In this document: piece by piece, positions 1 to 64,000 of the stretch
Layout of the letters: the number at the start of each line of letters is the position of its first letter
Position numbering within the stretch: the stretch's first letter is position 1
Source: Alphaproteobacteria bacterium
GTDB lineage: Bacteria; Pseudomonadota; Alphaproteobacteria; Rs-D84
Assembly: GCA_017524525.1 (NCBI GenBank)
Contig: JAFXVM010000014.1
Coordinates: 5,680 to 69,679 of the forward strand
Direction: 5' to 3'
DNA: 64,000 bases
Notes under the pieces: generated by a model
What the model saw: the letters and a program-made list of their open reading frames with translations, nothing else
Told to the model about the DNA's origin: nothing
The model's database searches: none
Program-made: the position numbers and the translations under genes

Positions 1-258
1 AAGAATACTTTTTCAAATAAAGTGTTTCCAGAAAATGCACCAGAATGTACAACAGTCAAACCAGAATTATCTGTCATGGACATTCTGCAAATGGGTATGA
101 AATCAGCATCAAAAACCGAACTGCGAAGATTGGTTTTACAAAATGCCGTCACAATAAATGATGAAAAAGCCACTGATGTGAATCAAGTATTAAAAACTAA
201 CGAACCATTATTTGTTCGTGTAGGTCGTAAAACGTTCTTCAAAGTTTTTAAAAAATAG
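1..258 (+). CDS. tyrS: 3' end of a gene ending in an S4 RNA-binding domain, most likely tyrosyl-tRNA synthetase (partial, continues upstream of the window)
   Basis: Frame 1 is open from nt 1. The C-terminal sequence ...KSASKTELRRLVLQNAVTINDEKATD...VRVGRKTFFKV fits the S4 domain that ends bacterial TyrRS. Confidence 0.5.
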   Translation, partial: KNTFSNKVFPENAPECTTVKPELSVMDILQMGMKSASKTELRRLVLQNAVTINDEKATDVNQVLKTNEPLFVRVGRKTFFKVFKK

Positions 259-267
259 GAGGCAAAA

Positions 268-1281
268 ATGGCTATATTGGAACGATTAAAAGAAATGCAA
301 GATAATAGTGGTAAAAACCGTTTGGTTATGATTCTGGACGGTATGGGGGTAGCAGTAATAAACAAATTGTTAGATAAAAATGGATTTTTTAGTCAACATT
401 TGGTAGACAAAGAAACTGCTATTATCCCGGCAACTACCGTTGCTGCTACAAATGCATACGTAACTGGTAAAATGCCATGGGAAACAGGTTTTATCGGTTG
501 GGCACAATATTTTTCAGAAACAGATGAAGTGGTAGAAGTTTTTACAAATAAAAATTTCTACACAGGTGAATTATCAAAATTATCGAAACAACCAAGAATT
601 TTACCATGTAAAACAGTTGTTGAAAAAATGAACGATACAGGAAGAACAGCATTCGAAATTATGCCAGGTTTTATACCTGGTGGTTGTGATACTTTTGATG
701 AATGGCTTGATAAAATTATAGAAACTTGCAATCGAGAAACAGATGCATACGTATATGCTTACTGGACGGAACCTGATTCAACTTTGCACGAGTTTGGCTC
801 AAAAGACCCAGCTGTTAAAGTATTGTTGCAAGATATGGAACAAAAGATAGAAAAAGCATTTCAAAAGATACATAACAAAACAGATGTTTTGATAACTGCA
901 GACCATGGTCATATAGATACCGATAATTTATTTTTGGAAGATTATCCGGACGTAGCAAGATGTTTGTCTATCCCAATATCCTTGGAAGCACGTTGTGTAT
1001 CATTTTTTGTAAAACCAGAATACATAAACAAATTTCCAGAAATATTTAATAAACATTTTGGCAAAGATTTCAAATTGGTTACCAAGACAGAATTTGAAAA
1101 AGAATATTTACATGCTGAAAAACCTGTTCGGTTTGTGGGTGATTTTATAGCATTGGCAACGGGTAAATATAACTTGTGGGAAAACCGAAGATGTGAAATC
1201 GTAAAAAGTCATCATGCAGGTATTACACCAGAAGAATTAGAAATCCCAATAATCCAACATGTGATAAATAAAGGTCGCTAA
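268..1281 (+). CDS. alkaline-phosphatase superfamily protein (nucleotide pyrophosphatase/PglZ-like metalloenzyme)
   Basis: SD AGGAGG lies 8 nt upstream. N-terminal metal-binding LVMILDGMG, nucleophile region PATTVAATNAYVTGKMP and C-terminal ITADHGH motif. Confidence 0.6.
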   Translation: MAILERLKEMQDNSGKNRLVMILDGMGVAVINKLLDKNGFFSQHLVDKETAIIPATTVAATNAYVTGKMPWETGFIGWAQYFSETDEVVEVFTNKNFYTGELSKLSKQPRILPCKTVVEKMNDTGRTAFEIMPGFIPGGCDTFDEWLDKIIETCNRETDAYVYAYWTEPDSTLHEFGSKDPAVKVLLQDMEQKIEKAFQKIHNKTDVLITADHGHIDTDNLFLEDYPDVARCLSIPISLEARCVSFFVKPEYINKFPEIFNKHFGKDFKLVTKTEFEKEYLHAEKPVRFVGDFIALATGKYNLWENRRCEIVKSHHAGITPEELEIPIIQHVINKGR

Positions 1282-1477
1282 TCCTTATATGAAGTATATC
1301 GTCCGAACGGGCGGTGTTTTTATTACTGGCTTGGGTAGTCGGATTCAACAGGGCATTTTGGAGTTCAAAGAACAAGGAAACATGTGTCCGTGGTCCAATT
1401 ATTTATTTTTACTGGCGATGTCGTATTGTTGTGGTTATAATTTTAGCAAAGAAAAAAATAACAGCATAGGTGTATAA

Positions 1478-2017
1478 ATGTTTGACGTGCAAATTGATAC
1501 TACCAAATTAAAAAATATGGAAACCAAGCTAAATTGCAAATTTGGTAACGATGGCACCTTTGTAGAAATGGCACTTGATTTAAATGAATACCAAGAAAAG
1601 TTGCCACCTATTAGCGATGTTTCCTTTGGTATTTATTCAGGAGATTTAGAAAAGATTAAACAACTTGTTGAAAAAGTTGACCCAAAGTGGTGTAAATATT
1701 TTACTGAAAAAACAACAATATTTTGCGGTTTTATAAATAAAGAGCCTGTGTCGTTTTGTATAATAACCACCACGGCTGATTCTATCTTGTCTGATGATAA
1801 TATAAAGATTGGTGGGGTTGCCTGTGTTGGAACAGTGCCAGAGTATAGGAAACGTGGCATCGGGCTTAAAATGGTAGACATGGCAACAATATATTTAAAA
1901 AGTCTAAGATGTGACATCGCATATATTCATTACACGCATCTAGAAAAATGGTATAAAAAGTTGGGGTATGAAACAGTTGCGCGTTTTTCTTTTGTACAAA
2001 ACCCGCAAAAAACCTAA
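1478..2017 (+). CDS. GNAT family N-acetyltransferase
   Basis: Acetyl-CoA binding motif VPEYRKRGIGLKMV (R-x-x-G-x-G). Size is typical of the family. Confidence 0.7.
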   Translation: MFDVQIDTTKLKNMETKLNCKFGNDGTFVEMALDLNEYQEKLPPISDVSFGIYSGDLEKIKQLVEKVDPKWCKYFTEKTTIFCGFINKEPVSFCIITTTADSILSDDNIKIGGVACVGTVPEYRKRGIGLKMVDMATIYLKSLRCDIAYIHYTHLEKWYKKLGYETVARFSFVQNPQKT

Positions 2018-2109
2018 TGTAATGCCAAGGAGAAATAACCATACCAGAAATAATAGATTTATATGATAATGCCAGACAGTTTGTTTGTTCTGTTGAACGT
2101 GGGGCTGAT

Positions 2110-2562
2110 ATGCCAGATAATTTAAACAAAATATCTGTGCATGTATGGTTTATAAACGATAACAACGAATTCTTATTACAACAACGTGTTGCGACCGCTA
2201 AAAAGTTTCCAAATATGTGGGGACAAACTGGGGGCGGCGCACAATCTGGCGAATCCAGTTGGGATGCTTGTGTTCGTGAATCTGTTGAAGAATTGGGTTT
2301 AAAACCAGATGTTAAAAAATCTGTATGGATTGGAACCATTAAACGTCCAAAAGATTTTGTAGACGTTTGGTTGGTGTACACAGATGCAAACATCAATGAT
2401 TTAAAATTACAACCAGAAGAAGTTCAAAACGCAAAATGGGCGTCTTTGTCAGATATAGAGCAAATGCAAAAAGACGGAACTTTTATTCCTTCTATATTAC
2501 CGGGCTTTCAAATGGTAAATTCGTATTTAAAAATGTTAAAATCATTTTGTAAAAAATCGTAA
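2110..2562 (+). CDS. NUDIX hydrolase
   Basis: Complete Nudix box GGAQSGESSWDACVRESVEELGL (G-x5-E-x7-R-E-x2-E-E-x-G). Confidence 0.8.
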   Translation: MPDNLNKISVHVWFINDNNEFLLQQRVATAKKFPNMWGQTGGGAQSGESSWDACVRESVEELGLKPDVKKSVWIGTIKRPKDFVDVWLVYTDANINDLKLQPEEVQNAKWASLSDIEQMQKDGTFIPSILPGFQMVNSYLKMLKSFCKKS

Positions 2563-2689
2563 TGTCATAGTTTTTTTCTTAATATCTAGGTTTGTGTTCT
2601 CATTATAGTAGAATCTATTGACTTTATTCTTGTATAATGATAATATGCCTAGATGAATCGGGAACAAAATGAAAAAAGGAGAAAGAACG

Positions 2690-2941
2690 ATGAACCATTA
2701 TCAAATCTGGCACGCTATTGATTTATTTGCACACGAACACGGACTGTCTTGTTCAGGTCTTGCAAAATGCAGCGGGCTTGATCCAACGACTTTCAACAAA
2801 AGCAAAAGATTTTCTAAATACGAACAACCTCGTTGGCCATCAACAGAAACAATTTCAAAAATATTAACAGCGACAGATTCTTCACCCCAAGATTTCTTTA
2901 AATTTATAACTGCCACCTGTGATAACGAAAAAGATAAGTAA
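2690..2941 (+). CDS. small HTH protein resembling the N-terminal DNA-binding domain of alphaproteobacterial S24/LexA-like phage repressors (no peptidase domain)
   Basis: IWHAIDLFAHEHGLSCSGLAKCSGLDPTTFNKSKR...RWPSTETISKIL matches the HTH part of the repressor family. GGAG lies 9 nt before the ATG at 2690. A hairpin terminator follows at 2983-3004. Confidence 0.55.
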   Translation: MNHYQIWHAIDLFAHEHGLSCSGLAKCSGLDPTTFNKSKRFSKYEQPRWPSTETISKILTATDSSPQDFFKFITATCDNEKDK

Positions 2942-3016
2942 GACAGATTAGATGCGATTTGTGTTTTGTTGTTAAAATTTACATCGAAAAGTGACCTTTT
3001 CGACATTTTCCATTGG

Positions 3017-3032
3017 TGGCGGATGGTGAGGG
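3017..3032. repeat. 16-nt direct repeat identical to the 3' end of tRNA-Ser (tggcggatggtgaggg, same as 4417-4432); att-like
   Basis: Exact match read in the sequence. It lies 1.4 kb downstream of the tRNA gene in tRNA orientation. Confidence 0.85.
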
Positions 3033-3126
3033 TGCCTTGATACACAATAACAAAAATCTATAAAAACTCGTGGGAAAAAAACTCCGTTTTTATGCTTTTT
3101 GTAAATGTGTATCTTCGTATTGGTCA

Positions 3127-3286
3127 TGCGCTACGCTCTGACCGCCCTTGGCTCATTCGCTGCGCGAACCGGCGTTATTCCGCCTTTCGCCTGCGGGTCG
3201 AACCCCCGTTTCGGGTGTTTTTCATCCCGACACATCTGTGACAAAAAATAAAACACCCGTCTGGGTGTTTGATTTTTTGTGGCGGA
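3127..3286. repeat. copy 1 of a ~160-nt duplicated element (paralogue of 4266-4423), ending in tggcgga (first 7 nt of the tRNA-Ser 3'-end repeat)
   Basis: Long near-identical stretch cctttcgcctgc[g/a]ggtcgaacccccgtttcgggtgtttttcatcccgacacatctgtgacaaaaaataaaacacccgtctgg[g/a]tgtttgattttttgtggcgga, plus a more diverged left part. Confidence 0.85.
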
Positions 3287-3332
3287 GTTCTAATAAATGA
3301 CTGTCTCAGATATTGCATTTACAAGGTATTTA

Positions 3333-3459
3333 CAGGGAAAGTTCACCATTTTTGACACATTTTGACCCAAATACGCAAAATTACATCCCTGTTTTCCACA
3401 GAAAAAACCATAAATTCCCTGCAATAAAAAACAGGGAATTATTTATAAATATCAGGGAA
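3333..3459. promoter_or_regulatory. cluster of five CAGGGAA motifs, iteron- or arm-site-like
   Basis: cagggaa at 3333, 3432 and 3453. Reverse copies at 3386-3391 (6-nt core tccctg) and 3415-3421 (ttccctg). 3413-3440 form a 9-bp perfect inverted repeat, aattccctg-N10-cagggaatt. Confidence 0.45.
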
Positions 3460-3500
3460 ATAAAAGCATAAAAAAGCGACATAATCGTGTCGCTTTATAC

Positions 3501-3528
3501 TTGACAATGTTATATTTTGTGTTATATT
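3501..3528 (+). promoter_or_regulatory. sigma70-type promoter of the islet ORF
   Basis: TTGACA (3501-3506), 16-nt spacer, TATATT (3523-3528) preceded by TGT. The track ORF start at 3501 is the -35 box itself. Confidence 0.5.
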
Positions 3529-3560
3529 TTTGGTATAGAAAAACAAAAAAGGGGCAAAAA

Positions 3561-4193
3561 TTGAAAACAAAAGAACAATTGCGATACACGGACGAATATT
3601 TAGTTTGTGAAGATATAGTGGAAAACATGTCGTTAGATGAATTATTGGAACAAAAACAATCAATAAAAAGTAAGGAAGAATTACAAAAAATGCCATTTGA
3701 TGAAGCTTTGAGGTATTTAAGCCAAAATCATTGGGCATACGATATGGGCAGTATAGCTGGCGCTGAGAACACCACTAGGTGGTATTATGTAGCACAGGTT
3801 GTGGTATATTGGACAGTTAATTTTGGTGATGGCAGGGAGACGTTAATAGTGGGAAGTAACAGAACAGGGCGCCGTATAGCCTTAAGTCCAACAGACAAAA
3901 GGTATAAAGAAGCATCTCTTTTATTTCATGATTTAGAGAATAGGTATTTTGAAAGAGATTTTGGGTTTACAAAGGCACTTCCTTATGAAGCGATAATTAA
4001 GAACAAAAAGAAGATGTTCCCAAAGTCATTGTTACTTGTGTTGTATTTGGCTGATAAGAAAGAAGCGAGAGAAAAGAAAAAAGCAGAAGCCGAAAAGAAA
4101 CTAGAAGAAGAAAACAAGAAAAAAGAAATTGCAAAAAATACTGCTGTGGAACAGGTATATTTCAATAAATATATGACACACATGGTACGTTAA
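3561..4193 (+). CDS. hypothetical protein with a Lys/Glu-rich C-terminal tail (islet cargo)
   Basis: Long ORF. TTG at 3561 is preceded by AAGGGG. Start is uncertain (ATG at 3630 is an alternative). A hairpin terminator follows at 4206-4226. No motif recognised. Confidence 0.5.
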   Translation: MKTKEQLRYTDEYLVCEDIVENMSLDELLEQKQSIKSKEELQKMPFDEALRYLSQNHWAYDMGSIAGAENTTRWYYVAQVVVYWTVNFGDGRETLIVGSNRTGRRIALSPTDKRYKEASLLFHDLENRYFERDFGFTKALPYEAIIKNKKKMFPKSLLLVLYLADKKEAREKKKAEAEKKLEEENKKKEIAKNTAVEQVYFNKYMTHMVR

Positions 4194-4265
4194 TCAATAA
4201 AAAAAACGCCACGATTGTGGCGTTTTAAAATTTTAATCTGGCGGCGGGTTCGGGATTGATTTCGC

Positions 4266-4423
4266 TGCGCTACATTCCCCTTGGCTCATTCGCATTGCTC
4301 ACCGGCATACTGCCGTCTGCCTTTCGCCTGCAGGTCGAACCCCCGTTTCGGGTGTTTTTCATCCCGACACATCTGTGACAAAAAATAAAACACCCGTCTG
4401 GATGTTTGATTTTTTGTGGCGGA
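4266..4423. repeat. copy 2 of the ~160-nt duplicated element, abutting the tRNA-Ser 3' end
   Basis: See 3127-3286. Includes the bidirectional hairpin aacaccc-gtct-ggatgtt flanked by A and T runs (tRNA-Ser terminator). Confidence 0.85.
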
Positions 4424-4506
4424 TGGTGAGGGATTCGAACCCCCGGACGAGTTGCCCCGTCAGCGGTTTTCAAGACCGTCGCATTCGACCGCTCTGCCAA
4501 CCATCC
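4417..4506 (-). tRNA. tRNA-Ser (anticodon UGA), CCA encoded
   Basis: Reverse complement is GGATGGTTGGCAGAGCGGTCGAATGCGACGGTCTTGAAAACCGCTGACGGGGCAACTCGTCCGGGGGTTCGAATCCCTCACCATCCGCCA. Acceptor GGATGGT/ACCATCC, anticodon loop CTTGAAA, long variable arm, GGTTCGAATCC T-arm. Confidence 0.95.
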
Positions 4507-4631
4507 TAAACTTTTGTCTTAAAAACAAACATAGTGTATATTTTGGCCTGACAAAAGTCAAATTATTTTTGTTGAAAAACTCGCTTTGCCGATTACACCG
4601 AAATATACTAAGTGCCGCATAAAAAAGGCTA

Positions 4632-4976
4632 TTATGCCACAACCACGAATTCATTTAATTCCAGTATATCAGTTGTTTTAAAATTTATTTTTTCGGTTTC
4701 GAAAAATTTTTGATGAACAATTTTCCAATATTCAAGCGATAAATCACCTTCGCCTTCTGTTTTTGCCCACTGTTCATCAATATCGCAAAAACGGCATTTG
4801 CGAACATTAATAATTTTAATTTTTATTTCTTCATTTTTAGAATTGTAAATTATATTTATATCGCCAACTTTGGACATATTGTTATCGTCGTGATAAAGAC
4901 AACAAGTCCCACGCTTGCGATTTGTTGCAACTAAATCGAATAGTTTATCATTATCAAAAGACCATTTTTTTATCAT
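4632..4976 (-). CDS. ASCH domain protein
   Basis: About 114 aa with the ...WAKTEGEGDLSLEYWKIVHQKFF... segment typical of ASCH/YqfB-like proteins. Confidence 0.55.
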   Translation of the reverse strand: MIKKWSFDNDKLFDLVATNRKRGTCCLYHDDNNMSKVGDINIIYNSKNEEIKIKIINVRKCRFCDIDEQWAKTEGEGDLSLEYWKIVHQKFFETEKINFKTTDILELNEFVVVA

Positions 4977-5747
4977 TTAAATATTTAATAAAATATCTTT
5001 GATATGCGTTCTGGCATCACGATATTTTTTGCGTGTTTCTTTGTCTTTGTCTATTAAATGTTGTCCAACAGACGAATTATCAGAAATAATCAGCACAGCA
5101 GATGCAGGCTTACCAATTAAATTCATAGCATTAAAAAATGTAGCAGATTCCATTTCTATGATACTTGCACCCATATCTTTAAATTCGTCAAGATGTTGAT
5201 ATTCGCAAAAAATGCTGTCCACAGAAATTGGCACGGCGTTCACAGTTTTAATATTTTGATGTTCACAAATGTGTTTGATTTCTTGGTTTAATGCGGAATT
5301 AGAATGAGCCTTTTTAAACATGTTCTTTGAATCTAATTTGTCGTATAAATATAACGATGCGCCATCGCCAGATATAGAATATTCAGGAATAATGATATCA
5401 CCCAATTTTATTTCTGGAATCAAAGCCCCAGCAGAACCAATAAACACAAATTTATCACAATTTAAATCAGCACACGACATACAAAAATCCAGGATATTTG
5501 GTGCACCAATTTTCAAATTGGCATATAAATATTTTTTGTCATTATGTACAATTTTGTGCGCGGTTATATCAACACTTTCAAATAAAAATTCAGTCTTTGT
5601 TGCAGACAAATCAAAAACTTTTTCTATGTTCCACGATGGCGCAACAAAAACACAGTCGAAATGTTCAGCAGATGGAATACCATATATCAGTTTTAATGCA
5701 TCATCTGTATTGGAATATTGTTTGAATAATTTTATTATGTTGTTCAT
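4977..5747 (-). CDS. nucleoside phosphorylase family protein (PNP/UDP-1 fold)
   Basis: FIGSAGAL, ISGDGAS and EMESATFF motifs. Start is set at the ATG preceded by AAGGA. The track start at 5768 is a TTG. Confidence 0.65.
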   Translation of the reverse strand: MNNIIKLFKQYSNTDDALKLIYGIPSAEHFDCVFVAPSWNIEKVFDLSATKTEFLFESVDITAHKIVHNDKKYLYANLKIGAPNILDFCMSCADLNCDKFVFIGSAGALIPEIKLGDIIIPEYSISGDGASLYLYDKLDSKNMFKKAHSNSALNQEIKHICEHQNIKTVNAVPISVDSIFCEYQHLDEFKDMGASIIEMESATFFNAMNLIGKPASAVLIISDNSSVGQHLIDKDKETRKKYRDARTHIKDILLNI

Positions 5748-5960
5748 GTGATTCATCCTTGCTTTCAAATTATGCTGAATTAAAACTAATATGGTGTTTT
5801 TCGCTTGTTAATTCATTATTCTTTTGGTATTTTATAATGTATGTTTACAGAAGTCAAAGATAAACGTTATGCAGCATATATTTTGCACAATATGTGTTGC
5901 CGATAATTCGGGAAATGTGATGATTTTTTGCAAGAATAACCAACCTAAGGAGAATCAAGT

Positions 5961-7031
5961 ATGAAGCAACTTATCAAACCACAAAAATTGCAACAAAATG
6001 ATTTGGTAGCGACAGTTTCTTTGTCTGGTTGTTCTGCTGGGAATTTCCCTGCACGTTATCAGCACGGCAAAAAGCAATTCGAAGAAACTTTTGGTGTGCG
6101 TATCGTTGAAATGCCAAATTCTTTGAGAACAGATTTGTATGACAATCCGCAGTTGCGTCTTGATGATATGATGATGGCTTTTAAGAATCCTGATATAAAG
6201 GCGATTTTAACAAATATTGGTGGGGATGAAACAATTCGACTTTTGCGATATATGACAGATGAACATTTTGAAATTATTCGCAACAATCCAAAAATATTTT
6301 TGGGAATGTCTGATACGACCGCTAATCATTTTATGTGTATGAAAGCGGGAATATCTTCGTTTTACAGTCCTTGTACTATGTTCGGGTTCGGTGAAAATTG
6401 TGGCATAGTTGATATTACTGCGCAAAGTGTTAGAAAAACTTTGTTCAGCACAGAACCAATCGGTCAATTGCCAGAATCCAAAGAATACATTGTCGAACGT
6501 GTTTATTGGGACGATAAAAACAATACTATGCGCAAACGTATCCCGACAGACGGCAACCATTTTATCCAAGGAAACAAAACAGTGCGCGGCCGTTTGATTG
6601 GTGGTTGTATGGAATTGTTGACTATGATGAATAACACTTCGATTTGGCCATCCAATGATGAATTTGAAGACGCAATTTTATTTGTTGAAACCAGTGAAGA
6701 AATGCCAACGCCAGAAACATTTTGTTATTTCTTGCGCAACCTTGGTGCAATGGGTGTTTTGGAAAGGATAAATGGAATTTTGTTTGGACGTCCAGGTGGT
6801 GAATTTACAGCTGATGACAAAGAAGCCAAAGAACAATGGTTGGCGCAATATCAAAAATTTGATGAAAAATTGTTAAAGGTATGCAAAGAATACGGACGCA
6901 ACGATATGCCAATTGTCACGAATATGGATTTTGGTCATACTGTACCACAAATAATATTACCGTATGGCGCATTAACAGAAATAGACCCAACAAATAAAAC
7001 AGTGTCAATATTAGAAAACGCAGTTATATAA
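5961..7031 (+). CDS. LD-carboxypeptidase (peptidase S66, MccF/LdcA-like)
   Basis: SD AAGGAG. Nucleophile motif GMSDTT, C-terminal FGH..P region, and family-typical length. Confidence 0.7.
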   Translation: MKQLIKPQKLQQNDLVATVSLSGCSAGNFPARYQHGKKQFEETFGVRIVEMPNSLRTDLYDNPQLRLDDMMMAFKNPDIKAILTNIGGDETIRLLRYMTDEHFEIIRNNPKIFLGMSDTTANHFMCMKAGISSFYSPCTMFGFGENCGIVDITAQSVRKTLFSTEPIGQLPESKEYIVERVYWDDKNNTMRKRIPTDGNHFIQGNKTVRGRLIGGCMELLTMMNNTSIWPSNDEFEDAILFVETSEEMPTPETFCYFLRNLGAMGVLERINGILFGRPGGEFTADDKEAKEQWLAQYQKFDEKLLKVCKEYGRNDMPIVTNMDFGHTVPQIILPYGALTEIDPTNKTVSILENAVI

Positions 7032-7068
7032 ATTGATTTTTATATCAATATTATTTATACTGTAATAT

Positions 7069-8019
7069 ATGAGGAAGTTGCTTTGCATAGTTTTATCGTT
7101 AACCAGCATATCTGCATTCGCAGATGATTTAAGCACCGCAATAAACAGCGCAGAACAAATTTGTGAGGCTACCCGCATAGTTTGTTCAGGAATCGCAGAC
7201 GAAATATCCAAAGTTGCAAATATATCCAAAGCAAATACAGCAGTCACAGCAGTTGGCACAGTTGCTGCGGGTGGGGCATTGATTGCTGGTATAAAAAAAT
7301 CTCAGGAAGAACAAGAAATAGAAAAATTAATAGATAAAATTTGTGCGTCTGGGGGTTGCACTGCCGCAGGTGTCAATGCTATGACCAGCAATCAATTCCT
7401 GACAAATGTTTTACAACCCATGGCACAAATAGCTGAATTAGAAAAGAAAATAGAACAATCTAAAAAATTGGGTAATTGGCGCACAGGATTAATGGCTGGT
7501 ACAATTGGAACTAATCTGGCATCTGCGATAATGTCTGGCATAAACATAAACCAATCAGATTTAATTCAGCATATTTCTGCGTGTAATGACATGATAAAAT
7601 CTGTTTCTGTTGTTGAACAAGAATTAAAGCGTGCGGGTGCAAACCCTGCTGAATATCCAGTGGTGAAAAAATTAGATAATATTAAAACTTGGTGCAGTGA
7701 AATCAACACAGCAGATGTTGATAAAATAGAAAAACGAATGAAAGGTGTTTTGGGAACATCTGTTGCTGGGACAGCCATAGGAATTGTTGGTGTTGGAACC
7801 AGTGCGGCTGCAAATTCTAATAAATATATGGATGTGCAAAACAAGATGAATTTAAGTGCGACAGAAAAAGACAAAGAACATGCATTAAATACAACTGCGA
7901 ATATAATGGCGGGGGCAAATGTTGCCACAGGTGCGGTTGAAACAGGATTGAATATTTCGCTTATAAAACTGACTAAAAAAATGATAGAATCTGCCCAACG
8001 CTGTGAAGAAATTTTTTAA
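7069..8019 (+). CDS. secreted hypothetical protein with coiled-coil and glycine-zipper segments
   Basis: Signal peptide MRKLLCIVLSLTSISAFA. Four Gly/Ala-rich hydrophobic segments (e.g. AVGTVAAGGALIAGI, VAGTAIGIVGVGTSAAA). Terminator at 8058-8092. Confidence 0.55.
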   Translation: MRKLLCIVLSLTSISAFADDLSTAINSAEQICEATRIVCSGIADEISKVANISKANTAVTAVGTVAAGGALIAGIKKSQEEQEIEKLIDKICASGGCTAAGVNAMTSNQFLTNVLQPMAQIAELEKKIEQSKKLGNWRTGLMAGTIGTNLASAIMSGININQSDLIQHISACNDMIKSVSVVEQELKRAGANPAEYPVVKKLDNIKTWCSEINTADVDKIEKRMKGVLGTSVAGTAIGIVGVGTSAAANSNKYMDVQNKMNLSATEKDKEHALNTTANIMAGANVATGAVETGLNISLIKLTKKMIESAQRCEEIF

Positions 8020-8057
8020 GAATGAATCGCGGTACCAAAAGGCACTGAAAAATTTAA

Positions 8058-8092
8058 AGCCCGCACTTTCTGGTGTGGGCTAATAATTTTTC
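8058..8092 (+). terminator. intrinsic terminator after 7069-8019
   Basis: agcccgcac-tttctg-gtgtgggct followed by aataattttt. Confidence 0.6.
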
Positions 8093-8168
8093 TGGTGCCG
8101 GTTGAGGGACTCGGACCCCCGACCCTCTGATTACAAATCAGATGCTCTACCAGCTGAGCTAAACCGGC
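8093..8168 (-). tRNA. tRNA-Thr (anticodon UGU), CCA encoded
   Basis: Reverse complement is GCCGGTTTAGCTCAGCTGGTAGAGCATCTGATTTGTAATCAGAGGGTCGGGGGTCCGAGTCCCTCAACCGGCACCA. Anticodon loop TTTGTAA. Confidence 0.95.
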
Positions 8169-8267
8169 AATGTGAGACTATCTTATATGTTTTGTTTCAT
8201 AAAATCAAGCAGTTTTTTTAAGAATTTTAATATGGAAATTAAAAAAATCGTTGCTAAGATATACGTT

Positions 8268-9512
8268 ATGAAAAAAATACCAGAACTTTTGGCACCAGCG
8301 GGAACGTTGGATGCTTTTAAAACTGCGATACTTTATGGCGCAGATGCCATTTATGCGGGATTGCCGGGCTTTTCAATGCGCGCGCGCGCTAAAATCACAG
8401 TAGAAGAAGTCAAGCAAGGCATAGATTTTGCTCACGAACACGGTAAAAAGGTTTATTTGGCTTTCAATCTGTTTGCGCATGACCGTGATTATGAAAATAT
8501 GGGCCGTGTCAGCGAAGTTTTGAATTATTTGCGCCCAGATGCGCTTATTATATCGGATGCAGGCGTTTTAATGTGGGTCAAGGAACATCATCCAGATATC
8601 CCAATTCATATATCAACCCAGGCGAATATTTGCAGTGCATCTACGGTTAAATTCTGGCAAAAAGCAGGTGCTGTTCAATGTGTTTTGGCACGCGAAGTTT
8701 CACACAGTGAATTTGAATCTATACGTAAACAATGCCCAGATATTGGATTGGAAATATTTATTCATGGCGCAATGTGTATGGCTTATTCGGGACGTTGCCT
8801 GTTGTCGAATTACATAACAGGGCGCCCATCTAATCGTGGTGCTTGCGCACAGTTATGCCGTTGGAAATACGATGTGATTTTGCGTGAACGGGAATCTGGG
8901 ATTGAAATGCCAATCGAAGAAGATGATCGTGGTGCTTATATTATGAACAGCAAAGATTTATGTTTAATGCCACGTTTAAAAGAAGTAATTGAATCACAAC
9001 CTGATACGCTTAAAATCGAAGGTCGTAATCGCAGTGAATATTACGTAGGCAGCGTCACACGTGCATATCGTAATGCGCTGGATGCTTATGCTGCTGACCC
9101 AGAACACTTTAATCCTGCGCCATTTATGGATGATTTAAACGTACTTGAAACGCGCGGGTATACCACAGCATTCTTTGACGGGCCTCTGCCAAGCGATGCA
9201 CATGATTACGAAACGACGCATTCTAATTCGGATTGGCACGCTGCAGGTGTGATTACAAATGTAGATAGTAAAAATATCACATTGGAATTGCGTAATGAAA
9301 TAAAGGCTGGCGATACAATTAATTTTATATTGCCATATACCACAGACAAAGTTTCAATTGTTTTGGATAAGATTATAAATGCCAAAGATGGCACAGAATT
9401 ACCGAAAATGTCTGCCGGGCAAAAAAACTCTTTGTTGGTACCGATTGAAAAGATTCCAGAACAATATCGTGACAAAATGGTGCCATTAATATTGGCTTAT
9501 AAACATAAGTAA
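8268..9512 (+). CDS. peptidase U32 family protein
   Basis: N-terminus MKKIPELLAPAGTLDAFKTAILYGADAIYAG and the conserved Cys-rich core (HGAMCMAYSGRCLLSNY) are typical of U32. Start is chosen at the ATG at 8268; the track extension overlaps the tRNA-Thr promoter region. Confidence 0.75.
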   Translation: MKKIPELLAPAGTLDAFKTAILYGADAIYAGLPGFSMRARAKITVEEVKQGIDFAHEHGKKVYLAFNLFAHDRDYENMGRVSEVLNYLRPDALIISDAGVLMWVKEHHPDIPIHISTQANICSASTVKFWQKAGAVQCVLAREVSHSEFESIRKQCPDIGLEIFIHGAMCMAYSGRCLLSNYITGRPSNRGACAQLCRWKYDVILRERESGIEMPIEEDDRGAYIMNSKDLCLMPRLKEVIESQPDTLKIEGRNRSEYYVGSVTRAYRNALDAYAADPEHFNPAPFMDDLNVLETRGYTTAFFDGPLPSDAHDYETTHSNSDWHAAGVITNVDSKNITLELRNEIKAGDTINFILPYTTDKVSIVLDKIINAKDGTELPKMSAGQKNSLLVPIEKIPEQYRDKMVPLILAYKHK

Positions 9513-9543
9513 ATTGAAAACCGCCGATTAAGGCGGTTTGTTA

Positions 9544-11259
9544 TTATTTATTAGATTGTTGCAAGGCTGGTATTATAGCATCGTCATTATATTGCGACAA
9601 GAATCTTTGACCTGTCACACATACGAAATTAGACAAAGAATCTTTGTATTCGCGCACAGCGGCAACCCAACGTTCGGAAACTTCTGTTTTTGCGCCTTCA
9701 TAGCCAGCAAAACCACCCAAAGCACCGCCCGCAGCAGTTCCAGCCAAAGTCCCTTTTAACCGAGCCTGGTTTGACAAATCGACCAATCCGCCATCAGATG
9801 CATTGCGAGAATTCGGGCTAAAGCGGATTTTTTCTTTGTCTTCTGTGATTTCAGAACCCACAGAACCATCTGAATTACGATAATAATATTTTGCTTGATT
9901 ACTTATCGTATCCCATTCGGAAACTTTATATCCGCCGAGCTTTTGCAAAGAACCACTTGAAAACACTGCGTATGCTAATATCGCGTTCCCAGAAGCCTTT
10001 TTGGCAGAAGCAACTTCGTAATATTGTTCATCAACATTCTCATCAGATACAGCTTTAAACAAATCTGCCCCAACGTCAGTTGCAGGTTGATAACGCTTAA
10101 GTTGACGCCTTTCAGTATCTTGCGTATTTCCAGATTTAAAGATATCATTAAACGAAACAGACCCACCTGATCCTTTTTTAAATTGTATATCAAGCAATCT
10201 CACTGAAGGTGTTTCACATTTAAAATAACCATCGCTCGATGCTTTACACTCTTTTACAACATTGTTTTTATTTACAATGAAAAAACCTTCGTCGTACTTA
10301 GATTTCAATTCATCATCAGTAACCGTATAAATTCTACCCTGCACACAATCATGTTCAACCTTAGTTGCGCCTTCGCCGACTTCACATTTTACAACCGCCA
10401 TGACGCTGTCGCTGCCACTGGCACCTGCCATCATATTACCGATAATCATACCCGAAGCAGCATTCACCGCAGTAGATTTAATAGTGTCCCCCGCAACTTT
10501 GCCGGAATAAGTACTGGCTGCCATAATGCCTGCCCCAGCAGTTGCGCCGATTGCGGTATCAAGTAATCTGGTTTTTCCTGTGCCAAAAAGTTTATTATCA
10601 CCAGCCGTCTTTGGTCCCAACATATTACCAGCAACCCCAGCAATAAGAGCTCCCGCGGCAATCTTTAGCCCGGCATTCTGCTTTTGTTCTTGGTTCATTG
10701 CTTGTTTAACTTCTTCTTCGGTTGGCGCTCTGTCTGCAGGCAACATAGTTTTTGAAAGCGCGGCAGCGTTCATACCAGATTCCGGAAAAGAATCAATGTT
10801 GCATTTTATAGAATCACCTGCTGCTACAGTAGTAGTTGCCAAAATTTCTTTGGAATTCGCATCACGTAATTCAACCACCGCCACACATTGAGGCGTTTGG
10901 TCTTTGCGATAACCTGATTCTGGGATTTCCCATTTAAAAACACCCGTAGGAATCAGCATCGCGCATGATTCTAAGTGTGCCATAGTCGTGGTAGATTTGT
11001 TGTTTAAAATTGCTTCTGCTAATTTTTTATCTTCGACTGCTACTGGTAAATTTTCAGTAGCACTAGCAGTTGTTGCCCCAGGGTTATTCGCAGCCATCGC
11101 ATCCATATATTCTTGTTGATAACTTAACATGCTAACTTGGTTATACGCGTCAGCACGGCTACGGGCAGCGTTTGGTCCAGCATAAACAACAACTGGCGAT
11201 GCAGAAACACACGCCAAAATCACTGAAAACAAAGATAATTTACAAATTCTCTCTCTCAT
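9544..11259 (-). CDS. secreted hypothetical protein with glycine-zipper segments (571 aa)
   Basis: Signal peptide ...SVILACVSASPVVVYA. Gly/Ala-rich hydrophobic runs (AAGALIAGVAGNMLG, AIGATAGAGIMAAS, GMIIGNMMAGASGS, LAGTAAGGALGGFAGY). Starts 11 nt after the OMP gene stop. Confidence 0.6.
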   Translation of the reverse strand: MRERICKLSLFSVILACVSASPVVVYAGPNAARSRADAYNQVSMLSYQQEYMDAMAANNPGATTASATENLPVAVEDKKLAEAILNNKSTTTMAHLESCAMLIPTGVFKWEIPESGYRKDQTPQCVAVVELRDANSKEILATTTVAAGDSIKCNIDSFPESGMNAAALSKTMLPADRAPTEEEVKQAMNQEQKQNAGLKIAAGALIAGVAGNMLGPKTAGDNKLFGTGKTRLLDTAIGATAGAGIMAASTYSGKVAGDTIKSTAVNAASGMIIGNMMAGASGSDSVMAVVKCEVGEGATKVEHDCVQGRIYTVTDDELKSKYDEGFFIVNKNNVVKECKASSDGYFKCETPSVRLLDIQFKKGSGGSVSFNDIFKSGNTQDTERRQLKRYQPATDVGADLFKAVSDENVDEQYYEVASAKKASGNAILAYAVFSSGSLQKLGGYKVSEWDTISNQAKYYYRNSDGSVGSEITEDKEKIRFSPNSRNASDGGLVDLSNQARLKGTLAGTAAGGALGGFAGYEGAKTEVSERWVAAVREYKDSLSNFVCVTGQRFLSQYNDDAIIPALQQSNK

Positions 11260-11270
11260 TTTTTTTTATA

Positions 11271-12407
11271 TTAAAATTCCAGTCTTAATCTAACACCCAC
11301 GTCTAAACTGCTTAATCTTCCGCTTTCGGTCCAATTAGTATAATGGAACACGCTATCATAAGGTGCTTCGTATTCATCACCCATACCATCGCTCAGCCAT
11401 TCTGTTTGAGATACAACAACAGAACCAGATGTTTTAACCTTACCTAAATTAGCGTATCTTACAAAGAAATCGAGTTTAAGGCCATCATTCATAGATGTCG
11501 TGACACCGCCTTCTAATTGAAAAGCCAACTGTTCCATTGTACCACCATTGTGGTATCCATAGATGTCAGAAATCGCTGTTAAACCGCCGGCTTGAATACT
11601 GCCTGGTCCCAAATCACCAGTTTCATCATAGAAAGTGTTATCAAAGACAACATAATCTGCGATTGTATTAAAAGCCAAACCAACACCCGCACCAACATAA
11701 GGACGTAATGAACCGCCTGCTACATATCCAGTAAACGAATCAATATTATAATACACGTTTAACATAGTGGAATTAGAAGTGATTGCGCCACCACTGACCG
11801 TTGCATCTGTGTATCCGTCACCTGTGGACGTTTGAACCCTTTCTGCATAAGAAATTCCCGAATAGCGTAAAAATGAAAAATCAACACGAATATCACTGTT
11901 GATTGCGGCACCAACCGAAATCTGCAAAGGTATCACACTGTCTGATTTAAAATCTGACAAGCGAAAAGACCCAGGTGCAAAATACGCATTGTCTTCATTT
12001 GCGTAATCTGCAGACATTTGTCCCTTTATCATAGTGCTGTATCCCGCAGATAATCCAATATACAAACCACTGTCGGCCAATCTATCATAATCAGCAGATT
12101 GATAATATTGGCGTCCTGCATTAGTTGCAGAAGAACCGACACGTGGCAAAGCACCGGTTATACGATTAGGACTGGTTGCGGCAACATTTGTCCCCATTGG
12201 ACGACCGTTTGCATTGGATGCCATAATTAACTGGCGAGATGTGATATTGGAATTACTGGTCACAGGCTGATTAGAATATTGTGGATTAATAACATAACCT
12301 TGACGTGCCAATTGTTCGGGGTTGTACACAGGATAAGCAGCATCCGCCGCAATCGGCAAAACAGACATTAAACCTGTTAAAACCGCAAGAAATTTGAACT
12401 TTTTCAT
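11271..12407 (-). CDS. outer-membrane beta-barrel protein (Omp25/31-like) with a ~100-aa low-complexity N-terminal region
   Basis: Signal peptide MKKFKFLAVLTGLMSVLPIAADA, alternating beta-strand pattern, C-terminal ...GVRLRLEF. Confidence 0.7.
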   Translation of the reverse strand: MKKFKFLAVLTGLMSVLPIAADAAYPVYNPEQLARQGYVINPQYSNQPVTSNSNITSRQLIMASNANGRPMGTNVAATSPNRITGALPRVGSSATNAGRQYYQSADYDRLADSGLYIGLSAGYSTMIKGQMSADYANEDNAYFAPGSFRLSDFKSDSVIPLQISVGAAINSDIRVDFSFLRYSGISYAERVQTSTGDGYTDATVSGGAITSNSTMLNVYYNIDSFTGYVAGGSLRPYVGAGVGLAFNTIADYVVFDNTFYDETGDLGPGSIQAGGLTAISDIYGYHNGGTMEQLAFQLEGGVTTSMNDGLKLDFFVRYANLGKVKTSGSVVVSQTEWLSDGMGDEYEAPYDSVFHYTNWTESGRLSSLDVGVRLRLEF

Positions 12408-12547
12408 CTTTTACTAAACTTCCTTTGCAAACATTATAACATAAAAAGGTTTTGAATGAAAGCGTAAAATAGATTGATTTTAACAAAAAAATGCACTCAA
12501 AAAATGAGTGCAAATTGTCCAATATAAGTTTATTTTTTTATATAATT

Positions 12548-13612
12548 TTAGAATCTAGCGTTAAATCTAACACCCGTTTCTAATTTTACATCTGTTCCAT
12601 TTTGAGAGCCAGAATGAGAATCGTCAAATGTATATTCTGTGAACAAAGTCAATTGCATGTTATCAGTCAATTGATTTGCAACATTGAATTTCAACACATA
12701 TTCATCCCAACCGTCTTTCATGTTTTTGGTTTTTGCCAGCAGACCATCAACTACTGCTTGTTGCAAAGTTGTCAATCCTGGAACAGCTGATACATCTTTC
12801 AGCTTAGTATGAATACTTTTGACGCCATTATCATGGTGTTCATAGTATTCAAAGCCTGCACCGATAGACCATCTGTCTGTTATTTGAAAGCCAGTGTCAA
12901 AACCAGCACCTGTTTCATGTTGAGATTTCAAATTTACAGAAATTTCATCTGGAAATCCTAATTGTGCCATCGTTAAAGATTGATACATCGTTGGAACCAT
13001 TGGGTTGCCCAACAATGGTTGCATAGATTGATCGATACCGATTTTATTGTTGTGGTTTCCAAATGTTTGTAAGTATTCAGCATGAAATGCCAAAGTGAAA
13101 AAATCCCAAGTTTTTCCAAATCTTGTTCCGGCAATTATACCATAACGACCATTTGAATAATTATCAAATTTGAACCCGCGAGCAGAATAAGAACCCTTCA
13201 TCGGTGAAACACCAGAAAGGAATATTTCGGAATACAAATCTAACACTATTGGTTGTGCGTCATCCAAAACACGATACATCAAACCAGCGCGTCCACGATG
13301 CATTCCCTTGCGGTCAATATCATCATCGTGAGTATAACCAAAATGACCAATCAAAGCCAAACGGTCGGTAATACCATAACCTAAATCTTCGGTAAAACGC
13401 CATATTGGAAATTCTTCTGTATGAGCCAAACCACGTTTTTGTAATGCAGGCGTGTTATCAGTTTTTTTGTACATCACAGCTGCACCTGTTTTTAAATACA
13501 CTTCACGATTTTGTGGCATGTAAAGTGGATTTTCCATATTTGATGCTGCAAAAGCCTGTGCTGAAACAACAGATGCTGTTGCTGCTATCAAACATTTCAA
13601 AGACTTTTTCAT
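12548..13612 (-). CDS. outer-membrane beta-barrel protein
   Basis: Start at the ATG at 13612 (SD AAAGGAG) gives signal peptide MKKSLKCLIAATASVVSAQAFA. C-terminal ...GVRFNARF. The 62-aa upstream extension in the track is rejected. Confidence 0.7.
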   Translation of the reverse strand: MKKSLKCLIAATASVVSAQAFAASNMENPLYMPQNREVYLKTGAAVMYKKTDNTPALQKRGLAHTEEFPIWRFTEDLGYGITDRLALIGHFGYTHDDDIDRKGMHRGRAGLMYRVLDDAQPIVLDLYSEIFLSGVSPMKGSYSARGFKFDNYSNGRYGIIAGTRFGKTWDFFTLAFHAEYLQTFGNHNNKIGIDQSMQPLLGNPMVPTMYQSLTMAQLGFPDEISVNLKSQHETGAGFDTGFQITDRWSIGAGFEYYEHHDNGVKSIHTKLKDVSAVPGLTTLQQAVVDGLLAKTKNMKDGWDEYVLKFNVANQLTDNMQLTLFTEYTFDDSHSGSQNGTDVKLETGVRFNARF

Positions 13613-13854
13613 CCATATCTCCTTTTTTATTTGATGAAATAACCAACCCCCATTATTGGCAAGATTGGCGCTATATCCATGCCACCCATTATTGGCAATA
13701 GCATGCTTTGCGATATAACTTTGCTCATTGTGATACATTCCTGACAATAAGTCAAAATATAAATTGTCTTGACAACGGACTTGAAATATGTCACGCAATT
13801 CCTATATATATTTTGGAGTGGGGTGGAGAGCCCGGAAAACCAAAGGAGTTCACC

Positions 13855-14442
13855 ATGACACAGATGTTTTTAAAGAATGTAAAAAATTTTGAATTTCAGC
13901 AAAAACAAATCATGATGTTGGGTGGTATTGTGGATGCAAAGCAAAAAAAATTATCACCAGAAGTAATCAAACAAATGCAAAAAGACTATCGCAGAATGTA
14001 TTTTGATTTGGTTTCAATAAATTGGGGTCAAGGCAAAACATTGGGTGTTTCTTGGCAGAAAGGATTGGAACAAATGGATGCCTTCGTTGCGTCAAAGGTA
14101 AAAATTGCCAACCATCCTGCAAATGATGAACTGTTAAAATTCCATACAGAATTTCGCAAAGATATGGCAAAGACAATAATGACTAACCCTTATGTCGAAG
14201 ACAAATTAGATGATAACTTGAAACAGAAATTTCTTGAAAACGGAATGAAAGATTTAAGCAAAGCCAAGGGCGCTTTGGACAATATGTATAAGCAGTATAT
14301 GCCGGAAAAAACTCAAGAAAAAGTCCAAGAAAAAACTTTGGGAAATTCACAAAAGGCGCAACAGTTGAATTTGGCAAATCACAAGACAGAACAAATCTTG
14401 CAGATATTAATGCAACAGCGTATGAACGAACGTGCCGCGTAA
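13855..14442 (+). CDS. hypothetical protein (helical, Lys/Gln-rich)
   Basis: ATG at 13855 is preceded by AAAGGAG. No recognisable motif. Confidence 0.5.
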   Translation: MTQMFLKNVKNFEFQQKQIMMLGGIVDAKQKKLSPEVIKQMQKDYRRMYFDLVSINWGQGKTLGVSWQKGLEQMDAFVASKVKIANHPANDELLKFHTEFRKDMAKTIMTNPYVEDKLDDNLKQKFLENGMKDLSKAKGALDNMYKQYMPEKTQEKVQEKTLGNSQKAQQLNLANHKTEQILQILMQQRMNERAA

Positions 14443-14461
14443 TCACAAAAGGAGAACACTG

Positions 14462-14980
14462 ATGGACGTGGATACAGCAAAATTATTAGCAAAAATTGCT
14501 GGTGAAAATGTTGAAAATTTTGCCAACTGTGTTGTCAGTGATTCTGCCAGAACACAGATTGATTTTGCTTTCAATCAAATGTTTCAAGGACTATCGCTGT
14601 TGCAATGGATGGAAAATATAACTTTGATGAATGCGTGGCAAAATACATTGGATGCCATGACAGAATTTGTATTTTCTTTGCCCGAGAAGAATTGTGTTGC
14701 AGAATATTTGCATGTTGCTGTTTTTGATTTTAAAAAGAATACGTTAAAAACAGTAAAAAACAGTATTCATGCAAATGAATATTTTAATTGTCCAAAGGAT
14801 AAACAGGACGAATTAAAACAATCTGCAAACGAAAAAATACAACAGGGCATAGATATTATAAAAAGTTTGGTTTCTGCCCCAGATAAAAGCATGACAGAAA
14901 AAACACAGCCAATGGAAAAAGTCCAAGCTCCTCAAAAAATAAAAATACGCGAATATGAACGAGAACGCGAAAGAAAATAA
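14462..14980 (+). CDS. hypothetical protein
   Basis: ATG at 14462 is preceded by AAAGGAGA. Probably co-transcribed with 13855-14442. A terminator follows (aaaaaccgccgatttggcggctttttt). Confidence 0.5.
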   Translation: MDVDTAKLLAKIAGENVENFANCVVSDSARTQIDFAFNQMFQGLSLLQWMENITLMNAWQNTLDAMTEFVFSLPEKNCVAEYLHVAVFDFKKNTLKTVKNSIHANEYFNCPKDKQDELKQSANEKIQQGIDIIKSLVSAPDKSMTEKTQPMEKVQAPQKIKIREYERERERK

Positions 14981-15005
14981 AAAAACCGCCGATTTGGCGG
15001 CTTTT

Positions 15006-16367
15006 TTATTGATTCACAATTTCAAGAACCTTTTTAACTATGTCATCTACTTTGATGCGTTCTTGTTCCATAGAATCACGATGACGCATTGTGACAGTAC
15101 CGTCTTCCAGAGTTTGGTGGTCAACTGTAATACACAATGGTGTTCCAATTTCATCGTGTCTGCGATAGTTTTTACCGATATTGCCTGAATTTTCCAATTC
15201 AATTTTACCAATACCGAGTTTGCGCAAATCATCGACAATCTTGTTCGACATATCTACAATTTCTGGAACATTACGAACAAGCGGGATTACCGCAGCTTTG
15301 ACCGGTGCCAACCAAGGTTTTAATTTCAAAACAGTGCGTGTTTTTCCGTCACCCAAATCTTCTTCTTCGTATGCTTCTAACATTACCGTTAACATAGCGC
15401 GATTTGTTCCCATTGCCGTTTCGATAACATACGGTATAAAGTTTTCGCCAGTCTGTGCATCACTATAAGACAATTTAGTTGTGGAATCTTTATTTTCCAT
15501 AACTTTTGCAGCCAATTTAAATTCGCTTTGACCCTTGGTATGAGAGCCAAGGTCAAAATCTTGACGATTGTGAATACCTTCGACTTCGTCAAAGCCGTCT
15601 GGGAATTTATATTCAATATCGCCAGCCGCTTTGGCATAATGTGCCAATTTTTCATGTGGTTGAAAGCGCAATTTTTCAGCAGGTATCCCGAGAACATTTA
15701 TCCACCAATCTATACGAGTCTTCTTCCAATATTCAAAATATTGTTCGTCTTCGTCTGGTTTAACAAAATATTGCATCTCAGCCTGTTCAAATTCGCGCAT
15801 ACGAAATACGAAACCGCGCGGGGAAATTTCATTACGGAAAGATTTTCCAATTTGAGCAATTCCAAAAGGCAACTTATGAGGCTTTGCATCCAATACATTT
15901 TTAAAATTAACATAAGTTGTTGTTGCTGTTTCAGGACGCAAATAAGCATTAATTTCACCATCAGCAGTTGCACCGATAGATAACCCCATCATTAATTGAT
16001 ATGCGCGTGGTTCTGTAATATCAGTACTGCCACAGTTATCGCATTTTGTAGGGTCTTTCATTTTGTCTTGGCGCATACGGGCACCACATTTTTTACATTC
16101 AACCAGCGGGTCGGAAAAACTTCCTTCGTGTCCAGAATACTTCCACATTAAACGGTTAGTGATAACAGATGCATCTAAACCTTCAATGTCGTTTCTGGAA
16201 TAAATCATCGCGTTCCACCAAGCGTTACGGATATTGCGCATCATTTCAATTCCGTATGGACCATAATCGTATGCACCACCAAGCCCCCCGTATATTTCGG
16301 AACCTGTGAAAATAAAACCTCGTCTTTTACAAAGTGCGACTATGTCATTAATTGATTTTGCTGGCAT
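15006..16367 (-). CDS. glyQS: glycine--tRNA ligase, single-chain alpha2 type
   Basis: 453 aa. N-terminus ...IVALCKRRGFIFTGSEIYGGLGGAYDYGPYG and class II motifs (FRNEISPRGFVFRMREFEQAEMQYF), with a C-terminal anticodon-binding domain. Confidence 0.9.
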   Translation of the reverse strand: MPAKSINDIVALCKRRGFIFTGSEIYGGLGGAYDYGPYGIEMMRNIRNAWWNAMIYSRNDIEGLDASVITNRLMWKYSGHEGSFSDPLVECKKCGARMRQDKMKDPTKCDNCGSTDITEPRAYQLMMGLSIGATADGEINAYLRPETATTTYVNFKNVLDAKPHKLPFGIAQIGKSFRNEISPRGFVFRMREFEQAEMQYFVKPDEDEQYFEYWKKTRIDWWINVLGIPAEKLRFQPHEKLAHYAKAAGDIEYKFPDGFDEVEGIHNRQDFDLGSHTKGQSEFKLAAKVMENKDSTTKLSYSDAQTGENFIPYVIETAMGTNRAMLTVMLEAYEEEDLGDGKTRTVLKLKPWLAPVKAAVIPLVRNVPEIVDMSNKIVDDLRKLGIGKIELENSGNIGKNYRRHDEIGTPLCITVDHQTLEDGTVTMRHRDSMEQERIKVDDIVKKVLEIVNQ

Positions 16368-16382
16368 TTCAAAAACCCTTTT

Positions 16383-16562
16383 TTATAAATCTGGTTCAAT
16401 AGCGTTAACTGGGCATACAGCAGCACAAGTTCCGCATCCCATACATTTCGTTTTATCTATTTTGCATTTGCCACCTTCGCCGTCCATGATAGCCATCGCA
16501 GGACAAACCCCCATGCAAGTATGACAACCGATACATTTATTTGAATCTATTTTATAAGCCAT
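16383..16562 (-). CDS. 2x[4Fe-4S] ferredoxin (59 aa, not in the supplied ORF track)
   Basis: Hand translation gives MAYKIDSNKCIGCHTCMGVCPAMAIMDGEGGKCKIDKTKCMGCGTCAAVCPVNAIEPDL*, with two CxxCxxCxxxCP motifs. Confidence 0.8.
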   Translation of the reverse strand: MAYKIDSNKCIGCHTCMGVCPAMAIMDGEGGKCKIDKTKCMGCGTCAAVCPVNAIEPDL

Positions 16563-16591
16563 TTTGTCTTCCTTTTGTTTTTTTGTAAAAA

Positions 16592-17293
16592 TTAATCTCT
16601 GCTGTTCAAAAATCCCAGTATGTATTCAAACATTGCTACGAACGAGATGTACATGTGTAATGCGCCAAGTACTGCCAATTGGTCTTTCTGTTCGCCATCC
16701 CCAATTGCATAGTATGCATTTTTCAAATTTTGCATATCATATGCTGCGAACAGAGCAAATACCAAGACGCCAATCAAACAAATGATTTGATTGAATACGA
16801 CACCAAATGGACCTGTGAATATAGATATAACACCAACCAAAATTAAGCCAATCATACCGATAAACAAGAACGCCCCTAAGAACGATAAATCTTTAACAGT
16901 TTTGTATCCGAAAAGTGCCATGCAACCAAACATGACCGCTGCTAAGACCAAGGCGATTATTATGGAAAGCCCGCTTGATACCAAAATCATAGGTGTTACC
17001 GCGATACCCATTAAAATTGAATACAAAAATAACAAAAGTTTAGCAGTTGATGGTTTCATAGAAAAAGCGCGTGCCTGGGCCCACAAAGACAATGCCAGAC
17101 CACCAAAAACAATGATGTAATATGTAATAGATAAACCACCGTTATGAATCAGGGCAGTAAACGCGCCTGTTATCAACATAATGAAAGTTGTCAATGCTGT
17201 GATGCCGACTGCGCCAGTCATAAGACCAAATATTTTTTTAAGATAAGATTCAATGCCACCTTTGACATTTGAAACAGATTTTTTTGCAATCAT
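16592..17293 (-). CDS. Bax inhibitor-1/YccA family membrane protein
   Basis: Seven hydrophobic segments, family-typical length, and a C-terminal ...AVLGALHMYISFVAMFEYILGFL segment. Confidence 0.7.
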   Translation of the reverse strand: MIAKKSVSNVKGGIESYLKKIFGLMTGAVGITALTTFIMLITGAFTALIHNGGLSITYYIIVFGGLALSLWAQARAFSMKPSTAKLLLFLYSILMGIAVTPMILVSSGLSIIIALVLAAVMFGCMALFGYKTVKDLSFLGAFLFIGMIGLILVGVISIFTGPFGVVFNQIICLIGVLVFALFAAYDMQNLKNAYYAIGDGEQKDQLAVLGALHMYISFVAMFEYILGFLNSRD

Positions 17294-17468
17294 AGTTTTC
17301 TCCTTAAAATAGATTTATGATTTATGTAACCTGAATATAATATAATATGGGGAATAATTCAAGAGATAACAAAAATATAATTTTTTAATTTTTTTGTTTA
17401 TGTGGCTTGACAAATCAAAAATTGTCAATATAATATACTTGTAAACAACAAACCCAAGGAGATTTACA

Positions 17469-17756
17469 ATGTACGAAAGAAAAGATATGTCAAAAAAGAT
17501 AAACACACAATTCTTGAACGAAAACCCAGATGTTTCAGGAGTTGCGAGTTCCAATGCTGCTAAACGCTCTTTCATTGCAAAATATCAACAAATGTTGGCA
17601 GCAAATAAAAGAGAAGCGGCAAGTTTGGAAAAAGAAATCAAAGCAGGTAAAGCGACACCAAGCGATGAAAAACGTTTGGCAAGATTATATGAAATAATCA
17701 AAAACCAAACAGAATCTATTGCTCGTGAAACAGATCGTTTGAACCAGGGCAGATAA
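17469..17756 (+). CDS. hypothetical small protein
   Basis: ORF preceded by AAGGAGA. Charged and helical. No motif. Confidence 0.4.
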   Translation: MYERKDMSKKINTQFLNENPDVSGVASSNAAKRSFIAKYQQMLAANKREAASLEKEIKAGKATPSDEKRLARLYEIIKNQTESIARETDRLNQGR

Positions 17757-17772
17757 TAAAGCGAGATATAAA

Positions 17773-17949
17773 ATGACAAAAACATATGAATCTAAATCTT
17801 TTGTTCCAAGTGGTCGTTTGCCTTATGAATGTATTGTTCGTTTGGTAGACAAGGCTTGCAAATCAGGAAATTTTCAATTGCAACAATTGATTGACGCGGG
17901 ACCGCGTATTTCATTAAAAGATGTTGCAAAATTCAGGGAATCTCGTTAA
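17773..17949 (+). CDS. hypothetical small protein (58 aa, not in the track)
   Basis: Hand translation gives MTKTYESKSFVPSGRLPYECIVRLVDKACKSGNFQLQQLIDAGPRISLKDVAKFRESR*. A terminator follows (aaagccgctattaagcggcttt). Confidence 0.3.
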   Translation: MTKTYESKSFVPSGRLPYECIVRLVDKACKSGNFQLQQLIDAGPRISLKDVAKFRESR

Positions 17950-18043
17950 AACAAACCAAATCAAAGCCGCTATTAAGCGGCTTTAATTTTTGGTTGAAAA
18001 TAATATATCTTTGATAATACAATGGTCAAAAAGGAAATTTATT

Positions 18044-18862
18044 ATGGCTATTGTTATTAATCCAATTAATCCGGTTGCTTTTTCTGTTTTGGGTTTGCCA
18101 ATTCGTTGGTATGCGTTGGCGTACATCGCGGGTTTTATCATCGGTTATTATTTGTTTAGATATTTGACCAGAAATAAAGATTCTGCGATTTGTGTTTCTA
18201 AAAAGCAACTAGACGATTTATTAACATATATCGTTTTGGGCGTAATCTTGGGTGGCAGATTAGGTTATGTATTATTTTATAATTTGCCATATTTCATAGA
18301 AAATCCATTGGAAATATTTATGCTTTGGCACGGCGGGATGAGTTTTCACGGTGGACTGTTGGGTGTAATAATAGCGACATTTTTATTTGCATCAAAACAA
18401 ACATTCCAAGACAAATCGGTTGTGCGAAATTCGTTTAGAATTTTGGATATATTATCAGTTGTGGTTCCGGTTGGATTGGGGTTGGGGCGTATAGCCAATT
18501 TTATAAATATGGAAATAATGGGGCGTATTACAAATTCACCGTTGGGCGTGGTGTTTAACGGTATATCAACCGAACCGCGTCATGCCAGCCCACTTTACGA
18601 AGCCACACTCGAAGGATTGGTTTTATTTATAATTATGTGGTTGCTTTATACCAAAACAAATCTTAAAAATAAACCGGGCGCAATAAGTGGTCTTCTTTGT
18701 GTGTTTTATGCGATATTCAGGATTTTTTGTGAACAATTTCGTCAACCAGATGCCCAGATTGGCTTTTTGACATCGTGGGGATTGACTATGGGTCAAACTT
18801 TGTCTGGTATAATGTTTGTGATTGGGTTAACTATTTTTGTTTGCGCATCACGTAGAAAATAA
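18044..18862 (+). CDS. lgt: prolipoprotein diacylglyceryl transferase
   Basis: LPIRWYALAYIAGF..., GGRLGYVLFYN, WHGGMSFHGGLLG and GRIANFINMEIMGR motifs. Confidence 0.9.
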   Translation: MAIVINPINPVAFSVLGLPIRWYALAYIAGFIIGYYLFRYLTRNKDSAICVSKKQLDDLLTYIVLGVILGGRLGYVLFYNLPYFIENPLEIFMLWHGGMSFHGGLLGVIIATFLFASKQTFQDKSVVRNSFRILDILSVVVPVGLGLGRIANFINMEIMGRITNSPLGVVFNGISTEPRHASPLYEATLEGLVLFIIMWLLYTKTNLKNKPGAISGLLCVFYAIFRIFCEQFRQPDAQIGFLTSWGLTMGQTLSGIMFVIGLTIFVCASRRK

Positions 18863-18881
18863 TTAATAAACGGAGAATGAA

Positions 18882-19445
18882 ATGAATATCATTTGTTGCC
18901 ATGGGGTTATGTCGCCAGAGCAAGATTGGAATACCAGAACTTACAATGAATTAAAGGGATGGAAAAATTGGCTGCAATTTTATGCAGAATTAAAACATGA
19001 TGTTTTGGTTCAATTACCCAGGTTCCCGCATGCTCACGCAGCATTAATGAAATATAGTGAGTGGGAAAAAATAATGGATAAACAAGATATAAACCCAGAT
19101 ACTGTTTTAATCGGTCATTCCGCGGGCGGTGGTTTCGTTTTGAAATATATGTCTCTGCATCCAGAAATCAAAGTTAAACAAATTGTATTAGTTGCGCCAT
19201 GGTTGGACATTGAAAATTTTCAGCCGTTTGGATTTTACAAGGGCACAGATTTAACAAAAGATATTGTATCGCAAACAAAATTGGGTGTCGATTTAATGTA
19301 TTCTGGTGATGATGATTCATATATTTTAAGCAGTTGTGATGCAATTATAAAAAATATGCCAGATGTCAAAGTTCATAAATTTGTTGGTTATGGACATTTT
19401 GTGACTCCTCAATTGCCAGAAATTATGCAAATTATAAAATTCTAA
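18882..19445 (+). CDS. alpha/beta hydrolase, YdeN/RBBP9-like serine hydrolase
   Basis: About 187 aa, nucleophile elbow IGHSAGG, C-terminal GYGHF. Confidence 0.55.
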   Translation: MNIICCHGVMSPEQDWNTRTYNELKGWKNWLQFYAELKHDVLVQLPRFPHAHAALMKYSEWEKIMDKQDINPDTVLIGHSAGGGFVLKYMSLHPEIKVKQIVLVAPWLDIENFQPFGFYKGTDLTKDIVSQTKLGVDLMYSGDDDSYILSSCDAIIKNMPDVKVHKFVGYGHFVTPQLPEIMQIIKF

Positions 19446-19470
19446 TAAAAACCGCCCAAACGGGCGTTTT

Positions 19471-20856
19471 TTATAATTGCAGAGTTTTATCTACTTTTAT
19501 ATTTTTTGCAAACATTTCATCGTGCGATACCAGCAATATAGCGCCTTGATATTGATTTAGGGCATCTTCAAGGATAGAGATACTTTTAATTTCCAAATTA
19601 TTTGTTGGTTCGTCCAAAATCAATAAATCTGGTTGTGTTTCGCTTCCAAGAACGGCTGCTAGTGTCGCTTTTAATAATTCGCCACCAGATAACACAGATA
19701 CTTTTTTTATTGATTTATCGCCACGAAAGCCAAAATTAGCAGCGATTACATGTGCTTCATGGTTAGACACTTTTGCGATATCTGTTATGTTTTCAACCAC
19801 AGTTTTATTTTTATCAAGAACGGACAAATCTTGGTTAAGATATGCGATTTTGCCAAATGTTTTTATCGTGCCAGATTGAGGTGTTAATTCTTTACAAATT
19901 AGTTTTAACAAAGTAGTTTTTCCAGAACCATTTTTTCCAATCAATCTTAATCTTGTTGCTCCGTACATATTAAAATCAAAATTGGTAAAAATAGTTTTAT
20001 TTTTGTATGCGAAATTCAAACCAGATATTTGTATCAATTCTTTGCTATAGAAAGGTTTATTAGGTAAAGGTATTTTGATTTTATCATCTCGCATTTGCAA
20101 AGATAAATATTGTTGCATTTCAAATTGTTGATTTAATTTTTTTTGAATTATCGCACGCTTTTTTGCTTCTGTTTCTTGGCTTTTTCCTTTCAAAGCATTG
20201 GCAGCCAATCTGCTGCGTTTGCCGTTTTGCATATCTTTTTTTTGTTTTGCTTCGTGATGTTGTCGTGTATTTTGTGCTATGTTAATTGTATCATTAAGGC
20301 GCGCTATGCGTTTTTGAGTATCGGTATATTGAGCGATAATATTTTCTTCTTCGGCTTTTTTCTGTGCGACATAGAAATCATAATTGCCACCATATACTTT
20401 GATATGCTGATTTTGAATCTCGATAATTTTATCTACTTTTTGTAGTAATTCTCTATCATGAGATACAATCACAGCACCAAAAGGATAAGATAGTAAATCA
20501 TTGAAAAATTTTTCTTTGGCGTCTTTGTCGAGATTATTAGTTGGTTCGTCTAATAATAAAATATCTGCATAACTATCAAAAGCGCGCGCTAATTCCAAAG
20601 ATTGCCTTTCGCCACCACTTCTAGAATCACTCGCATTTATTTGATTAAGCATATAAACACTCGCGCCAATCGCAACAGAACCACTTTCTGGCTTAATTTC
20701 TCCAGATAACAATTTTAATAATGTTGTTTTTCCTGTGCCGTTATCACCAACAATTGCTACTTTATCAATATTGTTGAAAGCAACAGAAACCCCATCAAAC
20801 AAAATATTGTTCGCATCATAAGAAAAAAATACATTAGACAAAGAAATAAAATTCAT
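19471..20856 (-). CDS. ABC-F family ATPase (two NBDs, no TMD)
   Basis: Walker A GDNGTGKTT and GKNGSGKTT, signatures SGGERQ and LSGGE, and a charged inter-domain linker. Confidence 0.8.
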   Translation of the reverse strand: MNFISLSNVFFSYDANNILFDGVSVAFNNIDKVAIVGDNGTGKTTLLKLLSGEIKPESGSVAIGASVYMLNQINASDSRSGGERQSLELARAFDSYADILLLDEPTNNLDKDAKEKFFNDLLSYPFGAVIVSHDRELLQKVDKIIEIQNQHIKVYGGNYDFYVAQKKAEEENIIAQYTDTQKRIARLNDTINIAQNTRQHHEAKQKKDMQNGKRSRLAANALKGKSQETEAKKRAIIQKKLNQQFEMQQYLSLQMRDDKIKIPLPNKPFYSKELIQISGLNFAYKNKTIFTNFDFNMYGATRLRLIGKNGSGKTTLLKLICKELTPQSGTIKTFGKIAYLNQDLSVLDKNKTVVENITDIAKVSNHEAHVIAANFGFRGDKSIKKVSVLSGGELLKATLAAVLGSETQPDLLILDEPTNNLEIKSISILEDALNQYQGAILLVSHDEMFAKNIKVDKTLQL

Positions 20857-21103
20857 AACAAAAACCTTTAATGTTGCAAATTAAAACACGTTCATAATTT
20901 TTATGAACAATTCATAGGAAAATACAACATTACATGCGCATCGGTTTTTGTCCTTTTGTTATGTTTTATGTGTCTATTATATTAGGAATATTGAAAAAAT
21001 CAAGTTGCAATTTTTTGTTTGCATATAAAACCTCTTGATTATTATACGCAACTTTTTTAAACTTTCTTGGCAGGTAACAAAAGAAGGGAAAAGAAGGGGA
21101 AAT

Positions 21104-22027
21104 ATGATTCTAAGTGTTTTATTGTTGATATCAGGTTTCATTTTATTGATTTATGGTGCGCATATTTTGGTTGATGGTGCAACTGCATTAGCGCGTAAAT
21201 TTGATATCCCAGAAATAGTCATTGGTTTAACAGTTGTTGCGTGTGGAACCAGTGCTCCTGAGGCAGCAGTATCTATTTCTTCTGTCATATCGGGAAATAG
21301 CGCGGTAGGTGTTGGTAATATTTTAGGTTCAAATATAGTTAACATTTTCGTAATCTTAGGCTTAAGTGCTTTGGTGGCAAATTTGCATGTCAAAAAGAAT
21401 ACAATTTTATACGATATACCTTTCCTTAGTTTTGTTTCGTTGTTGCTTTTATTTATGGGGTGGCGGTATGGTGTGATTTCGCGTGCAGGTTCTTTGTTGT
21501 TTTGTGGATTATTTGTTCTTTTTATGTTGTATTTATACAAAGTCAGTAAAAAACATAAAACCGAAATTCCAGAACCTGTGAATATGTCGATTTTCAAAAT
21601 GTTGCTGTTCATCGTTTTTGGAATCGCCACATTAATTATTGGTGCAAAGTTAATAGTAAACTCTGCGACGAATATAGCGCATTTTTTAAATATTCCGGAA
21701 CGCGTTATTGGATTAACAATTGTTGCTTTTGGAACCAGTTTGCCTGAATTGGTGACATGTGTTGTTGCTGCGTTTAAGCGTCGTTCAGGTATAGTAATTG
21801 GAAACATAGTTGGATCTAATTTGTTTAATATTTTGTTTGTATTGGGGGTAACAGGTTTAATTCAACCAATTCCTTTTGAACATGCGTTTATATTAGATGC
21901 TGCACTAGGTGTCATAGCTACGATATTACTTTGGATATTGGTTTTCAAAGATAAAAAGTTTAACAGAACAGATGGGATAATCTTTTTGTTAATATACATA
22001 ACTTATACAGTTTTGTTGGTAAGGTAA
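21104..22027 (+). CDS. Ca2+/Na+ antiporter (CaCA family, YrbG-like)
   Basis: Two alpha-repeats (GTSAPEAAVS, GTSLPELVT). Polytopic membrane protein. SD GAAGGGGA. Confidence 0.8.
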   Translation: MILSVLLLISGFILLIYGAHILVDGATALARKFDIPEIVIGLTVVACGTSAPEAAVSISSVISGNSAVGVGNILGSNIVNIFVILGLSALVANLHVKKNTILYDIPFLSFVSLLLLFMGWRYGVISRAGSLLFCGLFVLFMLYLYKVSKKHKTEIPEPVNMSIFKMLLFIVFGIATLIIGAKLIVNSATNIAHFLNIPERVIGLTIVAFGTSLPELVTCVVAAFKRRSGIVIGNIVGSNLFNILFVLGVTGLIQPIPFEHAFILDAALGVIATILLWILVFKDKKFNRTDGIIFLLIYITYTVLLVR

Positions 22028-22036
22028 GGAATAAAT

Positions 22037-24652
22037 ATGGTAATAGCGGGTTTAAACAGTAAGCAAGTAATTTTGAATCGTGAAAAATATGGCGCGAATA
22101 TTATGCCAGAACCTCGAAAAAAATCTGTGTGGGATTTTTTTGTAGATGTATTTCGTGACAAAATCAACACGATTTTGTTAATTATGACGATATTGTTTGG
22201 TGTTATGGCGACTTTTGGGTATGGTGAATTTGCGGAAGCAATCGGCATAGGCGCTGTGTTAGTGATTGTATCAATAGTTAATATAATTACTCAAATGCGC
22301 AGTCAATATGCAACAATTAAATTAAGACGTCAGGCATCAAAATTATCTTGTAATGTTTTGCGTAATGGCAAAGTCAGTAATATTGACAGTTCAGAAATAG
22401 TTGTTGATGATATTGTTCTTCTTCAAGCGGGTGAAACTATACCTGCAGATGGATATATTATTAATGGCGAAATAAGTGTGAACAATTCCATTTTAAACGG
22501 CGAAAGTGAAGAAGTTCATAAATATCCAGTTTCTAAATTTATATATAATCGTAATGCTGCTATAACGGCAGATACTTACGTAAACGCGAATCAAATTTTT
22601 GCAGGCACAACAGTCCAAGGTGGTATGGGGGTGATGCGTGTCACCTGTGTTGGTATGGATACAGAAAACGCAAAAATATTAAAAACACTAGGAACAGTAG
22701 CGGAAGTAAAAACAACATTACAATTACAACTTGATAAATTGGCAACGTCTATAAGTAAAATAGGGGGATTTTGTGCTGTTGCGATTGCGATGTTAATGAT
22801 GTCAGTACATTTAACTTCTGGGGAATTTAATACTTTTGGGGGCATTGTGTATGTTATTGTTTCTGCAATCACTTTGGCTTTAACTGTTTTTGTAGCAGCG
22901 GTCCCCGAAGGTTTGCCGTTTATAATTGGAATCATAACCAGTCAAAATGCTCGTAAAATGACAAAGGAAAATCTGTTGGCAAAAAACCCGCACAAGATAC
23001 CAGAGGCTGGCAATATACAACTTTTGTGTACTGACAAAACAGGAACAATTACTTACGGTCAAATGGTGCCGGTTGCAAATTATGCTGGAAACGGTGTAAA
23101 CCTAGGTTTCAATTTTGACAATGTTGGCACGATGAAAGAATTTGTGAACATAATCGTCCTTAACGGGCGTGCAATATTAGATGCAACAGGCAGAATAGTG
23201 GGGGGAACCAGTACAGAACGTGCTTTGTTGCGCGCATTACAAATTTCAGCATATAAAATATCCGCAATAAAACAATCACATAAAATTATAAATAAAATCC
23301 CTTTTGACAGCGCGAATAAATTCTCTATGACGACAGTTAGTTTTGGTAAAAAAATTCGAACTTATATTATGGCTGCGCCTGAAATTATCTTATCACACGC
23401 ATCGCATTATATTGATGAAAAAGGGAATGTGCGTATTTTACACAAATCTAGATTACAGAGTATAATGAATAAAAACACCAAAAATGCGATGCGTTCAATT
23501 GCTACGGCTTATTATGATGGGGATGTTACCGCCGAAAAAATCCCAAATAAATTAGTTTTTGTATCTTTGACTATTCTCAAAGACGAAGTTCGTTCAGGTG
23601 TTATCAAAGTGGTTGATTCTTTGTATAAATCTGGTGTCCAAGTTATGATGATAACAGGTGATAATTTGAATACTGCACAAATGATAGCAGAACAAAGTGG
23701 AATCATAACTGATAAAAATGATATCATCATAAACGCCAAAGAATTTGATGTTTTGCCAGATTATCGCGCTAGAAAAATGCTGCCTAAGATTCGTGTAATT
23801 GCGCGTGCTACGCCTTATACGAAATTGCGTGTTGTAGAATTGGCTCGTAAAAATGGTTTATGCATAGGAATGTGTGGTGATGGAACGAATGATGCACCTG
23901 CATTAAAAGCAGCAGACATAGGTTTTGCCATGGGCGACAGCACAGATGTTTGTAAAAGTGCCAGTGATATAATAATATTAGATAATAATTTTATATCTAT
24001 TGCCAACAGCATATTAATGGGTCGAACTTTTACGCATAATATTGTTAGTTTTTTGCGTTTTCAATTACCAGTGAATTTTATCTTGGTTGGAATATGCGTT
24101 TTCTTCCCGCTTTTTATGGGGTTTGAAGTTTTGAATCCTGTACACATTTTGATAATCAACATAGTAATGGACAGTTTGAATTCTTTGGCGTTTGGTGGTG
24201 AAGCGCCACGCAAAGAATATATGATTGAACCAGTGGTTGGCAAAAAAGCCCCGTTAATAACTTCTGCCACGATTAAATTTGTTTTGTATATAACGGTTTC
24301 AGGATTGTTTATATTTGCATTAACGACAACTTCTTGGTTTCAAAATATGTTTAACACCCAAGATTCGTATTCCAGCGCGCTTTTCGCTTTGTTGGTTATA
24401 ATGGCTATGTTAAATGGTTTTTGTGTTCGTGCGCCGAAATATAACATTTTTGCGGGGATTAAAAATAATCCAATGTTTATGCTGGTTGCGGCAATAGTGT
24501 TTTTTGGAACATACCTTTGTGTCACATTTGGACAAAATGCACTTCATCTTGTGCCGTTAAATGCGCATCAGTGGGGCGCAGTTATATTGTTTGGATTAAT
24601 GATTATCCCGTTGAATTTTTTATATCGTGCGATATTTTCACATCTAAAATAA
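22037..24652 (+). CDS. cation-transporting P-type ATPase (Ca2+-ATPase-like, type IIA/B)
   Basis: CTDKTGTITYG phosphorylation site, MITGDN and GDGTNDAPALK motifs. Confidence 0.9.
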   Translation: MVIAGLNSKQVILNREKYGANIMPEPRKKSVWDFFVDVFRDKINTILLIMTILFGVMATFGYGEFAEAIGIGAVLVIVSIVNIITQMRSQYATIKLRRQASKLSCNVLRNGKVSNIDSSEIVVDDIVLLQAGETIPADGYIINGEISVNNSILNGESEEVHKYPVSKFIYNRNAAITADTYVNANQIFAGTTVQGGMGVMRVTCVGMDTENAKILKTLGTVAEVKTTLQLQLDKLATSISKIGGFCAVAIAMLMMSVHLTSGEFNTFGGIVYVIVSAITLALTVFVAAVPEGLPFIIGIITSQNARKMTKENLLAKNPHKIPEAGNIQLLCTDKTGTITYGQMVPVANYAGNGVNLGFNFDNVGTMKEFVNIIVLNGRAILDATGRIVGGTSTERALLRALQISAYKISAIKQSHKIINKIPFDSANKFSMTTVSFGKKIRTYIMAAPEIILSHASHYIDEKGNVRILHKSRLQSIMNKNTKNAMRSIATAYYDGDVTAEKIPNKLVFVSLTILKDEVRSGVIKVVDSLYKSGVQVMMITGDNLNTAQMIAEQSGIITDKNDIIINAKEFDVLPDYRARKMLPKIRVIARATPYTKLRVVELARKNGLCIGMCGDGTNDAPALKAADIGFAMGDSTDVCKSASDIIILDNNFISIANSILMGRTFTHNIVSFLRFQLPVNFILVGICVFFPLFMGFEVLNPVHILIINIVMDSLNSLAFGGEAPRKEYMIEPVVGKKAPLITSATIKFVLYITVSGLFIFALTTTSWFQNMFNTQDSYSSALFALLVIMAMLNGFCVRAPKYNIFAGIKNNPMFMLVAAIVFFGTYLCVTFGQNALHLVPLNAHQWGAVILFGLMIIPLNFLYRAIFSHLK

Positions 24653-24690
24653 AACCGAAAAAAAACGACCCACTTGGGTCGTTTTTTTAT
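24653..24690. terminator. bidirectional intrinsic terminator between the ATPase and OMP genes
   Basis: A-run, cgaccc-actt-gggtcg, T7. Confidence 0.7.
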
Positions 24691-24701
24691 TAAATGCATA
24701 T

Positions 24702-25316
24702 TTAGAAAATGTATTTAACTGCGCCACCCACAATGTAAGACATATCCATTTCATAACCAGAACGAGTAGGAATAATTGCACGTGCTGTTGCAGACAATGT
24801 CACGTTATGAGTCAATTCGAAATCCATACCTGCTTTTAATTCGGGTGCAAAAGACCATTTTGTAGAAGAATCTGCACCAACAGGATCAATATGATAAGCC
24901 ATCATTCCCAAGCCTGCGCCTAAGACTAAATCAATACGGCTTGCTTTGTCGCCACTGATGCGAATATAGTTGTCATAAGATGCAGAAATATTGAACATAT
25001 CTGCGCTGGCAACTCTATCATCTGTGTATTTATCTTGCACTTTGGAATAAGTGGATTTTGTTGCACTCAAAGTTAAACCGCCGTTATAGATTTGATTATA
25101 TCCGCCTGCACGAACCCCAGATTCTATACCAAAAACAAAGAAATCTGTTGGCATATCAATATGCATTGCGCGTTCCATATCTTTTGCATCATTAGAATAA
25201 ACAGCCCCTTGCAATCCCATAGTTGCACCAACAAAAGGTCTGTATTCCATAGCATTTGCCCCTGCAACTGATACCAACAACGCAGCGACACTTGTTAACA
25301 TAATTTTTGACTTCAT
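24702..25316 (-). CDS. small outer-membrane beta-barrel protein (8-stranded OmpW/Omp25-like)
   Basis: Signal peptide MKSKIMLTSVAALLVSVAGANA. C-terminal ...GGAVKYIF. Confidence 0.7.
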   Translation of the reverse strand: MKSKIMLTSVAALLVSVAGANAMEYRPFVGATMGLQGAVYSNDAKDMERAMHIDMPTDFFVFGIESGVRAGGYNQIYNGGLTLSATKSTYSKVQDKYTDDRVASADMFNISASYDNYIRISGDKASRIDLVLGAGLGMMAYHIDPVGADSSTKWSFAPELKAGMDFELTHNVTLSATARAIIPTRSGYEMDMSYIVGGAVKYIF

Positions 25317-25446
25317 AATATTCTCCTTTGTGTAAAAGCCACGTCGTATATTATACTCTCAAAAGGTCATATAAACAAGAGTTTTATTTTGAATTGACTG
25401 AGAACGAAGATGGGGGTACAATTCAAAAAAACAAAAAGGAAATAAA

Positions 25447-25752
25447 ATGGCTATGATATATTGCCGCGAATGTGGCGCGCGTCATTCAGACAAAGCAAAG
25501 GCTTGCCCAAAATGCGGGTATGTTCAATATGATTTTTCTAAATCAATTGCAATTTATTTATTGTTGTGTTGGTTTTTAGGGATTTTTGGTGCGCATCGTT
25601 TTTATGCCGGCAAACCAGCGTCAGGCGTGGTTATGTTTGTATTATCATGCACAGTAGTTGGTATATTTGTGACTGCGATTTGGGCAATCATAGATTTTAT
25701 AATTGGCGTGTGTAATATAAATACTCCTGAAAAAGTTTTTACAAAAAAATAA
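25447..25752 (+). CDS. TM2 domain protein with an N-terminal zinc ribbon
   Basis: CRECG...CPKCG, then LLCWFLGIFGAHRFYAGK (TM2 signature). Confidence 0.7.
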   Translation: MAMIYCRECGARHSDKAKACPKCGYVQYDFSKSIAIYLLLCWFLGIFGAHRFYAGKPASGVVMFVLSCTVVGIFVTAIWAIIDFIIGVCNINTPEKVFTKK

Positions 25753-25801
25753 AGATTTAAATAATAAAAAAACTCGCGTTCTGCGAGTTTTTTTATTGCG
25801 T

Positions 25802-28630
25802 TTAAGGTGTTGTTCGCACTCTCCATCCTGTTGAATGGAACCCAGTTCTTGTAAATGTTCCGCTTGGGAATGCAACCGCACCATCATATGTACAAGAATT
25901 AGATTCAACCAAATTGTTTTGATTGTACCAGTTCAAAGTAATGGTTGTCGCATCACAGTATTGAACCGCGCCCAATGTTCCAAACAAATCTTTGCGGAAT
26001 GAAGAACTGTCGGTTATATTTGTGACACAAGTTTGTGCGCAATATGTTGAACATTGTGCTTGGTCGTTAAAAGTATTTTGAACTGGGGTTATATGTGCTG
26101 GTGTCACAGTCACATTGGAACCGCCCAACAACGAATACCCTGTTAAATTGCAAGAACAATCATAAGTATTGCTTGCGTTAATTGCACAGGTTGCATTACC
26201 GTTGATTTTGGTGTTATCGCTCCATTTAATTTCCCAATCACCCGGTGTCATACCCGTAGTTGCGCCTTGGTCGTTGCCAGAACTGCTGCCCGATGCGGAA
26301 CTGTCACCTGCAAGATATTTTATATTCTGGTTATAAACACCCAATATTGATTGCAACACATAATTCGACAAAGCCCCTGGGGTATTGGATGCATAACCAG
26401 TCGAACAATTCAAAGCCGTCACAGCGCAAGCGCCAATTGAATCAAGTATGCACCCAGCAACACTGCCACTGTATTCTTTACAGGTTGCGTTTGTATTCGC
26501 ATACGTTGCACCGCTTTCTTTGTTGGCATTTGTGACCCCAGTGCGTGGGTTAATAGTTGCACATACCACAGAACCAGTCTTATAACACTGTTTGTCACTT
26601 ATTGCACCTGCGGCAGAATATGGATAAGTTGTCGAACAAGCGTTAATTCCCTGATTAACGTTCTTATAGAAGAATGTTCCACCCGGACAATAAGAATTTG
26701 CAGTGCATGGTTGACATACCATCGTGTTTGCTGGCAGGTAAGTCCCCGGTTCACAAACATACTGTGCCTGGTCACACACAGGTTGTTTACCCAAAGAATC
26801 AAAAAGAAGCAAACGTGAATTTTGTTCGCGCGCTATTGCCTGTGCACAGGTCAGAGTACATTTGTCTTGACAAATTTGTTGTGTGTCGTATTCGAAAGCT
26901 TTAATCGTATTTGCAGGTGACACAGATACTGGGGTTGCGCCCAACAATGAATAGCTGTCCAAACTGCAGTTGCAATCATATTTGCCGTCGGCATTAATTG
27001 AACATGAAGCAAATCCATGAACATAGGTATTATCAGACCAAGTTAAGCGATATTCACCATTTGTCATTCCTGTTGTTGTACCTTGATTGTTAGCATAACT
27101 ACTTGGACCATTTGCACCAAGTGATAAAAAAGATATATTGGTGTTATAATCCCAAAACATATCTTGAATAACATAATTTGCAAGTGGTCCCGCGGTTGTC
27201 GCTGTATACCCCGCATCACAAGCCAACGTCATCGCACATGCACCAATCGGGTCGGTTCCGCCACCAACAGCATAAGAAGCCCCATTCCAGAACGTTATCA
27301 CAGATGCATTTGTGTTTGTATACGATGCAGTACCATGACCCGCCGTATACGGATTAAGGCTAGAGCAAGCCTTGGACCCAAGGATATAACACTGACTTTC
27401 GACTGTTGCGCCAGACAAAGAATAAACCGCAGAACCATTTACGTCGCTTGGACATGTTTTTATCCCTTGGGCATCAGAAAGTTGTGGGAATGTTCCCCCC
27501 GGGCAATAACTGCCACTTGGACAAGGTGAACAAGTTGTCGCATTAGCTGCCAAATATGTTCCCGGTTGACATGTATAGGTTATCTGTTCACATGCCATCT
27601 GTTGACCATATGTTCCCAATATCGCGAGTTCAAGACTAGGTTTGTCGTGAAATGATCTATAGCATTCATATACACAAGCATCTGCACAGTCTGTCGCATT
27701 TCCGAAAATATTCAGTGACACCCAATCAGTATCTGTTGTTGTCACTGTTGTGCCAGAATTTGTTGTATAACTGTCCATATTGCACCAACATTGTGTACCT
27801 GTGCTGGATGGGCTAAAAGTTGCATTCGGACGCGTTTCTCCATGTTCGCTGTTAGTATTATCGCATGATGTACGCATATGTATTTTTGCGCCATCATTCC
27901 AAGCATATTCCACGGTGCCATTTGTCATATTCGTCGAATCGCCAAAACCCAGTGCGACACTGCTGCTACCGTTGCCAGTTGTAGAACCACTGCGCGCGCG
28001 CCATTTCGTATTAGATTTTGATATCTTTGAAGATTGTGCAACATAATTTGCCATTGCACCATTTGTAGATGGATTTAAATTGTACCCATTGTTACAGGTT
28101 AAACTTACGATTGCACATGCACCAATTGTATTTGAAACAAGCGTTCTGTTAATCGCATATTCCCTGGCGGGTACCGAAGAACCAGAAGTTGCGTATGTCG
28201 CGGTCCCATTAACAACAGGATTAATGTTTGCACATGATGTCGTTTTGGCACTATAACACATGTTAGAATTGTCGTTTCCTGTATCAGAAAGATGGTAGAA
28301 AGACTCATGATAGTCTGAACAAGCCTTAATTCCCACATCCGATGTTTCATCAAATGTATATGTACCACCCGGACAAACATAATTTTGGGTACATGTCAAA
28401 CATGTCGCGGTTAAATGATCCAAAAATGTCCCAGGATTGCAAGTATATGTATTTGGCGTCCATCGTGCGATAAATTTTGTCGCAGCATCGGTTTCCAACG
28501 CGCTGTTTACGCTGCACATAGCGTTCACGCCATTTATTTTACCACTGGTATCAATAGTCACGGCCAAAGCAGGGCACGCAACGCAAATTGCGATAATAGA
28601 CGGAAAAAGAATTTTTTTTCTGTTATACAT
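25802..28630 (-). CDS. secreted cysteine-rich modular repeat protein with a C-terminal flg_new (Listeria-Bacteroides) repeat, family member 1 (942 aa from M19)
   Basis: Leader MYNRKKILFPSIIAICVACPALA, three ~270-290-aa Cys-rich modules, and terminal ITLNWY...SCTYDGAVAFP...TRTGFHSTGW. Confidence 0.8.
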   Translation of the reverse strand: MYNRKKILFPSIIAICVACPALAVTIDTSGKINGVNAMCSVNSALETDAATKFIARWTPNTYTCNPGTFLDHLTATCLTCTQNYVCPGGTYTFDETSDVGIKACSDYHESFYHLSDTGNDNSNMCYSAKTTSCANINPVVNGTATYATSGSSVPAREYAINRTLVSNTIGACAIVSLTCNNGYNLNPSTNGAMANYVAQSSKISKSNTKWRARSGSTTGNGSSSVALGFGDSTNMTNGTVEYAWNDGAKIHMRTSCDNTNSEHGETRPNATFSPSSTGTQCWCNMDSYTTNSGTTVTTTDTDWVSLNIFGNATDCADACVYECYRSFHDKPSLELAILGTYGQQMACEQITYTCQPGTYLAANATTCSPCPSGSYCPGGTFPQLSDAQGIKTCPSDVNGSAVYSLSGATVESQCYILGSKACSSLNPYTAGHGTASYTNTNASVITFWNGASYAVGGGTDPIGACAMTLACDAGYTATTAGPLANYVIQDMFWDYNTNISFLSLGANGPSSYANNQGTTTGMTNGEYRLTWSDNTYVHGFASCSINADGKYDCNCSLDSYSLLGATPVSVSPANTIKAFEYDTQQICQDKCTLTCAQAIAREQNSRLLLFDSLGKQPVCDQAQYVCEPGTYLPANTMVCQPCTANSYCPGGTFFYKNVNQGINACSTTYPYSAAGAISDKQCYKTGSVVCATINPRTGVTNANKESGATYANTNATCKEYSGSVAGCILDSIGACAVTALNCSTGYASNTPGALSNYVLQSILGVYNQNIKYLAGDSSASGSSSGNDQGATTGMTPGDWEIKWSDNTKINGNATCAINASNTYDCSCNLTGYSLLGGSNVTVTPAHITPVQNTFNDQAQCSTYCAQTCVTNITDSSSFRKDLFGTLGAVQYCDATTITLNWYNQNNLVESNSCTYDGAVAFPSGTFTRTGFHSTGWRVRTTP
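25949..28447 (-). repeat. three tandem Cys-rich coding modules (type A, B, B)
   Basis: Module heads Y-x-C-x-P-G-T-[FY]-L at aa 80, 370 and 642 of the track ORF. Module nt ranges are 27578-28447, 26762-27577 and 25949-26761. Confidence 0.75.
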
Positions 28631-28862
28631 ACTTTTTTTCTCTCTCGTGGTGCAATTTTTTCGGCACTGAACCTGATACAACATAAATTACACCATCTGC
28701 CCATTTTTTATAAAAATGCCAGATTTTTGCCCTTTCCAGTCCGTTTTTTTACACCAACAAGTACTATATATATGAACATCTTAATATAAATCAAAAATAA
28801 AGAAAAGAGAAAAAAAAGAAAAAAGTCGTCGAAACGACTTTTTATTTCTTGACTTGTTAACG

Positions 28863-30683
28863 TTATTTTTCTATTTTGTCTTTATCTTCATTTTTGTCAT
28901 CTTTTTCATTGGTCTTAAATTGCATATCATAAAGCATCTTGTATGCACCACATTCTATTTTTAACAAATCTTCGTGTGTCCCAGTTTCAACGATTTGCCC
29001 GTCATTGACAACAATAATCTTGCTGGCATTACGGATGGTTGAAAGTCTGTGCGCGATAACGAACACCGTTTTATCATGCATCAAATTTTCAATCGCTTTT
29101 TGAACAACGGCTTCTGATTTGTTGTCCAGTGCCGATGTTGCTTCGTCCAGTACCAATATCGGCGCATTCTTCAAAAATGCACGTGCGATTGCAACACGTT
29201 GTCTTTGACCCCCAGACAGTAAAATTCCGCGTTCACCAATTTGGGTGTCTATGCCATCTTTTAGTGTTGCTAAAAATTCGTCCAAATAAGCCAATTTGAC
29301 GGCTTTCTGTAATTGTGCTTCGCTTGCGTTTTCGTCGCCCAACATAATGTTTTCGCGAATTGTTCCTTCGAACAAGAAATTGTCTTGGAATACAACTGCA
29401 ATGTTTTGACGCAAAGATTTCAAAGTAAAATCACGAATATCGCGCCCATCAACAGTTATAGAACCAGATGTCACATCATAAAATCTGGGTAATAAATTAA
29501 CCAAAGTTGTTTTTCCACCACCAGAATTTCCAACAATAGCGACAGTTTCGCCCTTATTCACAACCAAATTAATATGTTTTAATACTGGCACATCAGGAAC
29601 ATAATTAAATGTGACATCATTAAAACTAATTTGATGTTGCATAGCAGGCATTTCTATTGCATCTTCTTTGTCTTTGATTTTTGGTTGTGCGTCCAATATA
29701 TCAAAACATGTCTCGATTGCCCAAAAAGACATAATCACAGAACTGTATGTGTTTCCAATACTTTTCATTGGCTGATAAAGCAAAATTAATGCAGTCAAAA
29801 ACGACACAAATCCGCCTGGCGTTAATTGTTTAGATAAAATTAAATACGACCCAAACCAAAGTGCCAAAGCAATACCAATCGATAAAATAACATGCATTAC
29901 AGGTGTTAGCCAACGTGTTCTTTGGAAAACTTTCATTTGTAGATTAAAGTTTTTGTGAAGTACATCTACATATCTGTTTTCTTGGTATTTTTCCAAATTA
30001 TAAGAAACGATAGTTTTGTTTCCAGAATAAGTTTCATTATATTTGGTTGTCAAACGCGACATAATAGCCATCGCATTATTTAATACGGGGGATACGCGCT
30101 TTTTAAGAGACGCCATTGGCAAAAACGCAAACAATAAAACCGCCACAGTCACAAAAGCCAATTGCCAAGAATTAATGAAAAGCACGACTATCAATGAAAG
30201 CGAAGTAAAGAATTTTTGAACAAAAGATTTAAGATTCGATAATAACCCAGCGCAAGCAGCATCTGCATTAGAATTAAATCTTATTAATATCTCTCCGGAA
30301 TTTTTAGTTGTGAAAAATTCTGTTTCAAACATTAATAATTTTCTAAATAAATCTGCCTTTAACGCGTTAGTGATTTTCCCACCAACCCATGTATTAAGAT
30401 AATTTAGTGTATACGTTAATCCACCCTGAACAGTGGTGAACGCAACAATCAGTACAGGAATATACCAACTTGACTGCATGGTTTGTTCGACCATAACTGC
30501 GTCAGTATATGGCTTTATCGCCCATGCAATAACCGCATCCATTGAACCAACTGGAATCGCCAACAACAAAGTCATTAATGCACGGAACCACACAGGCTTA
30601 ATATATGGCCACATGCGCTTATAGTTTTTAACAAACATATTTTCCAAAACACGCCGTTTCATCGCGGCAGATAATTTTTCCAT
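28863..30683 (-). CDS. ABC transporter, fused permease/ATPase (MsbA-like exporter)
   Basis: Six N-terminal TM segments, Walker A GNSGGGKTT, signature LSGGQRQRVAIARA, Walker B ILVLDEATSALD. Start is chosen at M22 (AGGA upstream). Confidence 0.85.
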   Translation of the reverse strand: MEKLSAAMKRRVLENMFVKNYKRMWPYIKPVWFRALMTLLLAIPVGSMDAVIAWAIKPYTDAVMVEQTMQSSWYIPVLIVAFTTVQGGLTYTLNYLNTWVGGKITNALKADLFRKLLMFETEFFTTKNSGEILIRFNSNADAACAGLLSNLKSFVQKFFTSLSLIVVLFINSWQLAFVTVAVLLFAFLPMASLKKRVSPVLNNAMAIMSRLTTKYNETYSGNKTIVSYNLEKYQENRYVDVLHKNFNLQMKVFQRTRWLTPVMHVILSIGIALALWFGSYLILSKQLTPGGFVSFLTALILLYQPMKSIGNTYSSVIMSFWAIETCFDILDAQPKIKDKEDAIEMPAMQHQISFNDVTFNYVPDVPVLKHINLVVNKGETVAIVGNSGGGKTTLVNLLPRFYDVTSGSITVDGRDIRDFTLKSLRQNIAVVFQDNFLFEGTIRENIMLGDENASEAQLQKAVKLAYLDEFLATLKDGIDTQIGERGILLSGGQRQRVAIARAFLKNAPILVLDEATSALDNKSEAVVQKAIENLMHDKTVFVIAHRLSTIRNASKIIVVNDGQIVETGTHEDLLKIECGAYKMLYDMQFKTNEKDDKNEDKDKIEK

Positions 30684-30863
30684 TTTGTATATCCTGTTTT
30701 TCAAACCAGATACCAGATTAGTAAATTTATAACCAAAAGTCAACATCTCATAAATTCCTAGGGTAAAGAATAAAAAATGTTTGTATATACCATTTTATCC
30801 TTGCTTTTATAGATATTTTCTATCAAAATACGCCCGGTTTAATCAACATACAAAGGAGATACC

Positions 30864-33524
30864 ATGGCAAATAAATGGGTTTATACATTTGGAAATGGCT
30901 CCGCCGAAGGTCGCGCAGACATGCGTAATCTCTTGGGGGGTAAAGGTGCAAATTTGGCAGAAATGAATTTGGTTGGATTGCCTGTGCCTGCTGGGTTCAC
31001 AGTCACAACCGAAGTTTGTACATACTATTATGAAAACGGTCAACAATATCCAGCAGATTTAATGGACCAAGTCAAAGCAGGTATTGCACATATTGAATCT
31101 ATTATGGGTAAAAAATTCGCAGATAATGAAAATCCATTATTGGTATCAGTTCGTTCTGGTGCGCGTGTTTCTATGCCTGGAATGATGGATACAGTTTTGA
31201 ATTTGGGTTTGAATGATGAAACTGTAAAAGCCTTGGCCAAAGCGGCAAATAATGAAAGATTTGCTTATGATTCTTATCGTCGTTTTATTATGATGTTCAG
31301 TGACGTTGTGTTGGGTGCTGATATTGATTTGTTTGAACACACTTTGGAACGTATGAAAGAAGACAAAGGCTATAAAGTCGATACAGAATTAACAGCTGAA
31401 GATTTAAAAGAATTGGTCGAAAAATTCAAAGAAATCGGTGTTAAAATCGGCAAAGTTTTCCCGCAAGATCCATGGGAACAATTGAAAATGGGTATCGGTG
31501 CTGTGTTTGGTTCTTGGATGTCTAAAAAGGCTATTACATATCGTAAGTTGAACAATATTCCGGGCGATTGGGGCACAGCAGTTAATGTTCAAGCAATGGT
31601 GTTTGGTAATTGTGGTGATGATTGTGCAACTGGTGTGTGCTTCTCTCGTGACCCTGCAACTGGCGAAAACAGATATTATGGTGAATACTTGATTAATGCC
31701 CAAGGTGAAGACGTTGTGGCTGGTATTCGTACTCCACAGCCTATGGCAAAAGATGATTCTGGTCGTACATCTTTGGAAGAAGCAATGCCAGAAGTTTACA
31801 AAGAATTGGTTGATGTTCGCAATAAATTGGAACACCACTACAAAGATATGCAAGATATGGAATTTACTATCGAACATAAAAAATTGTGGATGTTGCAATG
31901 CCGTAATGGTAAAAGAACAGCGGCTGCTGCGGTTCGTATGGCTGTAGAAATGGTAGAAGAAGGCTTGCTTACCAAAGAAGAAGCAATTTTGCGCGTTGGG
32001 GCAGACCAATTAAATCACTTGTTGCATCCAATGTTGGATCCAAAGGCAGAAAAGAAAGTTATCGCAACCGGTTTGCCTGCATCCCCTGGTGCTGCGGTTG
32101 GTCAGGCTGTATTTAACGCAGAAGATGCGGAAGCCTGGCACAAAGAAGGCAAAAAAGTTATGCTTATCCGCGTTGAAACATCCCCAGAAGATATCGCTGG
32201 TATGAACGCAGCCCAAGGTGTTATCACTGCGCGTGGCGGTATGACTTCACATGCAGCAGTGGTTGCTCGTGGTATGGGAACACCATGCGTATCAGGTTCA
32301 CCAGACATCAAAATTGATTATGAATCAAAAACTATGAAGACAACATCTGGCGTGGTTATCCACGAAGGTGATTGGGTTTCTATTGATGGTGCCAAAGGTC
32401 AAATTATCGAAGGTGCGGTTCCAACAGTATCTGTGGAATTAACTGGTAATTTTGGGACTTTGATGAAATGGGTTGATGAAATCAAATGTTTGAAAGTCAA
32501 AGCAAATGCAGAAACACCAAAAGATGCTAAACAAGCGCGTGATTTCGGTGCAGAAGGTATTGGTTTGGCTCGTACAGAACACATGTTCTTTGATCCATCC
32601 CGTATCCAAGATATGCGCGAAATGATTTTGGCAGATGACGAAGGTGGCAGACGTGCTGCTTTGGATAAATTATTGCCATATCAAAAGGCTGACTTTGTAG
32701 AACTGTTCAAAATTATGGACGGTCTTCCTGTGACGATTCGTTTGATTGATCCGCCTCTACATGAATTCTTGCCTCATACCGAAGCGGATATGGAAGAATT
32801 GGCAAAACACATTGGCAAAGATGTAGAATTTGTTAAAGCCAGAGCGGAAGCATTGAAAGAACAAAATCCTATGTTGGGACACCGTGGTTGCCGCCTTGCG
32901 ATTACATACCCAGAAATTTGCGAAATGCAAACACGCGCAATATTGTCTGCTGCACTGGAATGCAAGAAAGCAGGTGTTCATGTTTACCCAGAAATCGAAG
33001 TTCCACTTGTTGGTTCCAAGAAAGAAGTTGATATCGTTAAATCAGTTATCGATGCAACAGCAACTGCTTTGTTCGCAGAAACAGGGGATTCAATTGAATA
33101 TCATGTTGGTTCAATGATTGAATTGCCACGTGCTGCGGTTTTGGCAAATGAAATTGCAGAAAGTTGCGAATTCTTTGAATTTGGAACAAACGATTTGACA
33201 CAAACAACATTGGGAATGTCGCGTGACGATACAGGTAAAATTTTAGACGAATATCGTTCTCGCGGTGTTTATGTGGCTGACCCATTTGCATCCGTGGATA
33301 AATTGGGTGTTGGGTTATTAATTAAAGACGCTGTGAACAAAGCGCGCAGCACCAAAGGCGATAAAATCCATCTTGGTGTATGTGGTGAACATGGTGGCGA
33401 TCCAGAATCTGTTGAATTCTTCCATGAATTGGGATTTGATTCTGTGTCTTGTTCTCCGTTCCGTGTGCCAATTGCACGTCTTGCTGCGGCACAAGCGGCG
33501 GTCAAACACCCACGTAAAAAATAA
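30864..33524 (+). CDS. ppdK: pyruvate, phosphate dikinase
   Basis: GGKGANLAEM, phosphohistidine region GGMTSHAAVVARGMG, C-terminal GVCGEHGGDPESV. 886 aa. Confidence 0.95.
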   Translation: MANKWVYTFGNGSAEGRADMRNLLGGKGANLAEMNLVGLPVPAGFTVTTEVCTYYYENGQQYPADLMDQVKAGIAHIESIMGKKFADNENPLLVSVRSGARVSMPGMMDTVLNLGLNDETVKALAKAANNERFAYDSYRRFIMMFSDVVLGADIDLFEHTLERMKEDKGYKVDTELTAEDLKELVEKFKEIGVKIGKVFPQDPWEQLKMGIGAVFGSWMSKKAITYRKLNNIPGDWGTAVNVQAMVFGNCGDDCATGVCFSRDPATGENRYYGEYLINAQGEDVVAGIRTPQPMAKDDSGRTSLEEAMPEVYKELVDVRNKLEHHYKDMQDMEFTIEHKKLWMLQCRNGKRTAAAAVRMAVEMVEEGLLTKEEAILRVGADQLNHLLHPMLDPKAEKKVIATGLPASPGAAVGQAVFNAEDAEAWHKEGKKVMLIRVETSPEDIAGMNAAQGVITARGGMTSHAAVVARGMGTPCVSGSPDIKIDYESKTMKTTSGVVIHEGDWVSIDGAKGQIIEGAVPTVSVELTGNFGTLMKWVDEIKCLKVKANAETPKDAKQARDFGAEGIGLARTEHMFFDPSRIQDMREMILADDEGGRRAALDKLLPYQKADFVELFKIMDGLPVTIRLIDPPLHEFLPHTEADMEELAKHIGKDVEFVKARAEALKEQNPMLGHRGCRLAITYPEICEMQTRAILSAALECKKAGVHVYPEIEVPLVGSKKEVDIVKSVIDATATALFAETGDSIEYHVGSMIELPRAAVLANEIAESCEFFEFGTNDLTQTTLGMSRDDTGKILDEYRSRGVYVADPFASVDKLGVGLLIKDAVNKARSTKGDKIHLGVCGEHGGDPESVEFFHELGFDSVSCSPFRVPIARLAAAQAAVKHPRKK

Positions 33525-33540
33525 TTTTTACGATGCAATA

Positions 33541-33566
33541 AAAACCCCGATTCTTCGGGGTTTTTA
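33541..33566 (+). terminator. intrinsic terminator after ppdK
   Basis: aaaaccccga-ttct-tcggggttttt. Confidence 0.75.
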
Positions 33567-33659
33567 GTTTTTTTTGTTTTTTATGAAAATATATATTTTT
33601 TTTGTTTTTTTTAATTTTGATTTGTGTTATAATGCCACTATAAAAGGAAGGAGATTTTG

Positions 33660-35228
33660 ATGAAAAAACTATTTTTAACCTCTGGGGTTATTTTATGCAT
33701 GGCGTGCCCAGCGCTTGCAACAACCGACATTGATTATTCTAATGGCAGTTATACTGCTGGTGGTGCAACACCTACCTGTGTGGAAGATATTACTGGTCAA
33801 ACAGAACAACTTTCAACAGCTGAATTTGAAGCGCGTTGGACTCCAATACCATATACGATTGCTTTTGCAGCGGGAACAGCGGGAACACATACACCCAGTG
33901 GTTCAACAGCATCTGTGACGCCTGTCACGTTTGATAGTACCAATATCGCATTGACTGCAAATGGATTTACACAATCTGGTTATCACTTTACGGGTTGGGA
34001 ATCTCCTGTTGATTTGACGGATGGAACTGCTGCACCAGTAGATCCGGGTTATGTTTTGTATCGTGGGACCCAGGCAAATACTCCTAATGGTGATTACAGT
34101 AGTGGTACGGTGGCATCTTACGGTTATGTCCCGGCATCTGGTACAACTGTCACACTTACTGCACAATGGGCGCCAAATACATACGACGTAGTTTATAATC
34201 CTGGTACTGCAAAAAATGGTTCTACTACTCATGCGGTGTCAGGAACCGCTTATACAGATACTGCAACATATGAAGCGGCATACACTGTGTTGAATAACAC
34301 AAACAGCAATCTTGGTTTTTCGCAAACTGGTTATCATTTTACTGGTTGGCGTGCAGATAACGACATTGTGACTCCTACATCTACTGCTTTAAGTGATTCT
34401 AATACGGCGGGCGGAACGCAATTTAGTGCGGGCGCAACACCAACGTATAAAGTCCTTGGGGCTGTCAATATGTATGCTCAATGGGCACCGGATCAATATG
34501 ATATATCGTACAATAGTGGTTTACATGGCAGTGCTTCCACGGATCCGTATGAGGTCACAAATGGTTTGACATATGATTCAACATGGACACCTGCTGCTTT
34601 TGCATCAACGGGTATCACAGCTGATTCCGGATATACATTCAGTCACTGGAATACCAGTTCAGATGATACAGGAGCCACCTATGTAGCAGGTACAGAACAA
34701 GCTGCGTGGACTTCTGAACAGGGTTTAAGTTTATATGCTATATATACTGCGAATCCTTATACAATCTCGTATAATTGTGGTTCTGCTGTTTCTGGTTCTG
34801 CGTCTACTGCGGGTGGTTCTGTTCCAGGAACACAAAATGTCTCTATGGACGGTCCATATACATTGGCAGCGAATACCTGTACAATGTCCGGTTATACGTT
34901 TAACGGTTGGTCATGTCCAAACTTACCAGGAACACCGACCATGCCTGCGGACGCAGAAACAAAGACATACTTTGCAGGTGGTGCAACAGGTACATACAGT
35001 TACGCAGGCAGCATAACATGTACAGCACAATGGAAACCAAACGACATTACTTTGAACTGGTATAATGATACAGTGGCTAATGGTGGAACGGCAATTAATG
35101 TGTCTGGTACTGATGCGGAGTCTTGTACGTATGACGATACAATTGATTTGGCTCCACTGCCAACCAAGACTGGTTATCACTTTACAGGGTGGACACTCAG
35201 AACAACACCTGCGTCACAAAACCCATAA
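33660..35228 (+). CDS. secreted flg_new (Listeria-Bacteroides) repeat protein, family member 2
   Basis: SD AAGGAGA. Leader MKKLFLTSGVILCMACPALA. Five G-Y-x-F-x-[GH]-W units separated by ...AQW.P[ND].Y... junctions. Ends TKTGYHFTGWTLRTTPASQNP. Confidence 0.8.
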   Translation: MKKLFLTSGVILCMACPALATTDIDYSNGSYTAGGATPTCVEDITGQTEQLSTAEFEARWTPIPYTIAFAAGTAGTHTPSGSTASVTPVTFDSTNIALTANGFTQSGYHFTGWESPVDLTDGTAAPVDPGYVLYRGTQANTPNGDYSSGTVASYGYVPASGTTVTLTAQWAPNTYDVVYNPGTAKNGSTTHAVSGTAYTDTATYEAAYTVLNNTNSNLGFSQTGYHFTGWRADNDIVTPTSTALSDSNTAGGTQFSAGATPTYKVLGAVNMYAQWAPDQYDISYNSGLHGSASTDPYEVTNGLTYDSTWTPAAFASTGITADSGYTFSHWNTSSDDTGATYVAGTEQAAWTSEQGLSLYAIYTANPYTISYNCGSAVSGSASTAGGSVPGTQNVSMDGPYTLAANTCTMSGYTFNGWSCPNLPGTPTMPADAETKTYFAGGATGTYSYAGSITCTAQWKPNDITLNWYNDTVANGGTAINVSGTDAESCTYDDTIDLAPLPTKTGYHFTGWTLRTTPASQNP

Positions 35229-35263
35229 AACAGTCTTTGGGTATCAAAAACTTGTGTCTAAGA

Positions 35264-35293
35264 AAAACACCCCAGAACGGGGTGTTTTTTTTT
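35264..35293 (+). terminator. intrinsic terminator after 33660-35228
   Basis: aaaacacccc-agaa-cggggtgt followed by T9. Confidence 0.75.
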
Positions 35294-35506
35294 GCGTTAA
35301 AAAACTCTTGATTTTTTTTGAAAATTTTTTGTATATACGTTTTTGCGAATCGTTTTTTTGCAAAATGCCTGATTTTCTAAAAATAAAATCCCCCAGATTT
35401 CTGCGGGTTTGTCTATACATTTTTGGCAAAAATATTTTATTTTGTCAAAAATTTGGTTTATGAAATTTTTGTGATATAATTACTAGTGAAGAGAGAAGAG
35501 AGAAAA

Positions 35507-36472
35507 ATGAAAAAGATTTTCTTAACATCAACTATTGTTTTATGCATGGCGTGCCCAGCGTTTGCTGATGACCCTGTGCCACCTACGGGCATAGCAATTG
35601 TTAACGGCGTTGCGCAAAACAATGACTGCGATCACGCTACTTTGGGTGTTTATAGTGGCTCTGTTAGTTTGGAAGCACAATGGACTGCTAAACGTTACAC
35701 TGTGACATATGACAAAGGTGCACACGCTGCGAGCGGTGTTAATAATTATGTAGACTCTTATAATGAACAAACAGGAACAGGTGGTGCCAGATACGACAGT
35801 AATTATACGGCACTGACTGGTGGTGGTGCTAATGCTGCTGCATCACAAACTGGAATTTATGCTGCGCCAGGTTACAGTTTTGTTGGTTGGACCACAGATC
35901 CAACACCTACATTTACAGATAATAATTTGAATCATGCTTGGGGTGGGGCAACTCCGTGGCAGACTGATGGCAATATAACAGTTTATGCTGCGTATAGCGC
36001 GGAAGGTATTGCGATTAGATTTGATTGCAATTATCCTTCTGGTGCATCTACGACAGAAAGTGGCACAGGTCCAGCGCCACAAAGTATTTTGATACCTATG
36101 GATACTTCTGGAACGCTCAGCGCAACATGTACATTGCCGGGTTATACATTTAATGGCTGGAATTGTACGGTTGGTTTAAGCGATTCGACAAATACTGCAT
36201 ATACATTAACAGAAGGCAGAACTTCACTTATCTCGAATGGGACCACGGTGTATATTCATAATGCCGAAGGTGTCGATTGTTATGCGAATTGGACTGCGAA
36301 TACAATTACGCTTAATTGGACAGATCCTTCTGGTACCAACACATATCAGCCGGGTTCTTGTACATATGACGGCGACGTCACATTGCCTGCTAATCCTGTT
36401 AGAACGGGGTACAAATTTGTTGGATGGACCGTTGGATCAAACCAACAAGAACAACAACAAACAAATCCATAA
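35507..36472 (+). CDS. secreted flg_new repeat protein, family member 3
   Basis: Leader MKKIFLTSTIVLCMACPAFA. Three G-Y-x-F-x-G-W units. Ends ITLNWTDP...SCTYDGDVTLPANPVRTGYKFVGWTVGSNQQEQQQTNP. Confidence 0.8.
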   Translation: MKKIFLTSTIVLCMACPAFADDPVPPTGIAIVNGVAQNNDCDHATLGVYSGSVSLEAQWTAKRYTVTYDKGAHAASGVNNYVDSYNEQTGTGGARYDSNYTALTGGGANAAASQTGIYAAPGYSFVGWTTDPTPTFTDNNLNHAWGGATPWQTDGNITVYAAYSAEGIAIRFDCNYPSGASTTESGTGPAPQSILIPMDTSGTLSATCTLPGYTFNGWNCTVGLSDSTNTAYTLTEGRTSLISNGTTVYIHNAEGVDCYANWTANTITLNWTDPSGTNTYQPGSCTYDGDVTLPANPVRTGYKFVGWTVGSNQQEQQQTNP

Positions 36473-36492
36473 AAAATACATACATATTACCG

Positions 36493-36519
36493 AAACACCC
36501 CTGCAAAGGGGTGTTTTGT
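36493..36519 (+). terminator. intrinsic terminator after 35507-36472
   Basis: aaacacccct-gcaa-aggggtgtttt. Confidence 0.7.
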
Positions 36520-36610
36520 CATAGGGAAATTGTTCCTGCGGAAAAACAATCGCGATTCGTTTATAATGTATTTGTCTTAAAAAAAGACTTTTTAACCCAA
36601 GGAGAAATAA

Positions 36611-36832
36611 ATGTCTGGATTTACACAATATGTTTTAAAACCTTTGTCATTAATAGGGGCTTTGAACTGGGGGCTTGTCGGATTATTTAAATTCGATATT
36701 ATCGCTTGGATTTTTGGACCTATGACAATGTTTTCACGATTCTTTTATGTGCTTATCGGTTTGGCAGCATTGATTTGGTTAATCGTTTGGATTTTTGGCG
36801 ATAAACCGTCTTGCGAATACAGCCGCAGATAA
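36611..36832 (+). CDS. DUF378 family small membrane protein
   Basis: LIGALNWGLVGLFKFDIIAWIFG signature. 73 aa. SD AAGGAGA. Confidence 0.7.
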   Translation: MSGFTQYVLKPLSLIGALNWGLVGLFKFDIIAWIFGPMTMFSRFFYVLIGLAALIWLIVWIFGDKPSCEYSRR

Positions 36833-37302
36833 CATATATTTGCAATATGTTCTAAAATGCCCAAAATCAATGGGCATTTTTTAATTTTACAAATCCTTTT
36901 TTTATGATAGAATTGTATCAGCGAAAGCAGAGAAGAGAGAATATATGGGATGATGGCTTTCGCAGCGAATCTATTCTTTTTTTATCGTTTGGGTCCGTCC
37001 CATCATCCCATTTTTTTTAATGTTTTTTACAAAACAGCCTTTAATCAATACTATAGAAACAAAAAATCAATATCTTGATTCGAATCGGTATTTTTTTATC
37101 TATATTTTGATTTTTTGTATGATTCGAATCGTTTTTTTGGTGATTTTTTTTCAAAAATGGACACAAAAGGTCATTTGGTGTACAAAAACACACCGAATCG
37201 ATAAGAACAAAAGCCTTTCAAAGCCACGGCTGATGGGCGTTTCAAAAAAGCAAGTAAAAAAAACAAAAAAAATTTTTTTTTAATGCTGTGATTCGTTATT
37301 AA

Positions 37303-37318
37303 ATACTATATACTGTGT
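37303..37318. promoter_or_regulatory. candidate NrdR box 1 upstream of nrdD
   Basis: atactatatactgtgt compared with the NrdR consensus acaCwAtATaTwGtgt. Confidence 0.4.
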
Positions 37319-37335
37319 CCAAAGGGAAGCGAGAG

Positions 37336-37351
37336 ACACAATATATAGTAT
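37336..37351. promoter_or_regulatory. candidate NrdR box 2 upstream of nrdD
   Basis: acacaatatatagtat. Box centres are 33 bp apart. Ends 27 nt before the nrdD ATG. Confidence 0.45.
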
Positions 37352-37377
37352 TTTTTGTCAAAAAGAAGGGGAAAAAG

Positions 37378-39426
37378 ATGGCGGATAACGCAAACGAAGT
37401 TCAAATTCAAGTTATATCGACGCTGACATGCGGGTTGACTTCTATTAAAAAACGCTCTGGTGAAGTTGTGCCTTTCGATGCGAAAAAGATTTTTGATGCA
37501 ATCAAAAGCGCAGTGGCAGTGACACACGAAATATCTGATGCGGACATTGCAAAGATTACCCAAGATGTATTAACAAGATTGGATGCAAAATTTTCTGGTC
37601 AAACCCCAGATGTAGAAAGCATCCAAGATATTGTTATTCAAACTTTGATGGATGCGCGTGCGTACAAAACAGCGGAAAGTTATATTATTTATCGTCAAAA
37701 ACGTGCAGAAACACGCGGATCGCTGGTTGATGCGGTTTCTGTTATCGGTGATTATGTCAGTGAAGCGGATTGGCGTGTCAAAGAAAATGCGAACATTGGT
37801 TATTCTATCGGTGGACTTATATTGCGCAGCAGCGAACGTATGACTGCTGAATATTGGTTAAGCATTTATCCAAAAGAAGTTGCCGAAGCGCACAAAACAG
37901 CGGCTTTTCACATTCATGATTTGGGTTGGTTAACAGGATATTGTGCTGGCTGGTCTTTGCGTGAATTGTTATACGAAGGTTTTAACGGTGTTCCTGGCTA
38001 TTTACAATGTGAACCTGCGAAACATATGGCTACGGCTGTATCGCACATGGTGAATTTCCTTGGTACATTACAGAACGAATTTGCTGGTGCCCAGGCGTTC
38101 TCGTCTGTTGACACTTATCTTGCGCCGTACGTTCGTCTTGATAAATTATCCTATGCAGATGTAAAAAATTCTATGCAGACTTTGGTATTTAATTGTTCTG
38201 TACCTTGTCGTTGGGGAACACAAACTCCGTTTATTAATTTCACTTTCGATTGGACTTGTCCAAAAGATTTGCGTGAACAGCGTCCATTTGTTGGCAAAAA
38301 GATGGTTGATTTCACATATGGTGATTTGCAACCTGAAATGGACATGATTAACAAAGCCTTTATCGAAGTTATGACAGAAGGCGATGCTTTGGGACGTCCA
38401 TTTACATTCCCAATTCCAACATATAATATCACAGACGATTTTCCGTGGGAACATCCAAATGTAAAGCCTTTGTTTGATTTGGCTGCTAAATATGGTATTC
38501 CTAATTTCCAGAATTTCTTGAACAGCGATTTGAATCCAACAGATGTTCGTTCTATGTGTTGCAGATTGCGTCTTGATGTGCGTGAATTATTGAAACGCGG
38601 TGGCGGTTTGTTCGGCAGTGCGGAAAAGACAGGGTCTATTGGTGTTGTGACAATTAATTTGGCTCGCCTTGGTTATAAGCACAAGGGCGACCGCGAAGGT
38701 TTATTGCGTGAATTAAAAACATTGCTTGATTTAGCACGTGATTCTTTGGAAATCAAACGTAAAATTATTTCCAAGAATTTGGAAAGGGGATTATATCCAT
38801 TTACGAAACGTTATTTGGGCAATTGGAATCATCACTTTTCTACGATTGGGGTAAATGGTGCCAACGAAATGGTAATGAACTTTACAAATGGCAACGACAA
38901 TATCGCAACAGTATTTGGTAAAAACCTGGTATTGGAAGTGATGGATTTCATAAGAACTAATCTGGCAGACTTCCAAGAAAAGACAGGTAATTTGTATAAT
39001 TTGGAAGCAACCCCAGCCGAAGGCTGCGCATATCGCTTTGCGAAAACAGATAAAAAAGAATTCCCAGATATATTAACAGCGGGAACAGCGGATGCACCGT
39101 ATTATACAAATTCAACTCAATTGCCGGTGTATTTCACAGACGACCCATTTGTCGCCTTGGAACACCAAGAAGAATTGCAACGCAAATATACAGGTGGCAC
39201 AATGTTGCACCTTTATATGGGTGAACCTGTTTCATCTGGCGAAGCGGCGGAAAAAATCGTTCGCACAATCTTTGAAAATTACAAAGTGCCATATATGACA
39301 TTGACACCAACATTTTCAATTTGTCCAAAGCACGGCTATTTACCGGGACGGCATGATTTCTGTCCAAAGTGCGATGCAGAAATTGCGGCTAACGATTGCC
39401 AATGCAAATGCAAGAATCACGAATAA
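37378..39426 (+). CDS. nrdD: anaerobic ribonucleoside-triphosphate reductase large polypeptide (class III RNR) lacking the glycyl-radical C-terminus
   Basis: SD AAGGGGA. N-terminal ATP-cone (IKKRSGEVVPFDAKKIFDAIKSA), conserved core, and an end in the Cys cluster FCPKCDAEIAANDCQCKCKNHE*. No R-x-x-G-Y motif inside. Confidence 0.9.
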   Translation: MADNANEVQIQVISTLTCGLTSIKKRSGEVVPFDAKKIFDAIKSAVAVTHEISDADIAKITQDVLTRLDAKFSGQTPDVESIQDIVIQTLMDARAYKTAESYIIYRQKRAETRGSLVDAVSVIGDYVSEADWRVKENANIGYSIGGLILRSSERMTAEYWLSIYPKEVAEAHKTAAFHIHDLGWLTGYCAGWSLRELLYEGFNGVPGYLQCEPAKHMATAVSHMVNFLGTLQNEFAGAQAFSSVDTYLAPYVRLDKLSYADVKNSMQTLVFNCSVPCRWGTQTPFINFTFDWTCPKDLREQRPFVGKKMVDFTYGDLQPEMDMINKAFIEVMTEGDALGRPFTFPIPTYNITDDFPWEHPNVKPLFDLAAKYGIPNFQNFLNSDLNPTDVRSMCCRLRLDVRELLKRGGGLFGSAEKTGSIGVVTINLARLGYKHKGDREGLLRELKTLLDLARDSLEIKRKIISKNLERGLYPFTKRYLGNWNHHFSTIGVNGANEMVMNFTNGNDNIATVFGKNLVLEVMDFIRTNLADFQEKTGNLYNLEATPAEGCAYRFAKTDKKEFPDILTAGTADAPYYTNSTQLPVYFTDDPFVALEHQEELQRKYTGGTMLHLYMGEPVSSGEAAEKIVRTIFENYKVPYMTLTPTFSICPKHGYLPGRHDFCPKCDAEIAANDCQCKCKNHE

Positions 39427-39471
39427 CAAAAAACAAAAAAACAAAAAATAAAAAAGGAAAGGAGGAATACT

Positions 39472-39651
39472 ATGAACCCACAACAAAGAACACCATGCGA
39501 AACATTTTCACGTTCAATGGGATATATTAGACCAGTTAAAAATTTTAACATTGGTAAATATGCAGAATTTTGTGAAAGAAAAACCTTTACAGAGGCGAAC
39601 TCTTTGACAGCAGGTGCACGTCACAGCGAATTATTGAAAAAGGCTGCATAA
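39472..39651 (+). CDS. stand-alone NrdD glycyl-radical segment (59 aa, not in the track), in frame with nrdD behind a single TAA
   Basis: Hand translation gives MNPQQRTPCETFSRSMGYIRPVKNFNIGKYAEFCERKTFTEANSLTAGARHSELLKKAA*. SD AAAGGAGG at 39458-39465. Confidence 0.7.
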   Translation: MNPQQRTPCETFSRSMGYIRPVKNFNIGKYAEFCERKTFTEANSLTAGARHSELLKKAA

Positions 39652-39669
39652 TAATTTTGGGTTTTATTC

Positions 39670-40374
39670 ATGAAACAAATACAAATCGGCGGTTTGGTTT
39701 CCTTTACAACGATAGATTATCCTGGGAAATTGGCCGCTGTATTATTTTTAAAAGGGTGTCCGCTTAATTGCAAATACTGTTCTAATCCGCACCTTATCCC
39801 TTTGGGCGAAGGCGAATATGATCCAGAAAAAGTATTTGATTGGCTGCGCGCGCGTGTCGGCAAATTGGAAGGCGTTGTCTTTTCAGGGGGCGAAGCGTTA
39901 ATGCAAGCGGATGCGACAATTGAATATATGAAACGTGTGCATGATTTGGGTTTTGCGATTGGTCTGCATACTAATGGTTTTTATCCTGATTTGTTAAAGA
40001 AAGTTAATGACACAGTTGATTGGATTGGTCTTGATTTCAAAGCAACGCGTGAACATTATCATGATTTAACAGGTATAGATGTTGCATACGACCGCATGAT
40101 AGAATCTTTGAAATATTGGGTATCGACTGGTCATGGATTAGAAGTTCGCACAACATGCGACCCGCGCTTTGTAAGCAAAACAGATTTGTTGGAAATCGCA
40201 CAAACAGCGTCCTGTATGGGTGCAAAAAATTTTGCTGTGCAAAAATATACACCATATCACGAATGCGAATGTCATGAAACCAGCGCGGCTGATCGCGAAC
40301 AGTTTTTCAATGACGAAGAATTAAAAAAGAACATAGAAAGTTTGTTTAACACAGTTGTATGGCGTAACAATTAA
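39670..40374 (+). CDS. nrdG: anaerobic ribonucleoside-triphosphate reductase activating protein (radical SAM)
   Basis: CPLNCKYCSNP (CX3CX2C), GVVFSGGEAL, and position next to nrdD. Confidence 0.85.
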   Translation: MKQIQIGGLVSFTTIDYPGKLAAVLFLKGCPLNCKYCSNPHLIPLGEGEYDPEKVFDWLRARVGKLEGVVFSGGEALMQADATIEYMKRVHDLGFAIGLHTNGFYPDLLKKVNDTVDWIGLDFKATREHYHDLTGIDVAYDRMIESLKYWVSTGHGLEVRTTCDPRFVSKTDLLEIAQTASCMGAKNFAVQKYTPYHECECHETSAADREQFFNDEELKKNIESLFNTVVWRNN

Positions 40375-40400
40375 ATAATGGGTTCTGTTTTTTTTGCCTT

Positions 40401-40430
40401 GCCCCCGTTATCCGTGCGGGGGTATTTTTT
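40401..40430 (+). terminator. intrinsic terminator after nrdG
   Basis: gcccccg-ttatccgtg-cgggggt followed by atttttt. Confidence 0.7.
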
Positions 40431-40446
40431 ATCAATAGATTGTTTG

Positions 40447-40476
40447 TAAAAAACAGGTGGGGAAAATCCCCACCGT
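40447..40476 (-). terminator. intrinsic terminator after the 1978-aa gene
   Basis: Minus strand reads acggtgggg-atttt-ccccacct followed by gtttttt. Confidence 0.7.
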
Positions 40477-40487
40477 TTTATTGACTA

Positions 40488-43400
40488 TTATTGTATAACC
40501 TGATAACCCATAAAGTTATACCCGGTTCGTGTTTCTGCTGTGGGTAATGTAAAGTCATCATCATACGAACATTGATTCGTGGTCATTTGAGTGTTTCCAT
40601 CATACCACGTAATATTGTAAGTATTTGGATTACACGGTGCCACAGGGTTTTTGCCGTATGAACCAAACAGGACATTTTCAACCGGTTTGTCTAATAAGTA
40701 TTCCGATAGACTGCTGTTAAGGCATTCTTTGGAACAAGTGCTGGCATCGTCAAATCCTTTAATATACACCCAATTTGAATCATTTACATTTACTGTTGAT
40801 TGACTATTTAATTGATATCCGGTCATATTAATCCAACAATGTTTACCAGTGCTGGTTGAATTAAATGTAGCATAAGATTTTGTTTCGAAATCTGTACTGC
40901 CAGCGGTTGTGTTACACGATGCGCGTCCCATAATCTTGGTTCCATTATTATATACCAATTCAAATGTTCCCGCGGTCATACCGTTTGAAGAACCAGCATA
41001 TAATTCACTAGTGCCACTGCCAGTAGAACCGTCCAATTCCAGATATTTTGTAGAAGATAAATTCAAATTTCTGGATTGATTAATATAATTAACCAATGGG
41101 CCATCTGTCGTATTCATTGCGGCATAACCAGTGTTGCAACCACTGATAGATGATACAGCACATGCACCAATGGCGGTTATTTCTAGTTCGTCAGAGAAAT
41201 ATATTCTGGTTGCTGCGGTTTGATTAGCATAGGTCACACTTGATGCGCCACGTACTGGATTTACCACAGAGCATTGTTGTGTGCTGGGGTTTTTATAACA
41301 GAACCGCTTATCTTTTGCACCTGTATCAGAATATGAGTATCCGCTTTCGCATTGTTCTTTACCTTGGTCTTTGGTCGTACTAATGTCCCATGTTCCGCCA
41401 GGGCAATAATACCCATTGCCCGGACATATCGAACATGTTGTGTTGCCCATCGCCAAATATTCACCCGGCGCACAATTATATTGTGGAATACCACATTGTC
41501 TGGTATCACCCAAATCACCAAATTCAGGGGTCATGGCAGTTTGTTTTGCACAGTCATGTGCACATTCATACTGACAATCAGACAATGTTTTATCTTTCAT
41601 TGGCGTTAATATTGTCACAGCAGGATTAACAGATACTGTGCTGCCACTGCCGATTTTATAACTGGTTAAACTGCAATGACAATCATATTTGCCGTCCGCA
41701 TTTACATCACATGATGCGGTTCCGTTAACTTCTAGATCAGTACCATATACCAATCTAAATGTTCCGTTTTGCATACCAATATAATCACCTGTGCCTTCAG
41801 CCGCGCGACCGCTGTTTACACCACTATCACCATTTATTGCACGATAATGAACTTCTTTGTTGTTGTCAAAAGGCATACCAAACACAGGTGATTCATAATT
41901 TGATAATGGACCCGCAGAACCAACCAATGTTTCACCACTGTTTTGACATGTGGCATCTGTTATTGCACATGCCCCCACCGGAACAACAGAATTCACAACA
42001 GAATCAGTATAAGTGCGTCTTGTTGCTGTGGCATTAGCATAGGTTGCATCCGCATAATCAATTTTTAACAAGTCTTTGCAGTTTACTGTTTCTTCTTTGT
42101 AACAGAAACCAATATACGCTGTGCCTTGGGCTGAATTTGGATAATTACTTAAACATTTTTCTTTGCCTTGGTCATCTAAGCTACTGGCTTGGACGTTGTT
42201 GACACCTTTGCAGTAATAACCCGCCGGGCAAATTGCACAGGTTGTTTCGTTCTTTGGTAAATAATATCCAGGATTACAAGAATACGTTGGTATTTCACAT
42301 GCCATCTGTTGCCCGTATGTCCCCAACAAAGCAGACATCATTTTATTCACTATATTTGGATTTTCTGAGAAATTCACACACTTAGATGCGCAGTCGTTTG
42401 CACATCCTGAATTTGAATCGGCTTTTTTAACGAATGCCCAATCTGAATCATTTACATTTGTCGCACTGCCACCATTTAGTTGATACCCCGTCATATTGCA
42501 CCAACAATATTTACCAGTGCTGGATGAATTAAAGGTATTATTAGATCTGGTTTCGCCAACATTAACACCATCGGTTGAATTGCAAGATGCGCGAACATTT
42601 ATCTTTGTTCCGTCTGTCCATTGAATTATGCCCGTACCGTTCGTCATACCTGTTGAATCACCGTATCCATAGGATGCAGAACTGTTCTTTCCATCATCAC
42701 CATTTAACGCGCGGTATTTACAATTCGCCTTTGAAATATTGTGCGATTGATTGACATAATTCACAAGTACCCCATTTGTCGCAGGTGTCACAACATAACC
42801 GTTCGCTGTATCGCAAGTCAGTGCGGTTATTGCACATGCACCGATGTTTTCTGTTTCTGTGCCTGGCGTATAAGCGCCATAAGATGCGGTTGTGTTCGCA
42901 TACGTCACAGATGTAGAATTTGATACTTTGTTCAAAGTTGAACAGTTGTCGGTACCCGTTTCTTTATTACATTGTGTCTCAGCCCATGAACCGACCACAG
43001 ATTTGGTGAATCCGCTTGGACAATCGTATATTCCTTGTTCTTCTGTTGTGCTGTATGAAAAGAAACCGCCAGGACAGAAATGATTGATTGTACATTGTAC
43101 ACAAGCGGTTGCTTCTTTTGGTAAATAATATCCCGGCGCGCAAGTGTATTGGCTTATGCTGCACGCTTTCTGTTGTCCTAAATCATCAAATAAAATAACG
43201 CGGATGTCTCTATTACGGGCAATATCCATTGCGCACGTCTGGGCACATTTTGATTCAGCTGCTGACTGAAGTGGAAGTGCATCATAACTGCTGGTTGTAC
43301 CCTTAGCAGGATTAACCGTCACAGCAGAACCACCAGACAAAGTATAACTGTCCATACTGCAACTACAAGCATATTTCCCATCCTTGTAAAGGTAGGATGC

Positions 43401-46379
43401 ATATCCGTGTATTTTTGCACTGCCCAAATCAACTTCGTATTCACCGTTTAACATCCCCGTGTGTGAACCTTGGTTGTTATCACCACTGTTTTCACCATTA
43501 TCACCATTTATTGCACGATATCTGATATTTGGATTTGCTGTAAATGGTACAGATTGGATTATTGATGCCGACAAAGGACTATTTGATGCCGGTTCTATGC
43601 TATAACCTGTTGGACAGGTCAGGGTCGTTATCGCACATGCGCCCGGCGTTTCTAATGCGTCGCCACCACCCAGATAGTGTAAAACATTAGTTTTTGTATT
43701 TGCGTACCCCACAGACTGACCCTCTACAGGATTAATAGTGGCGCATGACACATCCGCATTTATTTTATAACAATATTCGCTGCTTCGTGCGCCCGCCGCA
43801 GACGTATAAGTGTCGTCTGCACCTTCTGCTTTTGTACAATTTTCGGCACCTTGGTCATCGTTTTCAGAATAAGTGAACGAACCCCCAGGGCAATAAAATC
43901 CAACCTTGCATCCAGAGCAAGTTGTGTCACCCGCTGCTAAATAATATCCAGGATTGCAAGTATATGTTCCAGCGCTGCATTCCATTTGTTGTCCCAATTC
44001 ACCCAATAATAATTCTATACCCGGTACTGTTGCTGAGCTTGTGCTTTTGCTCGAACCTGTGTCTTTATTGTCGTCGCTCTTTGAAACCGACACGGTTCTT
44101 TTGTTGATAAAGAAACTATATAAACAAGAATTAACACACTCGGCTGCACATATTTGATAATCGTGCTTTTTATCTTCGAACACCCAATCAGAATCGTTTA
44201 CACTTACTGCGGATGCATTATTTAATTGATATCCCGTCATATTGCACCAGCAATATTCACCTGTATCCGTTAAATCAACCTGGTCATTCGGCAGGGAAGA
44301 AACTGTTTTTTGTTTTGTATTTGCAGTACTTGGGTCTGTATAGGTAATCTTATTACTGGTTGCGCTGCAAACCGCACGACCAAATATTTGTGTTCCATTA
44401 TTATAAGCAACAGCAAATTGTCCGGTGGTCAAGCCAGTGGTTGAAGCACTGCTGTTATCTGTTGAACCGTCAATTGCATACCATTTTGTGTTTGCCCTTG
44501 ATATGCTGGATGATTGATTAATATACGCGGATAATGCGCCATTTGTACCAGATGAAGTATAACCCGTGTTACAAGTCAACGATTGTATCGCACATGCACC
44601 CACTGGGCTGATTTCTGTTCCAATATTGTAATAATCCCTGTAATTTGCAGATGTGTTTGCATAAGTAGCGGTTCCGTTTGTGACTTTATTAAATTCGGCA
44701 CAATTTTTTGTTCCGCTGTTCCCGTAACATTGGGATTCGTGTGTAGAATTCGCATCGGAATTTGGATATAATGGTGTGCCTATGTCATCCATTTTTAAAT
44801 CTGCACAACTTTTTATACCGCAATTTTTATCGTTGCTGTATGAACATGTTGCGCCAACACAATAAGAACCCGATGGACAGCCTGAACAACTGAAACCGCC
44901 CGCCGCCAAATATTGACCCGCTGGACATGTAATTGTGTCGCTGCAGGCGCTTTCACTTGTTGAACCAGTGGCAGAGAAAGTTTGATTGCCACTTGTGTCA
45001 AGTGGACATGCGGTTCTTCCTTGGTCTGCAACGGCGCTGTATTGATAAACGTTCGCCCTTGGACAATAAGAACCCGCTGGACATGTTGCGCATTGGGTTG
45101 TTGCCTTTGGTAAATATTGACCCGCCGGACATTCATATCCAACATAACAATCGCTTTGTTCATCAGAGCCCGCATCGGAATTAGGTGTCGCAACTGGACA
45201 GTTGTTTAATCCTTGGTCACTTCCGTTCGGTGTAAATGTTCCGCCCGCGCAATAATGGTCAGCAGGGCATATCACACATTGGTTTGTCGCGCCACTAAGA
45301 TATTGACCCGCACTGCAAGTCACAGAATCAGCAACACATTCCATTTGTTTAACAAGCGAACCCAAAAGTGCAAAGTTGACATCAAGTAACACTTCAAGAC
45401 AGCCTATAGAACAATAAGAAGCGCAACGTTCATTCGAAGTGCCGCCTTCCAAAAATTTCCAAGTTGGTGCAGATATTGTTTGTGTGGAACCATTGGCAAC
45501 AGCATAACTGTCTATTTTACACCAACAATTTGCCCCCGTGGTCCCAACGGTAAATGCGTTTGCGGGACGCGAAGCAACACCACCGTCCGCCCAAATTATG
45601 TTATATTTTTCTTCGTCGCTCAGTGAATCAAAACCCGACAAATCATGTTGTGAAACCGTTGTTGTATTACAAGTCGCAACACCACTTATTACCGTACCGT
45701 CAACCCAGCCAATTTGCCATTGACCATTGGTTAATCCCGTTGCATTAAAGCTAGTTTCGTTATCACCATTCAAAGCGCGCACCTTGGTGGTTGTTCCAGA
45801 CATATTGTGCGATTGATGGGTATAATTTGCCAATGGACCATTTGTTGATGGAATCTTTGAATACCCGCTGTCGCAAGTCAATGCAGTTAATGCACACGCG
45901 CCAATGTTATCTGTTTCTTGGCCACTTGGATATATCTTGTATGCCACAGATGTTTGGGTTGCATATGTTGGTGTTCCATTTAAAACCTTGTTTATTTTAT
46001 CACAAGTATCTGTCCCTGTTTCGCTGTAACATTGAGAATAACTCCATGAACCGGCAGCAGAATTTTTATATTGGTCATCATCACATGCTTTAATACCTTG
46101 GTCGGTGCCATCAAAAACAAATGTTCCGCCCCCGCAATAATTTTTTGTTGTACATTGAACACATGTCGCGGTTGTCGCGTCCAAATATGTTCCCGGATTG
46201 CAAGTGTAAGAATTTGCCTGGTACTTTGCGAAAAATTTCAGTGTGCCACCATCACTTCCCAAACCTGTATCACAGGTTTCTTGGCTGCTTGAAGTAATCA
46301 AAGTCGATTCGGCAACCCCAGAATATACAACGAATACAGCAAATACTGATGTCAGGAATATCTTGATTTTTGTGTTCAT
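40488..46379 (-). CDS. giant secreted cysteine-rich modular repeat protein with a C-terminal flg_new repeat, family member 4 (1963 aa from M16)
   Basis: Leader MNTKIKIFLTSVFAVFVVYSGVA, six Cys-rich modules plus two head-only units, and terminal YNITWYDGN...QCSYDDDFTLPTAETRTGYNFMGYQVIQ. Confidence 0.85.
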   Translation of the reverse strand: MNTKIKIFLTSVFAVFVVYSGVAESTLITSSSQETCDTGLGSDGGTLKFFAKYQANSYTCNPGTYLDATTATCVQCTTKNYCGGGTFVFDGTDQGIKACDDDQYKNSAAGSWSYSQCYSETGTDTCDKINKVLNGTPTYATQTSVAYKIYPSGQETDNIGACALTALTCDSGYSKIPSTNGPLANYTHQSHNMSGTTTKVRALNGDNETSFNATGLTNGQWQIGWVDGTVISGVATCNTTTVSQHDLSGFDSLSDEEKYNIIWADGGVASRPANAFTVGTTGANCWCKIDSYAVANGSTQTISAPTWKFLEGGTSNERCASYCSIGCLEVLLDVNFALLGSLVKQMECVADSVTCSAGQYLSGATNQCVICPADHYCAGGTFTPNGSDQGLNNCPVATPNSDAGSDEQSDCYVGYECPAGQYLPKATTQCATCPAGSYCPRANVYQYSAVADQGRTACPLDTSGNQTFSATGSTSESACSDTITCPAGQYLAAGGFSCSGCPSGSYCVGATCSYSNDKNCGIKSCADLKMDDIGTPLYPNSDANSTHESQCYGNSGTKNCAEFNKVTNGTATYANTSANYRDYYNIGTEISPVGACAIQSLTCNTGYTSSGTNGALSAYINQSSSISRANTKWYAIDGSTDNSSASTTGLTTGQFAVAYNNGTQIFGRAVCSATSNKITYTDPSTANTKQKTVSSLPNDQVDLTDTGEYCWCNMTGYQLNNASAVSVNDSDWVFEDKKHDYQICAAECVNSCLYSFFINKRTVSVSKSDDNKDTGSSKSTSSATVPGIELLLGELGQQMECSAGTYTCNPGYYLAAGDTTCSGCKVGFYCPGGSFTYSENDDQGAENCTKAEGADDTYTSAAGARSSEYCYKINADVSCATINPVEGQSVGYANTKTNVLHYLGGGDALETPGACAITTLTCPTGYSIEPASNSPLSASIIQSVPFTANPNIRYRAINGDNGENSGDNNQGSHTGMLNGEYEVDLGSAKIHGYASYLYKDGKYACSCSMDSYTLSGGSAVTVNPAKGTTSSYDALPLQSAAESKCAQTCAMDIARNRDIRVILFDDLGQQKACSISQYTCAPGYYLPKEATACVQCTINHFCPGGFFSYSTTEEQGIYDCPSGFTKSVVGSWAETQCNKETGTDNCSTLNKVSNSTSVTYANTTASYGAYTPGTETENIGACAITALTCDTANGYVVTPATNGVLVNYVNQSHNISKANCKYRALNGDDGKNSSASYGYGDSTGMTNGTGIIQWTDGTKINVRASCNSTDGVNVGETRSNNTFNSSSTGKYCWCNMTGYQLNGGSATNVNDSDWAFVKKADSNSGCANDCASKCVNFSENPNIVNKMMSALLGTYGQQMACEIPTYSCNPGYYLPKNETTCAICPAGYYCKGVNNVQASSLDDQGKEKCLSNYPNSAQGTAYIGFCYKEETVNCKDLLKIDYADATYANATATRRTYTDSVVNSVVPVGACAITDATCQNSGETLVGSAGPLSNYESPVFGMPFDNNKEVHYRAINGDSGVNSGRAAEGTGDYIGMQNGTFRLVYGTDLEVNGTASCDVNADGKYDCHCSLTSYKIGSGSTVSVNPAVTILTPMKDKTLSDCQYECAHDCAKQTAMTPEFGDLGDTRQCGIPQYNCAPGEYLAMGNTTCSICPGNGYYCPGGTWDISTTKDQGKEQCESGYSYSDTGAKDKRFCYKNPSTQQCSVVNPVRGASSVTYANQTAATRIYFSDELEITAIGACAVSSISGCNTGYAAMNTTDGPLVNYINQSRNLNLSSTKYLELDGSTGSGTSELYAGSSNGMTAGTFELVYNNGTKIMGRASCNTTAGSTDFETKSYATFNSTSTGKHCWINMTGYQLNSQSTVNVNDSNWVYIKGFDDASTCSKECLNSSLSEYLLDKPVENVLFGSYGKNPVAPCNPNTYNITWYDGNTQMTTNQCSYDDDFTLPTAETRTGYNFMGYQVIQ
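40635..46208 (-). repeat. six tandem ~270-320-aa Cys-rich coding modules (A, heads, A, B, A, B, A)
   Basis: Module nt ranges: 45324-46208, 43965-44933, 43149-43964, 42285-43148, 41481-42284 and 40635-41480. Head-only units lie at 44934-45323. Boundaries come from my residue count of the Y-x-C-x-P-G heads. Confidence 0.75.
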
Positions 46380-46557
46380 TTCTTTTTCTCTCTTGCAATA
46401 CTTTCTATGGGCATTGTTGCACAATAGAATAACCTTGTAAACAAAAAAATTTGATATTTTTGTATTTTGTTAAAAATATTAAAAAACCGCAGAAAACCGC
46501 CGTTTTTTGATATGGTTTGTATATACAAAAAATAACATGTTTTTGTGTAAAAAACAC

Positions 46558-46586
46558 TTGACGATTTGTTGTTTTTGTACTATATT
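46558..46586 (+). promoter_or_regulatory. sigma70-type promoter of 46618-47019
   Basis: TTGACG, 17-nt spacer, TATATT. Confidence 0.45.
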
Positions 46587-46617
46587 TTATGGTGTGAAAC
46601 AACAAAGGAGTGTCTTG

Positions 46618-47019
46618 ATGGCAGAACAAAATAAAAATTATAATCTTACTATCGTTCAAGATTATCTTGAAAGATTGGGTAAGAAAAATGACGAAGGAAC
46701 ACAATTTTACAGCGATGTGACAATTTTGTCTGGCCCTGGTATGAGCGAATATAATTATTTGCAAAATACACACAAAGATTTATTTGAACGCTGGAAAAAA
46801 GGCGAAGTGTCCATGTACAATGTGAAATGGGCGGGCGTAGCGTTCGTTTTGGAATATCAATATGGTGGCGAAAAAATATACGAATACAAGGGCGATAGAT
46901 GCAAAGCACCTGTGTGGAATCCATGGCGTGCTTTTGTTGTATACAAACATCAAATTACACCTGTGGGGCTGGATTTGGCTGTGGCTGTTAAAAACTTGTT
47001 CAAAGAACAAGTACGTTAA
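46618..47019 (+). CDS. hypothetical protein (133 aa)
   Basis: ATG preceded by AAAGGAG. A terminator follows (aaacaccatcaaacgatggtgttttttt). No motif. Confidence 0.5.
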   Translation: MAEQNKNYNLTIVQDYLERLGKKNDEGTQFYSDVTILSGPGMSEYNYLQNTHKDLFERWKKGEVSMYNVKWAGVAFVLEYQYGGEKIYEYKGDRCKAPVWNPWRAFVVYKHQITPVGLDLAVAVKNLFKEQVR

Positions 47020-47071
47020 AGACGCAAATAAAATAGAAAAAACACCATCAAACGATGGTGTTTTTTTGCCT

Positions 47072-47139
47072 TCGGTTCGCTTCCGTCACACCCAAACACA
47101 AATAAAAAAAATCATCCACAAGGGATGATTTCTTTATTT
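47072..47139. repeat. copy 1 of the 67-68-nt tRNA-Leu downstream flank (includes the terminator hairpin)
   Basis: tcggttcgcttccgtcacacccaaacacaaataaaaaaaatcatccacaagggatgatttctttattt. Differs from 47331-47397 by one A in the A-run and one a/g change. Confidence 0.85.
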
Positions 47140-47213
47140 CCCTCAGCATAAATGCTTGCGGGGAAACCGTAACAATTTTGGTGCACTATCGTTTCCAAAA
47201 TTTACTTGTTTTC

Positions 47214-47232
47214 TGGTGGCTCTGATCGGAAT
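47214..47232. repeat. 19-nt duplicate of the tRNA-Leu 3' end (tggtggctctgatcggaat, same as 47399-47417)
   Basis: Exact match read in the sequence. Confidence 0.85.
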
Positions 47233-47330
47233 GGAATTCCACCACGATTTCATCGTGGCGGACACCTTTCGCACACGTAAGGCTCAAACTGCGTTGACAC
47301 TTGTTTGCGCCAACTATCGTGCCGAACCGA

Positions 47331-47397
47331 TCGGTTCGCTTCCGTCACACCCAAACACAAATAAAAAAATCATCCGCAAGGGATGATTTCTTTATTT
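47331..47397. repeat. copy 2 of the tRNA-Leu downstream flank, functioning as the tRNA-Leu terminator
   Basis: Minus strand reads aaatcatcc-cttgc-ggatgattt followed by ttttattt, immediately after the tRNA 3' end. Confidence 0.85.
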
Positions 47398-47398
47398 T

Positions 47399-47483
47399 TG
47401 GTGGCTCTGATCGGAATCGAACCGATACTCCTTTCAGAACTTGATTTTGAGTCAAGCGCGTCTACCAGTTCCGCCACAGAGCC
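47399..47483 (-). tRNA. tRNA-Leu (anticodon CAA), CCA encoded
   Basis: Reverse complement is GGCTCTGTGGCGGAACTGGTAGACGCGCTTGACTCAAAATCAAGTTCTGAAAGGAGTATCGGTTCGATTCCGATCAGAGCCACCA. Anticodon loop CTCAAAA, long variable arm. Confidence 0.95.
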
Positions 47484-47503
47484 AGAACATTAAACAACCG
47501 TTG

Positions 47504-47884
47504 TTATTTTTTCTTGGCGGCTGCTTTCTTTGCATCTACCTTTTTTACAAGGCGTGCGCTGCGATTTGGTTTGTGAACCGGTTTTTTCGCAGGCTTTTCA
47601 GCTTTTCCGTTTTTCTTTTCAATGGCTTTTTTAATAGCTGCCATTTCTTCAGTCAAACGAGAAACAGGTTTTGCCATTACATAGGCATCCAAACCACCGT
47701 GCTTTGTCAAAGTGCGCAAACCAGCCGTAGAAATACGAAGGGTAAAATCGCGGTTCAAAGCATCGCTGTGGAATGTTAATTTTTGTAAGTTAGGCAAGAA
47801 TGTGCGTTTTGTATGGCGCATAGAATGCGATACATTCATTCCTACCATTGTTTTTTTTCCAGTTACTTTACATACACGTGGCAT
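47504..47884 (-). CDS. rpmB: 50S ribosomal protein L28 with a Lys/Ala-rich C-terminal extension
   Basis: MPRVCKVTGKKTMVGMNVSHSMRHTKRTFLPNLQ...LRISTAGLRTLTKHGGLDAYV. Start is at M17 of the track ORF. Confidence 0.9.
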   Translation of the reverse strand: MPRVCKVTGKKTMVGMNVSHSMRHTKRTFLPNLQKLTFHSDALNRDFTLRISTAGLRTLTKHGGLDAYVMAKPVSRLTEEMAAIKKAIEKKNGKAEKPAKKPVHKPNRSARLVKKVDAKKAAAKKK

Positions 47885-47990
47885 TTTTAATCCTTTAATT
47901 ACTGAGGCATAATTTATACTATAATTTGTCAAAAGTCAAGTAATGATTTTATTTTTTTATACGGGAACTAATAGGTCTTTTGTCCGATGG

Positions 47991-48018
47991 CTTGAATTTC
48001 AAAAATATGCGACTATAT
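47991..48018 (+). promoter_or_regulatory. candidate RpoH (sigma32)-type heat-shock promoter of clpB
   Basis: CTTGAA, 16-nt spacer, CTATAT, compared with the alphaproteobacterial RpoH consensus CTTG-N17-CYTAT-N-T. Lies about 40 nt upstream of the clpB ATG. Confidence 0.35.
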
Positions 48019-48057
48019 AAACATTAGAAATAAAAAATAAACAAAAGAGGTGAAATC

Positions 48058-50115
48058 ATGAATCCAGAAGAAGTTCAAGAAACGCCACAACAAGCGATTG
48101 AAAAATATACTACCGATTTTACTAAATTGGCGGCTGATGGTAAATTGGATCCTGTGATTGGACGCGAAGAAGAAGTTAGAAGAACTATCCAAGTATTGTC
48201 CCGCAGAACTAAAAATAACCCAGTCCTGATTGGTAATCCAGGGGTAGGTAAGACCGCTATTGTCGAAGGTTTGGCACAACGTATTATATCTGGTGATGTT
48301 CCAGAAAATTTATTAAAGAAAAAATTGTTGTCGTTGGATATGGGGGCTTTGATGGCGGGTGCTATGTTTCGCGGTCAATTCGAAGGACGACTTAAAGCAA
48401 TTTTGAAAGCAGTCAAAGAATCAAACGGTCAAATTATTTTGTTTATTGATGAATTGCACACTATGGTTGGCGCAGGCAAAGGCGAAGGTTCTATGGACGC
48501 TGGTAATTTATTAAAACCTATGCTGGCGCGCGGAGAATTGCATTGTATGGGTGCAACTACGTTGGATGAATACCGTCAATATATTGAAAAAGATGCTGCC
48601 CTGGCGCGTCGTTTTCAACCTGTTTATGTAGACGAACCAACAGTAGATGATACTATTTCGATTTTGCGTGGATTAAAAGATAAATACGAAGGTCATCATG
48701 GTGTTCGTATTTCGGACAGTGCTTTGGTTGCGGCTGTGAAATTGTCGAATCGTTATATCACAGACAGATTTTTACCTGACAAAGCGATTGATTTGATTGA
48801 TGAAGCGGCTGCGCGAGTCCGTATTGAAATTGCATCTAAACCAGAAAAATTGGATGAATTAGACAGACATTTAATGCAATTAAAAATTGAACAACAGGCA
48901 TTAAAGAAAGAAAAAGACGAAGAATCTAAAAAGCGTTTGAAAGATTTGGAAACTTTGATTGCAAAGATGGAAAAAGAATCTGCTGAAATGACAGCGGCTT
49001 GGAAAGATGAACAAAAGAAAATGAAAGGTTTGTCTGATGCGATGGCTGCGCTGGATGCTGCGCGTGCCGAAGTCACAATCGCTATGCGTAATGGTGATTA
49101 TGAAAAAGCGTCTGCTTTGCAATATGGTAAAATTCCAGAATTGGAAGAACAAATAAAAAAACAAAATACAGAATCTAAAGAATATAAAACTGTTCTGCCA
49201 GAACATATTGCTGCGGTTGTGTCTAAATGGACCGGTGTCCCAGCAGATAGATTATCTATGGAAGAACAAGCAAAATTGTTGAATATCGAAGACGAATTGC
49301 GCAAACGCGTTGTTGGTCAAGACCATGCATTAAGTGTTGTTGCGCGTGCTATCCGTCGTTCGCGTGCAGGGCTTTCTGACCCACGCAGACCATCTGGTTC
49401 ATTTATGTTCTTAGGCCCAACTGGGGTTGGTAAAACCGAAGTAGCAAAGGCTTTGGCAGAATATTTATTCAATGATGATACTGCTATGACGCGTATTGAT
49501 ATGAGTGAATATATGGAACCACATTCTGTGGCACGCTTAATCGGTGCACCTCCGGGATATGTTGGGTATGAACAGGGTGGTGAATTAACAGAATCTGTGC
49601 GTCGCAGACCTTATCAAGTGTTGTTGTTTGATGAAATTGAAAAGGCTAACCCAGATGTGTTCAATGTATTCTTGCAAATACTTGATGATGGCAGATTGAC
49701 AGACGGGCAGGGACGCATAGTTAATTTCACAAACACTATTATTATAATGACAAGTAATTTGCCAAGTATGGACGCGGTGAAAAAGCAGTTTAGACCTGAA
49801 TTTATCAACCGTATTGATGAAATAGTGTTCTTTAATCAACTTGGCAAAGATGTGATGGCTGATATCGTAAAAATCCAATTAAAGATTTTGGAAAAAAGAT
49901 TGGCTGAGCGTCAAATGTCTTTGCGTGTGACAGACAAAGCAATTCAATGGTTGGGTGACAATGGGTATGATGCTGTATTCGGGGCAAGACCTTTGAAACG
50001 TCTTATCACAACCGCGGTCGAAGATAAAATTGCAGATTTGATTTTGTCTGGTCATGTTGGCGAAGGTTCAACCATTAACGTCGATGTCCATGGCAAAGAA
50101 TTGCTGATACAATAA
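48058..50115 (+). CDS. clpB: ClpB-type AAA+ disaggregase lacking the N-terminal domain
   Basis: Two NBDs ([18 protein letters not shown]) and a coiled-coil middle domain. Begins directly at ...[45 protein letters not shown]. Confidence 0.9.
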
Positions 50116-50189
50116 AACAAACATATATAGCCCCTTGACAGCTGGTAAAGTTATGGTATAGTCAACCACGCTATAAAGGGGTTATTATT

Positions 50190-50570
50190 ATGGTTAAAAA
50201 ATTACAAAATATTGATAAACAAATTTTTCAAGAATCTCATCTTTTGCCGATTGTTAGAAACAAAAATGGTCGTCTTGAAGACATTTATGGTATCGAAGTT
50301 GCAGATCCGCTTCGCGATTCTAGAATTGTTCATGTAAACCCATATGTAATACCAAAAAATCATATTACAAAGACAGAAACAATGAATGGGATTATAAAAA
50401 AATTCAATGAAAACAAAGAAATCTTGAAAGCAGAACACGATGAAAACAAAATTGCGTGCATCAATGAAAGATTAAACAATTTGGCAAACTGTTTGTTGCG
50501 TGAAAAAAATTACATTGAAAAGCGTATGAAAATAAATGTTTCACAACTTGTCAAAGGATACGTAAAATAA
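50190..50570 (+). CDS. hypothetical protein
   Basis: ORF followed by a terminator (aaccgccgatttcggcggt followed by gtttttt). No motif. Confidence 0.45.
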   Translation: MVKKLQNIDKQIFQESHLLPIVRNKNGRLEDIYGIEVADPLRDSRIVHVNPYVIPKNHITKTETMNGIIKKFNENKEILKAEHDENKIACINERLNNLANCLLREKNYIEKRMKINVSQLVKGYVK

Positions 50571-50663
50571 AAAATAACCGCCGATTTCGGCGGTGTTTTT
50601 TGTTCTTGCTTTGTTCATAGTTTTTTTGCTAGATTTTGTCTGCAATAAAATAAAGGAAGTAAA

Positions 50664-51485
50664 ATGAATATGAGTCTTGATTCTTTAATCACAACTTTGG
50701 GACAAATTGTCGCGACTTTTGGAACTAAATTAATAGCCGCTGTTGCTATATGGGTTATTGGTTTTTGGATTGTGAAAAAGGTTGTTGCATCTATTTCTTT
50801 CACGATGCGCCAACACGAAGTGGAACCTTCGTTGGCTTCGTTTACACAATCGTTTTTAAGCATCACTTTGAAAGTATTGGTGGTAATAATCATACTGACA
50901 ACACTTGGTGTCCAAATGACTTCTATTGTAGCAGTTCTTGGTGCTGCATCATTGGCAATTGGTATGGCGTTATCTGGGACATTACAAAATGTAGCAGGTG
51001 GCATGATTATATTATTTTTTAAACCTTTTCGTGTTGGCGAAGCGATTGTGACAGCAGACGGCAAAGCAGGTATTGTCAAAAAGATAATGATATTTACAAC
51101 AGAATTGCATACTTTTGATAATCAAATTTTGTTTTTGCCAAATGGCGCACTGTCAAATGGTATAATAACTAATTTATCCCAGGGTAAAAATCGCAGAACA
51201 GATTTAACAGTTGGTATATCGTACGGTGATGATGTTGAAAAAGCGCGTGCGACTGCTTTGAAAATATTATCCAAAGATAAACGTGTTTTGAAAAATCCGG
51301 CACCAGAAATTATATTGTCTTCGCTGGATGACAGTGCGGTCACATTGATTGTTCGTTATTGGACTAAATACGAAGATTTGTTGTCGGCCCAGGCGGACAT
51401 TTTGGAAACAATTTATAAAGAATTTCCAAAGAATAAATTGCATTTTCCATTCCCCCAGATGGATGTTCATATGAAAAAGAATTAA
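50664..51485 (+). CDS. small-conductance mechanosensitive channel (MscS family)
   Basis: Three N-terminal TM helices, then LSGTLQNVAGGMIILFFKPFRVGEAI and a beta-domain. Confidence 0.85.
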   Translation: MNMSLDSLITTLGQIVATFGTKLIAAVAIWVIGFWIVKKVVASISFTMRQHEVEPSLASFTQSFLSITLKVLVVIIILTTLGVQMTSIVAVLGAASLAIGMALSGTLQNVAGGMIILFFKPFRVGEAIVTADGKAGIVKKIMIFTTELHTFDNQILFLPNGALSNGIITNLSQGKNRRTDLTVGISYGDDVEKARATALKILSKDKRVLKNPAPEIILSSLDDSAVTLIVRYWTKYEDLLSAQADILETIYKEFPKNKLHFPFPQMDVHMKKN

Positions 51486-51510
51486 AAAAAAACGCCCAAA
51501 CGGGCGTTTT

Positions 51511-51846
51511 TTATTTTGTTAAAAAACGTTGCTTTATACGATAAAATAAATTTGTTTTGTGTATATGATATGCTATCGTTTTTGGGGTGTTTAAATCTTT
51601 GCATAACGCAACACAAAATTCATCCAAAGTCATAAGTTTATTAAATGCTTTTTCGTTTTTTATATTTACACTTTTTCTGTATTCAATTTGTAAAACGAGT
51701 TCTTGCAAATCGTATTCATCAAACCCCAAGTCATATTTAAGGCTGGCACTTGGCACAATATCTTTTTCAGATATGTGTTTGAAAATATCTAAATGTAATA
51801 AGATGTTTTTCACGGTATCGAAAATTTCTTGTTTTGAATATGTCAT
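51511..51846 (-). CDS. ACP-like protein lacking the phosphopantetheine-attachment serine
   Basis: YDLGFDEYDLQELVLQIE aligns with the ACP helix II motif D-L-G-x-D-S-L-D-x-V-E-L-V, but has E where the Ser is expected. Confidence 0.5.
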   Translation of the reverse strand: MTYSKQEIFDTVKNILLHLDIFKHISEKDIVPSASLKYDLGFDEYDLQELVLQIEYRKSVNIKNEKAFNKLMTLDEFCVALCKDLNTPKTIAYHIHKTNLFYRIKQRFLTK

Positions 51847-51861
51847 ATTATTTCACCTTTT

Positions 51862-52152
51862 TTATCTTGTGCGCGGTGTGCCATTGGAAGCAACTTTGTG
51901 TGAAAACCATTTGTAAAAATCATTAACAGTTTGTAATTTAGAATAATTTTCATCCAAAATCGCAACATTATATTTTTGTTCTAATTCGTATGTAATTCCC
52001 ACTATGTCTAAACTGTCTAAGTTTAAATCTTCATGTAAATAAGTCTTTGGAGATATAACCATATTTGGTTTTACATCATAATCAGTAAGATTATACAAAG
52101 CCCTTTTGAAAGCAATGTAAAATTCAGATTCAGAAAGAATGTTTTTTCTCAT
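51862..52152 (-). CDS. acyl carrier protein (AcpXL-like, canonical DSL motif)
   Basis: HEDLNLDSLDIVGITYELEQKYNV, 96 aa. Confidence 0.65.
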   Translation of the reverse strand: MRKNILSESEFYIAFKRALYNLTDYDVKPNMVISPKTYLHEDLNLDSLDIVGITYELEQKYNVAILDENYSKLQTVNDFYKWFSHKVASNGTPRTR

Positions 52153-52170
52153 TTTTTATCCTTTATGATT

Positions 52171-53040
52171 TTATTTTTGCAAAGCATTAATAATAACACT
52201 TTGTAAAACATTTAATTCGACGGCTTGAATAGATTTTTCATTGAATTGTTTTGTTATTTCATCATGCGCGCTTTTAAGGTATTCAGGACACTTTGAAATG
52301 TTCACCACACATCCATCATAAACCATAAAAATTGGGCGATAAGGCACATTGTAAGAATTGTCTAAAACTATACCAAAATCAACCAAAGATAAAACAGTTG
52401 GCAAATTATTTAAACTGTTTTGATAACGTCGTATAATTGTATCAGCAGGAACATCATGTCCACCCATTTGAACACGCCGTTGAACGCGTGCAACACTTAA
52501 TTCAGGTCTATAAACATATGGATGAATACTGTAAATTTTATATCCATATTCATTTTTTGCGCGTTTTAAAAGTCTTTGTGGAAAATGTCCAGAACCAGTC
52601 GTTTCATATATAAAATTTTGGCCGTGTTCCAAAGAATAATTAATTTCACCAACTGTTTGTATACCTGCTTCTTGTTGCAAAGCAAATTCTATTAATTTTT
52701 GTTGATGTAATAATTCTTCTAACTCTTTTTCTGTTTTTTCTTTGTTTAAAAGCGTCAGTTTTTCTGCGATTTCTTTTTGTTTTGCAGATATATCATATTT
52801 TATATTTTGTAATCTTTGGACATTTGTTGGCTTGGACGCGATATTAGCAAATTTAATGTCTTGGTTAATAAATACAGCATCTTGGAATAAAGCACTTTCT
52901 CTTATGGAATAATTAAAGTTGATAAAAACAGCGTCTCTAAACAAAACATTACCTTTTATAATATGGTTATAAAAAGTAGTTTTACCGGCGCCATTTGGTC
53001 CGGAAATAAGCACAAGATAAGGTTGTTTGTTGTCTGTCAT
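52171..53040 (-). CDS. zeta-toxin-like P-loop kinase/ATPase (COG4185-like) with an internal duplication and a coiled-coil insertion
   Basis: Walker A LISGPNGAGKTTF, FIYETTGSG, and C-terminal RVQRRVQMGGHDVPADTIIRRYQNSLNNL, typical of the zeta/PezT-like family. Confidence 0.6.
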   Translation of the reverse strand: MTDNKQPYLVLISGPNGAGKTTFYNHIIKGNVLFRDAVFINFNYSIRESALFQDAVFINQDIKFANIASKPTNVQRLQNIKYDISAKQKEIAEKLTLLNKEKTEKELEELLHQQKLIEFALQQEAGIQTVGEINYSLEHGQNFIYETTGSGHFPQRLLKRAKNEYGYKIYSIHPYVYRPELSVARVQRRVQMGGHDVPADTIIRRYQNSLNNLPTVLSLVDFGIVLDNSYNVPYRPIFMVYDGCVVNISKCPEYLKSAHDEITKQFNEKSIQAVELNVLQSVIINALQK

Positions 53041-53072
53041 ATATACCTGCTGTTATTAATTTGTTGAAAGTC

Positions 53073-53100
53073 ATTATAGACTGTATTTTTCTTTTGTCAA
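53073..53100 (-). promoter_or_regulatory. sigma70-type promoter of the kinase-ACP operon
   Basis: Minus strand reads TTGACA, 16-nt spacer, TATAAT. Confidence 0.5.
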
Positions 53101-53170
53101 TATTTTTATTGTGTGGGCAGGTGTCTCTTAAGAAAAAGAAAAACGGCATCTCTCGATACCGTTGTTATTC

Positions 53171-53246
53171 TGGTGGAGCTGATCAGGCTCGAACTGACGA
53201 CCCCCTGCTTGCAAAGCAGGTGCTCTACCAACTGAGCTACAACCCC
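53171..53246 (-). tRNA. tRNA-Ala (anticodon UGC), CCA encoded
   Basis: Reverse complement is GGGGTTGTAGCTCAGTTGGTAGAGCACCTGCTTTGCAAGCAGGGGGTCGTCAGTTCGAGCCTGATCAGCTCCACCA. G3:U70 present, anticodon loop TTTGCAA. Confidence 0.95.
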
Positions 53247-53410
53247 AGAACTTTGCCACTTTCATTTGAAAGCGAAGTCATTTTATTAGTTTATCAAGAA
53301 AAAGTCAAGACTTTTAATAATTTTTTCTTGTTTTTTTGTTTTTTGTATTATAGAATCACAGTCAACATTAACAAACAAAATACAAATTCGCCAAAGGGGG
53401 TGAATACATA

Positions 53411-53617
53411 ATGGTTAAAGTTTTGGTCCGTGATAATAACGTTGAACAGGCTTTGCGCGTTGCAAAACGTAAATCTCAAAAAGAAGGCCTTTATCGCGAA
53501 ATGAAAGAACGTCAACGTTACGAAAAACCAACTACTAAACGTAAACGTTTAAAAGAAGAAGCGGTTCGTAACGAAAAGAAACGTCAATCTAAACAACGTA
53601 TGGTTTTCGGTTTCTAA
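53411..53617 (+). CDS. rpsU: 30S ribosomal protein S21
   Basis: [40 protein letters not shown]... Confidence 0.9.
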
Positions 53618-53647
53618 TAAATATTGAATTAAAAAAAGACCGCCGAT

Positions 53648-54025
53648 TTAGGCGGTTTTTTGTTTTTGATTATTTGCTGTGGCATAATTTCTTAGTCTGT
53701 TCATCAAATCCAGCATCTTTTTTTCGCTATCTTCATCAATTTGAATTTCAGAATTTTCATTTGCACCGATTCCCCCGTACATAACAACAGCGTAATCTAT
53801 ATTTGTTGCTCTTAAAATATCACGCAAACCAGCACCGGCGGCGGCCCCAGTATAAGAAAAGCCAACGGCTGTCCCGCCTTCGGGGCGACTAAGTTTTGTA
53901 GAAAAAGAAAATGTTTCTGTTTTTAATGATTTTTGTAAATCATTAAACATGCGCGCAACATCGGCAGTAGTTAATTTTTGTTGTCTCCTAAGTGCTTTGT
54001 TTTCAAATGTTTCTGGTTGGCTCAT
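53648..54025 (-). CDS. hypothetical protein
   Basis: ORF with a plausible context. No motif recognised. Confidence 0.4.
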   Translation of the reverse strand: MSQPETFENKALRRQQKLTTADVARMFNDLQKSLKTETFSFSTKLSRPEGGTAVGFSYTGAAAGAGLRDILRATNIDYAVVMYGGIGANENSEIQIDEDSEKKMLDLMNRLRNYATANNQKQKTA

Positions 54026-54132
54026 TTATTTTAATCCTTTTGTTTTGGGGTGATTGTAATATAAAAACTTGAAAAATAAAGGTTTTTTTCTTGTTTTATT
54101 TTTATAAATGTTTTATTCTTTGGCTGACAAAA

Positions 54133-56382
54133 ATGGAAAGAGTTATGAGAAAAGCAGAAAACGTAAAAGAAAACATATCTGGCCAACAATTATCAGAAGC
54201 ATTGTCTGAACGATACCTGTCTTACGCGGTCAGTACTATCGTAGCGCGTGCGTTGCCTGATGTCAGGGATGGTTTAAAACCTGTGCATCGTCGTATTTTA
54301 TATTCTATGTTGCGCCAAAAATTATCGCCAAATGCCGCTTTTCGTAAGTGTGCAACGGTTGTTGGTGATGTGTTGGGACACTATCATCCGCATGGGGATT
54401 CTTCGGTTTACGATGCAATGGTAAGATTGGCCCAAGATTTTTCTGTTCGTTATCCATTGATTGATGGCCAAGGAAACTTTGGAAATATTGATGGTGATCC
54501 CCAGGCTGCATATCGTTATACAGAATCTAAAATGACGGCTGCAGCAATGCTGATTATGGAAGGTATTGACGAAGACAGCGTTGATATGATGCCGAACTTT
54601 GATGGAACAACGGTTGAACCGACTGTGATGCCGGGTGCTTTTCCAAATTTGTTGGCAAATGGTGGTATGGGAATTGCTGTGGGTATGGCGACCAATATTC
54701 CAACGCATAATGTGTCAGAAATTATGGATGCGCTGAATTTGGTTGTTGATAAACCTGACGCCAGTACTGAACAAATCATGAAAAAATTGGTTGGGCCAGA
54801 TTTTCCAACAGGTGGTGTGCTGATTGATGATTTTGCGACAATATGTAAAAATTATGACAACGGTCGCGGTGCTTTCCGTATACGCGCCAAATGGGAAGTT
54901 GAAAAATTAGAACGTGGCGCAGAACAGGTTGTTATTACTGAAATTCCGTATGGCATAGTAAAATCTAAATTGGTTGAACAAATTGCGGATTTAATAGATT
55001 CTAAAAAATTACCATTGGTTGAAGATATTGCGGATGAATCTACAACTGATGTCCGTATTGTAATCACACCTAAAAGCCGTAATATTCCAATTGATAAAAT
55101 GATGGCACATCTGTTTGCGATGACAGATCTTGAATATAAATTCAATATGAATTTTAATGTCGTAGATTCGAACGGTGCGCCGCGTGTAATGCCAATTGGT
55201 GATGTGTTGCGTGAATTTATTGCGCACCAAAAAAACGTCTTGTTGCGTCGTACTAAATGGCGTTTGAACAATATTGAAAGACGATTGGAAATTTTGGGTG
55301 GATTATTAATAGTATATTTGAATTTGGACAGGGTTATTGAAATCATAAGAACTGAAGACGATCCAAAGGCTGTATTAATGGCTGAATTTCAATTAACAGA
55401 AATCCAAGTCGAAGCAATTTTGAATACACGCCTGCGCAGTCTTCGTAAATTGGAAGAAATGGAAATAAGACGCGAAGACAAAGAATTGCGCGCAGAGAAA
55501 GATAAATTACAGGCATTATTGGAAAGCGAAGAAATTCAAAACGCACAATTACATGCATGGTTTGACGATATTAAAAAACAATATGCGAAAACAACTGCGC
55601 TGGGGCGTCGTCGCACTCAATGGGCGCCAGTTGGCGAAGAAATCGCTGTTAATGCAGATGATTTTATTGAAAAAGAACCAATTACAATCGTGTTGTCCAC
55701 AATGGGGTGGATACGCGCAGCCAAGGGTCACTTGGATTTGAATAATCTGGATATGAAATTCAAAGAAGGTGATGAATTACAATATGCTTTCCACGCCCAA
55801 ACAACAGATAAAATCAATTTGTTTGGCAGTGGCGGAAAAATGTTCACATTGTCGGCGAATGATTTGCCGTCTGCGCGTGGTTTTGGTGAATCTGTGCGCA
55901 TGATGGCTGATATTGGTGCCGAAGAAACAATTGTAAAGGCGTTTGTATTGGATACATCTGCGAAATATCTGGTTGTTGGACGTCATGGTACAGGGTTTAT
56001 CGTGGCGGGTGAAAATTGTGTCGCCCAAACCAAAAGTGGTAAACAGATTATGAACGTTGACGACAGAAATCCAGCAGTATTATGCGTTCGCGTGGATGGT
56101 GATATGGTCGCACTTTCTGGTTCAAACGATAAATTGTTAATATTTGAATCAAATCAAATTCCAGAAATGTCGCGTGGCAAGGGGGTAATCTTGCAAAAAT
56201 ATAACGCAGAACGCACATATACAATCGATGCGATGTTCTTTAATCGTGCAGATGGTTTTGGTTGGACAACTGGACGCGGTACAACCAAATTGGACGATAT
56301 GACACCATGGCTGGCAAAAAGGGCAAGTCAAGGTCATACAATCCCCGTCGGTTTCCCCAGAAGTGGTAAATTTGGGAAATAA
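54133..56382 (+). CDS. parC: DNA topoisomerase IV subunit A
   Basis: [31 protein letters not shown], catalytic AAYRYTE, about 750 aa, and no GyrA box. Start is uncertain (54133 or 54145). Confidence 0.8.
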
Positions 56383-56463
56383 TGTTGTGAATTTTTGGAT
56401 TAAAAAGGAAAAATAAAAAAACACCCGCAATTGCGGGTGTTAAATCTTTGTAAAACAAAACCA

Positions 56464-56643
56464 TTAGTGAGGCATTTTTGCTTCTGTAAATGTTTCATGT
56501 TTACGAGTTTTTTTGTCGTATTTACGGAAAGACATTTTACCCTGAGTGTTTTCAGATTTTGTATTTTTTGTTGTTGTATAGTAAGTGCCGGTTGCTTTGT
56601 TAACCAGTTTAATTACTTCTTTGCTACCTTTTTTAGATGCCAT
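56464..56643 (-). CDS. rpmG: 50S ribosomal protein L33 (59 aa, not in the track)
   Basis: Hand translation gives MASKKGSKEVIKLVNKATGTYYTTTKNTKSENTQGKMSFRKYDKKTRKHETFTEAKMPH*. Confidence 0.85.
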   Translation of the reverse strand: MASKKGSKEVIKLVNKATGTYYTTTKNTKSENTQGKMSFRKYDKKTRKHETFTEAKMPH

Positions 56644-56766
56644 TTTTATCGCCTTTTGTTATTTACTGCGTCCATTTTATGTTATATTTTACTGAAAATC
56701 AAGTTTTTTTTATAAATAGAGTATTTTTTGTTTGGTTCAGTATGCTTTTTGTGATACAATACTGGC

Positions 56767-56832
56767 ATCGGTTGTGTGGGAAAGTTTCTTTCCTTCCTAT
56801 AAAAAGCCCCTGTGTGTGGGGCTTTTTGTATT
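56767..56832 (+). ncRNA. candidate small RNA (promoter plus hairpins plus terminator, no ORF)
   Basis: TTGGTT (56732), 17-nt spacer, TACAAT (56755) with an upstream TG. Then gggaaag-ttt-ctttcc and the terminator agcccc-tgtgtgt-ggggct followed by a T-run. Confidence 0.2.
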
Positions 56833-56834
56833 TT

Positions 56835-58133
56835 TTAGTTCTTTTTTAATATGTCTCCTGATTTTATGTATTCTGGGGAATCTTTCTTAGACTTTTTTTG
56901 TGCTAATTTTGCGTATTTTTTTGCGTTCTTGGCATCGTTATTCATATTATAAAATTCTGCCATCGCCCAATCTGCAACACCGCCATCACTTACGCGCGCC
57001 AATATCCAATAAGCAAGGGGGGCAGGGGCTTGTAAAATCACGCGTTTGCAAAGTTCAGTTGCACGTTCTGTATCGCCCGGCTTTTTGCGTTCGCTAAGGA
57101 CCAAAGCCAAAGCGGTTTCAATCTGTGGTGCATTTTTTGCGAGGTTCAAACTTTTTTCATAAGCATTTACACTGTCATCGTATGCGCCAAATTGATATTC
57201 TATGTCGCCCAAAAGTTCATAAAAATAAGGATTGTTTGGGTTGCTGTTAATCAGCGTTTGCGTCCCTGTCTTTGCAGTTTTTAAATCACCAGCCCGCATA
57301 TTCGCAATAGCCCGTGCATAAACTGCTGCATCAGATTTATTTGAATACGGATATTGTGTAATCACATTTTTGTCTGTATTTAAATAGCCAATTAACTTTG
57401 CACGCAGCATTTCATATTCGCTGTTTTCGCGTGCAACAACAGATGCCGGTTTCTTTGGAATTTTTTTTAATTTCCCGATTTTTGCCTTTGCGTTGTTTAT
57501 GCGTTCCCCAGTCAACGGGTGATTGATACGGCTAGGATTAACTTTTTTTTCAAATTCGCCAGTTATATCGCGCATCTGTTCAAAGACCTCTATTAAACCA
57601 TTGGGGTCTTGGTTCGCCTTTGTCATCAAATCAACAGCCATATCATCAGCCATCCTTTCTTCGTCCCTTGAAAAAGAAAGCAAAGATTGTTGTGCAATAC
57701 CGCTGGCGCCTGCCATCACACCCATTCCAGCGTTTGGATTGCCACCCGCAACCATTAAACCAACGCCCAGTGCTTGAATAATCATAGTGCGTACCATTTC
57801 ATCATGCATACGCGCTGATATTTGAACCATGTGTCCGCCGATAGTGTGTCCCAATTCGTGTGCCACCACCGCCCGCAAAGCATTAGGATTTTTAATTTGT
57901 TTAAGTAATCCTGTGTAAACAAAGACATCTTCGCCACCACGAACAAACGCGTTAAAATCATCATCATTTACAATGTAAACTTTCAACCTTTTTTCAGGAA
58001 TATCAGCAGCGCGCGCCACAGGCAAAATTATTTCAGTAATTTTGTTTTCTAATTCTGTATCGTTAATAAGGGTTGCTGCGTTCGCATTGAACGCCAAGAA
58101 AACAGAAAACAAAATTGCAAATATTTTTTTCAA
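56835..58133 (-). CDS. M48 family metalloprotease with C-terminal TPR repeats (BepA/YfgC-like)
   Basis: Signal peptide, HELGHTIGGH zinc motif, and TPR-like C-terminal half. Confidence 0.8.
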   Translation of the reverse strand: MKKIFAILFSVFLAFNANAATLINDTELENKITEIILPVARAADIPEKRLKVYIVNDDDFNAFVRGGEDVFVYTGLLKQIKNPNALRAVVAHELGHTIGGHMVQISARMHDEMVRTMIIQALGVGLMVAGGNPNAGMGVMAGASGIAQQSLLSFSRDEERMADDMAVDLMTKANQDPNGLIEVFEQMRDITGEFEKKVNPSRINHPLTGERINNAKAKIGKLKKIPKKPASVVARENSEYEMLRAKLIGYLNTDKNVITQYPYSNKSDAAVYARAIANMRAGDLKTAKTGTQTLINSNPNNPYFYELLGDIEYQFGAYDDSVNAYEKSLNLAKNAPQIETALALVLSERKKPGDTERATELCKRVILQAPAPLAYWILARVSDGGVADWAMAEFYNMNNDAKNAKKYAKLAQKKSKKDSPEYIKSGDILKKN

Positions 58134-60200
58134 CTATGCCCCCGCTATTGTAGAACAATCAAATATTGCACGCAGTTGTTTCGCCCAATTATTTTTTGCA
58201 ATATTATCATCCATCGAAGCACTTTGTGCCAATTTGAATAAATCCCTGTGTTCGCGATAGTTTACAAAATAATATTGTATCCAACCACTTTGCTTGGTAC
58301 CTAATAATTCGCCAACGCCACGCATCATTAAATCTTGTTCAGCGATAACAAAACCGTCTTCTGTTTCGCACAAAACATCCAATCTTTTTAACCCATCAGG
58401 CGAAATATTGTTTCCATAAAGTAAAATACAATAAGATTGTTTAGAACCGCGTCCCACGCGTCCGCGCAATTGATGCAGGGCAGCCAAACCAAATCGTTCA
58501 GCGTTTTCGATAACCATAATTGTTGCAGACGGAACATCAATACCAACCTCTATCACAGTAGTCGAAACCAGAACACGCATCTTTGAATTTTCATCTGCGA
58601 ATTCTTCCATAACTTTATCGCGCGCTTTTTTATCCATCTGTCCGTGGCAAAGACCAGAGCCAGGAAAATATTTATTTAATTCTTCAAATCGCGATTGAGC
58701 AGCAGTCATATCTATGTTTTCAGATTCTTCGACCAATGGACAGACCCAAAAAACCTTTGCTCCATTTTTAATCTGTGGTGCAATTCTTTCAATCAAAGCC
58801 TTGGCACGTTCCATTGGTAATTTAGTTGTTTTAATTGGCAATCTGCCCGCAGGTTTTTCATTTATTATCGAAACATCCATATCACCATACACAGTCATAG
58901 AAAGCGTTCGTGGTATCGGTGTCGCAGACAAAGCCAGCATATCAGGATTATTACCCTTGCTTCGCATAGCGGTTCTCTGTGCTACGCCAAATCTGTGTTG
59001 TTCGTCAATCACAACCAATCCTAAATCTTTGTAAATAACATCTTCGCTGAACAAAGCGTGTGTTCCAATTGCAATTTTTGTTCGCCCTGATTTCAAAGAA
59101 ATTAATTTTTCGCGGCGCGCCACACCTTTGTCGCGACCAGTTAAAACATCACATACCAAACCGAATTTATCGCACAATGGTTTTATTTTTGCAAAATGTT
59201 GCTGTGCCAAAGTGTCAGTTGGGGCCAGCAATACAGATTGTGCGCCAGTTTCCGCCATCTTTATCATCGCGCCACATGCAACCATAGTTTTTCCAGAACC
59301 AACATCACCTTGGACCAAACGCATCATCGGGACAGGGCGGGCAAAATCTGCAAATATTTCATCAATAGCCCTTTGTTGAGCACTTGTTAATTTAAACGGC
59401 AAAGATTCATAAAACTTATTGATTAAATCATATTTTTTTGCGCGCAACTGTCGCATATTAACTTGCGCTTTGCGTAAGTTTCGATTGATAGCAATCGCGC
59501 TTTGGTGGGCAAACAATTCGCAATACGCCAGTTTCGCAACGAAAGTAGAATTTGGTGCCAAATCATCATTGCTTTCTGGATAATGTACATGTTCCAACGC
59601 GTCTAGAAATTCCAGCAAATTTTCACTGGTGTTATTCGCATTTATGCGTTCATGAATTATCTTGAAAATTTGGTCGCGAACATTTGAAAAAGTTTTTTGC
59701 GTTAAACCTTCGCCAGATGGATAAATCGCCTGGTGTGCCGGAATCTTGGTGGCATTTTCAGGTGTTTCTATGAAGTCAGGATGATTAATAATCGCGCCAT
59801 CTCGATTTGAAAAATCGAGTTTTCCACTAACTATGCGCCAACTGCCAATTGGCAATTTTTCCATCCAATAATCAAGAAATTTCACATTAAAAAATTGTAT
59901 CGTCAACGGTGCAGATAATTTATCAGCACAAACAATTTGACTGGGGCGCCTGCGACCTTTGAATACACCGCCACGTTTATGAGATTTTACCATAACAGAA
60001 ATAGTAATCGTATCGCCAGCCTTGGCTTCCATCACAGAATCGAGTATTTCGCGTGGCCGCACATAAGACGGAATATGCAACAAAAAATCAAGCACGCGCC
60101 GTCCACCCAAAACATCATTAAACTTTGATGCCAATACGGGTCCCACGCCGTGAATAAATTGCAAATCAGTATTAAAAAAATCAAAAACTTCTTTGTCCAT
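58134..60200 (-). CDS. recG: ATP-dependent DNA helicase RecG
   Basis: Wedge domain, GDVGSGKT, DEQHRFG, and a C-terminal TRG region. Confidence 0.9.
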   Translation of the reverse strand: MDKEVFDFFNTDLQFIHGVGPVLASKFNDVLGGRRVLDFLLHIPSYVRPREILDSVMEAKAGDTITISVMVKSHKRGGVFKGRRRPSQIVCADKLSAPLTIQFFNVKFLDYWMEKLPIGSWRIVSGKLDFSNRDGAIINHPDFIETPENATKIPAHQAIYPSGEGLTQKTFSNVRDQIFKIIHERINANNTSENLLEFLDALEHVHYPESNDDLAPNSTFVAKLAYCELFAHQSAIAINRNLRKAQVNMRQLRAKKYDLINKFYESLPFKLTSAQQRAIDEIFADFARPVPMMRLVQGDVGSGKTMVACGAMIKMAETGAQSVLLAPTDTLAQQHFAKIKPLCDKFGLVCDVLTGRDKGVARREKLISLKSGRTKIAIGTHALFSEDVIYKDLGLVVIDEQHRFGVAQRTAMRSKGNNPDMLALSATPIPRTLSMTVYGDMDVSIINEKPAGRLPIKTTKLPMERAKALIERIAPQIKNGAKVFWVCPLVEESENIDMTAAQSRFEELNKYFPGSGLCHGQMDKKARDKVMEEFADENSKMRVLVSTTVIEVGIDVPSATIMVIENAERFGLAALHQLRGRVGRGSKQSYCILLYGNNISPDGLKRLDVLCETEDGFVIAEQDLMMRGVGELLGTKQSGWIQYYFVNYREHRDLFKLAQSASMDDNIAKNNWAKQLRAIFDCSTIAGA

Positions 60201-60281
60201 GCCATGAACATAGCAAATTTTTATAATTTATTCCAATAAAAAACTGACGCGGTTGCGTCAGTTTTTTCTATCAAATATTTT

Positions 60282-61526
60282 TTATTTATTTGCAAATGAA
60301 TAATCCATTTTCAAATGGTCGGCATCATAAGTGCCGTTCATGATTGCAATAGTATCTTCTACGATAACCAATTCTTCGTTTGTAGCAATCATAAATATTT
60401 TAACCTTGGAATCAGGTGTGCTGATAACCGCTTCATCAACACCTTTGCGTGCCAGGGCGTTTTTGTTGGCCTCTATATCTAATTTAACGCCCAATTCTTC
60501 CAAGCCACTGCAGAATTGTTCGCGCAAATAGTCGTCGTTTTCACCAACACCCGCTGTGAATACAATTGCATCAGTATGGCCCAATTCAGCCATAAATGCA
60601 CCAATGTATTTTTTGACTGTGTGAACTTCCATATCTATTGCCAATCTGCACAAAGGATTTTCGTCTTTGTTAGATTCAACATCACGACGGTCAGCAAAAC
60701 ATTGTGTCACGCCCATCAACCCAGAATCTTTGTTCAAATGTTTTGTCATTTGTGCTGGACTTAAATTCAATTTTTCCATTACATAGAACATTGCTGCGGC
60801 ATCAACATCGCCCGGACGCGTTCCCATAACCAACCCAGCAGTTGGTGTCATACCCAAAGTAGTATCTACTGCGCGACCATTTCTAATTGCAACCCCAGAC
60901 GCCCCAGAACCAATGTGCATAGTAATTAAATTGCATTTATCGGCTGGTTTGCCCAACATTGCCGCCGCACGTTTAGAAACATACAAATGAGAAGTTCCAT
61001 GGAAACCATAACGACGCACGCCTAAATTTTTATACCATGCTTCTGGAATCGCATAACGATAAGAACTTTCTGGCATAGTCTGCAAGAACGCAGTATCAAA
61101 AACCGCAACTTGTTTTGCGTTTGGCAACATTTGACGTGCGCTTTCAATTCCCATCAATGACGCGGGAATATGCAAAGGCATCAAATCTTTCCAATTAGCA
61201 ATTTCGTGCATAACTTCATCATCAATTTCCACAGATGAAGCAAATCTAGAACCACCCATAACAACACGATGTCCAACGCCGCCGATTTCGTTCATATCAA
61301 TAGACGCTTCGCGTAACATGTTCATAACGACACCCAATGCTTCGTTGTGGTTTTTCATTTCGACGGCTCTTTTGTCCTTTTTTCCGTCAGGATATTTTTG
61401 AGTAATGAAAGAATCAGGTAAACCGATTTTTTCAACATTTCCACCAACGATAACCTTTTTACTATCTGCATCAAACACCTGATATTTCAGGGAAGACGAA
61501 CCACAATTCAAAGCAAGTATGTACAT
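60282..61526 (-). CDS. ackA: acetate kinase
   Basis: MYILALNCGSSSLKYQVFD, FHGTSH and ITMHIGSGAS. Start is at M17 of the track ORF. Confidence 0.9.
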   Translation of the reverse strand: MYILALNCGSSSLKYQVFDADSKKVIVGGNVEKIGLPDSFITQKYPDGKKDKRAVEMKNHNEALGVVMNMLREASIDMNEIGGVGHRVVMGGSRFASSVEIDDEVMHEIANWKDLMPLHIPASLMGIESARQMLPNAKQVAVFDTAFLQTMPESSYRYAIPEAWYKNLGVRRYGFHGTSHLYVSKRAAAMLGKPADKCNLITMHIGSGASGVAIRNGRAVDTTLGMTPTAGLVMGTRPGDVDAAAMFYVMEKLNLSPAQMTKHLNKDSGLMGVTQCFADRRDVESNKDENPLCRLAIDMEVHTVKKYIGAFMAELGHTDAIVFTAGVGENDDYLREQFCSGLEELGVKLDIEANKNALARKGVDEAVISTPDSKVKIFMIATNEELVIVEDTIAIMNGTYDADHLKMDYSFANK

Positions 61527-61589
61527 ATTAAATCCTTTTTTCTTGGTTTCCTTTGACGTCAACCACGATAGCAAATAAATTTACAGGTT

Positions 61590-62147
61590 TCAATAGTAAA
61601 CTATAAATTTTAATTTCCAGTTGCTGTTGTTTATATTCACTGGATTTGCGTCAGTTTTATGGAATACCCAAATGTCTTGACCGCCAATAAAAAACCTGAC
61701 GTGCAAAGCACCGTTTTGAATATAAGTGTTAACCCCTGGATTTGCAAAAGTTCCCACACCAAAAGCGCGCACTTCGTCATCTATGCTGTATCCAGCTTCT
61801 GGCGATAAACATACCAATACGGCTTCGGCGCGCGCGGGCAAATACGCATAATCAAATTCATAATCAAGATATGCCGAATTAGATAAAATCAAAGCATCAC
61901 TTGTCAAAGAATTAACACTGTTTGGTTGGTATGTGGCAAACAATGTATTCCAAAAAGTATCTGGCACAGAACTTATGTCAAACTCAGGTATACTGTCTTG
62001 ACGCGACAGTGCAAAACCACCCAAAGTTTCACCGTCGTGTACGCGCAAAGTTTTATTAGTTGTATCAAAAGTTATTTCACCAGCCAATCCAGTAAAATTA
62101 TCATTTTGTGCGGCTGAACCGCGACGAATCTGCAGAATTCGTGTCAT
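61590..62147 (-). CDS. phage tail-fibre-like protein with an Mtd_N-type N-terminal domain (185 aa)
   Basis: MTRILQIRRGSAAQNDNFTGLAGEITFDTTNKTLRVHDGETLGGFALSR parallels the N-terminus of Bordetella phage BPP-1 Mtd (VQFRGGTTAQHATFTGAAREITVDTDKNTVVVHDGATAGGFPLAR). Confidence 0.6.
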   Translation of the reverse strand: MTRILQIRRGSAAQNDNFTGLAGEITFDTTNKTLRVHDGETLGGFALSRQDSIPEFDISSVPDTFWNTLFATYQPNSVNSLTSDALILSNSAYLDYEFDYAYLPARAEAVLVCLSPEAGYSIDDEVRAFGVGTFANPGVNTYIQNGALHVRFFIGGQDIWVFHKTDANPVNINNSNWKLKFIVYY

Positions 62148-62184
62148 ATTAAAATCCTTTTTGTTAAAAAATAAATGTTTGGAA

Positions 62185-62213
62185 AATAAAAAAAGACGGT
62201 AAATCACCGTCTT
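62185..62213 (-). terminator. intrinsic terminator between the large unknown ORF and the Mtd_N gene
   Basis: Minus strand reads aagacggt-gattt-accgtctt followed by T7. Confidence 0.65.
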
Positions 62214-62250
62214 AATCTGTGCAACATTATACCACAAATCAACGCAAAAA

Positions 62251-63999
62251 TCAAGCTGTTCGGAGTGAGCCAAAGTTTTTAATATAATTATCGGCTGTAA
62301 TTTGTGCTTCACTTGTTTTATCTTTCCAGTTTTCTAAAAAGTTTTCGCGTTTTACTTTCATGCTACCCAATGCGAAAGAGTGTGTTTTTCCATAGGATTC
62401 TAACATATCCCAATAAGCAATTAAGTCATGAATTGTGTCTGGATTGTCTTTTCTCCATTCATCAGGATCTGTTTCCAATTTATGACGTTTAGAAGCATCT
62501 TCATATAATTTAATATCTTTCTCTAAATCATCATGCGCTGGTCCTGCAGGCATAAGCCCCAAGTCTGTTTTAGCCACTTCTAAATCCGCATCATTAGCAA
62601 TCACACGCCCAGATAATCCGCCTCCAGCAGCCAATGTAGTTAATTTTAATGTGACATTACGTTTGACGTTTTCTGCCACAAGATTAGCCCGTTTATCGGC
62701 ATCGTTCTTTGCCCATTGTTCATATTCGCCCTTTAAGTGCTTATATTTGCCAATGTTGTTGCCAATTTTTGTTCTGCGATGTTGAATAAAATTATGCACG
62801 GTGGTCGCAGCCAATCCTGCACCACGTATCGCCAATCCCAAAGTTTTATCAATGGCACCAGTAACAAATTTAAGTCCTTCGTTTTTATTCCAAGATAACT
62901 GGTCATCAGAAAAGATTTTCATATCTTTGGTTGCTTCTTTCAAAGACTCGTATGTTCTGCTCATGGTTAAGCCATATTTTGCAACGGACAACACTTCAAG
63001 TGCTGTTTTTGCTTTGGCAGTTTCCCCTTCTTTGGCAGCAATAGTGATGATATACATTGCAACTTGTCTAAGTTGATGGCCGTTTCTGAGTGCACCTTCA
63101 TAAGCATCTGGTATTTGCTCTTTGATTGTTCCCATGGTTTTTACAAACCAATCGAAATGCTTTTTAGTCACTCTATCAGAATCTACAACCCCACGTAATT
63201 TTGAATCGTCTTTTTTATTTATGATTCCATCAAGTCCTTCGGTCGGTTTAACTCCCGCCTTGTCTAAACCTTTCATTATATTTTGGGAAAATGGCGAATA
63301 GAAAACCCTTGCACCACGGTTGTGGTCAAAAAAGCGTCTAAAATGGTTTTCATAAGTATCGTTTTTCCATTTTTTTATTTTTTGAGGAAAATTCTTTACA
63401 TCCACAGGATCTGGTGGAACATAATCATCTGATTCTTTGTTTTCATAATCTGTATCTGCAATAGCAGATTCCAACGCATCTTTGATAACAGAGTTATAAC
63501 CAGTTTTTTCTAAAAATTTGGTTCTTATGGTGGAACTAGTTAATAATTTATCAAAAATTTTTTTATAGGCATTAGTTTTAAACCAGCCTATGCGTTTAGT
63601 TTTATCCGGAATTTCATACCACTTTTTCGGATCATCTTTATCAAAAGGAGGGGTATATAAAGCGGTTAATTCAGCCGATGTCAAATGAACAGTTGGACCG
63701 CCACCTGGTCCTCCGGGACCAGCCATATTATATCCGACGGGCGTGCCACTGGGCCAGTATTCATCGTCAGGTGGTACTTCGGAACCAGGTTGTGGACCGT
63801 AATTGGTTATATAATTAACAACAGATTCAATTTTATCTCTGAATCCGTCTTTATCTTTATCAAAATCACCATCCTCTAACTTTTTACAAAAGGTGTCGTA
63901 TTTCATATTTTCATTAAATACAGACGGTAATTTGTTTTCAAAACGCGACTTAAGAACAGAACGGTTGTTCTTTAAAAAGGTACCAAGATTTTTAAAGAC
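62251..63999 (-). CDS. large hypothetical protein, probably N-terminally truncated by the window edge
   Basis: The track gives 551 aa from the ATG at 63906. The frame stays open to nt 63999 and no SD precedes that ATG. Contains a GPGGPGGGP tract. No catalytic motif recognised. Confidence 0.5.
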   Translation of the reverse strand, partial: VFKNLGTFLKNNRSVLKSRFENKLPSVFNENMKYDTFCKKLEDGDFDKDKDGFRDKIESVVNYITNYGPQPGSEVPPDDEYWPSGTPVGYNMAGPGGPGGGPTVHLTSAELTALYTPPFDKDDPKKWYEIPDKTKRIGWFKTNAYKKIFDKLLTSSTIRTKFLEKTGYNSVIKDALESAIADTDYENKESDDYVPPDPVDVKNFPQKIKKWKNDTYENHFRRFFDHNRGARVFYSPFSQNIMKGLDKAGVKPTEGLDGIINKKDDSKLRGVVDSDRVTKKHFDWFVKTMGTIKEQIPDAYEGALRNGHQLRQVAMYIITIAAKEGETAKAKTALEVLSVAKYGLTMSRTYESLKEATKDMKIFSDDQLSWNKNEGLKFVTGAIDKTLGLAIRGAGLAATTVHNFIQHRRTKIGNNIGKYKHLKGEYEQWAKNDADKRANLVAENVKRNVTLKLTTLAAGGGLSGRVIANDADLEVAKTDLGLMPAGPAHDDLEKDIKLYEDASKRHKLETDPDEWRKDNPDTIHDLIAYWDMLESYGKTHSFALGSMKVKRENFLENWKDKTSEAQITADNYIKNFGSLRTA

Positions 64000-64000
64000 A

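What the first reader, a model, noticed from the sequence alone, without database searches (positions are those of the whole stretch)
25802..46379. Dispersed four-gene family of secreted repeat proteins with conserved ends and very different cores (960, 523, 328 and 1978 aa)
Seen: the four ORFs are 25802-28630 (-), 33660-35228 (+), 35507-36472 (+) and 40488-46379 (-). Three start with the same kind of leader (K-x-[IL]-F-[LP]-[TS]-S...C-[MV]-A-C-P-A-[LF]-A), and the 1978-aa protein has a related KIFLTS... leader. All four end within 4-14 residues of the stop with one ~45-aa unit: I-T-[LW]-[NY]-W ... C-[TS]-Y-D ... [LF]-P ... [RK]-T-G-[YF]-x-[FS]-x-G-[WY]. That unit fits the Listeria-Bacteroides repeat (flg_new, PF09479). 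The two small members consist only of such units. In the two giant members the interior holds 3 and 6 cysteine-rich modules instead. The genes sum to about 11 kb of a 20.6-kb stretch and are interleaved with housekeeping genes (msbA-like, ppdK, DUF378, nrdD/nrdG). Each has its own promoter region and terminator. No T1SS, T5SS or T9SS component, usher, sortase-like or glycosyltransferase gene is adjacent. Three of the four also share an unusual purine leader GAGAGA(A)n just before the ATG, whereas neighbouring genes use GGAG or AGGA. Inference: conserved export and anchor ends with swappable cores is the architecture of variable surface or adhesin families. I know of no characterised family that combines flg_new ends with these Cys modules, so this is my best candidate for an undescribed host-interaction or surface-variation system.
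Basis: partly seen in the sequence, partly recalled or inferred. Interest (0 to 1): 0.85.

Follow-up and report, generated by a model that had tools for sequence, protein, structure and literature searches.

The report
Hypervariable secreted repeat proteins of Enterousia
Four genes of a tiny-genome gut bacterium (Candidatus Enterousia) encode exported, disulfide-rich repeat proteins that share one leader and one truncated end domain. Their middles differ strongly between strains and include a cysteine-rich domain with no annotation or known fold, so they are good candidates for attachment to a partner or host.

Summary
All four ORFs are real, paralogous genes, each with its own purine-rich ribosome-binding site and terminator. 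They share a family-specific Sec-type leader, a short N-terminal piece with one invariant Cys, and a truncated final InlB B-repeat (Flg_new) with one invariant Cys.

The two small proteins are B-repeat arrays. The two giants carry 3 and 6 modules of about 280 aa. Each module has an Ephrin_rec_like/TNFR-type head and a roughly 210-aa core. The core has no Pfam family and no PDB or BFVD fold match, although the AlphaFold model is confident (pLDDT 91).

The organism belongs to Candidatus Enterousia (order Rs-D84), which has genomes of about 0.9 Mb. The loci are syntenic across MAGs but evolve fast. In another strain the core of B523 is replaced while its flanks stay 95.6% identical.

I found no silent cassettes, recombinase or secretion/anchor genes, so a programmed variation system and an anchor role for the C-terminus are unsupported.

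Cysteine counts are even in 65 of 65 small homologues and odd in three of the four D-type relatives checked, the three that lack the N-piece. This suggests the two ends are disulfide-linked, in cis or head-to-tail. That is untested.

Verdict: an uncharacterised, lineage-specific family of variable exported binding proteins, a new variant of a known kind.

The parts
25802..28630 (-). A960 gene (942 aa): leader, N-piece, three Cys modules and a truncated final B-repeat.
28562..28630 (-). A960 signal peptide MYNRKKILFPSIIAICVACPALA. It has a K/R-rich n-region, a hydrophobic core and an A-x-A cleavage motif.
   Evidence: judged by hand, SignalP was not available
28460..28561 (-). A960 N-piece, with one invariant Cys and ending in FIARW.
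27581..28450 (-). A960 Cys module 1: Ephrin/TNFR-like head plus the new core.
26765..27580 (-). A960 Cys module 2.
25943..26764 (-). A960 Cys module 3. This module was modelled with AlphaFold2 (pLDDT 90.8).
25805..25942 (-). A960 truncated final B-repeat (ITLNW...SCTYD...TGFHSTGW plus 6 aa).
28635..28646 (-). Purine-rich leader/RBS GAGAGAGAAAAA upstream of A960.
25770..25795 (-). Terminator hairpin (CTCGC.AGAA.GCGAG followed by a T run) after A960.
33660..35228 (+). B523 gene (522 aa): leader, N-piece, four complete B-repeats and a truncated fifth.
33625..33633 (+). Extended -10 promoter element TGTTATAAT of B523. The promoter, RBS and leader block is 70% identical to that of C328.
   Evidence: repeat D9
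33720..33839 (+). B523 N-piece, with one invariant Cys and ending in FEARW.
34128..35040 (+). B523 core (repeats 2-4). It is replaced by unrelated sequence in another strain whose flanks are 95.6% and 90% identical.
35046..35225 (+). B523 truncated final B-repeat plus a short tail. It matches Pfam positions 7-41 of 65.
35265..35295 (+). Terminator hairpin (CACCCC.AGAA.CGGGGTG followed by T9) after B523.
35507..36472 (+). C328 gene (321 aa): leader, N-piece, two complete B-repeats and a truncated third.
35471..35507 (+). C328 extended -10 element (TGATATAAT) and GAGAGA purine-rich RBS.
36305..36469 (+). C328 truncated final B-repeat plus a Q-rich tail.
40488..46379 (-). D1978 gene (1963 aa): leader, N-piece, six Cys modules, two extra Ephrin_rec_like units and a truncated final B-repeat.
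44925..45335 (-). D1978 extra Ephrin_rec_like units (PF07699, 31.5 bits against a gathering score of 23.1).
40491..40619 (-). D1978 truncated final B-repeat (Flg_new, 19.9 bits when scanned alone).
46383..46392 (-). Purine-rich leader GAGAGAAAAA upstream of D1978.
40456..40474 (-). Bidirectional terminator hairpin between D1978 and nrdG.

Best explanation
The four genes belong to a family specific to Candidatus Enterousia (order Rs-D84, uncultured gut Alphaproteobacteria with genomes of about 0.75-1.0 Mb). The proteins are modular, exported through Sec and rich in disulfide bonds.

Shown: every member has the same frame.
- A purine-rich ribosome-binding site.
- A nearly invariant leader, MKKIFLTSG..LCMACPAFA.
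- An N-piece of 30-40 aa with one invariant Cys, ending in L-x-A-x-W.
- A variable core.
- A final InlB-type B-repeat that stops right after GY-x-F-x-GW. It therefore lacks the last strand of that fold. It carries one invariant Cys.

Shown: the core takes two forms. It is either 2-6 B-repeats (B523, C328) or 1-6 modules of about 280 aa (A960, D1978). Each module has an Ephrin_rec_like/TNFR-type head and a previously unannotated 16-Cys core.

Shown: the family evolves by module duplication, by repeat exchange between paralogues, and by replacement of the core between strains. The ends stay fixed.

Inferred: the proteins leave the cytoplasm, are oxidised in the periplasm, and act as exposed binding proteins. 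The likely target is a partner organism, host mucus or host cells. That would explain why their cores diversify. How they cross or attach to the outer membrane is unknown.
For: Leader.
- It is near-invariant in 71 homologues that are otherwise 25-78% identical.
- The four window genes differ at synonymous sites in the leader, so selection acts on the peptide.
- The back-translated leader occurs in 15 stretches of DNA, all from MAGs of uncultured gut or rumen proteobacteria, several of them labelled Alphaproteobacteria or Candidatus Enterousia. It heads B-repeat proteins in every complete ORF found, with 1-4 matches per MAG.

Organism.
- The Ca. Enterousia merdequi contig L016 has ppdK 94% and nrdD 93% identical to the window, in the same gene order.
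- The biology of the group is described in PMC12306168.

Export and oxidation.
- The mature parts contain an even number of Cys in 65 of 65 complete small homologues.
- Cys residues are lost in pairs within modules.

Folds.
- The C328 model (pLDDT 84) matches the InlB B-repeat structure 2y5p with probability 1.0 and target-normalised TM-score about 0.7.
- The module model is confident (pLDDT 90.8, pTM 0.81) but has no PDB or BFVD match.
- The core has no Pfam family.
- The core profile finds 363 cluster representatives, none of the ten checked carrying a name. All 8 large ones scanned also contain Flg_new.

Variation.
- Gene order is conserved across MAGs.
- Amino-acid identity to contigs L021/L022/L023 is 98% for ppdK and 83-92% for msbA. 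It is 47-83% for A960, 73-77% for C328 and 38% for B523.
- dN/dS is 0.15-0.46 for the family genes and 0.03-0.15 for the flanking genes.
- B523 has a mosaic allele in another strain.
- The slot between ppdK and nrdD holds one or two family genes of 280-561 aa in different MAGs.
- An orthologue at the A960 position has a fourth module, made by duplication of module 2.
Against: - Nothing shows surface exposure or binding.
- No outer-membrane secretion or anchoring component lies nearby, and none is known for such proteins in diderm bacteria.
- Signal peptides were judged by eye, not with SignalP.
- Gene-wide dN/dS stays below 1, so relaxed constraint could explain part of the divergence.
- D1978 is identical in four contigs (three places shown), including one independent run. 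A960, B523 and C328 recur unchanged in two assemblies. Variation is therefore between strains, not demonstrably within a clone.
Confidence: 0.6

Rival explanations
1. Split-end assembly. The N-piece provides the strand (L-x-A-x-W) that the truncated final B-repeat lacks, and the two invariant end cysteines form a disulfide. This could close one molecule on itself. It could instead join molecules head to tail into fibres or oligomers built from paralogues with different cores.
For: - The final unit matches only positions 1 to about 41-46 of the 65-position Flg_new profile, and the protein then ends.
- The N-piece ends in the LYAxW-like motif that closes every internal repeat.
- In the 45 six-Cys members, the N-piece Cys can pair only with Cys in the last two units.
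- In proteins built of Cys modules, the Cys count equals an even number from the modules plus the N-piece Cys plus the C-piece Cys.
- P0010, P0012 and P0023 lack the N-piece but keep the C-piece, and they have odd counts of 113, 63 and 23.
- Both ends are conserved whatever the size of the core.
Against: - The AlphaFold2 monomer model of C328 leaves the N-piece at pLDDT 44-53, with no strand at LEAQW.
- A profile of the N-piece does not significantly match internal repeats.
- No coordinates or multimer predictions were available, so the pairing rests on parity alone.
- D1978 has an odd count although it carries both ends.
Confidence: 0.2
2. A programmed antigenic or phase-variation system. One clone would switch cores at expression sites by recombination with donor cassettes, as in Anaplasma msp2/p44, Neisseria pilE/pilS or Borrelia vlsE.
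For: - Conserved ends flank a hypervariable core.
- The replaced B523 core in another strain contains pieces 73-82% identical at the DNA level to C328.
- The promoter, RBS and leader block is shared between B523 and C328 (repeat D9).
Against: - The window holds no promoterless copies or fragments outside the four genes.
- It has no long high-identity repeats. Repeats within the family are 60-78% identical.
- No recombinase or invertase lies nearby.
- The leaders differ at synonymous sites.
- Identical alleles recur in independent samples.
Confidence: 0.1
3. Periplasmic or envelope-internal structural proteins that are never exposed. Their fast divergence would reflect weak constraint on repetitive scaffolds.
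For: - There is a Sec leader but no recognisable route across the outer membrane.
- dN/dS is below 1.
Against: - Core replacement with strictly conserved ends points to selection for diversity.
- Ephrin/TNFR-type and B-repeat domains are typically found in extracellular binding proteins (established knowledge of these families).
- The four genes take about 1.2% of a genome of roughly 0.9 Mb, a high cost in a streamlined genome.
Confidence: 0.1

Closest known systems
InlB B-repeat / Listeria-Bacteroides repeat proteins (Pfam PF09479 Flg_new, TIGR02543; structure 2Y5P)
   Same: The repeat units of B523 and C328 pass the Pfam and NCBIfam cut-offs. The C328 model superposes on 2y5p with probability 1.0. 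The shared C-terminal unit of all four proteins is the first two thirds of such a repeat.
   Different: The host is a diderm alphaproteobacterium, and there are no LRR, GW or LPXTG parts. The leader is family-specific and nearly invariant. The final repeat is always truncated, and a conserved N-piece with a single Cys is present. Many units are longer than usual, at 75-105 aa.
Ephrin_rec_like / GCC2_GCC3 / TNFR-type cysteine-rich repeats (PF07699; ELAPOR1 structure 9VQM; protist surface antigens such as Giardia VSPs, recalled from memory)
   Same: The first ~60 aa of every module have the pattern C-x-PG-x-YL...C-x-x-C...YC-x-GG. Two units in D1978 pass the PF07699 cut-off. The module profile matches ELAPOR1 at E 0.012.
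   Different: The proteins are bacterial. Each head is fused to a ~210-aa core with 10 more conserved Cys that has no family or fold match. There is no transmembrane tail.
Variable surface protein families with conserved ends (Anaplasma Msp2/P44, Mycoplasma Vlp/Vsa, Neisseria PilE; recalled from memory)
   Same: The leader and end regions are conserved while the core is hypervariable. Alleles are mosaic between strains, and several paralogues occur per small genome.
   Different: No donor cassettes, tandem-repeat slippage tracts or invertible promoters were found. Switching within a clone has not been shown.
Pili assembled by strand complementation (chaperone-usher and type V pili; recalled from memory)
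   Same: Only by analogy: a domain that lacks one strand, plus a spare strand at the other end of the protein.
   Different: There is no usher, chaperone, lipoprotein precursor or processing protease. Complementation itself is untested.

Membership tests
Flg_new / InlB B-repeat (PF09479, TIGR02543) | Profile match above the curated cut-off. | tested here: met
   B523 scores 60.2 bits and C328 scores 44.6 bits against a gathering score of 27. TIGR02543 gives 35.6 and 37.2 bits against 20.95.
Flg_new / InlB B-repeat (PF09479), terminal unit of the giants | Profile match above the curated cut-off. | tested here: inconclusive
   The D1978 end alone scores 19.9 bits (E 8e-4) and the A960 end gives no hit. 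The aligned unit in relatives P0019, P0020, P0025 and P0017 scores 28-32 bits.
Flg_new / InlB B-repeat | B-repeat (beta-grasp-like) fold. | tested here: met
   The C328 model against 2y5p gives probability 1.0 and target-normalised TM-score 0.66-0.71.
Flg_new / InlB B-repeat | A complete domain, including the last strand (profile positions about 47-65). | tested here: not met
   In all cases examined the final unit ends at profile position 41-46 of 65, followed by 2-14 residues in the window proteins and in P0017 and P0019 (3-34 across the homologues).
Ephrin_rec_like (PF07699) | Profile match at or above the 23.1-bit cut-off. | tested here: met
   The extra units of D1978 score 31.5 bits and module 4 of D1978 scores 24.8 bits. 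Of the other seven module heads, five score 15.7-22.2 bits (below the cut-off) and two give no PF07699 hit.
EGF_MSP1_1 (PF12946) | Profile match at or above 27 bits. | tested here: not met
   A960 scores 25.9 bits.
Bacterial lipoproteins | A lipobox [LVI][ASTVI][GAS]C at the end of the leader. | tested here: not met
   Position -3 is Cys in A960, B523 and C328, and D1978 has no Cys in its leader. The second leader Cys is absent in relatives P0019 and P0020, while the P-A-F-A motif is kept. This was judged by sequence inspection; LipoP was not available.
Autotransporters, RTX/T1SS adhesins, T9SS cargo, LPXTG proteins | A beta-barrel translocator, RTX repeats, a T9SS C-terminal domain or a sortase signal. 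| tested here: not met
   Pfam and NCBIfam give no such hits for any of the four proteins. No partner genes are adjacent.
Cassette-based antigenic variation systems | Conserved ends flanking a hypervariable core. | tested here: met
Cassette-based antigenic variation systems | Silent donor cassettes or a dedicated recombinase. | tested here: not met
   None is present in the 64-kb window. The rest of the genome was not examined.
Cassette-based antigenic variation systems | Switching within a clonal population. | not testable with these tools
   This needs read-level or time-series data.
Strand-complemented pili | A dedicated chaperone/usher, or a lipoprotein precursor with a processing protease. 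| tested here: not met
   No such genes or motifs were found.

The most novel reading that the evidence does not exclude
The conserved ends may be the two halves of one split B-repeat domain. The N-piece strand of one molecule would complete the truncated final repeat of the next, and a disulfide between the two invariant end cysteines would lock the joint. Paralogues with entirely different cores could then co-assemble head to tail into surface fibres without any usher, sortase or pilin machinery. Relatives that have only the acceptor end (P0010, P0012, P0023) would act as terminal subunits.
Probability: 0.15. Interest if true: 0.85.

Novelty: new variant of a known kind. Interest (0 to 1): 0.6.

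Why it matters
Candidatus Enterousia and the rest of order Rs-D84 are uncultured gut bacteria with genomes below 1 Mb. They lack respiration and part of glycolysis and are suspected to depend on a partner (PMC12306168), but nothing is known about how they make contact with one.

These genes take more than 1% of such a genome. They are the fastest-changing genes in an otherwise conserved neighbourhood, and they look like extracellular binding proteins. That makes them concrete candidates for the contact apparatus, and useful strain markers.

The family also defines a cysteine-rich domain that is confidently modelled yet has no annotation and no fold match. It is represented by several hundred metagenomic protein clusters, and all eight large relatives scanned pair it with B-repeats.

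The cysteine counts at the two ends give a directly testable hypothesis about how the proteins are closed or assembled.

Tried and rejected
- The search for related loci with the core alignment failed because it had no conserved stretch to search with. I used a back-translated leader pattern instead.
- Foldseek of the module model against PDB and BFVD found nothing (best E 0.76 and 0.22). No AlphaFold DB library was available.
- A PDB sequence-profile search found only the ELAPOR1-like head.
- Lipoprotein reading of the CMAC motif: rejected. Position -3 does not fit a lipobox, and the Cys is absent in D1978 and in some relatives.
- Prepilin-type leader: rejected, because there is no G/F-x-x-x-E motif.
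- T1SS export through the adjacent msbA-like ABC gene: rejected. The proteins have Sec leaders, no HlyD or TolC partner is present, and the gene is conserved as an ordinary neighbour.
- An N-piece profile searched against internal repeats gave only weak matches to the last ~10 residues.
- Diversity-generating retroelement: a protein with an Mtd_N domain lies at 61590-62312, but no template/variable repeat pair appears among the window's repeats. No reverse transcriptase was found in the ORFs I scanned, and eight ORFs of 150 aa or more were not scanned.
- Silent cassettes: none in the window.
- Literature searches for Enterousia, Rs-D84 and InlB B-repeat gave no description of this family.
Full report
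**1. Observation**

The four ORFs are present as described. Public assemblies call them as genes of 942, 522, 321 and 1963 aa. A960 and D1978 are clear paralogues, 35-37% identical over more than 900 aa.

The giants match the small proteins only weakly (E 1e-5 to 6e-15). The matches lie at the C-terminal unit, and at the leader plus N-terminal piece.

Motif mapping and a module alignment confirm 3 modules in A960 and 6 in D1978. D1978 also has two extra cysteine-rich head units.

The motif GAGAGARAAA occurs only three times in 64 kb, each time just upstream of the ATG of A960, C328 or D1978. The chance expectation is 0.16. Terminator hairpins follow A960, B523 and D1978, and a candidate hairpin lies about 380 nt downstream of C328.

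B523 and C328 share a 98-nt block of promoter, ribosome-binding site and leader at 70% identity, with TG-extended -10 elements. The neighbouring genes are housekeeping.

**2. Organism**

A960 is identical to a hypothetical protein of an Alphaproteobacteria MAG. I back-translated the shared leader and scanned 185,579 species genomes. It occurred in 15 stretches of DNA, all from MAGs of uncultured gut or rumen proteobacteria. Several are labelled Alphaproteobacteria, and three come from Candidatus Enterousia MAGs.

A Ca. Enterousia merdequi contig has ppdK 94% and nrdD 93% identical to the window, in the same gene order.

Enterousia belongs to order Rs-D84. Its genomes are 0.75-1.0 Mb, it lacks the TCA cycle, respiration and part of glycolysis, and a partner-dependent life has been proposed (PMC12306168). 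The four genes (11.3 kb) are therefore about 1.2% of such a genome.

**3. Anatomy**

*Leader.* MKKIFLTSG..LCMACPAFA is nearly invariant in 71 homologues of C328 that are otherwise 25-78% identical. The four window genes differ at synonymous sites in the leader, so the peptide itself is under selection.

The leader reads as a Sec/SPase I signal. It has a K/R-rich n-region, a hydrophobic core with mean Kyte-Doolittle score 2.3-2.8, Pro at -4 and A-x-A at -3/-1. It does not fit a lipobox, and D1978 and some relatives lack the leader cysteines. This was judged by hand.

*Ribosome-binding site.* Elsewhere the family uses a conserved AAAGGAAGGAAA site, in 17 of 19 genes. B523 has that form. The GAGAGA form is a local variant, not a separate element.

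*Small members.* B523 and C328 pass Flg_new and TIGR02543. An AlphaFold2 model of mature C328 (pLDDT 84, pTM 0.71) matches the InlB B-repeat structure 2y5p with probability 1.0.

*Final unit.* In every member examined, the last unit matches only up to position 41-46 of the 65-position Flg_new profile. It then ends after a tail of 2-34 residues. It therefore lacks the closing LYAxW strand of the fold.

*N-piece.* A piece of 30-40 aa with one invariant Cys follows the leader and ends in L-x-A-x-W. That is the motif that closes every internal repeat.

*Modules.* Each giant module of about 280 aa has 16 conserved Cys.
- The first ~60 aa are an Ephrin_rec_like/TNFR-type unit. Two units in D1978 pass PF07699 at 31.5 and 24.8 bits. 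Five of the other seven heads score 15.7-22.2 bits and two give no PF07699 hit. The module profile matches ELAPOR1 at E 0.012.
- The remaining ~210 aa have no Pfam family.
- The AlphaFold2 model is confident (pLDDT 90.8, pTM 0.81).
- Foldseek finds no match in PDB or BFVD.

*Spread of the core.* An exhaustive profile search with the core finds 363 cluster representatives, 79 of them at E 1e-10 or better. The ten checked carry no name. Named hits from a second search are again Alphaproteobacteria MAGs.

The second half of the core is a domain of about 110 aa with a CWC motif and a helical hairpin. It also occurs alone, or in tandem, in small proteins.

All 8 large relatives scanned combine the core with Flg_new repeats. 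One of them also ends in the truncated unit. The combination is therefore recurrent in these relatives, not unique to this window.

**4. Variation**

Three contigs show the same gene order: ATPase, OMP, (TM2), A960, msbA, ppdK, B, C, DUF378, nrdD.

| Gene | aa identity to the window |
|---|---|
| ppdK | 98% |
| nrdD | 95-96% |
| msbA | 83-92% |
| OMP | 84-89% |
| A960 | 47-83% |
| C328 | 73-77% |
| B523 | 38% |

- dN/dS is 0.15-0.46 for the family genes and 0.03-0.15 for the flanking genes.
- In contigs L003/L004 the flanks and the first 470 nt of B523 are 95.6% identical to the window. The next ~0.9 kb has no nucleotide similarity. Identity returns to 90% exactly where the final unit begins.
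- At the protein level, residues 1-63 of B523 are identical to the L003/L004 allele and the last 48 aligned residues are about 85% identical. My estimate for the middle is about 35-40%; the overall figure is 52%. Pieces of the replacing core are 73-82% identical at the DNA level to C328.
- The slot between ppdK and nrdD holds one or two family genes of 280-561 aa in different MAGs.
- An orthologue at the A960 position has four modules, through duplication of module 2 (62% identity).
- Modules within one protein are only 27-46% identical.
- The window has no extra copies or fragments and no high-identity repeats.
- Identical alleles recur in independent samples.

**5. Cysteine counts**

All 65 complete small homologues have an even number of Cys in the mature part. 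Forty-five have exactly six: one in the N-piece, four in the penultimate repeat and one in the final unit.

Within modules, cysteines are lost in pairs: #1 with #2 in seven proteins, #4 with #5, #10 with #13, and #12 with #15. This is what real disulfides predict.

In single-module and A-type proteins, the total equals an even module count plus the N-piece Cys plus the final-unit Cys. Three relatives lack the N-piece but keep the final unit, and they have 113, 63 and 23 Cys. D1978 has 109; I attribute the odd count to an extra Cys in module 4.

The simplest reading is that the proteins are oxidised outside the cytoplasm, and that the two end cysteines pair with each other. This is an inference from parity. 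The AlphaFold2 monomer leaves the N-piece at pLDDT 44-53, so closure within one molecule is not supported by the model. A head-to-tail link between molecules remains possible and untested.

**6. Interpretation**

The best-supported reading is a lineage-specific family of Sec-exported, disulfide-bonded modular binding proteins. Their cores diversify by duplication, by exchange between paralogues and by allelic replacement. Their ends are held constant.

A role in contact with a partner or host is inferred from four things:
- the domain types;
- the pattern of variation;
- the cost of the genes in a streamlined genome;
- the proposed lifestyle of the organism.

The anchor role, and the idea of a dedicated variation system, are not. 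How the proteins pass or attach to the outer membrane is unknown.

**7. Novelty and score**

The small members are new members of the B-repeat protein class. The family frame (invariant leader, N-piece, truncated end) and the ~210-aa Cys core are undescribed. I rate the finding a new variant of a known kind, with interest 0.6.

The most novel reading still open is split-domain, disulfide-locked, head-to-tail assembly of paralogues. I give it a probability of about 0.15; it would be of high interest if true.

Noticed in passing
window 61590-63906 (-): A 240-aa protein has a Major tropism determinant N-terminal domain (Mtd_N, E 8.5e-14). It overlaps the end of a 551-aa ORF with no Pfam match. 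This may be a phage-tail-fibre-like remnant next to acetate kinase. No template/variable repeat pair appears among the window's repeats, and no reverse transcriptase was found in the ORFs I scanned.
   Followed up: partly
window 9544-13798 (-): Three consecutive ORFs (571, 378 and 416 aa) have signal peptides and no Pfam match, in a stretch with raised G+C (0.41). Two end in Phe like outer-membrane beta-barrels (…RLRLEF, …RFNARF).
   Followed up: no
window 3145-3286 and 4278-4423, next to tRNA-Ser 4417-4506: A direct repeat of about 140 nt (97% identity over 108 nt) flanks a 230-aa ORF with no Pfam match, beside a tRNA-Ser gene. It looks like attachment-site remnants of a small integrated element.
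   Followed up: no
window 47072-47421, next to tRNA-Leu 47399-47483: Tandem duplication with a period of about 258 nt (segments 100% and 97% identical). It includes a partial copy of the tRNA-Leu end at 47202-47236. It lies just upstream of D1978 and of a conserved unknown ORF at 46507-47019.
   Followed up: no
window about 39430-39670 (seen as a 59-aa gene in L025-L027): A separate 59-aa ORF with a weak NRDD match lies between nrdD and nrdG. It may be a detached glycyl-radical piece of the anaerobic ribonucleotide reductase.
   Followed up: no
window 52171-53040 (-): A 289-aa protein with a Zeta-toxin domain (E 4e-9) in an otherwise housekeeping region.
   Followed up: no
L011, L012, L013, L014 (upstream of leader genes): The palindrome-containing motif GGTTAGATCTAAC lies 20-40 nt upstream of the ribosome-binding site of five family genes in other MAGs. 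It may be an operator. It is absent from the four window genes.
   Followed up: no
P0010, P0012, P0023 (relatives of D1978; loci L028, L029): These relatives carry a different leader (MRKII..F.AFA/AWA), long arrays of Ephrin_rec_like units and no N-piece. They have an odd number of cysteines. The gene lies in a different housekeeping context (SIMPL ... RRF ... BamA).
   Followed up: partly
L021 21307-22763: A large serine recombinase (Resolvase plus Recombinase domains) lies about 8.5 kb from the A960 orthologue in one related MAG. It is absent from the corresponding part of the window.
   Followed up: no
window 24702-25316 (-): The 204-aa outer-membrane beta-barrel protein next to A960 has a leader (MKSKIMLTSVAALLVSVAGANA) that shares the K-x-[IM]-L-T-S start with the family leader, but not the CMACPAFA part.
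   Followed up: no

What the first reader, a model, noticed from the sequence alone, without database searches (positions are those of the whole stretch)
25802..28630. 960-aa paralogue uses the same module set in a different order (A-B-B)
Seen: heads lie at aa 80, 370 and 642 of the track ORF. Module 1 (nt 27578-28447) carries the type A tail (Q-C-W-C-N-M-D-S-Y ... D-T-D-W). Modules 2 and 3 (26762-27577 and 25949-26761) carry the type B tail (D-G-K-Y-D-C-N-C-S-L-D-S-Y and N-T-Y-D-C-S-C-N-L-T-G-Y). Both giant genes therefore draw on one two-member module vocabulary, but with different copy number and order (A-B-B versus A-A-B-A-B-A). Inference: this is the pattern expected from recombination-driven cassette shuffling between paralogues rather than independent evolution.
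Basis: partly seen in the sequence, partly recalled or inferred. Interest (0 to 1): 0.6.

Follow-up and report, generated by a model that had tools for sequence, protein, structure and literature searches.

The report
Mosaic modular cysteine-rich surface-protein gene
A secreted, cysteine-rich surface protein of an uncultured gut alphaproteobacterium is built from three copies of an undescribed ~280-residue module in two loop variants; its A-B-B order comes from old tandem duplication, not from swapping with its larger neighbour gene, yet the gene is a hot spot where related strains and species exchange pieces.

Summary
The gene at 25802-28630(-) encodes signal peptide, three modules (A-B-B) and a Flg_new-like tail. 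The 1978-aa gene is A-[2 extra heads]-A-B-A-B-A. A and B are two states of one fold (AlphaFold pLDDT 94 for both). They differ mainly in one hairpin loop: 22-25 residues (up to 53) in A, 8-11 in B.

The inference of cassette shuffling between the two paralogues is not supported.
- The nine modules are only 28-44% identical.
- The two genes share no DNA tract longer than about 35 nt.
- Within type B, modules cluster by gene, so B-B is an intragenic duplication.
- Seven positional orthologues keep A-B-B although the flanking genes are saturated at synonymous sites.

Recombination is nevertheless real at this locus.
- Alleles are mosaics. In one triplet the informative sites form 169 runs, against 423±14 expected.
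- Exchanged tracts have dS 5-8 times lower, or 10-100 times higher, than the flanks.
- Rare variants change module content: A-B-B-B, A'-B and A-A'-…. A' is related to single-module paralogues found at another locus.

This is a mosaic surface-protein gene of a familiar evolutionary kind, built from an undescribed domain.

The parts
25802..28630 (-). g960 coding sequence (942 aa from M19; an upstream in-frame ATG at 28684 gives the 960-aa ORF)
   Evidence: start supported by homologues P0003-P0013
28562..28630 (-). Signal peptide MYNRKKILFPSIIAICVACPALA. The leader is shared with the small Flg_new genes at 33657-36472 and with g1978
   Evidence: read from the sequence; no signal-peptide predictor was run
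28448..28561 (-). Conserved N-terminal segment ending in ..FIARWTPNTY, just before the first module
   Evidence: invariant columns
27578..28447 (-). Module 1, type A (290 aa): about 45-aa Cys-rich head plus about 245-aa body
   Evidence: AlphaFold pLDDT 93.6, pTM 0.85
27788..27862 (-). Type-defining hairpin of module 1: the Cys at module residue 195, a 24-residue loop, then C-W-C. The loop lies between two beta strands of the model
26762..27577 (-). Module 2, type B (272 aa; 9-residue loop, DGKYD-CNC)
25949..26761 (-). Module 3, type B (271 aa; 9-residue loop, SNTYD-CSC). This is the part most recently exchanged with the L002 lineage (dS 0.22 against 1.3-1.7 in the flanks)
   Evidence: AlphaFold pLDDT 93.8
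25805..25948 (-). C-terminal Flg_new-like unit ITLNWYNQ...TRTGFHSTGWRVRTTP
   Evidence: 41% identity, E = 5e-12, to the Pfam-positive Flg_new unit of the neighbouring gene 33657-35228. Pfam itself gives no hit on g960
28763..28843 (-). Terminator-like hairpin of the upstream ABC-transporter gene (28820-28843), followed by a promoter-like site (28763-28790). Together they suggest g960 is its own transcription unit
   Evidence: consensus matches only
40488..46424 (-). g1978, the larger paralogue. Modules: L1_A 45324-46208; two extra heads 44934-45323; L2_A 43965-44933; L3_B 43149-43964; L4_A 42285-43148; L5_B 41481-42284; L6_A 40620-41480

Best explanation
g960 encodes a Sec-exported, disulfide-rich, modular surface protein of a genome-reduced gut alphaproteobacterium. 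Its order is signal peptide, short conserved N-segment, three ~270-290-aa modules, and one Flg_new-like C-terminal unit. Each module has a ~45-aa TNFR/ELAPOR-like Cys-rich head and a ~230-aa alpha/beta body with no known structural neighbour.

Types A, B and A' are states of one fold. They differ chiefly in the length of a single hairpin loop between two conserved cysteines (A 14-53 residues, B 8-11, A' 84 and helical) and in the following edge strands.

Shown:
(1) B is a single derived subtype, and A and B predate the split of g960 and g1978.
(2) The B-B of g960 arose by tandem duplication inside the g960 lineage. A further tandem duplication gave A-B-B-B in one relative.
(3) The two window genes have not exchanged DNA recently.
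(4) The locus (PPDK - ABC transporter - g960 - TM2/Zn-ribbon gene - 200-aa gene - P-type ATPase) is a hot spot of homologous recombination between diverged alleles of strains and species. Tracts run from about 0.2 to more than 1 kb, and breakpoints fall at module heads but also inside modules.
(5) Whole modules are occasionally lost by in-register head-to-head recombination, or replaced by a module type otherwise seen in single-module paralogues.

Inferred: the protein is an exposed adhesin or coat component. Its outer loops are the recognised or recognising surface. Allele exchange, not programmed switching, supplies the variation.
For: Anatomy.

Fold: both A and B models have pLDDT about 94 and pTM about 0.85, with the same order of strands and two C-terminal helices. 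Foldseek finds no PDB match below E = 0.05. The PDB sequence profile search finds only ELAPOR1 on the head, at E = 0.11.

Type history: the A|B split has 100/99, 100/98 and 100/99 support. Among 122 full-length modules of the wider family, B occurs only in g960-like and g1978-like proteins and in the last module of P0022 and P0030. The g960 Bs form one clade (82/89; 94/89). The g1978 Bs form another (97/85). P0009 m2 and m3 are sisters at 100/99.

No recent paralogue exchange.

Synteny of nine alleles.

Mosaicism:
- L001 vs L003: flanks are 96-99% identical, but the gene is 79%. dS is 0.016-0.15 in the flanks against 0.80 in m1 and 1.73 in m2.
- L001 has five alternating blocks, WIN-like and L003-like. 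Informative sites form 169 runs against 423±14 expected.
- WIN vs L002: dS is 1.30-1.67 in the flanks but 0.34 in m2 and 0.22 in m3. The 3' half of the gene is 87-97% identical.
- L002 vs L007: the flanks are 99-100% identical. The gene is 94-100% identical up to nt ~630 and 44-71% after that, and the architectures differ.

The A-A' allele is not an assembly chimera. Contigs of independent runs span the breakpoint, and one 9.2-kb sheep-gut contig covers the whole stretch at 96.5% identity.

Module loss: P0013 equals a P0011-like allele with an in-register deletion from the head of module 1 to the head of module 2.

A' kinship: 54% identity to single-module P0047 against 33% to g960 A; the clade has 100/100 support. 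P0047 lies at another locus, SIMPL-frr.

Selection: dN/dS is 0.19-0.37 in the modules and 0.03-0.16 in the flanking genes.

Stability: the window allele recurs with 0-1 differences and no joints in runs from several studies.
Against: - Function and surface location are inferred only. No signal-peptide or localisation predictor was run, and there is no expression or binding evidence.
- The organism's name (Ca. Enterousia, order Rs-D84) comes from earlier scan notes and was not tested here. The records themselves say only 'Alphaproteobacteria bacterium' or 'uncultured proteobacterium'.
- The AU test does not formally reject placing the locus A' modules with the multi-module clade (p = 0.078).
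- The A subtree is poorly resolved. The g960 module 1 head is closest to g1978 module 1 (57%), while its middle and tail are closest to g1978 module 4 (53% and 45%). An ancient inter-module or inter-paralogue chimera therefore cannot be excluded.
- Most alleles come from single metagenome contigs. Only the L007/L009 mosaic and the window allele were checked against independent runs.
Confidence: 0.7

Rival explanations
1. One reading: the two window paralogues draw on a shared A/B cassette set, and recombination or gene conversion between them keeps reshuffling module order.
For: A groups with A and B with B across the two genes. The g960 module 1 nests next to g1978 module 4 (98/86), while its head resembles g1978 module 1. 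A GENECONV-like run of 16 concordant sites links S1_A and L4_A (global p = 0.034).
Against: Module identity is 28-44%. The best cross-gene DNA matches are 31-35 nt on the CWC and head motifs. The permutation test ignores rate heterogeneity, so motif runs look significant. The Bs cluster by gene. Orthologue modules cluster by position, and A-B-B persists while flank dS exceeds 1.
Confidence: 0.07
2. Programmed antigenic variation, as in pilE/pilS, vlsE or msp2: silent donor cassettes elsewhere in the genome are copied into this expression site at high frequency.
For: Sharp identity breaks separate strains whose flanks are 99-100% identical. In two runs, a contig joins a different upstream module to the same 39-nt head sequence. 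The family has several loci.
Against: The 64-kb window holds no silent partial copies with matching DNA. The window allele is identical in runs from several studies, without joints, although contigs hide rare variants. Exchanged tracts are 84-97% identical to the nearest known source, not 100%, as expected for exchange between lineages rather than copying within a genome. The whole genome could not be searched.
Confidence: 0.08
3. The mosaics are artefacts: metagenome assemblers joined co-occurring strains across the conserved heads.
For: Most alleles are known from one contig each. Breakpoints often lie at conserved motifs, where assembly graphs branch.
Against: The L007/L009 allele is spanned by contigs of independent runs and by one 9.2-kb contig from another host species. 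P0009 is identical on contigs from two samples. The window allele is in at least seven runs. Tracts differ by 3-16% from the nearest known 'parent', so they are not splices of the strains in hand. Reading frames are intact in all alleles.
Confidence: 0.07
4. Pure vertical descent with intragenic duplication only. The uneven identity along the gene would reflect uneven selective constraint, not recombination.
For: Modules cluster by position. dN/dS is below 1 everywhere.
Against: Synonymous divergence changes 5- to 100-fold along one gene and contradicts the flanks in both directions. Triplet site patterns alternate in blocks. Module trees conflict: P0005 m2 groups with WIN and P0004 at 100/99, but its m3 groups with P0006 at 100/99.
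Confidence: 0.03

Closest known systems
Mosaic surface-protein genes diversified by homologous recombination between alleles (e.g. pneumococcal PspA/PspC, streptococcal M and M-like proteins); comparison from my own knowledge, not tested here
   Same: Conserved leader and anchor-side end, with a variable modular middle. Alleles are block mosaics inside conserved flanks. Modules are gained and lost by recombination between repeated segments. Overall selection is purifying, with fast turnover.
   Different: The host is a diderm alphaproteobacterium with a genome reportedly under 1 Mb. The building block is a large disulfide-rich module of unknown fold rather than a coiled coil or choline-binding repeats. 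The anchoring mode is unknown.
Flg_new / Listeria-Bacteroides repeat proteins (PF09479, TIGR02543; InlB B-repeat)
   Same: The C-terminal unit of g960 aligns with a Pfam-positive Flg_new unit of the neighbouring gene (E = 5e-12). The leader and tail are shared with the small Flg_new genes at 33657-36472.
   Different: g960 itself gets no Pfam Flg_new hit. About 88% of the protein is the Cys-rich module, which is not a Flg_new unit.
TNFR-like / ELAPOR1 / Ephrin_rec_like (GCC2_GCC3) cysteine-rich repeats, and Giardia VSP-type CxxC repeats
   Same: The module head C-x-P-G-x-Y-L-x5-C-x2-C-x5-C-x-G-G has that look. The best PDB and Pfam similarity is to ELAPOR1 TNFR-like repeats.
   Different: All scores are below threshold: 13.7-16.1 bits against a cut-off of 33.2, and E = 0.11. 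There is no PF07699 hit. The head covers only about 15% of the module.
The 'CWC module' family noted earlier in this scan for the same genome (e1-1093765, e1-1093764, e1-2852457)
   Same: Same module. The profile of the nine window modules finds 1205 proteins at E<=1e-3, 100 of them at E<=1e-30. Many are single-module proteins with the same leader and Flg_new tail.
   Different: This report adds several points. A, B and A' are loop-length states of one fold. B is a single derived clade. The g960 locus is a recombination hot spot, while the module order itself is old.
Programmed cassette systems (Neisseria pilE/pilS, Borrelia vlsE, Anaplasma msp2); comparison from my own knowledge
   Same: A surface protein with segmental replacement.
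   Different: No silent cassettes were seen. The source tracts are diverged alleles at the same locus in other lineages. The allele is stable across samples.

Membership tests
Flg_new / Listeria-Bacteroides repeat (PF09479) | Match to the Pfam HMM above the gathering score (27 bits) | tested here: not met
   No PF09479 hit on g960 or g1978 even at E<=1. The neighbouring gene 33657-35228 scores 60.2 bits.
Flg_new / Listeria-Bacteroides repeat (PF09479) | Sequence homology of the C-terminal ~46 aa to a bona fide Flg_new unit | tested here: met
   41% identity over 56 columns, E = 5e-12, to residues 474-515 of the neighbouring protein, which is the Pfam-matched stretch.
TNFR_ELAPOR1 / GCC2_GCC3 cysteine-rich repeat | HMM match above the curated cut-off, or a significant structural match | tested here: not met
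   PF23091 scores 13.7 and 16.1 bits against a cut-off of 33.2, and PF07699 is absent. ELAPOR1 is found at E = 0.11 by profile and at E = 0.053 with TM 0.15 by Foldseek.
Undescribed 'CWC' head+body module family | Full-length match to the module profile with the conserved Cys framework: the invariant Cys positions, the GACA motif and the C-x-C hairpin | tested here: met
   All three g960 modules match HMM positions 1-275 at 326-334 bits. Sixteen columns are invariant, eleven of them Cys, across 26 modules. The wider family has 1205 members.
Mosaic (recombining) surface-protein locus | Alleles at one syntenic site whose segments have conflicting histories and synonymous divergence discordant with the flanks | tested here: met
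   Synteny. dS discordance. Block pattern and runs test. Conflicting module trees.
Programmed gene-conversion antigenic variation (pilE/pilS type) | Silent donor cassettes in the same genome with near-identical tracts | tested here: inconclusive
   None in the 64-kb window.
Programmed gene-conversion antigenic variation (pilE/pilS type) | Within-population heterogeneity of the expressed copy | tested here: inconclusive
   Contigs of seven runs show the window allele with 0-1 differences and no joints, but contigs drop rare variants. Small two-variant bubbles are seen in the L009 allele.
Inter-paralogue cassette shuffling between g960 and g1978 (the finding's claim) | Modules of one gene nested among modules of the other at short distance, or shared DNA tracts | tested here: not met
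   Bs cluster by gene. Module identity is 28-44%. Shared DNA is no longer than 35 nt and lies on motifs. The only hint is ancient: the head of S1 resembles L1 while its body resembles L4 (AU p = 0.042).

The most novel reading that the evidence does not exclude
The conserved ~45-aa heads and the LFGxLGxQxxC linkers could act as in-register recombination joints. These would let whole modules, and their A/B/A' apex loops, move between alleles and also between the several family loci of these tiny genomes: the ABC-ATPase locus, the nrdD-tRNA-Leu locus and the SIMPL-frr locus. That would make a genome-wide combinatorial system for varying the cell's main contact surface, built on a protein fold with no known relative.

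Supporting hints:
- A head-to-head deletion produced P0013.
- A' at the g960 locus is related to single-module genes at another locus.
- The SIMPL-frr locus holds a 456-aa single-module gene in one species and a 1601-aa multi-module gene in another.
- A contig joins a different module to the same 39-nt head.
Probability: 0.15. Interest if true: 0.7.

Novelty: new variant of a known kind. Interest (0 to 1): 0.45.

Why it matters
These bacteria have genomes reported to be under 1 Mb (PMC12306168) and are thought to depend on partners. Even so, they spend several percent of their coding capacity on this family. Three results help decide where to look for function and what to expect in strain-resolved metagenomics. 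The three 'types' are loop variants of one confidently predicted but unmatched fold. Module order is old and stable. The sequence is exchanged freely between lineages. The apex loop is therefore the likely recognition site, and the locus is a marker of gene flow between species. The case also carries a methodological lesson: cross-gene grouping of repeat types does not by itself show cassette shuffling.

Tried and rejected
I made no genome-wide search for other paralogues or donor copies and no check of the taxonomy.
- The search for related loci with the nine-module alignment failed for lack of a conserved stretch.
- A genome-contig scan with P0003 alone found nothing.
- A genome-contig scan with the orthologue alignment found two loci, one of which duplicates L007.
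- The metagenome-contig scan gave one 1.8-kb fragment.
- The third protein search, on module 3 plus the tail, found no new alleles.
- The second AU test was invalid: my name pattern also caught a B module. I repeated it correctly.
- Runs holding only 35-84% of the window's words looked like candidate mosaic alleles. They turned out to be the same allele at low coverage.
- The Pfam EGF_MSP1_1 hit on the B hairpin (25.9 bits against a cut-off of 27) and the DOMON and DUF7631 hits are sub-threshold. I set them aside.
- The weak Foldseek hits to MHC-like platforms have probability <= 0.1 and TM < 0.15. I set them aside too.
Full report
**1. What is there**

The ORF at 25802..28684 on the minus strand is 960 aa. 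All database homologues begin at its nineteenth codon (MYNRKK…, nt 28630), which gives 942 aa. The protein starts with a hydrophobic leader ending in A-L-A and then has a conserved segment ending in ARWTPNTY. Three modules follow, starting at aa 80, 370 and 642 of the 960-aa track. The last 46 residues (ITLNWYNQ…TGFHSTGWRVRTTP) align with the Pfam-positive Flg_new unit of the neighbouring gene 33657-35228 at E = 5e-12.

The second gene (40488-46424, minus strand, 1978 aa) reads A, two extra head-only repeats, then A-B-A-B-A.

A terminator-like hairpin of the upstream ABC-transporter gene and a promoter-like site lie between that gene and g960.

**2. What the modules are**

Each module has two parts. 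The first is a ~45-aa Cys-rich head (C-x-P-G-x-Y-L…C-x2-C…C-x-G-G). The second is a ~230-aa body with a G-A-C-A motif, a Cys…C-x-C hairpin, and two terminal helices carrying C-x3-C-x3-C.

With an alignment of only 26 modules, AlphaFold gives pLDDT 93.6 and pTM 0.85 for module 1 (type A). It gives 93.8 and 0.86 for module 3 (type B). The order of secondary-structure elements is the same in both.

Neither model has a PDB neighbour. The best Foldseek E-values are 0.053 and 0.61, and TM-scores stay below 0.2. A sequence profile against PDB finds only the TNFR-like repeats of ELAPOR1, on the head, at E = 0.11. Pfam gives only sub-threshold hits.

A and B differ mainly in the loop between two conserved cysteines.
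- In A the loop is 22-25 residues in most modules, with a range of 14-53.
- In B it is 8-11 residues.
- In a third state, A', it is 84 residues and helical.
- W follows the first Cys of C-x-C in A, against N, S, T or H in B.
- The next edge strands also differ.

Trees on sub-regions agree with this. The A|B signal is in the last third of the module (99/97), while head plus middle do not resolve it.

**3. How wide the family is**

A profile of the nine window modules finds 1205 proteins at E<=1e-3 among 1.84 billion cluster representatives. Of these, 472 reach E<=1e-10 and 100 reach E<=1e-30. Many are ~370-460-aa proteins with the same kind of leader, one module and a Flg_new tail.

Nearly all carry the A-like C-[WY]-C state. 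B occurs only in g960-like and g1978-like proteins and in the last module of P0022 and P0030. B is therefore a single derived subtype, with clade support 100/99.

**4. Does the order A-B-B versus A-A-B-A-B-A show shuffling between the paralogues?**

A groups with A and B with B at 100/99, 100/98 and 100/99. This shows only that the types are older than the genes. Five results argue against exchange between the two genes in any recent period.

(a) Pairwise module identity is 28-44%.

(b) At DNA level the best cross-gene matches are 156 nt at 69% and 31-35 nt at about 89%. The longest exact word is 20 nt. All lie on the leader-plus-first-head, CWC and other conserved motifs. In a GENECONV-like permutation test the longest concordant run is 20 polymorphic sites (L3_B-L5_B, within g1978). 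The best cross-gene run is 16 sites (S1_A-L4_A, global p = 0.034). The test ignores rate heterogeneity, so these are motif effects, not tracts.

(c) Within B, modules cluster by gene. The g960 Bs form one clade (82/89; 94/89) and the g1978 Bs another (97/85). B-B in g960 is therefore an intragenic tandem duplication.

(d) Across orthologues, modules cluster by position: m1A 99/99, m2B 94/90, m3B 100/99.

(e) Seven positional orthologues keep A-B-B, although synonymous sites of the flanking genes are saturated (dS 1.1-1.7).

One hint of an old chimera remains. The head of g960 module 1 is closest to g1978 module 1 (57%). Its middle and tail are closest to g1978 module 4 (53% and 45%). The whole module is sister to module 4 at 98/86. 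An AU test marginally rejects first-module orthology (p = 0.042). The test does not reject the g960 Bs being sister to the L5_B lineage (p = 0.21). This would fit an origin of g960 from a g1978-like ancestor by head-to-head deletion. The evidence is weak, and L1 is a long branch.

**5. The locus in relatives**

Every allele I could place lies at the same site: PPDK, ABC transporter, the surface gene, a small TM2/Zn-ribbon gene, a ~200-aa gene, then a P-type ATPase.

The architectures are:
- A-B-B in seven alleles;
- A-B-B-B in P0009, found on contigs from two samples, with m2 and m3 sisters at 100/99, i.e. a tandem duplication;
- A'-B in P0013;
- A-A'-… in P0011, cut off by the contig end.

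P0013 aligns with P0011 over the leader and first head, then skips to the body of P0011's second module. This is an in-register deletion between two heads.

The A' modules are 63% identical to each other. They are 54% identical to the single-module protein P0047 but only about 33% to g960 A modules. They form a 100/100 clade with single-module proteins and share their long helical insert. P0047 lies at a different locus, between a SIMPL gene and frr. An AU test does not formally exclude the alternative placement (p = 0.078). Import from another paralogue lineage is therefore favoured, not proven.

**6. Recombination between alleles**

This is the strongest result.

L001 and L003 are the same species by their flanks: the ATPase gene is 99% and the ABC gene 96% identical in DNA, with dS 0.016 and 0.15. 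Yet the surface gene is 79% identical, with dS 0.80 in module 1 and 1.73 in module 2. Sites at which L001 agrees with only one of WIN and L003 fall in five alternating blocks. The switches are near aa 100-120, 210, 270-330 and 600, the last being the start of module 3. There are 169 runs against 423±14 in shuffles.

WIN and L002 show the opposite pattern. Their flanks have dS 1.30-1.67, but module 2, module 3 and the tail have dS 0.34, 0.22 and 0.30. DNA identity of 87-97% continues about 300 nt past the stop codon.

L002 and L007 have flanks that are 99-100% identical. Their genes are 94-100% identical up to nt ~630 and 44-71% beyond that, and they differ in architecture.

Module trees conflict accordingly: P0005 m2 groups with WIN and P0004 at 100/99, while its m3 groups with P0006 at 100/99.

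Breakpoints fall at heads and also at conserved motifs inside modules. This is ordinary homologous recombination between diverged alleles, not exchange of whole cassettes.

dN/dS is 0.19-0.37 in the modules and 0.03-0.16 in the flanking genes. The protein is constrained, but less than housekeeping genes.

**7. Are the mosaics real, and is there fast switching?**

The L007/L009 allele is supported independently. Contigs from two further runs span the breakpoint with 6-10 differences. A 9.2-kb contig from a sheep-gut run of another study covers the whole stretch at 96.5% identity.

The window allele occurs with 0-1 differences and no joints in contigs of runs from several studies. This speaks against rapid programmed switching, although contigs hide rare variants.

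**8. Verdict**

- The module order is old and arose by duplication within each gene.
- The two window genes do not exchange sequence now.
- What recombines are alleles of the same locus across strains and species.
- Rare events add, delete or replace a module.

In evolutionary behaviour the gene resembles the mosaic surface-protein genes of streptococci (my own knowledge). In composition it belongs to an undescribed module family that earlier notes of this scan already flagged in this genome. I re-tested those notes in part: the fold without neighbours, the family size, and the g1978 architecture.

The organism name Ca. Enterousia (order Rs-D84) comes from those notes. The only paper I read on the group does not mention these proteins.

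Function as an exposed adhesin or coat protein is an inference. It rests on the leader, the cysteine framework, the Flg_new tail, the family expansion in a tiny genome, and the pattern of variation.

Noticed in passing
L010 8001-9371; L012 6001-10806; L013 986-5791: The site between a SIMPL gene and frr/uppS/cdsA/rseP/bamA holds a 456-aa single-module A' protein (P0047) in one genome. In a related genome (LigA 77% DNA identity) it holds a 1601-aa protein with about 11 heads followed by A-B-A (P0012). P0012's last two modules are the closest relatives of g1978 modules 5 and 6, yet g1978 sits at a different locus (nrdD…tRNA-Leu) in the window.
   Followed up: partly
L009 8071-8109 (runs X27, X28): A 740-nt contig matches only the 39 nt at the head of module 3. 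Upstream it carries different sequence (…GACCTTGGTGCATATCCAATTTGTGAACCA, a different linker). So another module context shares an identical head sequence within the same samples. There are also two-variant bubbles at L009 6921-7064, with 0 versus 7 differences.
   Followed up: no
window 43149-43964 (L3_B) and 40620-41480 (L6_A): Two g1978 modules have each lost one framework cysteine. L3_B lacks the Cys before the hairpin loop (…GYAS-YLYKDGKYACSC). L6_A has C-W-I instead of C-W-C. Both losses are kept in the 1965-aa orthologue P0021, so they are not sequencing errors.
   Followed up: partly
L001 about 11100-11150 (P0005 module 2): An in-frame deletion of about 25 residues removes the second half of the Cys-rich head of module 2 (…CSPCPS|DENGSAVY…). 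The frame stays open, so a complete head may not be essential.
   Followed up: no
L001 21307-22763: A large serine recombinase gene (Resolvase + Recombinase domains, 539 aa, cut off by the locus end) lies about 8.5 kb from the surface gene in this genome only. No such gene was seen at this site in the shorter loci L002-L004 and L006, which do not all extend as far on that side.
   Followed up: no
window 28740-28946: Contig word depth jumps to 140-185x in two runs (against about 5x around it), and many contigs match only 30-100 nt here. The stretch covers the 3' end of the ABC-transporter gene and its terminator. The cause is probably a low-complexity or widely shared short sequence.
   Followed up: no
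window 26132-26215 (aa 824-851 of the 960-aa track): The type-B hairpin of module 3 gives a near-threshold Pfam hit to EGF_MSP1_1 (25.9 bits, cut-off 27). The database also records this family for P0003 and P0004. It is probably only a match of the cysteine pattern.
   Followed up: no
window 28631-28684: The mechanical ORF starts 18 codons upstream of the start used by all homologues. The extra codons (MLYQVQCRKNCTTREKKS) are probably not translated.
   Followed up: partly

What the first reader, a model, noticed from the sequence alone, without database searches (positions are those of the whole stretch)
39424..39651. nrdD is split by one in-frame TAA, placing the glycyl-radical motif on a separate 59-aa ORF with its own Shine-Dalgarno
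Seen: the nrdD ORF ends at TAA 39424-39426 immediately after the Cys cluster FCPKCDAEIAANDCQCKCKNHE. The essential C-terminal glycyl-radical segment is missing from it. That segment is encoded by a small ORF at 39472-39651: ...TPCETFSRSMGYIRPVKNFNIGKYAEFCERKTF... The family pattern is S-R-[IV]-x-G-Y-x-R-P-V-x2-[WF]-N-x-G-K-x2-E-x3-R. The small ORF has a strong SD (AAAGGAGG, 39458-39465) 6 nt before its ATG. It is exactly in frame with nrdD: TAA plus 15 sense codons (QKTKKQKIKKERRNT) and then ATG. nrdG follows intact, and candidate NrdR boxes precede the operon, so the locus looks maintained. Inference, three options. (a) A genuinely two-piece class III RNR whose radical-bearing peptide is a separately translated, replaceable subunit, similar in logic to the GrcA/YfiD spare part of pyruvate formate-lyase; I am not aware of this being described for NrdD. 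(b) A recent nonsense mutation. (c) A sequencing error or stop read-through.
Basis: partly seen in the sequence, partly recalled or inferred. Interest (0 to 1): 0.65.

Follow-up and report, generated by a model that had tools for sequence, protein, structure and literature searches.

The report
Two-piece anaerobic ribonucleotide reductase
The oxygen-sensitive enzyme that makes DNA building blocks is encoded here as two proteins, a 682-residue catalytic body and a separate 59-residue peptide carrying the radical glycine; this layout is conserved across a whole enzyme subfamily, the peptide gene also occurs alone in phages, and I found no published description of it.

Summary
nrdD stops at TAA 39424-39426, just after the zinc ribbon. 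A 59-codon ORF (39472-39651) with its own Shine-Dalgarno carries the glycyl-radical motif, and nrdG follows.

It is not a lesion or an error. The same 59-aa protein lies on 53+ independent contigs. All 80 related GTDB species genomes examined (Candidatus Enterousia, reduced-genome gut Alphaproteobacteria) are split at the same point. Spacers run 22-59 nt in all three frames (34/28/24), so the in-frame relation in this window is a coincidence and read-through is excluded. An SD core precedes the ATG in 80 of 80 loci. dN/dS is 0.08 for the peptide and 0.04 for the large subunit.

The split is subfamily-wide.
- All 120 best relatives of the large subunit lack the Gly motif (Rhodospirillum, Magnetospirillum, Sutterella, Coriobacteriia and others).
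- 71 of 80 metagenome loci are split and none is fused.
- Cupriavidus necator H16 pHG1 and Ralstonia solanacearum carry the same three genes.

At least 80 of 303 IMG/VR viral contigs encode the peptide alone.

I found no description in the searchable literature.

Verdict: a genuine two-polypeptide class III RNR whose radical is supplied in trans. A GrcA-like replaceable role is plausible but untested.

The parts
36854..36880 (+). Terminator-like hairpin ending the upstream DUF378 gene; it marks the 5' limit of the nrd transcription unit.
   Evidence: 10-pair stem followed by a T run. One search gives DUF378 for the gene upstream.
37303..37351 (+). Pair of NrdR-box-like 16-mers (37303-37318 ATACTATATACTGTGT; 37336-37351 ACACAATATATAGTAT), 33 bp apart, 27 nt upstream of the start codon.
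   Evidence: 2 and 1 mismatches to ACACWATATATWGTGT; 3 hits in the window against 2 expected, so only position and tandem layout argue for function. Sequence.
37378..39426 (+). nrdD large subunit, 682 aa: ATP-cone, catalytic barrel with the finger-loop SMCCRL, and a zinc ribbon C649-x2-H652...C662-x2-C665. It ends 17 residues after the ribbon and has no glycyl-radical loop.
   Evidence: invariant columns. GenBank MBR6010447.1.
39424..39426 (+). TAA stop of the large subunit.
   Evidence: A stop sits at the equivalent place in 86 of 86 related loci (TAA 85, TAG 1).
39427..39471 (+). A-rich 45-nt intergenic spacer with the Shine-Dalgarno AAAGGAGG at 39458-39465, 6 nt before the ATG.
   Evidence: Spacers are 22-59 nt in all three frames in relatives. 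An SD core lies 4-8 nt (12 nt in one locus) before the ATG in 80 of 80 loci.
39472..39651 (+). Small subunit, 59 aa: the glycyl-radical loop (C9, S13-R-S-M-G17-Y-I-R-P-V, N26-x-G-K, E35-R) plus a conserved C-terminal tail ...GARHSELLKKAA.
   Evidence: dN/dS 0.077. GenBank MBR6010448.1, annotated 'hypothetical protein'.
39520..39522 (+). Codon GGA for Gly17, the predicted radical-bearing glycine.
   Evidence: The residue is invariant in alignments A1 and A2.
39670..40374 (+). nrdG, the radical-SAM activase (NrdG2 type).
   Evidence: TIGR02495, 178 bits against a cut-off of 131.
40400..40424 (+). Terminator-like hairpin closing the three-gene operon.
   Evidence: No terminator-like site was found in the gaps between the large gene, the small gene and nrdG.

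Best explanation
The locus encodes a class III (anaerobic) ribonucleotide reductase built from two polypeptides.

Shown:
- The large subunit (682 aa) holds the ATP-cone, the catalytic barrel with the finger-loop cysteines, and the zinc ribbon.
- The 59-aa product of the next gene holds the glycyl-radical loop and the C-terminal tail, which in canonical NrdD are the last ~40 residues of the same chain.
- The three genes (large, small, nrdG) form one operon. The small gene has its own ribosome-binding site; in other lineages it is translationally coupled by an ATGA overlap.

Inferred:
- NrdG abstracts the hydrogen from Gly17 of the small subunit.
- The peptide's loop inserts into the barrel of the large subunit next to the finger-loop cysteine, as the covalently attached loop does in T4, T. 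maritima and P. copri NrdD.
- Catalysis then proceeds as usual.

More speculative:
- Because oxygen destroys a glycyl radical enzyme by cleaving the chain at the radical glycine, putting that glycine on a small separate peptide means only the peptide needs replacing. It may also give the activase easier access.

The split is not specific to this genome. It is the ordinary architecture of the NF006126-type NrdD subfamily.
For: 1) Anatomy. The Pfam NRDD profile is divided cleanly at position 529/530 between the two ORFs. NF006126 and NrdG2 both score above their cut-offs. No terminator-like site lies in the gaps between the three genes.

2) Reproducibility. The exact peptide occurs on 53 contigs, or 68 index blocks.

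3) Lineage-wide conservation.
- 196 peptide clusters were found; the best 120 are all 54-93 aa.
- 250 GTDB species genomes encode a relative of the peptide. The best 80, plus six more contigs and the window, are all split.
- Spacers are 22-59 nt, in frame 0/1/2 = 34/28/24.
- 9 of 29 in-frame loci have extra in-frame stops, and an SD core is present in 80 of 80.

4) Selection. dN/dS is 0.077 for the small ORF and 0.036 for the large C-terminal region, at dS of about 1.4-1.6. This holds in genomes under 1 Mb that have shed most biosynthesis (PMC12306168).

5) Subfamily-wide.
- The best 120 clusters matching a profile of large subunits all have the zinc ribbon and no Gly motif. They include Rhodospirillum rubrum, Magnetospirillum, Rhodomicrobium, Sutterella, Duodenibacillus and Coriobacteriia.
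- Of 80 metagenome loci with the peptide motif, 71 are split with the truncated gene directly upstream and none is fused.
- Four of the remaining nine are also split operons, either cut by a contig end or separated by ~2 kb.

6) Cultured examples. C. necator H16 pHG1 carries a 676-aa large gene, a 66-aa gene that PGAP calls 'nrdD', and nrdG. R. solanacearum has the same layout with an ATGA overlap. PMC2864759, citing Siedow 1999, reports the pHG1 nrdDG region as required for anaerobic growth.

7) Action in trans is plausible. 303 IMG/VR viral contigs encode the peptide, and the best 80 have no large subunit or nrdG within 4 kb. Three further loci sit among phage genes.
Against: There is no protein-level or activity evidence for either product in any organism that I could access. 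The one genetic study of this subfamily (Siedow et al. 1999) is not held, so I do not know whether the small ORF was included or noticed.

The AlphaFold run could not place the peptide: pLDDT was below 50 over residues 683-741, because the alignment covered only the large part. Docking into the barrel is therefore inferred from canonical NrdD structures, not modelled.

At least one fused relative with the same CxxH...CxxC...CE-x-W pattern exists (fragment P0337), so the split is not obligatory for this sequence type.

The 'cheap replacement' advantage is an argument by analogy only.
Confidence: 0.85

Rival explanations
1. A recent nonsense mutation has truncated nrdD in this genome, and the downstream ORF is a decaying remnant (a pseudogene in the making).
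For: In this one window the small ORF is in frame with nrdD, and TAA differs from several sense codons by one base.
Against: The stop is present in all 86 related loci from 80 species. The spacer has diverged in length and frame. Both parts are under strong purifying selection, and SD and ATG are kept in 80 of 80 loci. The same split point occurs in relatives only 55-60% identical, including cultured bacteria.
Confidence: 0.01
2. A sequencing or assembly error in the A-rich homopolymer region created a false stop.
For: The junction is made of A runs, which are prone to length errors. One close relative (L004) differs by one A.
Against: The identical 59-aa and 682-aa proteins were called independently on dozens of assemblies from different projects. 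The TAA lies before the A runs, and the split is seen in high-GC genomes with no homopolymers.
Confidence: 0.01
3. One fused protein is made after all, by programmed stop-codon read-through, frameshifting or recoding of TAA.
For: In the window the two ORFs are in frame with no further stop between them. The spacer is A-rich and potentially slippery.
Against: Frame relations across relatives are 34/28/24, as expected for no constraint. 9 of 29 in-frame spacers carry more stops. Other lineages have gaps from -4 to +231 nt, and in L144 about 2 kb. A conserved SD and ATG would be pointless for a read-through product. The other genes in the window terminate normally at TAA.
Confidence: 0.03
4. The small protein is not the normal radical carrier but only an occasional accessory. 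It might be a GrcA-like repair factor, or a regulator or decoy for NrdG, while the large subunit obtains its radical in some other way.
For: Orphan copies exist in phages and in some genomes away from any nrdD. This shows the peptide can have a life apart from its operon.
Against: No large subunit of this subfamily carries a Gly motif of its own (0 of 120). No other radical source is encoded in the operon. The peptide keeps every residue of the NrdD radical-loop signature, including the invariant Gly. Gene order and coupling suggest production together with the large subunit.
Confidence: 0.05

Closest known systems
Canonical single-chain class III RNR (NrdD of E. coli, phage T4, Thermotoga maritima, Prevotella copri) with its activase NrdG
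   Same: It has the same ATP-cone, barrel, finger-loop cysteines, C-terminal zinc ribbon, radical-loop signature and adjacent NrdG. The chemistry is presumably the same.
   Different: In the solved enzymes the glycyl radical domain is one piece: zinc site, then the buried Gly loop, then the tail (P. copri residues 676-739, Gly711; PMC11226230). Here the chain ends after the zinc ribbon, and the Gly loop and tail are a separate gene product. The second zinc-ligand position is His, not Cys (invariant H652).
GrcA/YfiD of E. coli and Y06I of phage T4, the autonomous glycyl radical cofactors ('spare parts') of pyruvate formate-lyase
   Same: Each is a small separate protein that carries the radical glycine, is activated by the cognate radical-SAM activase, and completes a large catalytic body in trans. 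Phage-encoded versions exist (PMC8683613; compare).
   Different: GrcA is a back-up for a PFL that has its own glycine and has been cleaved by oxygen. Here the large subunit never has a glycine, so the peptide is obligatory. The peptide is homologous to the NrdD C-terminus (PF13597), not to the PFL-type Gly_radical domain. Only YfiD and Y06I have been validated as spare parts, and the authors call spare parts for other glycyl radical enzymes merely possible.
Split class II RNR, NrdJa + NrdJb of Pseudomonas aeruginosa
   Same: This is an RNR whose C-terminal module is encoded by a separate adjacent gene across a whole subclass (PMC5704485).
   Different: NrdJb carries the Cys-rich and zinc-finger reductant-shuttling domain, not the radical. 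The radical there comes from adenosylcobalamin. A 2022 family-wide analysis discusses split domains as possibly distinct to class II (PMC9669993).
Small subunits of other glycyl radical enzymes (HpdC of 4-hydroxyphenylacetate decarboxylase; BSS beta and gamma)
   Same: These are small extra polypeptides needed by a glycyl radical enzyme.
   Different: They do not carry the radical glycine, which stays on the large subunit (established knowledge of those enzymes; not tested here).

Membership tests
Class III ribonucleotide reductase (NrdD) | NrdD catalytic domain recognised by curated profiles above their thresholds | tested here: met
   PF13597 E 1e-168. NF006126 scores 1023 bits (cut-off 548) and TIGR02487 scores 465 bits (cut-off 326) on the large ORF. 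The nearest solved structures are all NrdD.
Class III ribonucleotide reductase (NrdD) | Finger-loop cysteine(s) that become the thiyl radical | tested here: met
   S392-M-C394-C395-R-L is invariant across 14 diverse large subunits. The assignment as the finger loop rests on the SCCR/QCCR motifs described in PMC4493059 and PMC9669993.
Class III ribonucleotide reductase (NrdD) | C-terminal zinc ribbon (four Cys in T4 NrdD) | tested here: inconclusive
   C649-x2-H652 ... C662-x2-C665 is invariant, giving three Cys and one His. Metal binding cannot be tested here. A further near-invariant Cys lies 8 residues before the Gly on the small subunit (143 of 145).
Class III ribonucleotide reductase (NrdD) | Radical glycine in the R-x-x-G-Y motif at the C-terminus of the same polypeptide | tested here: not met
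   The motif is present and conserved, but on a separate 59-aa gene product. No large subunit of the subfamily has it (0 of 120). The system is therefore a class III RNR with a variant subunit structure.
Class III ribonucleotide reductase (NrdD) | Dedicated radical-SAM activase NrdG encoded alongside | tested here: met
   TIGR02495 NrdG2, 178 bits against a cut-off of 131, 18 nt downstream of the small gene.
Class III ribonucleotide reductase (NrdD) | Glycyl radical formation and NTP reduction under anoxia | not testable with these tools
   This needs EPR and an activity assay. The only indirect evidence is genetics on C. necator pHG1, cited in PMC2864759.
GrcA/YfiD autonomous glycyl radical cofactor | PFL-type glycyl radical domain (Pfam Gly_radical PF01228; InterPro IPR011140) | tested here: not met
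   The small ORF matches only NRDD-type profiles; there is no PF01228 hit at E <= 0.01.
GrcA/YfiD autonomous glycyl radical cofactor | Acts as a substitute for the glycine-bearing C-terminus of an enzyme that normally has its own | tested here: not met
   The partner large subunit has no glycine loop of its own. It works like GrcA in being a trans-acting radical carrier, but it is not a member of that family.
Split RNR of the NrdJa+b kind | C-terminal module of the catalytic subunit encoded by an adjacent separate gene throughout a subclass | tested here: met
   The resemblance is in gene architecture only: the class, the module and its function all differ.

The most novel reading that the evidence does not exclude
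In this NrdD subfamily the radical-bearing peptide is a diffusible, exchangeable protein cofactor rather than a fixed subunit. NrdG would charge it off the enzyme. It would dock into any compatible large subunit and, after oxygen damage, simply be swapped for a new one.

Phages would exploit this by carrying only the ~50-70-aa peptide gene (303 IMG/VR contigs; phrog_4132, 'unknown function') to re-arm or boost the host's class III RNR during infection.

That would make this the first spare-part system for a glycyl radical enzyme other than pyruvate formate-lyase, and a new kind of phage auxiliary gene.
Probability: 0.35. Interest if true: 0.85.

Novelty: new variant of a known kind. Interest (0 to 1): 0.72.

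Why it matters
Class III RNR is a textbook glycyl radical enzyme, described as an alpha2 homodimer with the radical glycine on the catalytic chain (for example PMC2795772).

If a large subfamily splits the radical carrier from the catalytic body, three things follow. That subfamily includes denitrifiers and phototrophs (Cupriavidus, Ralstonia, Rhodospirillum, Magnetospirillum), human-gut Sutterella, and reduced-genome gut symbionts.

- It is a natural experiment on a long-standing problem: how the buried glycine loop leaves the barrel to meet the activase and returns.
- It makes directly testable the open question raised in PMC8683613, whether spare-part proteins exist for glycyl radical enzymes beyond PFL. 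Cultured, genetically tractable hosts are available.
- It gives a function to a widespread unannotated small protein. That protein is labelled 'hypothetical protein' in GenBank or mislabelled as a 66-aa 'nrdD' in RefSeq, and a related phage family is listed as of unknown function.

There is also a practical point. Surveys that filter RNR sequences by length or require the Gly motif will misjudge these enzymes, for example the 400-1100 residue filter in PMC9531940.

Tried and rejected
1) Structure of the complex.
- AlphaFold2 on the large+small concatenation gave mean pLDDT 67, with the peptide below 50. This is uninformative, because the alignment covered only the large part.
- Adding peptide rows failed. 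MAFFT spread the 59-aa rows over the large subunit.
- No fold search was therefore run.

2) Solved-structure searches with the peptide profile, and with a fused fragment, found nothing useful. The idea that the conserved Cys 8 residues before the Gly completes the Cys3(His) zinc site across subunits stays a speculation.

3) Literature.
- Nine full-text searches used phrases such as 'split nrdD', 'truncated NrdD', 'separate gene', 'spare part', 'bipartite' and 'phage-encoded'. Targeted reading covered RNR-family and glycyl-radical-enzyme papers.
- None gave a description of a split NrdD.
- The key 1999 paper on A. eutrophus nrdD/nrdG (PMC93980) is not held.

4) Alternative genetic code. I considered and dropped it: neighbouring genes terminate normally and the spacer is not conserved as coding.

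5) Other RNR genes in the window. Ten large ORFs were scanned and none is an RNR. Whether the genome has another RNR elsewhere could not be tested.

6) Cluster look-ups for taxonomy of the diverse peptides returned almost no names.
Full report
**1. The observation**

- The nrdD ORF ends ...FCPKCDAEIAANDCQCKCKNHE with TAA at 39424-39426.
- After a 45-nt A-rich spacer containing AAAGGAGG (39458-39465) and 6 more bases, an ATG at 39472 opens a 59-codon ORF, MNPQQRTPCETFSRSMGYIRPVKNFNIGKYAEFCERKTFTEANSLTAGARHSELLKKAA.
- nrdG follows at 39670-40374.
- The two ORFs are in frame (48 nt from TAA to ATG).

Curated profiles put the break precisely.
- Pfam NRDD positions 1-529 of 562 lie on the large ORF and 530-562 on the small one.
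- NF006126 (1023 bits, cut-off 548) and NrdG2 TIGR02495 (178 bits, cut-off 131) are clearly met.
- Homologues show the large gene starts at ATG 37378, giving 682 aa.

The three genes sit between terminator-like hairpins at 36854-36880 and 40400-40424, with none in the gaps between the genes. Two NrdR-box-like 16-mers, 33 bp apart, lie just upstream of the start.

**2. Not an error, not a fresh mutation, not read-through**

The identical 59-aa protein is recorded on 53 contigs. It is GenBank MBR6010448.1 ('hypothetical protein'), next to MBR6010447.1 ('ribonucleoside triphosphate reductase').

A search with the peptide returned 196 clusters. The best 120 are all 54-93 aa; the longer ones are upstream mis-starts. 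A search with the large subunit returned only ~682-aa proteins among the best 120.

A scan of one genome per GTDB species found 250 genomes encoding a relative of the peptide. The best 80 are Candidatus Enterousia and unnamed gut or rumen Alphaproteobacteria. This is order Rs-D84, with genomes under 1 Mb that lack most biosynthetic pathways (PMC12306168).

In all 86 loci that could be parsed the gene is split at the same place.
- The stop is TAA in 85 and TAG in 1.
- The spacer is 22-59 nt.
- The ATG is in frame 0, 1 or 2 relative to nrdD in 34, 28 and 24 cases.
- A near-identical relative (L004) already differs from the window by one A, which breaks the frame.
- 9 of 29 in-frame spacers carry further stops, and an SD core lies 4-8 nt (12 nt in one locus) before the ATG in 80 of 80 loci.

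Nei-Gojobori dN/dS over 79 distinct sequences is 0.077 for the peptide core and 0.036 for the last 180 codons of the large gene, at dS of about 1.4-1.6.

The in-frame relation in this window is therefore a coincidence. Both pieces are maintained by selection as separate genes.

**3. The split is the norm for a whole NrdD subfamily**

A profile of the peptide searched against 1.84 billion representative proteins gave 2661 hits. The best 150 are all short (47-118 aa), begin with Met, and carry ER[TQ]xCE[VI][WYF][TS]R[VS]MGYxRPVxx[FW]NxGKxxExxxR. One (P0337) is a fragment of a fused gene.

Among the best 80 loci (GC 0.41-0.72):
- 71 have a truncated nrdD directly upstream, ending 11-45 residues after the zinc ribbon, typically ...CPKCDEERLAAKRRRLAA*.
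- The peptide gene follows after a gap of up to about 230 nt or overlaps the stop as ATGA.
- None is fused.
- Of the other nine, three are cut by a contig end but have nrdG downstream, one has the large gene 2 kb upstream, and five are true orphans.

A profile of 14 diverse large subunits retrieved as its best 120 clusters only proteins with the zinc ribbon and no Gly motif. Where named, they come from Rhodospirillum rubrum, Magnetospirillum fulvum, Rhodocista, Rhodomicrobium, Telmatospirillum, Burkholderiales, Sutterella, Duodenibacillus and Coriobacteriia. The window's large subunit is 55-60% identical to these.

Annotated replicons show the same three genes.
- C. necator H16 pHG1 has a 676-aa 'ribonucleoside triphosphate reductase', a 142-nt gap with GAAGGAG, a 66-aa CDS that PGAP names 'nrdD', and then nrdG.
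- R. solanacearum has the small gene as 'hypothetical protein', overlapping both neighbours.
- In C. metallidurans CH34 the genome paper names Rmet_5137 and Rmet_5139 as NrdD and NrdG, skipping the gene between them.
- In all, 162 plasmid or chromid records match the peptide.

The pHG1 nrdDG region is reported as needed for anaerobic growth (PMC2864759, citing Siedow et al. 1999). That primary paper is not held.

**4. How it most likely works**

[quoted passage not shown] The large subunit here aligns to P. copri NrdD up to CPKCGS at residue 704. The fission therefore falls in the short link between the zinc ribbon and the Gly loop.

What is shown:
- The large subunit keeps the ATP-cone, the barrel, the finger-loop SMCCRL and the ribbon (C-x2-H ... 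C-x2-C, all invariant).
- The peptide keeps the complete radical-loop signature.

What is inferred:
- NrdG generates the radical on Gly17 of the peptide.
- The peptide's loop occupies the barrel beside the finger-loop cysteine.

What is speculative:
- Oxygen cleaves glycyl radical enzymes at the glycine. A separate peptide would make repair cheap and might ease access for the activase.
- The near-invariant Cys 8 residues before the Gly (143 of 145), together with the Cys-to-His change in the ribbon, suggests a possible inter-subunit metal site. I could not test this.

**5. Phage copies**

Three of the nearest non-Enterousia peptides sit among phage genes, with no nrdD or nrdG nearby.
- L088 carries Sak single-strand annealing protein, YqaJ and HNH genes.
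- L089 is mostly unknown ORFs.
- L090 has endolysin, holin, Tad2-like, the peptide, then integrase.

L088 and L089 have Enterousia-like GC (0.39, 0.42), and their peptides carry the Enterousia-type FSRSMG signature.

IMG/VR holds 303 contigs encoding the peptide. In all 80 of the best, the peptide is a 42-90-aa orphan with no large subunit or nrdG within 4 kb. PHROGs lists the matching family, phrog_4132, as of unknown function.

This parallels T4 Y06I, the phage spare part for PFL (PMC8683613). It is the best indirect sign that the peptide acts in trans on a pre-existing large subunit.

**6. Comparison with what is known**

The system is a class III RNR by every testable criterion except one: the glycine is not on the catalytic chain.
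- It works like GrcA/YfiD in using a trans-acting radical carrier. It is not a member of that family, because the domain differs and the partner has no glycine of its own.
- It resembles NrdJa+b only in gene architecture.

I found no description of a split NrdD in 8 million full texts. A 2022 family-wide analysis discusses split domains as possibly distinct to class II. A 2021 paper states that only YfiD and Y06I are validated spare parts and that others are merely possible.

Databases already hold the small ORFs, under inconsistent names. The primary paper on A. eutrophus was not readable. The claim of novelty is therefore 'not found', not 'proven absent'.

**7. Verdict**

This is a new variant of a known kind: a two-polypeptide class III RNR, widespread, apparently undescribed in the literature I could search, and directly testable in cultured bacteria.

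- Confidence in the two-polypeptide reading: 0.85.
- Probability of the exchangeable, phage-exploited cofactor reading: about 0.35.
- Interest: 0.72.

Noticed in passing
L088 4501-4740; L089 4501-4704; L090 4501-4710; L175-L254 (IMG/VR): Orphan genes for NrdD-type glycyl-radical peptides (42-90 aa) lie in phage and prophage contexts, with no nrdD large subunit or nrdG within 4 kb. 303 IMG/VR contigs encode a relative, and the best 80 are all orphans. The matching family phrog_4132 is listed as 'unknown function'. L088 and L089 have Enterousia-like GC and the Enterousia-type FSRSMG motif.
   Followed up: partly
window 39496-39498 (Cys9 of the small ORF) and 39322-39372 (zinc ribbon of the large ORF): A Cys 8 residues before the radical Gly is present in 143 of 145 diverse peptides. 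The ribbon of the large subunit is C-x2-H...C-x2-C, with an invariant His where T4 NrdD has the second Cys. An inter-subunit metal site is conceivable but was not tested.
   Followed up: partly
window 39382-39423 (tail ...IAANDCQCKCKNHE) and 39592-39648 (tail of the small ORF); L091-L170: The free ends created by the split carry recurrent features. Many large-subunit tails form a charged stretch ending in ...LAA or AA (51 of 120), reminiscent of ssrA-like C-termini. Enterousia peptides invariably end ...KKAA or KMAA. Cys pairs or triplets (CxCxC, CC, CGC) recur at the very end of either the large or the small subunit in different lineages. Their role (degron, redox tail or metal site) is unknown.
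   Followed up: no
L171 3444-3644 (C. necator H16 pHG1); L173 3462-3638 (R. solanacearum); GenBank MBR6010448.1: The small gene is annotated inconsistently: 'nrdD, anaerobic ribonucleoside-triphosphate reductase' (66 aa) in RefSeq, 'hypothetical protein' in GenBank records, and unannotated or skipped elsewhere (Rmet_5138 is not mentioned in the CH34 genome paper).
   Followed up: partly
L144 (large gene 6-1544, peptide 3501-3671, nrdG 4645-5325); L174 (Bradyrhizobium plasmid): There are variants of the operon. In one metagenome contig about 2 kb separates the large gene from the peptide gene. On a B. japonicum plasmid the large gene is interrupted by an ISRj2 transposase while the peptide gene and nrdG stay intact.
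   Followed up: no
P0337 (114-aa fragment, ENA contig of 614 nt): This is a fused relative with the same CxxH...CxxC ribbon, followed after 11 residues by ECEVWTRVMGYFRPV. It shows that fused forms of this sequence type exist. The direction of evolution (fission or fusion) is unresolved.
   Followed up: no
window 40488-46424 (- strand): A 1978-aa ORF immediately downstream on the opposite strand is made of long Cys-rich repeats (motifs such as C..G.Y...G...C..CP.G.YC.GG), with no Pfam hit on record for its homologues. Listeria-Bacteroides repeat (Flg_new) proteins lie at 33657-35228 and 35486-36472. These are probably surface proteins of this reduced-genome symbiont.
   Followed up: no
L255 (IMGVR_UViG_3300029906_000277): An IMG/VR 'viral' contig carries the complete Enterousia-type operon (large subunit, peptide, nrdG). 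It is either a misclassified host fragment or a prophage flank.
   Followed up: no
window 25802-28684 (-), 9544-11259 (-), 62251-63906 (-): Three large ORFs (960, 571 and 551 aa) have no Pfam match at E <= 1e-5.
   Followed up: no
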